A stretch of 60,419 nt of DNA, counting the filler, from Dugesia japonica (taxonomy: Eukaryota): NCBI GenBank assembly GCA_001938525.1. It is 6 parts of 6 records of this genome, joined end to end, with 100 filler letters (N's around TTAATTAATTAA, not from the genome) between each part and the next. Parts side by side here need not be neighbours in the genome. Positions count along the whole stretch, not along the records: positions 1 to 13,112 come from MQRL01635339.1; positions 13,213 to 22,766 come from MQRL01613836.1; positions 22,867 to 33,107 come from MQRL01493857.1; positions 33,208 to 42,130 come from MQRL01641582.1; 2 more parts are not named here. One strand, 5' to 3'. Numbering within the stretch: position 1 is the stretch's first letter; every line of letters starts with the position of its first letter. The notes under the pieces were generated by a model that saw nothing but the letters and a program-made list of their open reading frames with translations, had not been told where the DNA came from and did not search any database. Position numbers and translations under genes: made by a program. Of this stretch, positions 1-60,419 are shown one piece after another.

Positions 1-31
<31 letters not shown>

Positions 32-50
32 TAATAATTATAATAATAAT
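1..50. repeat. (AAT)n microsatellite
   Basis: ataataataataat... tandem run with a few substitutions. Confidence 0.9.
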
Positions 51-873
51 ATTAATAAGAAAAAATATAATAATATTAATATTAATATTATTAATTTGGA
101 TAAATCATAATCAACAATATAAATTTTAGAATATTTTCTCTAGCCTAATTAAAACATGAAATGAAACTATAGATAATTTTAAATTATTTTAAGACATTTT
201 ATGATTTTGAAATTGCTTAATAAATCATAAATTTCCATAATTTCCATAAATTCTATTTTAGCTTTTTTGATTAAAAACGAATACAATTTATTATTTTTTT
301 TTGAGTGACTTTTATAATTTTTATAATTTGTAATCACTATTTTATTTTATTTTTTATTTTTAAGATGACACTAATTAGCAATACATGAATTGTAGATAAA
401 TATTATATTTGAATTATATTTTTTTAAATAAAAAAATAATTTTCTTAGTTTATTTCAGGTTAAATTTCATAATAATAATAAGTAAGTAAAGTTTTATAAA
501 TAATTTTTTAATTTTATAATAAATATAATAATATCATAATAACAATAATTACTGTTATTATGTTCATTTTAAGAAGATAATAAAAACATAATAATATAAT
601 ATTAATAAATTATAATATAATAATTTTAAAAATTAAATCATAAAATGGCTATGTAACAAAATATTTTTGTTAATTTTATTTCAAATTAATTTATTCGATT
701 AAATCTCTAAATTTAATTAAATTTATAAAATTTGAGAAATTAATAAAATTAAATTTGTATATTTTTGTGTTTTAGTTACGAGTGAGATAATTAGATAAAA
801 AACTATCACACATAACTAAATGAAGTATAACTGTGTATACATATTATTATGAAAAATATCTATTATTATAAAA

Positions 874-1410
874 ATGATTTATAATAATATAAGGAGTACT
901 CTAAACAAACTGTGCTCAACATCAAATAATGACCAAGAAGAAAACATTAAAAATAATCAAGAAAACATAACTATAAAACTACCATTCTCAGAAAGAGCTA
1001 AATCATTAAAATGCTCTCTCATGAAATATTTTGATGATAATAAATTTAGATTCATTTTCACTTCATAAAAAAAAAAGTTATTNAAGCAACAAATCTACTA
1101 CACCAAAAGCTTTACTCGCTAACCTAGTTTATTAATTTAATTGTAACGAGTGTGGTGCCACGTAAATTCGAGAGACAAAACCTTATCTTCGCACACGTGT
1201 TATGCAATTGAGTAGAAAAAGTTCGGTTTTAGATCATGCTTGTTGCTGCAAAAATAGAAAAGGCAAAAAAAGCATTGATGAATTTTAAGTTTTGAACAGC
1301 GGTTTTGGTAATTATTTTGAAAGAATTGTGTGCGAGGCTTTAAGCATTGGGTTGCATAATCCGATTTTTAAAACTCAGATTGACACACATTCACTTTGAA
1401 TTTATTTTAA
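874..1410 (+). pseudogene. Penelope-like retroelement remnant (RT C-terminal linker + GIY-YIG endonuclease)
   Basis: Reads IKLPFS...FRFIFTS, then from about 1118 NLVY*FNCNECGAT*IRETKPYLRTRV...SSVLDH...IVCEALSI..HNP. This matches the Penelope GIY-YIG pattern (VY.f.C..C...YIGETkR.L..R..EH). It has several stops and is followed by a hammerhead-like motif. Confidence 0.75.
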
Positions 1411-1487
1411 TCTTATTCTATTGGATTGATTATGTAACAGGTTTTATTGTCCAGTATATAAACAATTTCCTTTTTATTTTACCACAG

Positions 1488-1527
1488 TAACTGATAATGG
1501 ACATAGATTTGTCCGAAACAGATTTTA
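1488..1527 (+). ncRNA. Degenerate hammerhead ribozyme motif at the Penelope 3' end
   Basis: CTGATAA-T-GGACA(TAGATT)TGTCC-GAAAC. The core differs from CUGAUGA at one position and stem II is a perfect 5 bp. It lies about 80 nt after the GIY-YIG region. Confidence 0.65.
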
Positions 1528-3594
1528 AAAATATTTTAAAAATATTTGAGAAATACAAATTTTCTTGGTTTTTAATAATTTTAAATATTCATTTGTTTAT
1601 GGAATCGGATAAGTATTAAAATTATTTTGGAATTTAATAATTAATAATTAGTTCAATTTAAAATATTGGACTTCGATAGAAAAAAATTAAATAAATAATT
1701 CAAAATTATTTTTTCAAAAAGTTTTTTTAAAAAATTGAAATTTTATGAAAGTTAAATTGGTAGAACAATAAATGCCAGAACCAAATTAGAACTAAAATTT
1801 TTTTAATAGTAGCATTTGCAGCGATTTATGTTTATCATTCTCGATGAATGTTGGTGAAATTAGTCAATTAAAACTGACGTTTAACAAGATCGTTGTTTTA
1901 CTGAATGATTTATATGAAATTTTTAAAATGAATTTTTACATTACTGTAACAGGTGATACATTATTATAATTTTACCAAGTATTATTACTATTATTATTGC
2001 GAGGAAAAGTTATAGCATATATTAATGTTAAATTTAAAAATATTAAATTCGTAATATGGAAATTTTTTAAATAATGAAAAAAGTAGTGACAGTAAAATAA
2101 CGAGTATAAAAATGTTTTGAGGATTAGTAATTATTTACTGCTTTTATCAATTTATGAGTACGATAAATTTCTAATAATTAAATATTGATTTGATCAATAT
2201 GTATGTTTCGATTGATGTGACTTGTATGAACATTGCCAATTATATAATATATTTCTTGAATCATTGCATCACTTATATTTTCCATATTTAAAAATCTAAT
2301 TGGTGTGTAATTACCACTTTTTATTATAATATAATTTTGTTGAATTGGATTTAGTTTTCGATTCTAATATGGTTATTAAAAATGTATTGCTACTATCAAT
2401 TTGCGGCTATTCTCAGTTATTATATCTCATAATATTTGGTCTTTCTCAGTTGAACTAATTATTTGATTCTGATTTTAAGTTGNNNNNNNNNNNNNNNNNN
2501 NNNNNNNNNNNNNNNNNNNNNNNNNNNNNNNNNNNNNNNNNNNNNNNNNNNNNNNNNNNNNNNNNNNNNNNNNNNNNNNNNNNNNNNNNNNNNNNNNNNN
2601 NNNNNNNNNNNNNNNNNNNNNNNNNNNNNNNNNNNNNNNNNNNNNNNNNNNNNNNNNNNNNNNNNNNNNNNNNNNNNNNNNNNNNNNNNNNNNNNNNNNN
2701 NNNNNNNNNNNNNNNNNNNNNNNNNNNNNNNNNNNNNNNNNTCATGACAATAGCATTAGGAAACTTTAGTTTCATTGTGTTTTAGACTTTCTTTGATACC
2801 TATTTGGATGATTATTCAAAATTTTATCGGTTCTTTGCGTTATTTATAAGACATTTCTTGGAAATATATTTATCACTATAATAGTTGTCTTTGTTTATTA
2901 ATTTGATGCCAAATGTGTTTGCGTTTTAAATATTATTCTTCGATTATACATTTTAATAATTAATTTATTATATTTTGAGTATTTATCGTTAATTTTTCAT
3001 TACCTTTGTTTATTGACTACTTTACTTAAAATATTGTTGCTATTTGATTATTACAAAAGTTTTTGAATTAATACTAGGAAAACTACTAAATTTCTTAAAA
3101 TAAATAAAGTAATATTTTATTACTAATAAAACTAATGGGATTTTTTCTCAAACTGGTTTGTGTGTGTCTGTTACTGATGAATTAATTAAACCGGTAATCT
3201 TTGATTTGTTTTTATTTATTAAATCGAAAATTTCAATGATGAAGTAATTAAAACAAAGAATTATTTTCATATGTCTAAAAAACGCATATAATAAATTATA
3301 TCAAGCAGAAAACGATATCCACTTTATTAATTTAGAGAAAAAAATTAATTTAATTTTATTTCATTATATTGAAGAAATTTATTTCATATTTGACAAAAGA
3401 AAAAATTAAAATATAATCTTTATAAAATATTAATAATTATTTTATCATCAGTGAAATATTTTAGAAACTAACTTTTTGGCAAAGCTTACTTATTATATAT
3501 TAAGTAATGAAATGATTATACAAATCTACAAAATTTTCTGTAGATCAACTAGAAAGTGTTGATTAAATTTTATTTTATTTAATTAATTGATTTT

Positions 3595-3735
3595 ATAATT
3601 GTAATTATTGTGAGAATAATTGTTGGACAATAATTCATTGATCGCATTGGAGATTTCAATATAATAATGAAAAGGCTTTGATCAAAATAAAATGTATTTG
3701 TAAAGAAATTCAAATTCTTCTTCAGGAATGATGAC
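3595..3735 (-). repeat. Dispersed hammerhead-containing repeat, copy with stem II deleted
   Basis: Shares the TTCCTGAAGAAGA, TTTGATC(G/A)AAGC and GTCCAACAATTATTCTCACAATAATT blocks with copies at 10.6, 12.3, 22.3, 24.8 and 33.5 kb. Confidence 0.7.
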
Positions 3736-4091
3736 TTTCTGATTGATTCAAATTGTCGATCGATCATTGCTACAAATTCTTAATCTTTTATCGAGATTTT
3801 ATTGGTCTATTAAATTATAATTTTTTTTTAAAATTAAGTCTGAAAAATTATTTTTAATTAAATTTGATTAAAAATTTTCCTAAATGTTTTTTTTAAAAAA
3901 ACATTAATGCCTTAAAGTAAATAAAATATTTAGATATGTATTTTATTAATATTAAAATTTTACTCTAATTTTTTTACTAATTTTTTTTAAGATATTTTAA
4001 TTATTAGGAATCTTTGAAAAAATGTTTATTTATTTTTTTTAATTATTTTTTTTTAAAATTATTTTAATTATTTATTTTTAATTTTTAACTT

Positions 4092-6730
4092 TTAATTGTT
4101 GTGATTATTTTTTTCCACAATTCTTTCAATCATCTTGCCTTCTGAAGTCTTCAGCAGGTATCGTCTTTCATGAATCTGTTTTATCAACTTGTATGGACCT
4201 GTATATCTTTCTTTGTCTTTTGATCTGTTTTCTACCTTGATTAGCACCTCGTCTCCACCTTGAAAATATCTCTTTGTTGGTGTCAACTCTTCATATTCTT
4301 CATTTTTGTATCCATTATTAAACTATCTTTCTCTATGTATCTTCTTACCAAATATCATTTCTTCTGGATTTATCTCCAAAGTCTTCTGACTTGTTGCATT
4401 TAGTGTATATTCAATTTCTCGTATTAACTCCGCCCAATTTTTATTCTTTCTATCTTTTAATGTTGCATTGATATAATCTCTAATCGTTCTGAATTGAAGT
4501 TCTACCATTCCATTTGTATTATGATGATATTGGCTTAAAAAGCAAATTGTTATATTCATTGAATCCGTCATCTCTTTAAAGGCCTTCAGTTTGAAGATTT
4601 CCCCATAATCTACATGTATTTCCTTTGGAGCCCCAAATATTAGTATTCATTTATCCATAATCGTTTTCTTTATTGATTCTTCATCTTGCTTATCTGGGGA
4701 TGGTAAACATATTTATCTGCGAAATTGATATATGGTGGTACATATATATCTTTTACTTCCTAAGGTTTATTGGAATGGTCAAGCGATATCTATATAAATA
4801 CTTTCAAATGGTTCATAAGCTTTTAATTTTAAAGTTTCTTTCTTTGTTCTAACTGTTGTTACTTTGTTCATTTGGCACTTTGTGCATTCGTTAATTAGTC
4901 TTGACACAGTTTCTCTCAAATCTTCCATATAATATTCATTTTTCAAATAATTTCGCACTTTTTCGGTGTTTGCGTGAACCAATAAATTATGCATTTCTTT
5001 CACCACTACCATCTGAATTTTCCTTTCAGACAGGATCCATATTTTGCCGTCTTTGCTTTTTATTATATCTTTTATTAATCGAAATGTTTTATATGTTCCA
5101 TCATTCTTTGTCTGTTCGATTTCTTCTACGTTACTTTGCCATTTATATGCATCTGAACCTGANNNNNNNNNNNNNNNNNNNNNNNNNNNNNNNNNNNNNN
5201 NNNNNNNNNNNNNNNNNNNNNNNNNNNCAAAATTCATTCTCGACAGCATATCTACATTCGTGTGTTTCGCACATTGTATAAATTCTAATACCATATTTAG
5301 GCTACTAAAATAATTTATCTAAGTCTGAAATTGCGTAGTGATTGACTTGTTTGTCTTTTTCATAAATGCTATCACATTGTGATCTGTTCTCACCGAAAGT
5401 ATTTTCCATACAAATAATGTTTAAAATGGTTACAAAAATAGTAAAAAGCCAATAATCCCTTTCTTCTTATACAATACCTTTTTCAAGAGCTGACATTGCA
5501 TATAATCCATATGTCTTGGTTTGTTTTAGTTCTCACAAATCTATTTGCGATGAAACTACTCCGATAGCATCAAAACTTGCGTCTCTATCTAGTACGAACA
5601 TCTTTTTTGATAAATGAAAAACTAAATATTTGTGCTTTTTTTAATGCCTCTTTCATCTCATTAAATAACAGCTTTCAGACCACACCAGGTTTGTAGTATT
5701 ACATTCACATAGCTCTTCCAAGTTTCGAGCTTTCTTTGAGTAATTATTAGTAAACCATCTANAGTAATTGCATATTCCCAAAAAGGTTTTCAAGTTCTTC
5801 ATACGTTTATGTCTTCCGAAAATTTTTATTGCTTCAATTTTTTTTGGATCAGTTTTAACTCCATTTTTGTCTATGACACGTCCTAAATATGTGACTTCTG
5901 CTCGCAATAAATGACATTTTTTCGGATTAATTCTCAATCCTGATTCTTGAATTCTTTTAAAAACTTGGTCTGAAGTTCTATAGTCCTGCTTTACTGTTTC
6001 TGAAAATATTAATATAGTATTTATGTATACCATCGTTTTTCTCAATCTTCCTTAAACGTTTGTCATTAATTCTTGAAACGTTACAGTTACTGAAATTACA
6101 TCAAAATTCATTTTTGTGAAACAATACAGTCCATTTTCGTAGAAAATGCTATTCTCTCTTGTAAATATTTATGTAAAGAAACTTGAAAGTATACATAAAT
6201 CAAATCAATAAAACTGAAATATCTTGCACCACACAAATTATCTAATGTTTCATCTACATTAGTCATCAGAAATGCCAGTCTTTCTGTGATTGCATTCAGT
6301 TTTCCAAAATCAAGATAATCTAAAGTCTTTCCTTTATTTTTTCCAAACACATATTATTGGAGTGTTCCATTGTGAATTACACTTCCTAATAATGCCATTG
6401 TAAAAAATAATTATTGATAGCTGCATCTATCTTATTTTCTAAAAGCATTGGTTGTCTCCATGGCTATGTATTTATTCCTTCTCCATTTGTGATTATTTGA
6501 TGTTTTCTCATTATACCAGTTGTCTGCCACGAATATTCCTTTATGAATCATTATAACTTTCTCTGAATTATTATTTGGCTGGTTAATCAATATCTTTATT
6601 GGTCTCTGTACTCTCTGACATTTATTAACATCTAGTATTTCGTTATCATACACAAAATAGAAGAATATGAAGCAACATAGACTCCGGTCCATGTTACATC
6701 TTAGTTTCTTCGAAAATCTTTTCTTCATGT
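4092..6730 (-). mobile_element. pol: Decayed Ty3/Gypsy pol (RT-RNaseH-integrase-GPY/F)
   Basis: Fragments include LDFGKLN, YFSFIDL..YFQV, GLRINPKKCHLL..VTYLG, FLGICNY, HTNVDMLSR, HNLLVH..CTKCQ, YHHNTNGMVE and YTGPYK, in Gypsy order, with many stops and frameshifts. Confidence 0.9.
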
Positions 6731-9139
6731 TTAACTAGGGCTAGGTCAGATTTGGCATATCTCAATTGACCTGACGTACAAGTTGCATCACATGTTTCAA
6801 TTGCTCTATCAACTGTCGATGAACGATCTCAGTGAAAACTACTACCGTTTAAGTACGTCACTGTTGATTTGAAATTTGTGCAAGATTATCGGATATTTCC
6901 TGAACTTGGTGAACATATTATCGTTCCATTTGTTGTAGGGGAATCGTTTTCTCTTTTCTTCTCTGAGCCAGCTCCTTTTCTAATTCCTAGATGTGTATTT
7001 CTATTTGTAATAATCAATTCTGACTAATCCAACACAGTTGCCGATTTGAAAAAATTCTGCGAGCAAATGCAAAAGTTTGTGGAAATCGTCGCATTCCTAT
7101 CTGTCAAATCTCCGCCCACCTATTGTAAAAATTACATGGCTTTGGTTGACGTTACTATTTTCGACATATGAATACAACATTATTAATACCATACCTTTGT
7201 TATAGAACATTATAAATTATTTGATAATGATGAAGTATTATTCATTTTGTTATTTAAGGACTTAGGACCAGTCTAACTAAATACATCATCTATGATTTAA
7301 CTTAGCTCTTTGGAATAATGAGATTAGTTTGATTGTTCAATGTTTTTATAAATACACATTACAAGGAAGACAAATTCAACTCCTACTAAGCTTGTAATTG
7401 TTGAAAAACGTATAAAAAACTGTTCCATTCTTTTTATTAACAAATGTAGAATTGTTTTATCATTTAAATTGATATCAGATATCAACATACNTTATATAAC
7501 GAATTAATTTCAACCAATATGAACTAAGATAAATTATTTTTATCAATAATTAATTTCTATTAATGAATTATAGTATTAATTTTAAAAACAAATATGCGTG
7601 AAATTAATTGCTGTGATTCGGAAAATCAATTATCCTTAGAGGATGTAGCTAACATGGTGGCATTGTTAAATACCGATCCAATTACAGATAGGTAATTAGT
7701 AAAAAACGGTGTGAAGAGTGCTACACAAATTTGAAAATGAAAACAACAACTGACCAATTTATGACTACTACAGAGCCAGGAAACCAATATAATCGAAAAA
7801 AAAGTAGATGAAGACGTCAATATAAACAATGGGCATGGATAAGTATTTGAAAGTGATATTGGAAGACAACACCCAAAAGACAGGGTTCCATCAGTAAAGA
7901 CGTTGATTGGAGCCATACATTGTTATATGAAGTAATTGATCATCCTCAAGGGATTGAAATGTCAGACAACATCGGCAAAGTTACAGAAAAAGTATACAGG
8001 TTCTCAAAGTGGGAAAATTTGGGGAAGACAGAAAAATAAAATAGCTTGGAAATATTGGAAATTGAACTTTTGAGAACTGTCGGAAATTTACACATATTTT
8101 CAGAGAAGTGTTGGAAAATTCTCAAAATCTGTGTAAAATACAAGGAAAGAAATTGTAAAATTTAACAGAAGTCATGGAAAAGTAAACAAAATTTCCTAGT
8201 AGTGTGTGAAAATTTATCAAAATTTTACAGAGGTCACGGAGATCTATTCATAGAAGTTATGGAAAGTTAATGAGAAATTGTTAGACGATGATGAAATATT
8301 TCATGCTCTATTAACTATATTCAAGGATTTTCATTGTAATCGTGCATTTGAAATACTATAGTCATTACCATAATTTTTCTTTAGATTAATAAAAGTTGTT
8401 TCGCATATTTGTTTGATCTACCATCAACCCTTGAAAATAAAGTACTTAAAACATGAATAATATTCTGTCATATTTCTAAAATGATTTTACTATAGATACA
8501 TGTATTTAATTAATTTTAATTAAAATTATTAATCAATTGTATTAAGATTTTACATAAATCTTGTTTTAAATCATGGCTTGCAATAAATGTAAACTTTTCA
8601 AATTTCCAAATTTTTTTATTCATGCATATACAAGTCAAATCTTTTAGAAATTGTTCAATATTACAAAGGAAACTGTGACAACACTTGAATACCTTCCATC
8701 TAGACCAATACAAAGCATTAAACGTGATACATTCATTAGCCCAATACAATAAATAAACTTAGTATTGTCAATAAACCTGATATATTCATTAAATTTATAC
8801 ATTCAATTCATTCACGTATTTTACTCAAATCTTGTATTTAGGGCTTTCATTTATTTTAATCTAATCAATCAAGTCAATCAGTCTACTTAATCTATTGAAT
8901 ATACTTAATTTGTTTCATTAGTCATAAATCTATAAATAATAGTCACTATTTTCTACAAAACTAAGATGATTCAAATGTTTAATAGAGGACAACATTACTT
9001 TATAGTCTATCATTATAATCCATTTCATTCTACAACCAATGATACGATTAATCAACTTAATCCAATAAAATCAATTTACATAGGTATTTATTAATTTGTA
9101 TAACAATTTTGTCTTGTCAAATACAATAAGTTAATCCAT

Positions 9140-9790
9140 TAACCAATGGACACAGTAAACAAGTGTACTTATCCCAATATCAAATATTTTGTCATTGTCC
9201 TGCAAACAAAACCTACGTTAGAAATAGACACAACGCCATCCTAGACCTGGTTTTCAATACCCTCACTCAGGCAAACCCAGAAAGGCTTATTCTTAAAGAT
9301 AGACGCAGTAAACTGTCTTCCACTCAGAATAGACCTACAAATAGATATTCAAGAAAAACTTGAGTTACACCTTACAGACATTAAGACACCACATGACATA
9401 GAAAACAGTTCACGAATTAAACATAAACAAATATAGCGATTTAAAACTAGAACTACAAACTTTAACNNNNNNNNNNNNNNNNNNNNNNNNNCACATTTAT
9501 TGTTGGCTGCCTGGGTAGCTGGCACCTTGAAAACGATAAAATACTTAAAAATCTTGACATTCCTACAAAACAAGTATATCAGTCAACTAAACATTGACTG
9601 CATAAATTCCAACATTTACTGGTGCGCGGAAACATGGTATGCACACGATAAAATCACTACAAACAACATAGAAATTACATATAATGAAATCATTAAAATG
9701 AAAAATGACATGGAGTACAAAAAAGCCAAACTATATGCTAAAATAAATGATCACTACCCTAGCGACACTGATGATTAAGTTAGCATTGAC
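9140..9790 (+). mobile_element. 3' fragment of a REL-type (R2/R4/NeSL-like) non-LTR retrotransposon
   Basis: CHCP....RNRHNAILDLV (end of the CCHC knuckle plus RHN), then ..NRP.. and LTDIKTPHD, resembling the PD-(D/E)xK endonuclease. Frameshifted. Confidence 0.6.
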
Positions 9791-10106
9791 TACACAGCCA
9801 TAACACAAACACTACAAAACAGGAGAAACAGTAAACTTTTATAATTTCAATTTTCTTTTTTTACAGTTTTTAGATTCCTTTAAAACCTCTGAGCCTCAAA
9901 CGTCCAACAAAATAATTGAACATAACTTTCAAAATATTCCAATAACGCCTTAGTCTCAGGATATATTGCTTTTTAAAAAGCAAATAAAAGATTAAAATTT
10001 CTTGAATAAAATTTATTTTTGTAATTTTCTATTCTAATTCTTATGATAAGAAATTTAAAGTCATACTATTAGTTCTGACTGAAAAAATTAAATACCAAAG
10101 TAAAAG

Positions 10107-10850
10107 TGATCCAGTGTGTCACTACCTTTTCTGAGAGAACCAAGTAGATATTTTTTAACAAACCCTATATAGCAAATAAAGGACTTTTAAGTCTAAGAAT
10201 AATGATACCAAATTCAATATCACAGGATAATTTCTGACAAGAAATAAATTATTGAAATATTTAATTAAAACTTTAAAAATTTTTTTTCATTGGAAAAAAA
10301 GCATTTTTCAGAAAAAATGCATGGATACATACCTGACCTACTTTTTAATTCTCTACACAATGATACGGGTTTCGAGTCGAAATACTCTAGATCACTTTGG
10401 GTTGGGTACTGATCCAGTACGTAACTACCTGTTCTGAGAGAATCAAGCATGTTTTGAAAGAAATAAAGTTATATTCTTATAGAGTTTTTAATTATTGAAT
10501 TAAATGGTAAAATATATTTTAAAAATTATTATTAATTTAATTATAATTAATTTAAAATAAAAGCTTCGATCGAAATTTGTTTTTTTGTATTTTTTGAAAA
10601 TAATTCTATATTTCTACGTTGTCTTCTTCAGGAATTGACAAATTAGAAATCCTCTGATAAAAATTTAAAAACTAAAAGTCAATTTTTCGAACTTCCCGAG
10701 CTAAAAATTGACCATATAATTCAAAATAAAAAAATTGGTTTACATAATCGTAACGGCCAATCAAAATCCTACGTTTTTAGATCACTCAAATCTCTGGATC
10801 ACTTCGTCAGTGGCAGAGGTGATCAAGTGCGTCACTATTTATCTACTCGA
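10107..10850. repeat. Three diverged ~40-bp direct repeats with GATCAC/GTGATC inverted cores
   Basis: gtgatccagtgtgtcactacc..ctgagagaaccaag (~10107), ctgatccagtacgtaactacc..ctgagagaatcaag (~10409), gtgatcaagtgcgtcacta (~10819). Confidence 0.6.
10602..10636 (-). ncRNA. Minimal type I hammerhead ribozyme motif
   Basis: Minus strand reads AATTC-CTGAAGA-A-GAC(AAC)GTA-GAAA-TATA-GAATT, giving a 5-bp stem I and an intact core. Confidence 0.7.
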
Positions 10851-12224
10851 CGCAATACAAAAAAATGTACAACATAATGTGTGTCATCTTACCCCGCATG
10901 CTTGATATACTAATATTTGTAAACTTTATAGAAAAATGATTATTTTGGAAATTTTCATTTTATAATGGCGTTACAATAATAACAAAATTTTTATTTGAAA
11001 GCAGCCAGTCAAAGGAGTCAGTTGTGATACCCTAAAATTTTAAGGGTGATTTTACATTAAATTATAACAGTATATATATAATATGAGATTGAATGAAAAT
11101 TCTTACTTATTTTAAGCAAAAATAATCAAGAAATATTTTTATTATTTTATATAGCTTGTCCTCATCTTTGTAGTAAACAATTAATTCCTCTAGCAAAAAT
11201 GTCTCTGCGTTTAGAGTCAAAGAAAGTCAAAAGAGCCAATTTAGCAACACTGGAATAACCAAATGATTTCTGGTCGAAATAAGTAATCAGATGGAGCAAT
11301 GGCCAGGAGAATATAGAGGGTGACTAAGAATCTCTAAGTTCAATTAGTTATTCCTGTAAAAACTACTGTCTTTTAATGTGTGAAATATTTATATTAAATT
11401 CATAATTCATTTACAGTTATCATTCTACTCAACAATATGTTGTTTTAATTTCGTAAAAGTAGAGAAGAACATTCAGAACTTCAATTCAATTGGATTGGCT
11501 GTCCGATCATTAGGTACCCAATTAGACAATTTAAGAATAAATACAAGTTAAATCCTGTAATTTATAATTGTTCTTTGTGAGAGCTCATATTTTTCAGTTT
11601 TTTTGGATGATGAAGGTCGATCTGTCGAAATATATCACAATAAACCTTTATTTTAAATGGCGTTTTCTATTTTGTATGAAACATTTCTATCGTTTTTTAC
11701 ATATTTATATAAAATAATAATCAAAATTTATTCAATGAAGATCAAAATTGTATATATATATATATATATAGAAAAATTTATTATATTAATTTAAATTTTC
11801 CATTTTTATTTAAGAATTAATTAAAATAATTTCGAGGTATTTTAATAAAATTACCCAGAAATAATTTAACAATTGAAATTTTACATAATCAATTTTATTA
11901 TTAAAATAAATTTTATGCTTGAAATTTTTAAAAGGATTGTACAAAATTAAATTAATCAAAATTAATTAAGCAAATCTTTTTCGATTATATAAAGAGGAAA
12001 TACGATAGAAATAAGTTAATTTGTTTAAATTAACAATTCTTTTTATAAAATTAACAGTTAATAGAAAAATAAACGAAAAACGAAATATTTAAATCTGTTT
12101 TTATATGCTTCTTCTAGAAAATTAAATTGAAATTAGCTACAATTTAATAGATTGGTTTTATTCTAAGAAGATTTACATAACATAAAATCTATAATGATAA
12201 CAGCACTATAGAAGAGGAGGTTAC

Positions 12225-12345
12225 TTAAGAAAATTTGAATTTCTATACAAATACATTTTATTTTGATCGAAGCTTTTTCTTTATTTTAATGAAATCTCAA
12301 ATGCGATCAATAGTTAAGTCCAACAATTATTCTCGCTATAATTTT
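12225..12345 (+). repeat. Dispersed hammerhead-family repeat, 5'-degenerate copy
   Basis: gaaaatttgaatt...ttttgatcgaagcttttt...gatcaatagttaagtccaacaattattctc, the inverse of the copy at 3.6-3.7 kb. Confidence 0.7.
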
Positions 12346-13112
12346 AATTAAATTTATTAATAATTACGTAGAAATTTATTAAAATTATGTACAACTTTAC
12401 TGTCAATTATTATGTAAAAAAACTTAATAATAATGTATAAATTTATTAATAGTTATAAAAAAGTATAACTATTTATCAAAAAATATTTTTCAAAACGCAA
12501 AGATGAAGATCCTGAAGAAGACCTTTGCGAAAAATTTGACTTANNNNNNNNNNNNNNNNNNNNNNNNNNNNNNNNNNNNNNNNNNNNNNNNNNNNNNNNN
12601 NNNNNNNNNNNNNNNNNNNNNNNNNNNNNNNNNNNNNNNNNNNNNNNNNNNNNNNNNNNNNNNNNNNNNNNNNNNNNNNNNNNNNNNNNNNNNNNNNNNN
12701 NNNAATTCTCAATACATTTATAAAAAATGTATTTAGTTATGAAAATGAAAACTAAAAATGCGCATCGAATACTAGCTATGTGAAGTGAACCAAAAATCTG
12801 GTTACGGTGCCTAACATAACACTCATAATAAAACAAAGTTTTATTTAACGCTTATCTGGTGACGTACAAATTTCTAACATAAGTGATATTGTGGTGCATT
12901 TTGGAGATCATTTTTGGCCGAATCTGTTATTAATAGGTTTAATCAATAAACTCAGCTTTTTTTTCAAACAAAGAGCTGGAGAATTTGTGTTTCAAGCCAA
13001 AACTATTTGTTTCAAACAATAAATTGTCATTGTTTAAATAGTTTTTCATTATAAACTTTTTTTTATTGCAATATTAATTTATATTGAAAAGAAAATTAAA
13101 GTGCCGCCTATT

Positions 13113-13212
13113 NNNNNNNNNNNNNNNNNNNNNNNNNNNNNNNNNNNNNNNNNNNNTTAATTAATTAANNNNNNNNNNNNNNNNNNNNNNNNNNNNNNNN
13201 NNNNNNNNNNNN
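13113..13212. other. Artificial assembly spacer (44N-TTAATTAATTAA-44N)
   Basis: The identical 100-bp linker with six-frame stops also occurs at 22767-22866, 33108-33207, 42131-42230 and 52000-52099. Confidence 0.95.
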
Positions 13213-13588
13213 ATTTCTAATTGGATCTGGAGAAATATGGACATTATAAATGTATATTACTATTTATTAAATGACCTTTCATTAATCATAAGAGTTGCAT
13301 AATGTTTCGTTCTCTTTCATATTAAGCGAATAAGATGCGTCATTATAATTCATTTATCTCAATACTAAAACATATTTTGGTTTCATTATTGTATTTTGAG
13401 AATTCTTTCATCATTTATAATTCAAGATTTTTCCATGGAATTATTATATAGAAGTCCATTGTTTTTTTATTTATTCAATTAGTACTTTTGAATAATGGTC
13501 AAGAATAACTCTTAGCAGTATTTCCTTTCAAAAATTGTCTAAAGTAACATTTTTTATTAATAGTTTATTTTGAATGAATAACTCATTT

Positions 13589-13705
13589 AGTTAAATCAAA
13601 AGTCTTAATTTCCATAACGAGTTTATTTAATAAGTTCAAAATATATTACTGAATTTTAAAAAACAATATTTAAACAAATATTCAGTTTTCTTTAAATATT
13701 CAACT
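13589..13705 (-). repeat. 3' LTR (AGTT...AACT termini)
   Basis: Direct repeat of 16381-16488, preceded on the minus strand by a polypurine tract. Confidence 0.9.
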
Positions 13706-13988
13706 TCTCCCCATCTTTCTAGAATCAGTAACTCTTTAACTATCCGATTCTTCTAAATCTACAATCTTGTGGATTTTCTAGCCAAACAGGAAAGGTGGTA
13801 GAAATTCAGTAATTTTATATGGACCTTCATAGAGTAATACATTCTGCTTCCGTTTTGATTTAAGTACCTTCTGTAAATTTATTCGTTTAGATCTTAAAGA
13901 ATCTCTTTGTCTTCTCCAGAGAGGTATTTTTTCAATATAATAAACAATTTATTGCTCTTAAATCTGGTAATATAGCTATCTACATTGC

Positions 13989-15152
13989 CTACAAAATCAT
14001 GATCAAATATTTTACCTTAGACATCTTGACTGTAGCATCTACATGTTCGGTTTGACATTGAGAACAATAACTTGGAAGAATACGAGACATACCATCTGTG
14101 TTTGAAATTTCTAAGACTTTCTCTGAATTCGGCCTCAATCCGTCTTTGCTAACTGTATGGCCCAAAAATAACAATTTACTTTGATATAATTTACATTTAT
14201 TTGGACTGATTTTGAGACCAAAAATATGAATTCTTTGAAATACATTTTCAAGTATTTTATCATGTTCTGATTGACTTTTTGCAAATATTAAAATATTTTC
14301 AATATATACAACTACACCTTTAAATAGAAATCCATCCAAAATTGTATGCATCAATTTTTGAAATGTAGCTGGTGCAGTTGATAAATCAAATGGCCAACGA
14401 TTGTAGCAATATTGTCCCTTCTTTGTAGAAAATGCCGTTTTAATCTTATCTTCTGCGTTTAATTCTACTTGATAATAAGCTGGTCCTACAACCAGCGTTA
14501 AAAATATTGTACAATCACAAAGGTGATCAAACAAAGTTTGTTGATCTGGCATTGGGAATGCCAACTTTTTTGTAGCATCATTCAATATTCTTAACTCTTG
14601 GCACATTCTGATCGCGCCATTCTTTTTACCAATAATTACCATTGGAAAATTCCAAGCACTTCTGCATTCTTTGATAATATTGCTTTCTTTCAGTTGATCA
14701 ATCAATTCATCAATCTTCTGTTTAAAATGTATTGGTTGACGTCGAGGTTGTTGTAGAATAGGGTCACCAACTGTTGGAAGGAAATGTTTTACAACATGTG
14801 TTTTTCCAAGATCAAAAGTATCTGCCATAAATATATATGACAATTTTAGAAGCCTTTCTTTTAAATCATTATCTTTCGATTTAAATGCTGGTACGGCTGC
14901 TTTAAAACAATCATTATCAGTGAATTTGCTGTTAATGTTCTTGGAGTCCAATATATTAAGCATTTCTAATTGAATATTAAATGCATTAAACATATCAATT
15001 CCACCAATAATTTTCGGGTTTATTCCATCAACAATCACAATATAAACAATTCTCTTTACATTTCCAAATTCTATTTCAACTTTTTCAATTTCTGAACAAT
15101 TCACTGCTTCTTTTGAAAATGCACCACTCAATTTAATATTGCATTTATTCAC
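13989..15152 (-). CDS. pol: Gypsy protease C-terminus + reverse transcriptase (degenerate, RNase H deleted in frame)
   Basis: SAWNFPMVII, KTAFST..GQY.YNRWPF.LSTAPATFQ, a degenerate YIEN catalytic motif and FLGH. It then jumps directly to NTDGMSR..CSQCQ. Confidence 0.8.
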   Translation of the reverse strand: MNKCNIKLSGAFSKEAVNCSEIEKVEIEFGNVKRIVYIVIVDGINPKIIGGIDMFNAFNIQLEMLNILDSKNINSKFTDNDCFKAAVPAFKSKDNDLKERLLKLSYIFMADTFDLGKTHVVKHFLPTVGDPILQQPRRQPIHFKQKIDELIDQLKESNIIKECRSAWNFPMVIIGKKNGAIRMCQELRILNDATKKLAFPMPDQQTLFDHLCDCTIFLTLVVGPAYYQVELNAEDKIKTAFSTKKGQYCYNRWPFDLSTAPATFQKLMHTILDGFLFKGVVVYIENILIFAKSQSEHDKILENVFQRIHIFGLKISPNKCKLYQSKLLFLGHTVSKDGLRPNSEKVLEISNTDGMSRILPSYCSQCQTEHVDATVKMSKVKYLIMIL

Positions 15153-15439
15153 TAGAAAAGATCCACACTCTCTCTATATGCATCATTGATATTGAAGCAC
15201 CTGTATCCCAGAACATTTTGACCATTTTACTTCTAACTTTGACCATACTCATTCTTCTTTTACATATCACAATTCTGATATTCAGTTTTTATTGTAATGA
15301 CTCCACTGACGTTTAAATAGCTAATGATCATCTTTAAATCTTTATTTCTTTCATCCACATTGTCATCTTCTCCTGAAATGCATATCACACAATATTGTTA
15401 TGATATATCTAATTTCCAAGTAATTGACAGTTTCTAAAA

Positions 15440-16290
15440 CTATGACCTGTTTTTACCACAAGTTAAGCAACATGATTTAATAGGGTAGTTACTAAGTATG
15501 TGACCCATCAGACCACAGCAAAAACATGAGCCATTTTTTAATTGTTCTTCTTTTGGTGGAGGAAGTCCTTTTGATCTATTGTACAATTTCCTTGCAATAA
15601 ACTTCATCAAAACTGTTGGCATATTTCTAAACTGACCATCTCTACTGTTTTTGGAATCAGCAATTAGAATTGCCTTTTCAATTTCATTATTCTTAGGTTT
15701 ATAATAGTTAGAACCTTTTAAATCAGTTTTCTTAATTCTCGAATTGTAACTTGTAGCTACCACTTCCGAGGAAGTCAACTTATTTATTAATGACCCACCA
15801 AAATTTCCATCGTTCTTCTCAAATTTTTTAGCCAACTTTCTCTTTTCATACGGCCTAATTTCTGGTTTTAGAGCAAATGATTTTCTTAGCTCTTCGTAAC
15901 AACTTTTTTCTTGATTATTTGCCGAACAATTTCCTTTACAGTCAATTGTAATTCAAATATTTATTTGACTGATCTTAAAACTCTTAATTCAAAGTTTTCG
16001 AAACTTTCATTTTCTTTTTGTCGAATTCCACTACATTCTTCAATAATTCAGAGAAATGACTTTTCTTTTATAAATTTGCCTTTAACCATTCGCTAGCCAT
16101 TCTATCGTTAACATTTTTCAGGCTTTTAAATGCTTGCCACAGGTCTTTTGTATCACCGTCTAATAAAAAATCCAAGGTGGATAATAAATCAAAACTGTCT
16201 GGTTCTGCAAAAACTAAAATTTCATTTAACCATTTTGCTGGGTCTTCGTCATAATTCCCAGAGAATTTCGTAATTTTATGGGTTAATAAT
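15440..16290 (-). pseudogene. gag: Gypsy gag remnant
   Basis: FSG.YDEDPAKWLNE near the start, and CFCCGLMGH / CLTCGK knuckles in ORF 15440-15835. Interrupted. Confidence 0.7.
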
Positions 16291-16380
16291 TCACTGGACT
16301 ATTTAGGCAAAGTTTCATAAATTCTTTTTGCTAAGGTTTCCGGGTTTCGAGTAATTAGGGTTCAGCTGGGCTGGATCGCC

Positions 16381-16488
16381 AGTTAAATCAAGTCTTAATT
16401 TTCATAACAAGTTTATTTAATAAGTTTAAAATATATTACTGAATCTTAAAAAAACAATATTATTCATCAGTTTTTTTAATATTCAACT
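16381..16488 (-). repeat. 5' LTR, followed by a tRNA-Arg-like PBS
   Basis: On the minus strand the LTR end ..AACT overlaps TGGCGATCCAGCC, which resembles the complement of the tRNA-Arg(ACG) 3' end. Confidence 0.85.
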
Positions 16489-18052
16489 CATTTAATAATA
16501 ACTCCTTAATTAAATATATTTGGCAAATTGTTTTTAAAATAATAACTTTCCGAGTTACTACCACTTTATTACTAAGAACTTTCTGGGAACTAAAAAGTAT
16601 AAAATATAGCTATTTTAGATTGTTTAATTTTTTGCTGACAAATATTTCATACAAACAAGAATCAGGTGAATTAACAGGTTGGGTGCGAATAATGAAAAAG
16701 GTAATACGGAATCGATAAAATGGTGTAAATTATAGATAACAAGAAGGAACATATATAATAAAAAGAAATTTTATGAATATTTTGAATTAAAATATTTATT
16801 CAGATTTCATCAGTATTGTATTTGGCTAATATGTATTATTTTATAGAAAAAATATTTTAATCGAAAAATAGACAGTAAAAAATAGTTTATAGAAAGAAAT
16901 ATATTAATTATTTGCTGTAAAACTAACATTATTAACACTTGAGATACATATTCAAGAATTGACTCTAAATCGTAGATCTGACTTACCATATCTTGAAAAA
17001 ATGATTTTAGTTAAATCGAAAACACGATATAAAATATTTATTTCAAAAGAATTTAGTAACTCCACTTTTTAATAATTAACTGTTTCTATTTGATATTCGA
17101 TCTTCCGCTAATAACTAAATATATTTTAAAACAACTTCTTTTTTTATTAAAATTAATCTCTAAGATTGAAATTAAAACATTCATTTACTTATCCTGACAT
17201 TATTAACCACAATGGAAACAGGAACAAATTATTCTCTGAAAATCAGTATTTTACAACACATGCGTAAATTTTATTTGCTTTCAACATTCTGACATGTCAT
17301 CTGCTAAAAATATTAATTTATTTATTCAAGCATCTAAAACAGATAATTTAAAATCGATTCAATTTCATTTAAATAATACATATTATCCTGTAAATACAAC
17401 GGAATTCGAAATTGAGCACAGTAAAATGATTTACTTATTTGTTAAATGATGTAGAATTTAGAATAAGATCTCAAACGGCATTGAAAACGTCTGTACAAGT
17501 TATTGAATATAGATAGTGTATGCATAACTTTTTTGTGCAAATATTCAAGATTTAAAGCATTATTATATTACGCAAATCTGGAATAGAAATTTATTGAAAT
17601 GCAAATAAATGGAGGCAAACAAAGTACAACAGAACGACCAATATTTTGTATTGTTGAAATTTAATTTATTTTAAATAAAATTATTCTTTAACTTTTGTAT
17701 ATGAAACAGTACAAATTTATTTACAGATGTAATATATTTAAATCAATTGCCGTACTCGATCGTATTGACAGAGTATGTGAATCTTGTTTGTAGAGGGTAT
17801 AAGTATTGTTTGTATTTGGTTTTCTCTTATTGGTTTTTGTTTTAAATTATAATTATTCGTGTTAGGTAAATTGACAATTAGTATTTCATTTCCGAAATCA
17901 GAAATATTATTTTTGACATCATTTATTTCACTACTTCAACACATGCTTTGTAAGATAATTATAATTGAAATATAACTAATTACATTTTAAAATGGAATTT
18001 GATCACTTTCTATTGGATAATATTATTACAAAATAATATATATTTTCTTATA

Positions 18053-21000
18053 TCCTCCTTTTAAAGAAACTTCTAAGTTTCTCCACATTTCCAATCGCTG
18101 TCCATTTTCTCCTTGTACCACATACCGTCTTTTTTCTCAATTATTCGATAAGGTCCTTCAAATCTGTCTTGACTTTTATTTCTTGTTTCTACCTTGATAA
18201 GTACCATATCGCCCACTTTGAATTTTCTGTTAGTAATCATGTCCGAAGTGTTTTCTTCAGTTCTATTTGAAACGTCTGACTCATACCATTTTTCTGTGCT
18301 TATTTTCTTTCCAAATACGATCTCAGCTGGGCTCTTCCCAGTCGTCTTCTGTTTTGTTGCGTTCATTGTAAATTCTATTTCCGGTAAAAGATCTGCCCAC
18401 TTTGTTGTCTTTCTTTCCTGAAGTGTGGCATTAATAAAATCTTGAATTGTCCTGAACTGTCTTTCAATTTGTCCGTTTGCATTATGATGATAGATACTCG
18501 AAAACCAAAGTTTAATACCTAGCTTCAGGGCAAACTCACTCATAACTCAAGATTCAAAAGCTTTTTCACAATCTAGTCTTATCTCTCTTGGACATCCAAA
18601 TCTCAAAATCCACTTTTCAAAAATAGCTCTTCATATTGTTTCCTCGTCTTGTCTAGGCAATGGTATAAGAACCAGATATTTACTGTACTGATAAATTATT
18701 CCAAGAATGTATTTTTTCGTCCATTTTTTCCGGCATTGGCCCATTTATATCTGTGAATATGACTTCAAACAAATTGGTAGCTTCTAGTCTCCTTGTCTTC
18801 TCTTTAGTTAATGTTTTCGTTACTTTAGTCTTCTGAAAAATTTCACAACTACAAACTATCTTTTGTATTTGGCTCCACAAATTTTTCGCAATGTATTTGT
18901 TTCTCATATATTCTTACACCTTTTCAACTCCTATCATGACATAATAATTTGTGTATTTCTTCATATGTCTCCTGTATTTTGTCATCCAAAATTTTTATTT
19001 TCTTGATTAAATCTGTTTCCTTAGAAATGTTTGATTGCTCTTCTTTTTACTTTTTAATTATGTTCAGTATTCTCGTTTAAATATTTCCTTTCTTGGCTCC
19101 TTCATGTGACATTTGATATTGTACACATATCTCGAGTCTTGGTCTAAATAACATATCTGCATTATCATGTTAAATTTCTTTTCTATATTCCAAAACCATA
19201 TCTAAACTGCTGACATAATTAATCCATGTCTGGACGTAATGGGCTTTTTGTCGTAATCATGAAAGTTTGAGCTTTGTGATCTGTTTTAAAAGTAAATCTT
19301 CTACCGTACAAGTAATGTTTGAAATGCATACAGAAAAAATAAACAGCCAATAATTCTTTTCGTGTAATGCTGTATCCTTTTTTATGACTCGTCATTGAGT
19401 GCGATCCATAGGCAACAACTCTTTTTCTTCCTTCTTTATCTCTCTGTGACAATACTGTTCTAATTGTATCGAAACTGGCATCTGTATCTAATATAAATTC
19501 TTTATTTATGTCCGGAAAACACAATATTGGTGCAGTCATTAGAAATTACTTCGGATCCTCAAAAGTATTGTTTATTTCATCTGTACATTCTAATTTCTTG
19601 TTGCTTGGTCCGCTACACAACTGCTCTAAGATCCTTGATTTTCTTGCGTCGTTTTCTATAAACTTCCTGTAATAATTAGAAATTCCCAAGAAACTTCGTA
19701 GCTTCTTCACACAGTTAGGTTTGCTAAATGTTCTTATTGCTTCTATTTTAGACGAGTTAGTTCTAACACTATCTTTGCTAATTATGTATCCCAGAAATTT
19801 GAATTCACTTTGAGGAAACTGACACTTTTCTGGATAATTCTTAAACCTGCCTTCATTACTTCCATTGATACTTTTTCAATGACTTCATAGTGTTGATCTT
19901 TATTGTTCGTTACTATCAAGATTTCAACAAGATAAAGCATGGCTCCATTGATTTTGCCTACCACTTTAATTATCATCTCTTGAAATGTCCCTGGTGTCAC
20001 TGCGATACCAAATGGTATTCTATTAAAACAAAATTGTCCATGTTTCGTTGAAAACGCCGTTTTTTCTTGAGATTCTTCTTCTAGCTTTACCTGATAGTAT
20101 GTATTTCCCAAATCTATTGAACTGAAATATTTGGCTCCATCTAACTTGTCCAGCATTTCATCGACATTAGGCATCGGAAAGGCTTGTCTTTTCATAACTG
20201 CCTTCAATTGTCTGAAATTCAAACATATTCTTATGTCTTTCTTTTCATTTTTCCAAACACAGATTAGTGGGGTATTCCATGAAGAGTTGCATTTCCGGAT
20301 AATATTATTCTCGAAAAGGTTTTGGATAGCTTCTTCAATTTTAGATTCTAAGTTTATTGGTTGCCTATGCGGCTTTACATTGATTGGTTCACCCCTTGTG
20401 ATTATTTTGTGTCTTGTTAGATCTATGCGTCCTACATCAAATTTATCTGCCATAAAAGCATCTTCTTTACTTTCAATTATTTTCAATAACCGTTGATACT
20501 CTTAAATCTTCAAAATATTTAATGCTCATGTCAGTCGCTCTCCTTTTTTAATTTGTCTCCCAAATTTCGCTTCAATATTACAAATGTAATTTACAACGTT
20601 TTCATCCGCTTTGCTATTAATCTTTTGCATAGGCTAGTATCCAAAAATTCTCTGCATATCTATTCCTCCTATCAGATCTGGTGTCAATCTTTCAGCTACT
20701 AAGAACGTAACCTCTTTGTAAACTTCATCAGTTATCACTCCAATTCTAAATTTTTCAACAATTTTAAGTGTACTATTATTTGCACAACGAAATCTTTCAT
20801 CTCTCATTTCTAAATGTAGTTTTCGTAATTTATTAAAACAACTCAAACTCATCACGTTAATTCTAGCTCCTGTATCTAATAGACTTTATTTCCTTGAATT
20901 GATACCGTAACACTTGATCTGCCTTGCAATTTATGATATGAAATATTTGTTTTCTGTTCTGCTGCAACAGTTCCAACCCAGTCTATTTTTCTATCATCCG

Positions 21001-21145
21001 CAAAACTTTCTCTCTTTAAGAACCTGTATACTTTTTCTGTAACTTTTTCAATATCATCTCACTTTTCGACCCCTTGAGGATAATCAATCACTTCATTTAA
21101 CAATGGGTGACTCCAACCAACTCCTCTACTGGTGGAGCCCTGCTT
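18053..21145 (-). mobile_element. pol: Decayed Ty3/Gypsy pol (PR-RT-RH-IN) with PPT
   Basis: LLDTGA, WNTPL, YFSSIDLGNTYYQV, FILDTDAS, ELLAV, TDHKA, YHHNANGQIER and FEGPY motifs. Purine tract AAAAGGAGGA after the ORF. Confidence 0.92.
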
Positions 21146-21612
21146 TTTCAATAATAATTATTTCCTTATAATTTGTACAATTATTTTAAGAATCAGCTTA
21201 ACCGAGAAGAATAATTGCAAATATTTAATAATATTTTCTGATAGTTAAGTTATAAAACACAAAATTTCATTCAATTTTAATTGATAAAATATAACCAGAG
21301 CATATTTTTATAATTCTTATATTCAAAATCATTTTATTAAAGACAAATTCTTTGGATACATTACGTTGTAAAATAGAATAAAAATCTAGGAAACTTATTC
21401 AACACATCATATTTAAAACAACTTAACAATTAAAAGTTCAAATAGTAAAACAAAAATTCATTAAATAATTTGTTTGTTTATTTCAAATGTCAATATTAAT
21501 GTTAAAGTTCATAAATTAAAATGGAATTTGATTTTATTTTGATCGAGTATTCACAAATTTAAAATTACAAATATTAATTTTAAGTTATATCCAATTATTT
21601 AATTAATTAACT

Positions 21613-22111
21613 ATGAAATATCTAAAACGTCGAATAAGAAAAAGAAACGAATATAAAAATGGAATAAATAAAATGAGTTTTTACCAAAAAATAGCTTACG
21701 GTTTGGGAGCTCCTCCAATTTCAATGGTGTCAAATACTATGGCTTTATTTTTGCCAATATTTTTGCTAGAAACAGCGAAAATTAATCCTTTTTATTTGTC
21801 TGCGTTTCAGATAATTAGCAGAATTTCAGATGCTATTACAGATCCAATAATTGGATATTTTGTCAACCGGACTAATTCACGGTTTGGAAAATTTAAACCT
21901 TGGATATTTTGTGCTACGCCTTTTTCATGTGTAACTTTCGTTTGTCAATTTTACGTTCCCAATATTAATAATGAAGCAGCTAAATTTTTGATTTATTGTA
22001 TTATTATAATACTGGCTCAGATTGGTTTTACTGCCTATTATGTTCCATATTCTTCGATGTGTATGGTTCTCACGTCGAATTCTCAAGTGAGAGATCTATT
22101 AATTTCTATTA
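21613..22111 (+). CDS. MFS transporter, MFSD2/MelB (GPH) family, first exon (partial gene)
   Basis: KIAYGLG, RISDAITDPIIGYFVNRTNSRFGKFKPW, VPYSSM..LT...RD, with hydrophobic helices. A probable donor A|GTGAGC at 22112 is followed by AT-rich intron-like sequence. The remaining exons are not visible. Confidence 0.85.
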
Positions 22112-22259
22112 GTGAGCATTTATTATTGAAGATAATTAAATATGTTAATATTTTATTAAATATTTAATTAAAAATTTTATTAAATATTTAATTAAATATT
22201 TTATTAAATAATTTATTATATAATTTATTAAATTATCTATTATTATTTAATTTTTTTTA

Positions 22260-22410
22260 CAATTGCAATTATTGTGAGAATAATTGTTGGACATAACCAT
22301 TGATCATTTCACAGAATTCTTTAAAGTAAAAGCTTCGATCAAAATTTGATTTTTTGGTTTTACGATAATAATTCTTTATTTCGACTTTATCTTCGTCAGG
22401 AATTGATTTT
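22260..22410 (-). repeat. Dispersed repeat with hammerhead motif at 22370-22404
   Basis: Minus strand reads AATTC-CTGACGA-A-GAT(AAA)GTC-GAAA-TAAA-GAATT, plus the conserved downstream blocks. Confidence 0.75.
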
Positions 22411-22689
22411 TTGATTTATTCAATATTTATTTTTACAATAGTAATTTTTATTGAATTAATTAATTTTTATTAAAATTTATGTGATTAATTTTAATTTTTA
22501 TTTAATTCTTCATATTTTTAATTAATTTATTAAAGAATTTATAAAATATTTCATTAAATATTTTATTAAATAATTTACTTATTGATTTAATAAATAATTT
22601 ATTAAACATTTTATTAATTAATTTATCAAATAATTTATTAAAAAATGTAATTATTAATTTATTAAATAAATTAATTATTAGTTTATTTA

Positions 22690-22766
22690 ATTATTTATTA
22701 AATAATTTATTAAATAATTTATTAAATAATTTATTAAATAATTTATTAAATAATTTATTAAATAAT
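22690..22766. repeat. 12-bp tandem repeat (TTATTAAATAAT)n
   Basis: About six copies running into the assembly spacer. Confidence 0.85.
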
Positions 22767-22949
22767 NNNNNNNNNNNNNNNNNNNNNNNNNNNNNNNNNN
22801 NNNNNNNNNNTTAATTAATTAANNNNNNNNNNNNNNNNNNNNNNNNNNNNNNNNNNNNNNNNNNNNTAATTGTTATGAGGTCAACAGTTTAGGTCATTCA
22901 ATTTATCTCCATAACATTATTATTTCATTAATAAACAAATCATTTTTAT

Positions 22950-24110
22950 TATTGGTAATTATCTTTTTTATGGATAATGAAGTTTTATAAATTATTAAAA
23001 ACCCCAATTTAGTCAAGTTTTTTAATAGATTAATAATAAATTAATTTATAATATCAATATTTCAATAGATTAATTAATAATATCAATATTTTAAGGCTTT
23101 ATTAATTGGAATATATGGAATCTTGACTAATGGATACACACCTAACCACGATGATCAAAGCCATTATTCCCAATTTTATTGATCTGAAGTAAACTAATTA
23201 AATAAATAGTTTAAAATTATCAAAACTTACTTCATGTTTGATAAAGTTCCGTAACATTGAAATTGTTTAAATCAAAATAGTTTAACCCACGTTTTTTGAA
23301 ACCAATATTTTCTTTTCGTATGTAATGTGAATTTCATTTACAAATACTCAATACATATGCTATTGTAATCCATAGTTAGAAATATGGGATATCTATACAA
23401 TAATATGAATTGTAGAATAACACTTGAAGACTTTAAGAACAAATATCCCTTCTTTACATTTGTGAACAATAATAATATATGATGTACTATAATCAATATT
23501 TTTCAAGTTTTCATTTTATGTTTCTTAATATTTATTGTTTTTTGATAGAGTTATTGCTTTAACATTGAAACTATCTAAAAGTAACATGATATTTTATAAA
23601 TTCTTTTATATCGATCTCCACTTTGAAATAAAACTAGAAGATAGTTTGGCAATCAACGATCTCTAAATATCTGTTCGTTATAAAATGATTAACTGTCTTT
23701 ACTAATTACATATGATACAATTTCCTTGATTCTTATAGGATAAATAGCATTTTCCTGGCTTAATCCAATTTGTTGCGCTGTTAGTCTGATGATTCTAACA
23801 ATTAATTTTGCATTTAATAAATGATATTTTCGTTCATCGGTTGCTGATTCCAAACCCATTTTAGTGTTTACTTTTTTCAAACAAATGTCAGCACTAACAC
23901 CTGGAATAAGATATTTTGGCTGATCGATGAAATCTAGTTTCAAAGAGTATCTCCATTATTATTCAAAACAGTTTAATTATTGATTTGAGTATATAAGTTT
24001 GATTTCCACCTTCAACTTCAATATTATTTAATTAAAAAATTACCACTACACCCAATAATTTGATTTACAGCACCCTTTCTTAATTTCTCTATTTTACTTA
24101 ATGTTTAATT
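22950..24110 (-). pseudogene. Polinton/Maverick double-jelly-roll major capsid protein, C-terminal half
   Basis: LDFIDQPKYLIPGV..DICL, YHLLNAKLIVR, AIYPIRIKEIVSYVI, then IF...LPNYLLVLF and FDNFKLF. These resemble the D.F.Q.KYL..GV / A.L.VR / A.YPI.R / IF.G.LP pattern of Polinton MCPs. Many stops. Confidence 0.65.
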
Positions 24111-24144
24111 TAGTATCTTGTTCATATTAAACGAATCATTTGAA

Positions 24145-24570
24145 TGTTTTACAAAAAAACTATAAATAATAATTTCCAAATATTACAATTAGAAGAAATA
24201 ATAAGTAAAATGAAATTTCTCATTGTTAAACCATCATAAATCGTTGATAAAAAGCGAAAGTTTACGATCATTTGCTTTTCATCAGGGAATTTTAGAATAA
24301 TGGGATGCAAAAAATCAATAAAAATGAAGCATTTACAGTGTGACATTAAAATTAATCAGTTGCAATTGCTAACATTTTTAGTCAATTTGGAATAATCATT
24401 AGCAAGAATAATTAAGTATATGTATGATTCCGAATTATTTCCAGCATTAAGACTTAAAATATAATTCAAGATGAGTTTATGTATTTGCCAGTAGAAAGTT
24501 TGTAATACTTGGACTCAAGAATGTATATTATTCTAATCAAGTTCATAATATAATAGATTCGAATAGTTTA
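24145..24570 (+). pseudogene. Divergent TATA-binding-protein-like gene
   Basis: TIICFSSGNFRIMG, YDSELFPALRL and VFASRKFVILG match the two TBP repeats (IFSSGK.V.TG; YEPELFPGL; IF.SGK.V.TG). Intronless, with stops and frameshifts. Confidence 0.7.
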
Positions 24571-24742
24571 ATTGAGAAAATATTAGTCGTTATAAAATAC
24601 GAATGCATGAAAACAATGAGTAATATGAACTTATTAATGTTATTAATAAATCTGTTTACTTGGAAATGTTTTTATTATACAATTAATTAAACCAATTTAT
24701 GACAATAAATAACTAAGATGAAAAGTCAAAAAAGGCTAAAAG

Positions 24743-24945
24743 AAAAGCTTCGATTAAATTAATTTTGTTTTTGAAATATTATAATTTTGTAGTATTTCAA
24801 AACAAGTCAATTCCTGACGATGAAAAAATAGAAAATTTGAAATACTATCATAAACAAAAATAATTTGATCGAAGCTTTTTTGTTGATGAAAACTCAAAAA
24901 AGATCAATGGTTACATTCAACAATTATTCTCGTAATAATTGTAAT
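24743..24945 (+). repeat. Hammerhead-family repeat with partial inverted duplication (motif at 24809-24843)
   Basis: AATTC-CTGACGA-T-...-GAAA-ATTT-GAAAT. The segment aaaagcttcgattaaatta (~24743) is the inverse of taatttgatcgaagctttt (~24861). Confidence 0.7.
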
Positions 24946-26059
24946 GTAAAAACGCTAAAATATTCGTTAATTCACATTTTGGATGCTTATTATTTTTCAT
25001 AAATTTTGAACTTACTATGTAATGAAATATTTTATTTCTCTATGTACGTGTATGATTAATCGATGTTATTTTTGATGATTTTAATAATATAAAACGAAAA
25101 TTTAAATGTATAACTTACTCACAGTAAATATTGATATAGATTGTTTTGTGGATTATACCGATATTAATTATTCAGTTTTGAAGGAACCAGTTAAAAAAGT
25201 GAAAAAAGTTGATTTGGCTGATATTCTATGTGAACAATTAACGATTTAAATCAATACACTTGATTATAGCAATAACATGTACTATTTTGGCTCCTCCATT
25301 GATCTAATCAAATTGCTCAAGTAATTTATTTAATTTATTATTACAATAATGACATGTATTTATTTTCAGATTGTAATCCAACCAAATATTTTCTAGAAAA
25401 AGATTCGCGATCAAAAAAAATTATTTGTTTTGTGAATAAATCATGTAATCTTAATCATCTTTTTATTATTTTGTTTCTATTTTTGTAAATCGTATTCTTT
25501 TAAAGTAACTAGTTATGTTAGTTTTTATTAATGTAAATTTATGTTTCTATTATTGTAAGAAATTTTAGATAATATTAGAAAAATGACCTCAGGGGTTGAC
25601 TTTTAACACGTGCTCTTTTAAGGGTCATTTTTTAATGTTTAATTTTTAAAGGGAAACGGAAATCCGGGCGAACAATTCAAATTTTTTAAAATTTTTCAAA
25701 AATAATATTTTACTCTTAGATTACAAATCTTTTTATACCAAACTGCTGAAAATTCTACAGAGATCATTTTTGGTTTTTCCAATATTTTAAACAGAACTTT
25801 TCGAAAAATATTTTCTAATTCAGAAATTGGTCATCAAACCGTATATTTGATAGGAAATTTAACGGTAAGCAAGGATATCATCACCTAAAATCGGCAAACC
25901 TTATACATTAAAGTTATATTGAAAAACATGTGCTTAATTTTACTTATTATTCCTTTGATATTTATTAATTTAATATTAAATAAAACGTGATTTAAAAATA
26001 GTTATAATTGATTTGTTATAATAGATATCAATTTTAAAATAGCAATCAACATTTCCACT

Positions 26060-26650
26060 TTTTATGAGGAAAAGATAAGAGTCTTGCTTGGAGGAAGTTT
26101 AGAAGAACTTATACAGTTCTTTAAATCAAAGGAGTTAATGGTTTTATCAATGCAGTGAAATTGAGATGAATTGGTAAAAAACACATCCACGAGAGATCGA
26201 TTTGTATGGAAATGCCAAGATAAACATTTTAGTCTATATAGGACTACAACATCCATAACAAAGATTTCAATTTTTGGTAGTTCCACAATCAATCTTAGAA
26301 CTTGGTTGGAGATTTTATATTGATGGACAGTTAAAGAGAGTATTTGTCAGATTAAGAAGTAGATATCAATATCGTCACCTACCCTAATTAAGATCTTCAA
26401 ACTGTTAAAAACAGTTGTCTCCAACTATTTTCTGAGGCATTCAATTATATTCGGAGGAGAAAATGTTTTATGCCAAATTGACAGAAGCTTATTTTGTCAT
26501 AAGCAAGAGTATCATCGAGACAGAGTTTTAGATTCTCAAATAGGGGTATTTGAGATTGTAGACTGCAGTTACGTTTCAGCTAAACGGTTTATTTCGGTGA
26601 TACCTAATAGAAAAACTGATACTTTATTGCCAATAATTACTCAGATAGTA
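26060..26650 (+). mobile_element. Merlin/IS1595 (ISXO2) transposase pseudogene, 3'-truncated
   Basis: The plus frame reads FVWKC...GGENVLCQIDRSLFCHKQEYHRDR...VFEIVD...VIPNRKTDTLLPII, matching GG....V.IDES.F..KY.RGR...VFG...R...TL..II. Confidence 0.85.
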
Positions 26651-27309
26651 AATGATATAATATAAGTAAATAATATTAATTCAAATTACATTTGAAATTT
26701 TAAATAATACTCATAATTGAATCAAATTATGAGAAGGAAGCATTTGTTGATAGTAGTCATTTAGGTAATATATATTTAGTTTTCTTTATTCTGAATCTAA
26801 TGATAACAAAATTGAACCTATATTATAGTTATTATCTGAGAAACTTATACGCAAAAGTTCAAATAGTTCGAAACACACGTACTTTTACCTTAAGAATAAA
26901 ACTTTTTCGAAGGTAATATCGTACAATATGTAGTCAGTATTTAAATCTGAATATAATAATACTGACATCTGTCACTATACAATAGTTTTAACCAGTTATG
27001 TCCTACACCAATTATCAACACCCTCGAGCAATTTTCATAGGGAAGAAAGAATTTTTAGATAAAAATACAAGTTTATGAGACATGCTTATCTTACTTTTAT
27101 ATGTTTTATCCAACCATACTGGTTTTGATCTGAAATTGTCTAAATCACTATGTCGGTTGGAGAAGGCGGTGATGTATTGATGTAGTTATGGAATCCATAA
27201 ATAGTAAGTAATGTACTCCATTTAGTGGGCTTAACAAATAGTAAGTTTTTAGCTGCTTTCGAGCAATCCAACCATTAACATTGAGATTCACTTTCACCAA
27301 CTGGACAAA

Positions 27310-27680
27310 TTGAATGAATGTGTCAAGCTGAAGAGGTCAGCATTGGCAAACAGAAGATAAATAGTATATCACCAAAAACAATGCTAGATATCACTCATGT
27401 TTTTTGATTAGAAAGAAACTATTGGATCTTGGATGGGATATGTTACCACATCCACAATATTCACCCGATCTAGCTACATCCGAATTTAATTTATATCACT
27501 ACTTGCATCATTCTTAGGATGTCCGAATGTTTGACTTAAATGAAGTTATCAATATTCACTTGATTCAATTCTTCTAAAATAAACGCAAGAAGTTCTACCC
27601 GGACGTAATCTTAAAATTACCTGGTATTTGACAGAAGGTGTTGGATCAAAATGAGCAGTATCTTTTCAATTCAAAATGTT
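27310..27680 (+). mobile_element. mariner transposase C-terminal remnant
   Basis: GWDMLPHPQYSPDLATSEFNLY corresponds to the HPPYSPDLAPSDY motif. Confidence 0.85.
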
Positions 27681-28479
27681 TTTATTAACAAAAAATTTAA
27701 TCTTGAATTTTACTGAAAACCCATTTATTTTACTATTTTATAATTATATCGATTAATTAATATAATTTATAATTTTTATATGTATAACTTTTATATATAT
27801 TATATTTTTATATGTTTTTTATAATTATTAAAAATATNATTAATTTTCATTTTCTTAAACATGATCTCAACAGTTGATCAATTATAAATAACTGACAAAT
27901 GTAATGAATTTCGTTTTCAAGGTCATTATTAAAAGCAACAAATTAGTCATCTTTTATTATTTTCATTTTTAATTATCACCAAAATGTTACATTTCCATAT
28001 TTAAATAAAAAGAAAAAACGGCTACACAATAGAAATTACTTTGAAAATTCTGTTAATAAATAATGACTGTGACTATTCATAACAGCAAATTTTAATGTTT
28101 TTATTTTTTGTTTCACTGCATCAATGATCAATTTTATTGTTAATATGAATATTTCGTAATGATCATTTTCTTGTGTTTAATTTAGATTTCATTTAATCAA
28201 ATGAACAAGTTTTTATGTTAACATAAATCCAAGACTTAATATTATAATTAATGTTTTTTAATTTGTTTTTAATTTTTAACCACTAATTTTTAATTTAAAA
28301 TGTTTTTAAATTTTTCATAAATAATTTTTTCAATTTATTCAGTAACTTAATAATTAATTAACTTAATCAATAAATTAATGTAACTTCAATTTTATTGCGT
28401 TAAAATTGCCAACCGTTTTGGTAGTTATAAATATCTAGAAAATATTAGAAAAATGAGAACAAAATAATTTTGACAAAGG

Positions 28480-29345
28480 GATATATTTATATTTGCATAT
28501 ATAGGGGTACCCGAAAAAATTGCGTTTTACAGTACAAGTATAGAAATATCACTATCTTGAACTGCTGATAACATAGATCAAATGCATCGTATTGGTGGAA
28601 ATGATCCTCGTTTATGTATAAGTGACGTTTCAAGATTATCGTGGGGCGCAATTTAGCTAATTCTGACTTATAATCTCCACAAATATAGCGTCTGTGAGAA
28701 ATGGGTCTCTCATACATTGTCGGATGTCGTGGAAAAACCAGAGTTAGTAGAGATCCAGTACCATCCTACCGAACCTCTATGAAAGTATAATAGTGATAGA
28801 TGAGGAATAGTTTTATAAATATCCTCTACCACCGATAAAAAATGTAAGGGCTTGGGTCGATAACAAAGCTGATAGACCTGAAGTTTCTCGATGTCTCAAT
28901 ACCATTAAACATCAAATATTTGTGGCAATTAACTTTAGAGGAAAATACTAATTTGATATTGTTAAACGGGCCATCTTCGTGAATTCAGAGGGATACATTC
29001 AATTCCTCACTAATTTTCTGTGCTGTTCATAGATGAGAATCCTTAAGAATCATGTAAGACAATGCAAGATCACATACTGTGGAAATTAATCTAAATTTCT
29101 TTTGTAACAATAAAGTTAAAACTCTTCATCAGCCACCATACTTACCAAACATGAATCATTTAGACAGAGTCGTGTTTAAAATTATGGAGGTTACACGAAA
29201 AGACATCACATTTACCAACTCAGAACACGTCCATGTTTTTTGCTGAATTATTTTTGTTATTCGAGAAAATACTTTGAGCAATGAATTTTCAAATTGAGAA
29301 ACGATCTTCAAAACAACATTGATACAGGTGGAAATTACTTATGAA
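28480..29345 (+). mobile_element. Tc1/mariner-superfamily transposase pseudogene
   Basis: IIVIDEE.FY, NSEGYIQFL, DNARSHT, QPPYLPNMNHLD..VF and IDTGGNY motifs. Confidence 0.75.
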
Positions 29346-29894
29346 AGATGAAACCTGTGAATAAAGAACTATGTTAATAATTTGTTACTTGTTATAATAC
29401 TTTTAAAATAAATTAGCTCTATTTGTAATGATATTTATCTACATTTATTTAAATACAGAATTTTTTTCTGGTTATCCCAATATTTTTATCTTTCAAAGAA
29501 GATAGTAGCACAAAACTAAAATTAAAAACAAAAATTATAATTTCAAAAATACAAATTACAAACTTAAAATACAAAATGAAAGTTATAAAGTAAAAATTTC
29601 AAACTCAATATTTAATAAAAATAGAACTTACTTAAAATTTCGTCGATTTAAACAAAAAAATTAATGAAATAAATAAATAAAAATAAATATATAAACTACT
29701 GAAAGAAAATCGATAAATCCATAAATAAACAAATAAATTTAATTTATTAAAATAAAAATGAATGAAAGAATGGAAAGAAAGTTTTCAGGGACATATGTAG
29801 AGATTTGTTTGAGAAGGTGAGTAACGTGGAGTCAGTAGATGCAGGGCAAATAGACTGCCAAGTAAGCATTGACATATTGTAATTGTTCAAGTTC

Positions 29895-31992
29895 AAGGGA
29901 AGTAAACTATCATATTTGAGTATTCAAATTTGCGTGTTTTTGACTATTTGAATGCGAATATTTTCCTCATATTCGAATAATTTCAAAAGTGTAAAGGCAC
30001 AGTAAGCTTTGAAAGAAATACTGTTCATTTCTCCTCTTGCAAACAAAATATTACGTATATGTTAGTAAACAGAAATGAAACTGAAAAGTAAACAAAATTC
30101 TAAAAACGTTTATATAACCTTGAGGTGGAGAAATGAAATTGCCTTTTTGTAAAGTATTAATTTTGCGTTATATTATTTCTGTTAGCTTTTAGAAAACAGC
30201 CGGTTGTTAAAATTGCTTAAAAATATTCGTAGAATTTAATTAATTACTGTATAAGAAAGACGTAAATAAATTGGTGAAGCCACATGTTGTACGCGCATAG
30301 GATGGAGAAGTTCAACCACTGCTACGATTAAGTATTTGAAACCACAAGATAAAATATTGATATCTAAATCTGTATCGGATAAACAAATTATAGAAAATAA
30401 ATTTTCTAAGAAAAAACAAAAATCTAAAACAAGTACTAATTGGCAATTTGTATAAAACATAATCTTTAGATGAAATATTGTCAAAAGTCGCAACTTTTAT
30501 GGGAATGTCGATTACTCAAATACAATTGAATGCTATGATCTGGGTTTGATGGAAATAACTAAGCAAAGAAATGCAGAAACAATTAAACATTTGGTTGAAG
30601 CTAAGTTAACAGACTTTGAGATTTTTTTAAAGATAATGTTATTACAGAATACACTAACAAAGCAGCAGCCGTAATATATTAGGTATTTTAAATCAATTTT
30701 GCCATAATCACGAGCTTCATTTAGTCGTGATGGGTTGTTCTTATATTCCAAAGATTTTTATTCCCAATGAAATGTTTGATGATACCAAAGATTTTGTTAA
30801 TGAATTTATAGAAGAAGAGATAGTAGAGAATTCCACAGAAGATCAGTACTTTGATTATAATTTGAAGTTTATTGAGGAAAATGAATTTATTATGACATTT
30901 GTTATAGATTTTGATCAAATTATTAACAGGTTTATAAGATTTTGTAAAAATGGGAAAATCTCAAGTTAAATTTAGACATAAAAACTCGATAGAATTCTTT
31001 GAGTGCGACGATTCGATGATTTTTAATTCTATCAGAGCATATTAACAAATCATTAGACAAATTGAATTTTGATTAAATCCCTGAAAATGTTAAATTTGTC
31101 ATACAAAAAAACTTGTTGATGTTCTCGAACCATTTGAAACAATCGTTACTGAATTGAGTAAAAATAATGCAAACCGCATAGCAGCTAAAGGAGTTTACTA
31201 ATTAATATTTGAAAAGTTGCAACATATGCAAACTAATATAGCAAAAAAGTGATACATGCTATCAAAAAAAGGATGGATGAGAGAAGAGATCCAGTTTTAA
31301 TGACACTGATAATGTATTTACTGAGTGGAAATTTACAAGTTTTAACGATCATTTTAAATATTTCTCAAAAAATACAGCAATTTCATTGGTTGTTGAAATT
31401 ATGGAGCAAATATATCCAAAAATGTTTATAAAAAAAGCATTTTATTAATGATTCTACCTCATCTTCATCTGAGGCAAATGTTTTAAAAGAATTAACATCG
31501 CAAGCTGGATTGTAAATAGAACTAAAAAATGCAATAAATTATACTACAGTTACACGAAACTGCCATATTTGTAATCGCAGCCAAATTGATAAATATAACG
31601 AACTGAAGAAAGAATTTTGTCAATTGGATTCTTACAAAAAACGGTCGACAACATTGGGCACTTTATATCACGCTTTAGTAACTATACGCTCTACATCAAC
31701 AACTTCTGAAAGAGTATTTTCAACAGCAGGTTCAATTACAACAAAAGGAAGAACAAGTTAGAAATTTGAAATATTCAATTCACTTTTATTTTTAAATGTT
31801 TTTAGATAAAAATTAATATTTCAAATAATAGAATCGTTCAAAATCAAATCTTAAATGCTTTATTATTAAATTATCATTATTTTTTATTTTGTCTTTTTAC
31901 TTTTCATACATTTTTCGAATATTCGATTACTCAAATATTTTTAGATTTTTCTATTTGATAATCAAAAAACGCTCGAATTGTTGGATGCATTA
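29895..31992 (+). mobile_element. Decayed hAT DNA transposon
   Basis: Dimerisation-domain motif TIRSTSTTSERVFSTAG..T.K.R at about 31680-31760, L.PFE..V.ELSK upstream, and TATTCGAATA-like subterminal motifs at both ends. Boundaries are approximate. Confidence 0.75.
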
Positions 31993-31994
31993 AA

Positions 31995-32770
31995 AAGAAG
32001 CAGATGCAGTGTTTGCTGGACACAGATGCGGGAATTTATGTATTTAGTTCAGAATGTTGAAGAAAACTGTGAAACAAGTGACTAGAAGAATGTGAAATGA
32101 ATTTACGTTGTGCCAAAATCAGTACTTTGAAAAAGATGAAGAAAGTTAGATTGGATTTATGGGTGGGCACTAGGACATATCGAATTACAGTCATTGTTGG
32201 AAGATACGTTTTACCAGAGAATATAATTTTTAAATATTTATTTCATTAGAGCAAGTTAAAGAGAGGAGTTAAAAACACTAAAGGACTATATTTGCAATTT
32301 GGAGGTGCATATGGGTAGATTCATTGATACTGGATAACTTTGGGACAAAGCGGAGAAAAGTATAAAATAGGGAGATGATACTTAGATGATGAGGTGATCC
32401 AAACCGATGATGATGAAAATAAGGAAATTGAGGGGATAGATTTTAATGGCGGACAAGTGAGATGTGGGCAAGACACATTTGACTAAACATAAGATCATCA
32501 CGAAAGCGAACCAGTTAATATGAAGCATACAAACAGTCGATGAATTTAGAAGAGAAAATAGACTAAGCGATCAGAAACTTGTTCGAAAACGATATTATTC
32601 GAAGATGTAACTCACTTTGGAATATTATCATTTTAAATGCCTGGAATAAAGAGGAAAATATATTGGATTATGCTTGGACTTAAGAAGATTAAACAAAATC
32701 ACAGAAAGACATGTATTTCCGATGCCAAATTTAAAAGAAATGTTAGATAATTTGAGTAAAGCAATGTTAC
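31995..32770 (+). mobile_element. Ty3/Gypsy fragment (protease to RT N-terminus)
   Basis: CLLDTDAG, LTKHKIIT, IIRRCNSLWN, LCLDLRRLNKITER..FPMP. Confidence 0.8.
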
Positions 32771-33546
32771 TTAAACATTTGGATTGCATTTAAATAAACA
32801 TTAGATAAACATTCCCAGGGAATTACTCTAAAACAGGAGTGCATATATAACTGAATGAAATTAAGTTATACTTATAACATCTGTCGATTTTTATATAAAG
32901 TTTACATATTGTTTAGTCAACGTTTTCTAACTTTCTATGTAAATTAATGAAATTGGTTCATAAATGAGTGTATGAATTATTGTACTCAATGTATATTTTA
33001 TTGACATTTGTATTAATCCTAATACGATTTGAATGTTGTAATGAAATTAGAATAATAATTAGAAATTTACATTTAAATTAATGAAATTAGTGTATGCTTG
33101 TGTATACNNNNNNNNNNNNNNNNNNNNNNNNNNNNNNNNNNNNNNNNNNNNTTAATTAATTAANNNNNNNNNNNNNNNNNNNNNNNNNNNNNNNNNNNNN
33201 NNNNNNNTTGCAATCAATTTTCTTCTAGTTTCCACAGTTTTCTAAATTTCAATAATTTAAACCTTTTAGAATTTCTTTTTTTCGTAATGTATTTTCATTT
33301 TTATAATAGTTTTGATGGCTTCAATTTTTCCAAATATTTCCGCTTATTGTAAAAATACTTAACTATAACAAACTTAAATCTTCAGATAATTCGATTTTTC
33401 CATGTGACTTCTCAAGCAGAACTTGAAATAAATTAATTTTAATTGTTAATTTACATACTTTTTTCTTCAGTTTATATTTGTAACCACATGCTAAACTTTC
33501 ATTAAAATAAAGTAAGTTTCGATCAAACTAATTTGTTGTTTAATAG

Positions 33547-33584
33547 ATATTCAAATTTTCGGCAATTGTCTTCTTCAGGAATAT
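33547..33584 (-). ncRNA. Minimal type I hammerhead ribozyme motif
   Basis: Minus strand reads ATATTC-CTGAAGA-A-GAC(AATT)GCC-GAAA-ATTT-GAATAT, giving a 6-bp stem I and an intact core. Confidence 0.75.
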
Positions 33585-33854
33585 GATGATGACTTTTTGA
33601 TAGATTTAAACAATATTAAAACATTGTTAGAAAATTGTTTATATTTCATCAAAATTTTATTGGTTTACTTAAATTATAAATTTAATTTTAAATTAATTTT
33701 AATTTAATCTCAAAATTTTTAATTAAATTGAAAATATTTAAATGTTCAATTATAAGTTGTATTTTATTATTTTTTTTATATTTAAAATTTTTAAAATTAT
33801 AATTATCATAAATTAATATAATTTTATTCAATTCAATTTTTATTATAATTGTTT

Positions 33855-36620
33855 ACATATAATCCACTTCTCCATTATTGCTTTCCGTATGGTATCTTCA
33901 TCTAGTCTGGTTATTGTTATCAAGGCTACATACTTACTGCATTGATCTATTATACCGAGAACATATCTTTTTCGACCTATTGTCTTCGGCAGTGGTCTAC
34001 ATANNNNNNNNNNNNNNNNNNNNNNNNNNNNNNNNNNNNNNNNNNNNNNNNNNNNNNNNNNNNNNNNNNNNNNNNNNNNNNNNNNNTTCTGGCATGTTAT
34101 ACAGCTTCGGACAACCTCTTGTACTTTGCTCCACAAAATTTTCACGTTATATTTATGCTTCTTATACGCTACTACCTTTTCTGCTCCAGCATGACACAAA
34201 ATATGGTGTATCCTCATTATAACCTCTTCTACTTTATCATCAGGTATCCATGTTCCTTCATCATTCTCACCAAAATTGCATTGTTTTTCTTGAATATCTG
34301 CTTTATTTAATATCCTTGTTTTTCATTTTCCACTTTTGAGAGATTTATGTGACATTAGACATTGTGCATATGTATCGTATTTACTCCTTGACAACATATC
34401 CACATTTGTATGAAGCGATCCTTTTCTATATTCCAATTTTTTTTTATTTAAACTGCTCAAATAATTAATCCAGGTTTGAAATTGTGATGTAATTGGCTTC
34501 TTGGTATTTAGCATAAAAGTAATGGCTTTATAATATGTTCTGAGGATAAATTTGTTCCCATATCAATAATGTTTGAAATGAATACAAAAGTAGTAAATTT
34601 CGAGTAATTCTTTCCGCATAGTACAATATCCTTTCTTATGACTCGTCATTACGTGTGATCTATATGCAATAACACTTTCTTGCTCATTGTTGTCCTTTTG
34701 AGATAGTACTGCCCCAATCGTATNGAAACTCAAATCTGTGTCCAAAATGAATCCTCTATTTATATCTGAAAAACAAAATATTAGAGACATCATTAATGTT
34801 TCTTTCATTCCATTAAAAACGTCTTTAAATTCGTTCGTCCATTCAATTTTCTTGTTACTCGGCCAACTACATAGTTGTTCCAGCAATCTAGCTTTTTTTC
34901 GAATAATCTCTAATAAACTTGCGATAGTAATTGCAAATTCCCANNNAGCTTCTCATTTTCTTAACACATTTTGGTTTACCAAAGTTCTTAATTGCTTCTA
35001 TTTAGTTGGATCTGTTTTGACGCCTTCTGTACTGATAACGTGTCCCAAAAATTTGATCTCCTTTCGTATGAATTGAAATTCCTCTTAAATTATCTTTAAA
35101 CCAGCATTCTTAGTTTCTGTCAATACCTTATTGACTATTTCATAGTGTTGCTTCTTTGTTTCGGTAAATATTAGAATATCATCCAGGTAAACAATTGCTT
35201 CTTTTATTTCCCCGATCACTTTATTCCTCATTTCCTAGGACGTACCTGGTGCTGCCTCAATTCCAAAAGGCATTCTATTGAAATAAAATCGCATTTTTTT
35301 AGTCGAAAAAGCTGTCTTCTCTTGAGAATCTTCACTGANNNNNNNNNNNNNNNNNNNNNNNNNNNNNNNNNNNNNNNNNNNNNNNNNNNNNNNNNNNNNN
35401 NNNNNNNNNNNNNNNNNNNNNNNNNNNNNNNNNNNNNNNNNNNNNNNNNATAGAAAACACTTGTCTTTCTGTTATTGCATTGAGCCGTCTTAAGTCTAAG
35501 CATAATCTTAAATCCATTTTTTCCTTTTTCCCAAAGCAGATTAATGGCGTATTCCATTGAGAGTTATACTTCCAGATAATACCGTTATCATACAAGCTCT
35601 TGATGGCCTCTTCAATCTTTTCTTCTTGATTCATTGGTTAACGATACAGTTTTATGTCCATTGGAACTTCTTTAGTGATTATTCGATGCTTCGTTAAGTG
35701 TTTGCATCCAATGTCTCATTTATCCGCCATAAATACATCCTTATTATTCTAAATAATCGCAGTCAATCTATGATTTTTGTTAATTTCTAGAATCTCCATT
35801 GCATGTCTCCTTTGTTCTTCCGTCTGAATCCACCTTCCAAATTTCTCCTCAATGTTGCACACAAATGTTTACAATGATTAGTGATATCTACCCTGAACTT
35901 TTTTTGCAGATGATACCAAAAATATTCTGATATTCCACTCCACCAATTTGATTTGGTATTAGTTTCTCTAATATGATAAATGTTACTTCCTTGCACACCA
36001 CCGAAATTATAATTTCGATACGTATATTTTTATCTGTCTCCAATTAGCTGTTACTCGCACAATGCAACCGTTCTTNGCTTTTCTCTAACATTGTTTCTTC
36101 GAGTCTATTAAATCCTTTCACGCTCATTACATTTATTCTTGCTCATGCATCGAACAAACAATCAAACTGTTAACCCTTGATAATTACTGAAATGCTAGGT
36201 CTCCCTTGCATTTTATCATACGAAATTTCTACATTCTGTTTCTCTTCAATTGTTCTTATTACTTCTGCTTTGTTAACTTCTACATCATTTTTAGGAATCT
36301 GGAAACCTTTTTTCTCAATTTACTCGTTTCATCCTATATTTCGGCCTCTTGAGGTTATTCAAACTGTATCTAGTTTAATGAATGCCTGCGAGCAACTCCT
36401 CTACTGATGGATCCCTGCCTTTTGGGTATTCTCTTCTAAGATCATCATTTTCTATTATGCTCTCATGAGAATTATTTGGACAATCTTTTTGTATACCCAT
36501 AACTCTGACATGTCCAACACTGTGGTTCTGTTCTTTTTGTTACTCTCTCGATATTTTGTCTCTTTTCTCTTGAACGTTCCCCACGTTTCACACCCGCTTA
36601 ACTCTTTACTACGTTTGTGA
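33855..36620 (-). mobile_element. pol: Decayed Ty3/Gypsy pol, 3'-truncated within the integrase
   Basis: WNTPL, LRLCLDLRRLN, YLDD, FILDTD, HTNVDMLSR, HHILCH..CITCQ. Same family as 54100-57050. Confidence 0.9.
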
Positions 36621-36869
36621 GAATGAAATTTGAATTGTTTAATTTCAAATTTATATGCGCAATTAAAATATTTATAAAATCTTTGAAATTTTAAATATTT
36701 CAAGAAAATAATTAAAATAATTAATATTAAAATTTTTCTTATTAGTTTTTATTTGATAACAACTTTGTCTTAAATAAATGTTAGATGANNNNNNNNNNNN
36801 NNNNNNNNNNNNNNNNNNNNNNNNNNNNNNNNNNNNNNNNNNNNNNNNNNNNNNNNNNNNNNNNNNNAA

Positions 36870-39115
36870 GTTAGGCGACAATCTGGACAGTTTCTTGAGG
36901 GACGTCAGTCGATTCTTCAAAGCGAACGAAATTCCCAAATATTTACAAGAAACTGTAATCAATAAGATAATTGAGCTGAAGCTTGAAGAAAGATATGAAG
37001 CATCAGAGAACAAAGTCAAGGGGTATGAAGCTAGGCTACGACTACTAGTGAAAAAGCCAATAGACGTTTTTGAAGACCTAGAAGAATTCATTTGTTACAG
37101 GCAAGGTGATACCAATAATGAGGTATTCTTTCACGATGTAGAAAAACTGGCAGATAAACTGCTTAGCCATAATCTGTCAAAAGAGTCGTTAATATCAGCA
37201 CTCCTGATAAATGCANNNNNACAGAAGAAGGCAAAGAAAGAGATTCTGATGAAAAAGTTTTCCAAACCAGAGGAAATAAAGGAAATTATAAGAGAAATTT
37301 CAAGAATTGCCAAAAAGACAGAAGGAATAACCCTGATGCGTAGCTACAAGGAGGCATTATACACGGAACCAAAAAGAACGATACCAAGGATGCAGGAATT
37401 AACCTTTAAAGAGCCAAATACCATAAGAGAGTTTATAACAAAGAAAGTAGAATGTTGGAACTGCCACAAATCGGGACACTTAAGTCTGGAGTGCCCAGAC
37501 AGAATTCCTCCTTGTATGTGAAAGTGTAGGGTATATCAGAAGACAGTGCAACAAGATAATGTGCGGAAAACCGCACTGTTTTACAGAGATTTAGTACAAG
37601 AGATAGAACGAATAACCTTAGGAATATAAGAGAAATGAGGTAAAAAAGCTCCCATATCCGGATAAACATGTTAACATCAATGCAGTGGAAGATGATGAGA
37701 CAAGTAACAAGGAATATGAGGACAACAGATATGAAAACTTTAGATATGGTAAGAACAGATATGACGCAAACGTATATGAATAAAGGAGAAATCCAAATGG
37801 AGAAGCTCCGCCAACTGAGGACATAGTAGGAGCTGTAGAACTCAAAATCTAATGGATGATCCCCAAAATATCGATAGTTATATTACAAGTAGTCATATCA
37901 ATAATATAGAACGAGTTTAATAAAGAACGAGTTTATAATTTTTTAAAGAAAGAGATATCAGTAATCAAGGGAGAAACATCAGTAGAACCAACAATCGCAA
38001 CAGTAGAAGAATAGGGAAAAGGTGTGGTTAGATATGATATAATGCCGGATAAACCGAGCATTGCGATAAAGATCAAAAACATAAAGTTTGAATGCCTACT
38101 GGATACCAGAGCAAGAAATAATGTGATGGATATGGATGTGTTTAACAAATTAAAGGATGTCCCATTATTAACAATCAAGGACAGACTACAGTGCGCTAAC
38201 GATAGTTCATTAAGTACCAAAAGAAGATTTGAGGTGGAAGTGAGAATCGGCAATACGACTAGATGGATTAATTTTATAGTTGTTAAAAAATTAATCCCTA
38301 GGATTATTGGTGGCATTGAGTTGCAGACCAGTTTTGGATTAGAACTAAATTGGATAGATAGAGCAAAAAAAGACAATCAAGATTGGATTTGCAATATTGA
38401 GCCGCATTTTAGAAGGATTATTACAAATGAAGAAAGATGTCAAAAAGCTATGAGTGAGATAAATACATTGAAAAATGGCACATATGCGAAGCATGTCAGC
38501 TAGTGAAGGTGATAACAACTAAAACTAAAGAAGAAACTAAAAAATCCGAGTTGGCGAGGCCGTTTGAAAGAATATATATAGATATAGAAGGACCATGGAC
38601 AGAAACGTTCTATAAAAAGAAATATATCGTAGCTAGTATCGACCAGAATAGTAAATATATATCATTGACAGCAACAGCAAAACAAGATGAAGAGTCATTA
38701 ACTCGTGTATTGAAAGATAACTGGATATTAAAGGTAGGAGCTCCGAGATATATTCATACAGATTGTGGAAAGGTATTTGAATCACAAAGAATGAAGAAAT
38801 GGGCAGATGAGATGAATATTAAACTATGTTTCTCAAGTCCTTATCATCACAATACGAATGGACAGGTAAAAAAGCAAGTTCGGACTATCAGCGACTGGAT
38901 TTGAGCATCAACAGCAGACAGAAATGCATAGAATTGGGCAAAGATTCTACCAGAGATTGAATTTGCGATGATTGCGACAGTACAGAAAACAACAGGTAAA
39001 AGCCCGGCGAAAACGGTGTTTGGTAGAAAAATCAGCAGAGAAAGGTGGTTTCCAGCTAGACAACTAGAGTTTGAGAAGGTAGACAATAAACCAAAGCTTA
39101 CGTACTGAACCAAAA
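36870..39115 (+). mobile_element. Ty3/Gypsy gag-protease-integrase with RT/RNase H deleted
   Basis: Gag knuckle CWNCHKSGHLSLEC and protease CLLDTRAR, then an abrupt jump near 38480 to CEACQ.. and the integrase core (IYIDIEGP, IHTDCG, PYHHNTNG). Confidence 0.85.
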
Positions 39116-39329
39116 GAACTTTCGTTATTGCGCAGTTTGTCGTGTTTACCCCTACAAAATATTATTTTTTCAAATTATTTATTTAAAATTATTATTATTA
39201 TTATTATCATGCTTTTAAATTTTTATATAAATATTAATAAATTATTTAAATTATTTTTTGAACGTTTTTCCAAATAATTCCAAAAACATTCAACGCGTTA
39301 AACTGATTAATTGTAATAATGGCCTTTTA

Positions 39330-40256
39330 TCTATGGGTAATTCCAAATTTATCCGAAACAATGTCTACATTACATGATCTCATTTTAATCTCAGTCAAAA
39401 GCCAGAAAAACGACCAATCTCTCAAAGATGTACAAAGTCTGAAGCGGAAAAGATTTAAGAAAGATGTTCTGATTGACACTTCGAAGGCTAACACGAAAAT
39501 TGTTTTACCTGAATGTTTTCGCTTTTATAAATTCAAAAGACTCCATAATTTGTATCATCAAGGATCAAATTCAACAATTAGATTACTGACAAGTTGTTAT
39601 ATTTGGCTACGATTGAAATCCAAAATTCATAAATGGTGCAGATTTTATCAGATATGTACAAGCTAATAAAATAACTAGGCACAAAAAATCACCATTAGGA
39701 TCGATTCCAAATCTGGGGAAATTTAAAGAATTGCACATGGATTTGGTTGGTTCTTTACCCAGCATTAACAATAAAAAGTTTATAATAACAATGATTGATC
39801 GTAATAATTCATGGACAGACGTAGTGGCTTTGAATGAAATTACATCCGGATCAGTGTAAAAGATTTAACTATAGAATGGAAATCTCGCTTCGGAGTACCA
39901 GAGGTAATAGTAAGCGACAATGGTAGATAATTTATATCTGACAAATTTAACGATTTCTGCAATTACTTTGAAATTGAGCATAGACATACAACACCATACC
40001 ACCCACAGTACAATAGAAAAATAGAAAGATTCCACAGGTCTCTAAAAAATGGTCAATGAACTAATGCTAAACGCAGTTAGTTAGAAAACCTATCCATTAA
40101 CAATATAAGGAATCCGAAACCCGGCAGGAGAAGATTCAGAGTTATCACCAGGACAAACAGTTTTTGGTACTAATATTCATTTACCAGGTGATATTATTTT
40201 ACCATCATGCTCTGACAGACAAACAAATTCTCTTCAATCTGATGGGGGGGGGTGGT
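39330..40256 (+). mobile_element. Gypsy-type integrase fragment of a different family, ending in a G-tract PPT
   Basis: HQG...T..L....YIW, LHMDLVG, RFGVPEVIVSDNG, YHPQ.N.KIERFHRSLK. A G9 tract is followed by TGTAGT. Confidence 0.8.
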
Positions 40257-40625
40257 TGATGTAGTATTACACTCAGAAAATAATAAATTAAATATATTAA
40301 ATATTTCAATTAATTTTGTTTATATTATTTATTTTATTGAAATACATAATTTTAATTTTACTTGGATTCTTCTCATTTAAATTACGTCATTCGATATTGA
40401 CTAAAATGCACAGAGCAAAAAACGCTTACAGGAATATTGAGAAAAGATAATAATATATTATGTGTTCAAGATACATTTGAGAATATTTTTATCGATTTCT
40501 GTGGCCTATAGTGAGTAGAAATGCTAAAAAAGTGGCTAAAAGTCAATTTTTGAATTATCATTTTTGAATGAAATTTTCGTTGTATTTATTGTTATGCCCT
40601 TATCAACAAAGCTTCACACATGACT

Positions 40626-51694: not shown

Positions 51695-51999
51695 TTTTTT
51701 GTGTAGGGGGGTAAATTTTGAGATTTTACCAATTTATTGAGAAATTTAAAAAATTAATTTTTTTAAAAGGCATATTTTCAGTCTATATTGTGTGAAAAAG
51801 CTAGATTTTGATTGATTTTTAGCAAAATTTTTGAAAACCAAATTAAGGGTGGGTACCCTCAGGCCCCTATTACTTTTTTATACAAATTAAATAAGATGAT
51901 AGCATATCCTATGATTAGAGGAGTAGATGTAAAAAGGCGGAATTGGGACCCCCACCCCCCTACCCCGAAACTTTTCTTAAAAACACTAGTTTTTAAGTT
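51695..51999 (-). mobile_element. Probable Polinton right terminal region, running into the gap
   Basis: gtgtaggggggta..ttgagaaattt is similar to the inverse of 41085-41135. gggacccccacccccctacccc is similar to the inverse of 53162-53177. Confidence 0.4.
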
Positions 52000-53105
52000 N
52001 NNNNNNNNNNNNNNNNNNNNNNNNNNNNNNNNNNNNNNNNNNNTTAATTAATTAANNNNNNNNNNNNNNNNNNNNNNNNNNNNNNNNNNNNNNNNNNNNG
52101 GAGATTTTCTGATGTTGTTTTGACAAGTTATTTATTTCTTATAAAACTCAGTAGAAAAACCTCTATGATTTCTAAGTTTTTAATGTTGGTTTTGATATAT
52201 CAGTTATTTGAGAAATTCCTCAAAGTTTCTATTTGAAAACAACTAACAAGAACAGGTAAATACAAATTGTTTGTTCAAATGTATAAACAAATTAAATAAT
52301 TTTTATTAATTTTCTAAATTTATTTTCTTAAATTGTATTATTGTATTTATTATTTTTATATTATTGTGACGAAATAAAATTAATTTCTGGCTTGATTGGA
52401 TAAATATTTATAAATTCTTTTTATTTGTTACAGTTTGAGAAAGCCTAGAAGATATATAATTGTAATTTCTCTCTGATTTTAAAAAATAAAATTCATGATA
52501 ACACGTTTCCTTTTGATCATCATATATGAATTAATTTATAGATTTTCGATTTTAAAACGAGTTCTTTGTTTAACTATTCTAATCTCTTCTAATTAAACTT
52601 GGAATTTAAATTTCTCCAATTTTAAATACATAAATGAAAATTTATAATGTCAATTCATGGCTTGTGAATAAATCATTCAGAAATCAGGATTATACCACAA
52701 CACGTATGGCTAACTACTATGTGTGTCTCAAACGTAGTGAGACTGGATCAATATAACATTATGCAAACATTTTAATTAAGAAACTTGCTTCCTTCAAATG
52801 AATAATTCTCCTATGATGCTCATGTTTGCTATCGTTAGTCTAATTTTTGAAAACTATCAGTATATTGAGTCTGGTTGACCGATTTTATTAGTCTTATGCA
52901 TATTAACTGTCAGCATTTGATTGGTCGTTTGCTTTGCAGCTTTCTAAAGTTTCGGTGATCATTCTGACTCTCAATCGATGATCTGTTGCAATAGGTTTCT
53001 TCAGTTTTTAAATGACAACATTTGACTTGTATGAAATTGGTTACCCAGATCTCGATTCGACTAATGCATCGGTTTCTTAACCATTTGTAAATACTTTCTA
53101 TTGCT

Positions 53106-53910
53106 ACTAGGTAGATAGTATCGCATTAAAACACTAGCGGTTATCATGCCCCTCTTCCCCCGGGGTAAGGGGGTCCCGGAAACACATTACGATTGTGCTC
53201 TGATTTTTTGGTCAGTTTTTTTTCTAAGATTTTTGGGATCAAAAATGTTTTGATTGGATCAAATTTTTTTTGATCCTGGTGGTGTGTGTGTATTATTTAA
53301 TTTTAAAATTTTGTGTGTTTGGATTGTTAAGGTGGTTTTTAAAAAGTATGTCAAGTTGAGTTTGTGTGTGTGGTTGTGTGTGATTAAAAGAATGGTTTTG
53401 GACTTGAGGAGTAGCTGGAGATCTTGGAAATAATTTTTTTGGAGTTTTTAAGATTTGATGTTTTTGGACAAAAATTTGGTCTATATATTGTCTAAAGGAC
53501 TTATGGGTTGGTTGGATGGATTTTGCTAGAAGCGTGGTAGCACATCAGATCAGTCGTATGAGTTATCGTGGGGATGTTTTTTGGGAGGTTTTAGGTTTGT
53601 ATGTGGTTAATGGAATTTGTTGATGTGTTGTTTGAGAGGTAATGTGATGGAGAATATTTTGGATGTTAATTGTGACTTAATTTCTTATTTGTTGTGCTTG
53701 AATTTGCAGGAGCACAGAACCTCCACCGTTTTTTGCGGCATGAATTTGATTGGCCGCACACATGTTTCTTGCGGTTTGATTTGCCCAAANTTTTCCGGTG
53801 TGATATTATGCAATNTTGGCGGTTATACTGAAATTTGATTGATCAAAATTTTGTGTTAATGACGTCATGATTACATAATGAAGATGTCAAGGTTGCGTCA
53901 TGAGTACGTA
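53106..53910 (+). mobile_element. Orphan Polinton-like terminus
   Basis: TAGGTAGATA...CGCATTAAA and CGGAAACACATTAC are shared with 40626-41170. G/T strand skew, and TGACGTCA near 53860. Confidence 0.4.
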
Positions 53911-54099
53911 ATAATAATTATTATTATTATTATTTCATTTTTTTATTATAATAATAATAAAATTTATTACATATAACAAGTTTGAATCTACATGGAACCC
54001 ATATACGTTTCTTCAATTCTTTAAATACTAATCTTCAAAATTGGAAGTTATTTTGCAATTTCTAATACCAGTTTTGTGGAACTTCCATATTTCTGCTGA

Positions 54100-57052
54100 G
54101 TAAGCAATATTTGATTTGGATACTGTTTGAATATTCTCAAGAGGCCGAGAAATGGGATGAGACGAGTAACGTGGGAGAAAAAGATAACAGACTCCTAAAA
54201 AGAGAAAGTTTCAATGATGTGGAAATAAACAAAGCAGAAGTGATAGGAATAAGTGAAGAGAAACAAAATGCAGAAATTTCGTATGATAAAATGCAAGAGA
54301 GACCTAGCATTTCAATGATGATCAAGGGTAAACAGTTTGATTTTTGTAAGGTACATGATCAAAAATAAATGTCATGAGCTTGAAAGAATTAAATAGACTT
54401 GGAGAAACAATGTTAGAGAAAAGCGAGGAACAATTGCATTGCATGAATAATAGCTCATTGGAAACAATTGGAAAGACACGTGTCAAAGTTGTAATTTTAG
54501 ACGTGTGCAATGAAATAAAATTTATTATAGTAGATAAGTTATTATCAGATCTTATTTGTGGAGTGGAGTTTCAGAGTACCTTTAGGTAATATCTTTAAAA
54601 AATATCGTGCAGGGTAAACATCAATATTTATCGAGAATAACTTGTTTGCAACATATATGCAAAATTTGGAAGGCAGATATAGACGGATGAACAATTGAGA
54701 CATGCAATTGAAATTCTAGAAATTAACAAAAATCATAGGTTGACTGCGATTATTCAGAATAACGAGGATATATTTATGACAGAAAATGGGAAATTGGATG
54801 AACAAAGTATCGAATAATCACTAAAGGAGGTCCAGTCAATATAAAACCGTATAACCAACCAATGAAGATTCAAGAGGCTATCAAAACACGAGGCCATCTA
54901 TATGATAATGGTATCATCCAAAAGTATAATTTGCAATGGAATACGCCATTAATCAGCTGTTTAAAAAAAGAAAAAAAAGGATTTAAGATTATGCTTAGAC
55001 TTTAAAAGCTCAATGCAATATCAGAAAGACAAGCTTTTATTATGTCAAATGTAGACAAAATGCTGGATGCTTTGAAAGATGCGTAGTACTTTAGCTCAAT
55101 AGACTAAGGAAATGCATACTATCAGTATAGATACTCAGCTAAGATTCACAAAATATCAGCATTTTCGACCAAACAAGGGCAATTTTGTTTCAATAGAATG
55201 CTTTTTGTAATTGCAGCAGCACCAGCTACGTTCCAGGAAATGATAAATAAAGTGATTGGAAAAATAAAAGAGGCAGTGCTTTATCTAGATGATTTTCTAA
55301 TAATTAGCAAAACTAAAGAGTAACACTTTGAAATAATCAATAAAGTTTGAACAGAAATTGAGAAGTCTGGTCTAAGAGTTAATCCAGAGAAATGTCAATT
55401 CATGCAGATGGATATCAAATTTTTGGGACACGTTATCAGTAAAGAAGGTATCAAAACAGATCCAACTAAAATAGTAGCAATTAAGAACTTTGGTAAAACC
55501 AAGATGCGTTAAGAAGATGAGAAGCCTTTTCAGAATTAATAATTACTATCGCAATTTCATTAAAGATTTGTCGAAAAAAGCTAGATTGCTGGAACAATTA
55601 AGTAGTCGGCCAAGTAACAAGAAAATTAAATAAGCGAATGAATTAGAAGAAGTTTTTAAGAGAATTAAAGAATCACTAATATAAATAGAAGATTTATTTT
55701 TGAAACGGATGCGAGTTTCGATAAGATTGGGGCAATACTATCTCAGCAAGACAACTTTAGGTAAGAAAGAGTAAGTGTATATGGGTTATGCGCAATGACG
55801 ATTCATGAGAAAGGATATTATTCTACGCGGAAAGAATTCCTCGCCATTTACTACTTTTGTATTCAATTCATACATTACTTGTATGGAAAGAGATTTATCC
55901 TTAGAACAGACCATAAAGCCATCAATTTTATGCTAAATACCACGAAGTCGATTACATCACAGTTTCAATCCTCGATTAATTATTTGAGGAGTTAAGATAT
56001 AAAATTGGAATATATAAAAGGATCGTTTCATACAAATGCGGATATGTTGTCAAGGAATGAATGCGGTAAATTTACACAATGTCCAATAACACATGAAGAT
56101 CTAAAAAGTAGAAAATTCAAAACAATGATGTTAAATATAGTACATATTTAAGAAAAGTAAAACAATTTTGGTGAGAATGATGAAGGAACATAAATGCCTG
56201 ATGATAAAGTAAAAAAAATTATAATGAGTATACACCATCTTTTGTGAAAAACTTGAGCAGAAAACGTAGAAGCGTATTTGAAGCATAAATAAAACGCGAA
56301 ACATTTGTGGACCAAAGTACAAGAGGTTGTCCTAAGCTGTATAACATGCCAGAAAGCTAAAGTATAGACAACAAAAACGAAGGAAGAAATAAAAAAGTCG
56401 CAGCCAGCCGAAATGTTTGAACTGTTATTTATAGATGTGTATGGACCACTACCGGAGACAAGAGGTCAAAAAAATATATAGAAGTGGATATTAAAGTTCA
56501 GGTTCGAGAGAAATTTGAGTTGATTATGGAAGAGCATTTGAGTCAAAATCAATGAAAGATTTCGCCGCTGAACATGGCATTACCCTCAGGTTTTCTAGTC
56601 TATATTATCATAACACAAATTGGTAAATCGAGAGAAAGTTTAAAACTATGTGGGATCTGATTAATGCAAAAATGAAAGAAAGGAAAAACTTCAGATGGGG
56701 CGGATGTATTGCCAGAAATAGAATTTACGTTAAATTTTACAAAACAGAAAACTATCGGGAAGAGCCATGCTAAAATCGTATTTGGGAAGAGAATAAGCAG
56801 AAAAAGATGATATGAAACAAATACGCAAAGAGTGCACAAAGAACGAGAGGAAGAGATATTACCCAAAAGACAATTCAAGGTCGGTGATGAGGTCATAGTA
56901 GAAACTAAAAAAAGAACCAAGATCGTTATGAAGGACCCTATTAGTTCAAGAGGAAAGTTCATGAAAGACGTTACATCCTGGAAGATACAAACGGAAAAAA
57001 TCTCGAAAAAAATTTACAGAAGATTAAAAATCTATTAACAAAGGGGGTGTGA
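54100..57052 (+). mobile_element. pol: Decayed Ty3/Gypsy pol with PPT
   Basis: Closely similar to 33.9-36.4 kb (YDKMQ.RPSIS..IKG). WNTPL, YLDD, FLGH, TDAS, RTDHKA and YEGP motifs. AAAGGGGG precedes TG at about 57049. Confidence 0.9.
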
Positions 57053-58487
57053 ATGTGTTTTGAAAAGCGAGTTAAATTTTTTGTGCTTTCGTTGAAAATT
57101 GTGTTTTTAAAAAGACTTTCTTAAAAAAAATCAAAATGACATATTAATTAAGAAAATAAAATAAATTAAAATTTTTGGAAATGACAAATTTGTTTTGAAA
57201 ATTCAGATGATTTTAAAATGTTTATTTAATTGCAAATGATTTTGTTTTGAAAATTTTATATAAGTTTTTGTGAAAATTTTAAAGTATAAATTATTAACAA
57301 ATGATTAGGTTTTGTTCTGAAGTTTATTAAAAATTCCTTTTACCAAATGATAAATTTTTTGTTTAAATATTTTGTAAAAATTTTTAAAGGATATGTTAGT
57401 ACGAATGATCATTTTATTGTTAAAAATTTTATGAAAATTTTAAAACTGTGTTATTAAAAAATAATTATTTTCTGTAAATTATCAAATTAATTTAAATCAA
57501 GTTTTAAATCTAAATTTTTAAATTTTTGAAAAATAATTTTCGATTAGAGCATGAAGTTTTAATTTGTTTAATTAAGCAAATAATGATATTTATAGATTTA
57601 TTTTGAAATATATTATTTAATGTTGATAATCCGAGTTCTGAAAACTTATCTAACAACGAATAATCCCTTGTCAAAAGTTAGACTATGCTGGAGAAAGCCT
57701 TTACGGTTTGTTAAGTAACCTTGTGAAAGAATTATTCATCACGAGTTTTTGAAAATGTAACAAATAATAGCCGACATTTATTGTGGTCAATAAGAAATAC
57801 GTATATTTGCAAGGCATATATAATTACAGTAGGAAACCCAAGCATGAATTGATGAGATGTATGCTTTTGCAATCCGCCGAAAACACGAAGTGGTATAAAC
57901 GGTAATAACTATCCAATGAGAGAATGTCATTGAACGAATGTCACCAATTTACCGAGATAATCATGAAGAATTAAATGAAGACGAAATTAATATATTAATC
58001 TGAAAGAAATGACGTTCAAAAATGAAACGCAGCTAAACAGGTGAGTGTCCGATTTCTTCCTTTTAAAACTATATAATTGTATTAAAATGATATTAGCAAG
58101 TTGCCAAACTGTTTGGACAAATTGAAATAATTTGACAAATTCTATTTTGTTGCATAAAATATCTTAAATTAAAAATATTGATTTTAAATTTTGAAAAATT
58201 GGCTAAAATTTGTAAAATTAATGAACAAAATTAAATACATTTTTATAGAAGATTTTGTAAACATTAATTTAAGTAATGATTATTATCAAATTATGAATTG
58301 TTATTAGAAATTTGATTATTAGAAGAACAAATTAAATTGCTAAAACACTACAAATTATTCTTCTAAGTACATTGAAATGGAAAATCTTTATCTACTACAC
58401 ATTTGTTGGAGCAGCAGTATACACAGTTTTCAAGATACCTAATCTTTTTACTGCTAAACCTGAGAAAGAAAATCGATAAATATCATT

Positions 58488-58601
58488 AGTAATAGTATAT
58501 TTGCGGTTTTAGATCAAGCACCAAACCCTTCGATTACCTCACCTTACGGTTCGGCAATCTTCGGCCGGGCGCAAATCTAAAACCGCAAATATACTATTAC
58601 T
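58488..58601. repeat. 114-bp palindromic element with perfect 27-bp inverted arms
   Basis: AGTAATAGTATATTTGCGGTTTTAGAT ... ATCTAAAACCGCAAATATACTATTACT, with a GC-rich interior containing a nested hairpin. Confidence 0.9.
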
Positions 58602-58699
58602 TGGGAGATTTATGAATTCGATATTTCGAATAAATTTACTAAAATAAAATGATGAAAATAAGATATTAATGTAGAATATTGAGATAAATATTAAAAAAT

Positions 58700-58890
58700 C
58701 TGAAAATGTCAAAATGTCAGATGTCAGATGTCAAATGTCAAATACCAAAATCCTAAATCCTAAATCCAAATCCAAAATGTTAAAATGTCGTCCCTAGGGA
58801 AGACACATTATTTATAAACCTTAAAGTAGTAAAAATAAATGTAGTAAAAAAAAGTAGTAAAATAAAAATGTCGTCCCTAGGGAAGACAAT
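58700..58890 (+). repeat. Heptamer tandem repeats and a duplicated 23-bp palindromic motif upstream of viral genes
   Basis: (A(A/G)ATGTC)n and (AAATCCT)n. AAAATGTCGTCCCTAGGGAAGAC occurs at about 58782 and 58865. Confidence 0.8.
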
Positions 58891-59011
58891 GTAAAATCGC
58901 AAAATCACAAAACCCCAAAAAATATTTTGGAGGTGAGATGTAAAATCCCCCAATTCCGGAATGCGGTTTTTAAATGATAAAATGTAGTAGTGTAAATTTT
59001 TCCTTTAGAAA

Positions 59012-59611
59012 ATGAGTGCTGGTGATGAAAAAGTTATTAGTGAGTTAACTCTGGTGACATTAGTAAATTCAATAAAATGTTTTGATAATTTAGAGGAAAT
59101 GAATTTAGATGAAATACAAGAATATTTAAAAAATGATCTTACAAGAGAAACAGCAAAAGGGTATTTAGATTATATTTCAGAATTATATGAAAAAGTAGAT
59201 GTATTAAATTTACCTGAAGAAAATAAAAAAATGTTTAAAAAAATAATGACTGTTATTGTTACAAAATATGCAGAAAGTGATAGTAGAGCTTTATTGATNC
59301 AATTATATCAAGAACAAAATACTGCATTAAAAAACGCTCTTACAACATCCCAACAAAATGCACAAAAAGAAAGAGATGAACATAATCAAGCTTTAAAGAA
59401 ATTAAATGAAAATTTAAAACCAGTAAAAATTGATATTGTTGAAATAATAATTCATTCTAAACCAAATAAGAAAAAATATTTAACTGGAAAACTTTTTAAT
59501 ACTTTAACTGAGGGTTTAACTATGGATAAATTAACATTAGATAAATATACAAGGATACCAGCTAAAAAAAGTGTCACCGGAGTTGAAAGAGCTTATGCTA
59601 AAAAAAAATAA
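59012..59611 (+). CDS. Hypothetical viral protein (199 aa, coiled-coil)
   Basis: Intact ORF, AAAATG start, TAA stop, tightly packed with the next ORF. Confidence 0.75.
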   Translation: MSAGDEKVISELTLVTLVNSIKCFDNLEEMNLDEIQEYLKNDLTRETAKGYLDYISELYEKVDVLNLPEENKKMFKKIMTVIVTKYAESDSRALLXQLYQEQNTALKNALTTSQQNAQKERDEHNQALKKLNENLKPVKIDIVEIIIHSKPNKKKYLTGKLFNTLTEGLTMDKLTLDKYTRIPAKKSVTGVERAYAKKK

Positions 59612-59617
59612 TAAGAA

Positions 59618-59923
59618 ATGGAGGAGAATTCAGTATTTTATAAAATGTTAAATGAATATAATTTTAGAAATAATTCAATAAGTGGTTTTTGTAAAATTTA
59701 TAACATTAATGAAAAAACAGTAAAAAATTATTTGAAGAAATGGGAAATCGATTATAATTCAAGATCTTGGGATCCATCTAAAAATTTACAACGAAATTCA
59801 CACGGAAGTTTTATTTCTATAATTGATCGATTTGAAAGAAAAAATAGTATTAAAAAAATTAATGATAGTAGTGTTAAAAATTATGATGAATTATTTATTA
59901 AAATGAAAAAATCGTTAAGGTAA
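59618..59923 (+). CDS. Viral HTH-like DNA-binding protein (101 aa)
   Basis: Intact ORF. SISGFCKIYNINEKTVKNYLKK is HTH-like. Confidence 0.65.
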   Translation: MEENSVFYKMLNEYNFRNNSISGFCKIYNINEKTVKNYLKKWEIDYNSRSWDPSKNLQRNSHGSFISIIDRFERKNSIKKINDSSVKNYDELFIKMKKSLR

Positions 59924-60047
59924 TGGTAATGATATGGTAACGGTAACGGTAACGGTAANNNNNNGGTAACGGTAAGGCTTATAGTAAGGTTACAGTAAGG
60001 TTTATGGTAATGTAAGGTTTATGGTAATGTAAGGTTTATGGTAATGA
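59919..60047. repeat. (GGTAAC)n and 18-bp GTAAGGTTTATGGTAAT tandem repeats
   Basis: Directly visible between the HTH ORF and the capsid gene. Confidence 0.85.
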
Positions 60048-60090
60048 TAAAAAAAAATGTGGCAGTAGTACTAAATTTGTAGCATAGAAA

Positions 60091-60419
60091 ATGAGTATGC
60101 TAGATTTAGATGATAATATTCAATTTTCACATACATCATTAAAAAATGACATCTTAAAAATTGCACTAACATCAAGATCAATAAATAATTTAAATTCTTC
60201 AGGTGATATAGTTTTTCAATCTTTACAATCAACCAACCCACTTGATATTTGTAACGCATTACTATATTTTAGAATTGAAATCACACCTTCAGATGGAAAA
60301 AAAATAACTCTAGAAAATAATTTCTTTCCAAGTTTATTTAAATCAATGAGATTAACTTTAGGTTCAAGTGATATCGAAACAATTCATGAACCAGGAGTAA
60401 TTTCAACAATGTTAAATTT
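60091..60419 (+). CDS. Polinton/adintovirus major capsid protein, N-terminus (runs off the window)
   Basis: Open frame MSMLDLDDNI...NNLNSSGDIVF...ITLENNFFPSLFKSMRLTLGSSDIETIHEPGVISTML resembles the NLN..G.I.. / NN....LF......L....I.....PG..STM pattern of these capsids. Not in the ORF track because it has no stop. Confidence 0.75.
   Translation, partial: MSMLDLDDNIQFSHTSLKNDILKIALTSRSINNLNSSGDIVFQSLQSTNPLDICNALLYFRIEITPSDGKKITLENNFFPSLFKSMRLTLGSSDIETIHEPGVISTMLN

Follow-up and report, generated by a model that had tools for sequence, protein, structure and literature searches.

A dispersed hammerhead ribozyme repeat of Dugesia japonica as the probable pLTR of a decayed Penelope-like element

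Introduction

Short copies of a repeat built around a minimal hammerhead ribozyme recur in a 60,419-nt stretch of Dugesia japonica DNA (six records of assembly GCA_001938525.1 joined end to end, hereafter the window), and they raise the question of what such a repeat belongs to and how so many short copies of it were made. Here, we describe evidence that the repeat is very probably the pLTR of an abundant, decayed Penelope-like element (PLE), encoding an RT plus a GIY-YIG domain at the C-terminus, which contains a minimal type I hammerhead that is predicted to cleave only as a dimer paired through stem III. The hammerhead-in-pLTR arrangement has already been published (Cervera 2014; Frangieh 2024), and the element described here is a further example.

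The repeat in the window and in the genome

The copies listed by a first-pass annotation on four of the six joined parts were recovered at their places from the window sequence and with an nhmmer profile of 60 genomic copies, the six main copies scoring E 3e-33 to 4e-16 and the reversed window giving no match at E<=10 (Table 1). A motif at 11606, which had been taken for a weak family member, is instead a decayed copy of a second family. Genome-wide, there are 10,569 exact matches to the core pattern, 8,887 to the tail motif and 3,643 to the box motif, each against 0 in the control. The proposed abundance is thereby borne out, at no fewer than 10,569 exact-core copies, and the repeat is a major repeat of the 854-Mb AT-rich genome. 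It was also rightly seen that most copies have no adjoining ORF, ORF matches being found at 3 of 89 core-selected loci (which, like the samples overall, are mostly short contigs), and the label 'solo-pLTR' is correct.

Table 1. Copies of the hammerhead repeat and of a second family (F) in the window
Feature	Position	Strand	Observations
5'-truncated PLE 3' end, subfamily C type	3592..3998	-	AT-rich 3'UTR (to ~3900-4000), hammerhead, box, tail; profile match 3592-3745(-), E 2.7e-21; stem II and GAA of the hammerhead deleted
Solo pLTR, subfamily A	10547..10639	-	E 3.5e-16; lacks tail, stopping after box; core of hammerhead (10602-10636) intact, C11.1 to A, G10.1-C11.1 pair lost
Decayed family F copy	11584..11680	+	Family with 5-bp stem II and palindrome of 6 nt (ATATAT); C3 missing here
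pLTR fragment, subfamily C type	12229..12350	+	E 4.5e-25; begins within core at GAAA, without 5' half; box and tail
Degenerate hammerhead core	12510..12542	+	E 0.05, weak; cut off by assembly gap
5'-truncated 3' end, subfamily A	22257..22548	-	E 3.2e-33; ~130 nt 3'UTR, hammerhead (22370-22404), box, full tail
Inverted 5'-truncated partner pLTR	24737..24786	-	E 0.0014; head-to-head with the 24801..24949 copy
Solo pLTR, subfamily A type	24801..24949	+	E 7e-24; stem II destroyed; tail 24901-24949
5'-truncated 3' end, subfamily B	33488..33850	-	Profile match 33488-33604(-), E 1e-28; hammerhead, box, no tail; long AT-rich upstream region common to other B copies
Best-preserved window hammerhead	33547..33584	-	Stem I ATATTC/GAATAT, stem III AATT, core intact, one stem II mismatch; predicted cleavage site 33553/33552

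Damage is present in all eight window copies, the copy at 33.5 kb being nearly intact. Several of them extend upstream into sequence found at other loci: the 3.6-kb copy is 70% identical to the 3'UTR of the ORF-linked locus L108 (E 3e-28, low-complexity filter off), the 3'UTR of the 22.3-kb copy is 80-84% identical to the ORF-linked L104, L088 and L087, and the 33.5-kb copy is 84% identical to L055 across 255 nt. In the 22.3-kb hammerhead U16.1 has become A, so that no NUH is left; its broken word ATAA is common to L004, L006 and L030, in a weak grouping (84/70), and as these loci were retrieved by similarity to the 22.3-kb copy we make no claim that a master with a dead ribozyme spread.

A Penelope-like element around the repeat

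The sampled loci give the order ORF end, AT-rich 3'UTR, hammerhead, box, tail and ORF start. On the upstream side, the end of a GIY-YIG ORF precedes the hammerhead in L014, L015 and L024, and of 34 distinct ORF-selected loci extending as far as the C-terminus, 16 have a hammerhead 70-554 nt downstream; the remaining 18 consist of 13 that are too short and five without a hammerhead despite at least 350 clean nt, one of which (L062) did have a BLAST match. Subfamilies A, C and D were each found behind the ORF, and B and E were not shown there in the sampled loci. On the downstream side, at the ORF start, the GATCAATGG...ATTCTC motif is the 'tail' already known in PLEs. It runs in frame into the ORF, as in L139, which matches residues 1-116 of P0001, an intact 843-aa relative 82% identical to a genomic ORF piece, and the junction is repeated at further loci; in the window, the tail of the 24.8-kb copy translates as the PLE protein's N-terminus (tblastn of P0001 residues 2-25 to 24901-24972, 67% identity, E 8e-5). 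Being in frame with the ORF start, the motif is not simply non-coding, as had been supposed. At about 55-60 nt this tail, which overlaps the ORF start, is longer than the 30-40 bp described for PLEs, and the hammerhead stands about 125 nt before the likely ATG. Partial tandems of ORF end, UTR, hammerhead and ORF start occur in L381 and L388; no intact full-length element or intact genomic ORF was found in GCA_001938525.1.

Domain searches agree on the protein at or near their thresholds. In P0001, RVT_1 scores 29.6 bits, at the cut-off, with weaker matches in the genomic pieces L074 and L086, and GIY-YIG scores 21.6 against a cut-off of 22.6; Pfam GIY-YIG matches just under the cut-off come from L086, L087 and P0001 (E 1.5e-4 to 2.8e-4), one above it comes from the relative P0002, and the short decayed ORF pieces of L015 gave nothing informative with Pfam. 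Searching the genome with P0002, which is 56% identical, returned the same family only, at 39-63% identity, and no closer family.

When its motifs are set by eye against Fig. S7 of PMC8557442, the element appears Nematis-like. It shares with Nematis EN+ PLEs the RT motifs GLAMG and RYIDD, a Cys-rich RT-EN linker and a GIY-YIG domain of the CCHH type (its two Cys and two His identified by eye), and differs from them in a linker shortened to Cx3CxCx5C (CxC for CxxC in CX2-5CxxC) and in reading DKT for DKG. DKT, a CxCx5C string in the linker and an element length of ~3 kb are shared with the Hydra clade of the same source, but assignment to that clade, considered on the strength of DKT and CxCx5C, is rejected because the element has CCHH, which Hydra lacks, and its RT4 motif, divergent in that clade, is GLAMG; the RT also lacks the FDVTMG and GLYRDD of that clade.

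The second family, F, has 888 exact core matches against 0 in the control. PLE-protein matches at 3 of 30 loci and a GIY-YIG-like frame upstream in L352 suggest that it is probably the pLTR of another Penelope-like element.

The hammerhead and its subfamilies

The repeat contains the core CUGANGA...GAAA...UH with stems I and II, an extra base after A9 and the pair G10.1-C11.1; an Rfam scan at E<=5 matched no hammerhead model, its four unrelated weak matches being taken as chance. Five subfamilies keep this core and are told apart by stems I, II and III (ATAT/AATT), which have changed in a compensatory way, and both the variation of stem I and the ATAT/AATT switch that the first-pass annotation had pointed to are real differences between subfamilies. 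Stem III (positions 15.1-16.1) is palindromic in 79 of 94 sampled copies, AATT in 42 and ATAT in 37, and only three of 48 A-W-W-T words in subfamily A are non-palindromic. Core, stems and palindromes together confirm the earlier identification of a PLE-type minimal type I hammerhead with palindromic stem III.

Among 46 distinct copies, 82.4% of stem cells pair, against at most 45.9% in slid controls, and changes on both sides of a pair number 54 cells against 27.5+/-4.0 after shuffling (0/500), the rows having been chosen by the core pattern, which fixes the core and stem II columns. This covariation comes from few events, four pairs differing between subfamilies, and the change from ATAT to AATT may be a single switch. 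The first-pass annotation had named a core no better conserved than its flanks as a refuting outcome, and within a subfamily this is what is seen, the core being kept no better than the stems (354 of 381 versus 575 of 630, p=0.41; at G/C positions alone, 119 of 139 versus 177 of 206); conservation is visible between subfamilies only. Equal loss from core and stems is as expected from neutral decay of dead copies.

In the part of PMC4209133 considered here, the min-HHRs of PLEs are likewise type I, with a stem I of 4-6 bp, an extra nucleotide between A9 and G10.1, a G10.1-C11.1 pair and a palindromic 15.2-16.2; they too form several consensus families in a genome, with changes that compensate one another, and occur mostly as single dispersed copies with some opposite-strand pairs. 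Against what that part describes, the Dugesia hammerhead is very A/U-rich, its stem II is 3 bp in the main family as compared with 7-8 bp in the S. mansoni motifs, and its exact-core copies, at least 10,569, exceed the 2,000-9,000 min-HHRs per genome given there. By analogy with these ribozymes, the hammerhead is predicted to cut only when two copies pair via the palindromic stem III. The duplex of a 4-nt A/U palindrome is by itself unfavourable (+1.6 to +2.2 kcal/mol), and the hammerhead dimer fold lies far from the cofold minimum (in subfamily A, for example, -1.6 versus -12.3). It is likely that only the masters kept a working ribozyme, which the element's protein probably assisted; the genomic copies decay neutrally.

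Copy ends and mode of spread

For the most part the copies are pLTRs, either solo or in inverted head-to-head pairs, with a 5' edge some 13 nt ahead of the core and a stop at one of two 3' ends. The 5' edge falls within ~13 nt of C3 in 43 of 48 classifiable subfamily-A copies (54 sampled), the other five continuing into the UTR; 18 of these 43 have an inverted partner, and inverted copies also occur at L100, L109 and in the window (24737-24786). At the other end, 34 of 72 box-selected copies have the tail and 26 stop at the box, with five partial tails and seven copies too short to tell. A pile-up of genomic 5' ends at the cut site, sought as a sign of cleavage, was not found: among 65 callable copies, no more than 3 have their 5' end within -3..+2 of it, in a tally in which 11 rows were scored as UTR-continuing against about three by eye, the others having over-extended into AT-rich flanks. 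As few copies start at the cut site and copies span it, the templates of most copies were likely uncut RNA. Same-species raw RNA-seq reads contain the family on both read orientations, and their ends do not accumulate at either the 5' edge or the cut site in oligo-dT and cDNA libraries, which are poorly suited to reveal such an accumulation.

These ends resemble those of Poseidon from Anolis carolinensis (PMC11167929), whose protein starts reverse transcription inside the RNA at the tail ends in vitro; there, too, two 3' ends are separated by a tail at the ORF start, and copies span the cut site with no pile-up of RNA-seq reads there. The two elements differ in that the Poseidon hammerhead overlaps the start codon, in place of standing upstream of it, and in that its start sites lie more than 100 nt into the ORF, the Dugesia tail being about 55-60 nt long. 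The sharp edge before C3 would be the 5' end of an RNA whose start site lies in the pLTR, and the protein would likely begin reverse transcription inside that RNA, at either end of the tail, as Poseidon's does in vitro. If that start falls in the downstream one of a tandem RNA's pLTRs, the copies would bear 3'UTR or ORF; if it falls in the first pLTR, synthesis would run off at the 5' end after 100-160 nt, yielding the many solo pLTRs.

Other origins for the short copies

The first-pass annotation had called the repeat a retrozyme-like or SINE family, which is not supported: in a Penelope-like element the same sequence follows the end of the GIY-YIG ORF and precedes the ORF start, and its copies are dispersed rather than tandemly arrayed. 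We consider it improbable, though the least so of the alternatives, that a non-autonomous, pLTR-derived SINE makes up the short copies, having short masters of its own and being mobilised in trans by the PLE protein. The sharp common 5' edge and the scarcity of neighbouring ORFs speak for such a family, and pLTRs acting in trans have been described (PMC3846280), but ORF-bearing copies start at the same edge (L139, L387, L401, L406 and L408), the variants of loop II, N7 and H17 seen in solo copies occur in ORF-linked copies too, and their 3' portion shares its reading frame with the ORF. A tree of subfamily A did not resolve the branching of its copies.

A non-LTR retrozyme, whose tandem units would be cut by the hammerhead, circularised and re-inserted, is a very poor prospect. 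The repeat does share with retrozymes (PMC7229834; 10.64898/2026.07.22.740005) a short AT-rich unit, a type I hammerhead and a relation to pLTRs, from which animal retrozymes have been proposed to derive (10.64898/2026.07.22.740005). Its copies, however, are not tandem, only two same-strand core pairs (neither an array) occurring in the 89 mostly short loci; its hammerhead is minimal where the retrozyme type is canonical (PMC7229834); it is part of an ORF-bearing element; its copy ends are not at the cut site; and RNA reads hold no recurring back-joint, in libraries that would miss circles. Equally hard to credit is DNA recombination between the two pLTRs of an inserted element, as for solo LTRs, which has been suggested for some rotifer solo pLTRs (PMC3846280) but leaves unexplained the head-to-head partners (18 of 43), the two alternative 3' ends and the many copies truncated inside the pLTR.

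Implications

What the ribozyme does for the element is a separate matter. It is improbable, in our view, that it acts as a brake on copy number rather than in integration. Were it so, a cut ~38 nt from the RNA 5' end would leave the ORF without a cap in front of it. Stem III requires a partner strand, which could come in trans from RNAs of the dead solo pLTRs, tens of thousands in number and found transcribed in poly(A) RNA, and in this way active elements would be silenced as copies accumulate. The natural compensatory series, as read from aligned copies, shows that a minimal hammerhead has been kept in the masters, and does not settle the in vivo role of PLE hammerheads.

With the repeat read as the pLTR of a Penelope-like element, a major repeat of this genome receives a name, its short copies being annotated as pieces of that element. 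The copy ends also lend genome-scale support, in what is probably a second clade of PLEs, to the view that initiation is internal and the RNA uncut.

The repeat is the pseudo-LTR of a Penelope-like element

The hammerhead repeat is the pseudo-LTR (pLTR) of a Penelope-like element (PLE), a conclusion that follows from an ORF end lying before the hammerhead, an ORF start lying after the tail (the second of two conserved motifs, box and tail, on its 3′ side) and tandems that join the two. When the 30 genomic loci most closely related to the 22.3k copy were compared, three extended upstream into a GIY-YIG-type frame, which has 11,463 first-look candidates genome-wide. Among 78 ORF-selected loci, the C-terminus is reached in 44 (34 distinct); 16 of these 34 carry a hammerhead 70-554 nt past the stop codon, 13 are too short to score and five lack it despite enough sequence, one of the five (L062) having a BLAST match. 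Every genomic ORF seen is broken, and the intact relative P0001 (843 aa; 82% identity across a 239-aa genomic piece) contains an RT domain, with a GIY-YIG domain at its C-terminus.

At the other end of the ORF, locus L139 leads out of host DNA into the hammerhead, then the box, then the tail, and goes on to match P0001 residues 1-116; window 24901-24972 matches residues 2-25. The second motif thus encodes the N-terminus of a P0001-type protein, where the first-pass annotation had called it non-coding. The tail-ORF junction is repeated in 30 loci. A likely start codon sits ~9 nt past the end of the tail, and the tail itself contains another ATG in frame. In L381 and L388 the partial tandem is complete: an ORF end is followed by the UTR, the hammerhead and a new ORF start. 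Of the earlier interpretation, the palindromic-stem-III hammerhead stands; the copies belong to an ORF-bearing PLE. No description of this particular family was found in the literature searched; repeat databases or supplements may list it.

Copies in the window and in the genome

The window comprises six AT-rich stretches (24-29% GC) of a fragmented 854 Mb genome. Sequence comparison found the listed copies in place and mutually related, and profile matches and controlled genome-wide counts bear out the family as a whole. A profile built from 60 genomic copies recovered six window copies at E<=4e-16, together with an inverted partner (24737-24786) and a gap-cut piece (12510-12542), and gave zero matches in the reversed window; no Rfam model matched the window's hammerhead repeats. 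Exact genome-wide matches numbered 10,569 for the core pattern, 8,887 for the tail and 3,643 for the box, each against 0 in the reversed control. As all 11 core positions are kept in only 17 of 36 copies sampled without regard to the core, these counts are lower bounds, and the family is very abundant.

How the copies arose

Of 54 sampled copies of subfamily A (see below), six were too short to class; 43 of the other 48 start within ~13 nt of hammerhead position C3, agreement with ORF-linked copies falling to background at -14, and five continue into 3′UTR. A head-to-head inverted partner lies beside 18 of the 43, and five ORF-bearing loci (L139, L387, L401, L406, L408) start at the identical 5′ edge. 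On the 3′ side, 72 box-selected copies gave 34 with the tail, 26 stopping at the box, five with a partial tail and seven too short to score. Of 65 box-selected copies that were callable, 24 start 0-20 nt before C3, with no pile-up at the cut site (three within -3..+2, not above an even spread).

A Poseidon protein in vitro begins reverse transcription at two internal sites bounding the tail, on uncut RNA, as described in PMC11167929. By extension from Poseidon, a start in the RNA's first pLTR with run-off at the 5′ end would yield solo pLTRs (in the window, 10.6k and 24.8k), and a start in a downstream pLTR would yield UTR- or ORF-bearing copies; 3.6k, 22.3k and 33.5k reach upstream element sequence. 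Separately, three subfamily-A solo pLTRs (L155, L181, L186) share an identical upstream flank and so are probably one insertion duplicated within another repeat. At L191 the pLTR start is fused directly to mid GIY-YIG coding region, likely by a template jump or deletion.

Hammerhead variation, conservation and folding

Sorting of 186 natural motifs gave five subfamilies, which bear out the reported stem I variants with pairing kept and the ATAT/AATT switch; A, C and D were observed behind an ORF, and B and E were not observed there in the loci examined. Hammerhead positions are numbered by established convention and PMC4209133.

Hammerhead subfamilies of the main family
Subfamily	Stem I	Stem II	Stem III
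A	AATTC/GAATT		mostly ATAT
B	ATATTC/GAATAT		AATT
C	ATTC/GAAT		AATT
D	GTTC/GAAC		AATT
E	GTTC/GAAC	GGC/GCC	ATAT

Stem III is palindromic in 79 of 94 copies of a core-selected sample. The tree suggests a change from ATAT to AATT on the line leading to B, C and D, some AATT copies sitting without clear placement inside A. In 47 copies (46 distinct; at most ten per subfamily, seven for C), 82.4% of cells are paired, against <=45.9% in slid structures, and both-side changes number 54 cells against 27.5 in shuffles (0/500 reach it). Since the rows are related and core-selected, this comes down in substance to some four compensatory switches: at pairs 4 and 5 of stem I, at pair 2 of stem II and at 15.2/16.2.

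Within subfamily A the core (354/381) is kept better than the tail (1366/1555, p=0.005) and no better than the stems (575/630, p=0.41), core and stems also not differing at G/C positions alone (119/139 vs 177/206); selection therefore acted on master elements, not on copies. In computed folding energies the palindromic 4-nt duplex costs +1.6 to +2.2 kcal/mol and the dimer fold lies far above the cofold minimum, the B, C and E rows of this set being damaged or mis-sorted copies. The dimer form is thus not favoured by these calculations, which is consistent with the low activity reported for minimal motifs of this type in PMC4209133 and with the protein dependence described in PMC11167929.

RNA reads

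None of the indexed RNA runs contained the query. X22, a raw-read run under the same species label, has 13.6 million records, of which 4,251 match the family; the matches lie in both orientations, are mostly at <90% likeness and hence derive from many copies. Between the tail and the start of the ORF, depth drops ~tenfold; no sites where many molecules begin or end were seen, in a library type blind to cleavage and circles. The signal appears to come from embedded copies that are transcribed passively.

A second hammerhead family

The motif at 11606, previously read as a weaker member of the main family, scores nothing against that family's profile; a separate set of 769 candidates belongs to it, and the core of its family has 888 exact matches, with 0 in the control. 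Its family combines a 5-bp stem II, stem I TTGT/ACAA or TTGC/GCAA, and a 6-nt stem III word, ATATAT (in a sister group, ATTGAT or ATTAAT). PLE-protein matches occur in three of 30 loci, among them a GIY-YIG-like frame upstream in L352; this is probably a second PLE, resembling the variants with longer palindromes described in PMC4209133.

Other sequence in the window

The Ty3/gypsy-like copies are 65-85% alike among themselves. The 22.3k copy, flanked by 12-nt AT-rich tandem repeats, lies ~90 nt downstream of the MFS_2 frame on the opposite strand, probably in an intron. Rfam at threshold gave nothing for the two inverted repeats, nor did Pfam/PHROGs for the three short frames where scanned.

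Other features of the window
Positions	Strand	Feature
4326-6734	-	broken Ty3/gypsy-like LTR retrotransposon
13992-15952	-	broken Ty3/gypsy-like LTR retrotransposon
13992-15173		RVT_1 match, E 2e-24
18076-20885	-	broken Ty3/gypsy-like LTR retrotransposon
21607-22164	+	exon-like frame, MFS_2 transporter, E 3e-32
26363-26662	+	short frame, resembles DNA-transposon or Polinton-type proteins
31516-31758	+	short frame, resemblance as for 26363-26662
33846-36029	-	broken Ty3/gypsy-like copy
36778-39161	+	broken Ty3/gypsy-like copy
39307-39663		integrase zinc-finger match
42279-45047	+	frames of 426 and 496 aa, one in-frame stop between, the first with an endonuclease VII-like domain; their motifs resemble those of a Polinton/Maverick-like element's protein-primed DNA polymerase, with no confirming match in the domain libraries
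46430-46554		imperfect inverted repeat (the two 125-140 nt), hairpin possible
about 54100-57000	+	broken Ty3/gypsy-like copy
58476-58613		imperfect inverted repeat, hairpin possible
58786-58889		short motif with palindrome TCCCTAGGGA, two direct copies ~80 nt apart, the cause of a weak Rfam mir-1994 match
60088-60417	+	short frame, resemblance as for 26363-26662

Clade of the element's protein

In a motif comparison made by eye against Fig. S7 of PMC8557442, the element's protein appears Nematis-like, resembling Nematis in GLAMG, RYIDD, the Cys linker and CCHH. The Hydra clade was considered for the DKT present and rejected, CCHH and GLAMG being present. Among the protein relatives, P0001-P0006 have in common a shortened Cys linker, Cx3CxCx5C, in place of the CxxC form seen in the majority of P0007-P0022, and may possibly represent an unnamed subgroup of Nematis-like PLEs.
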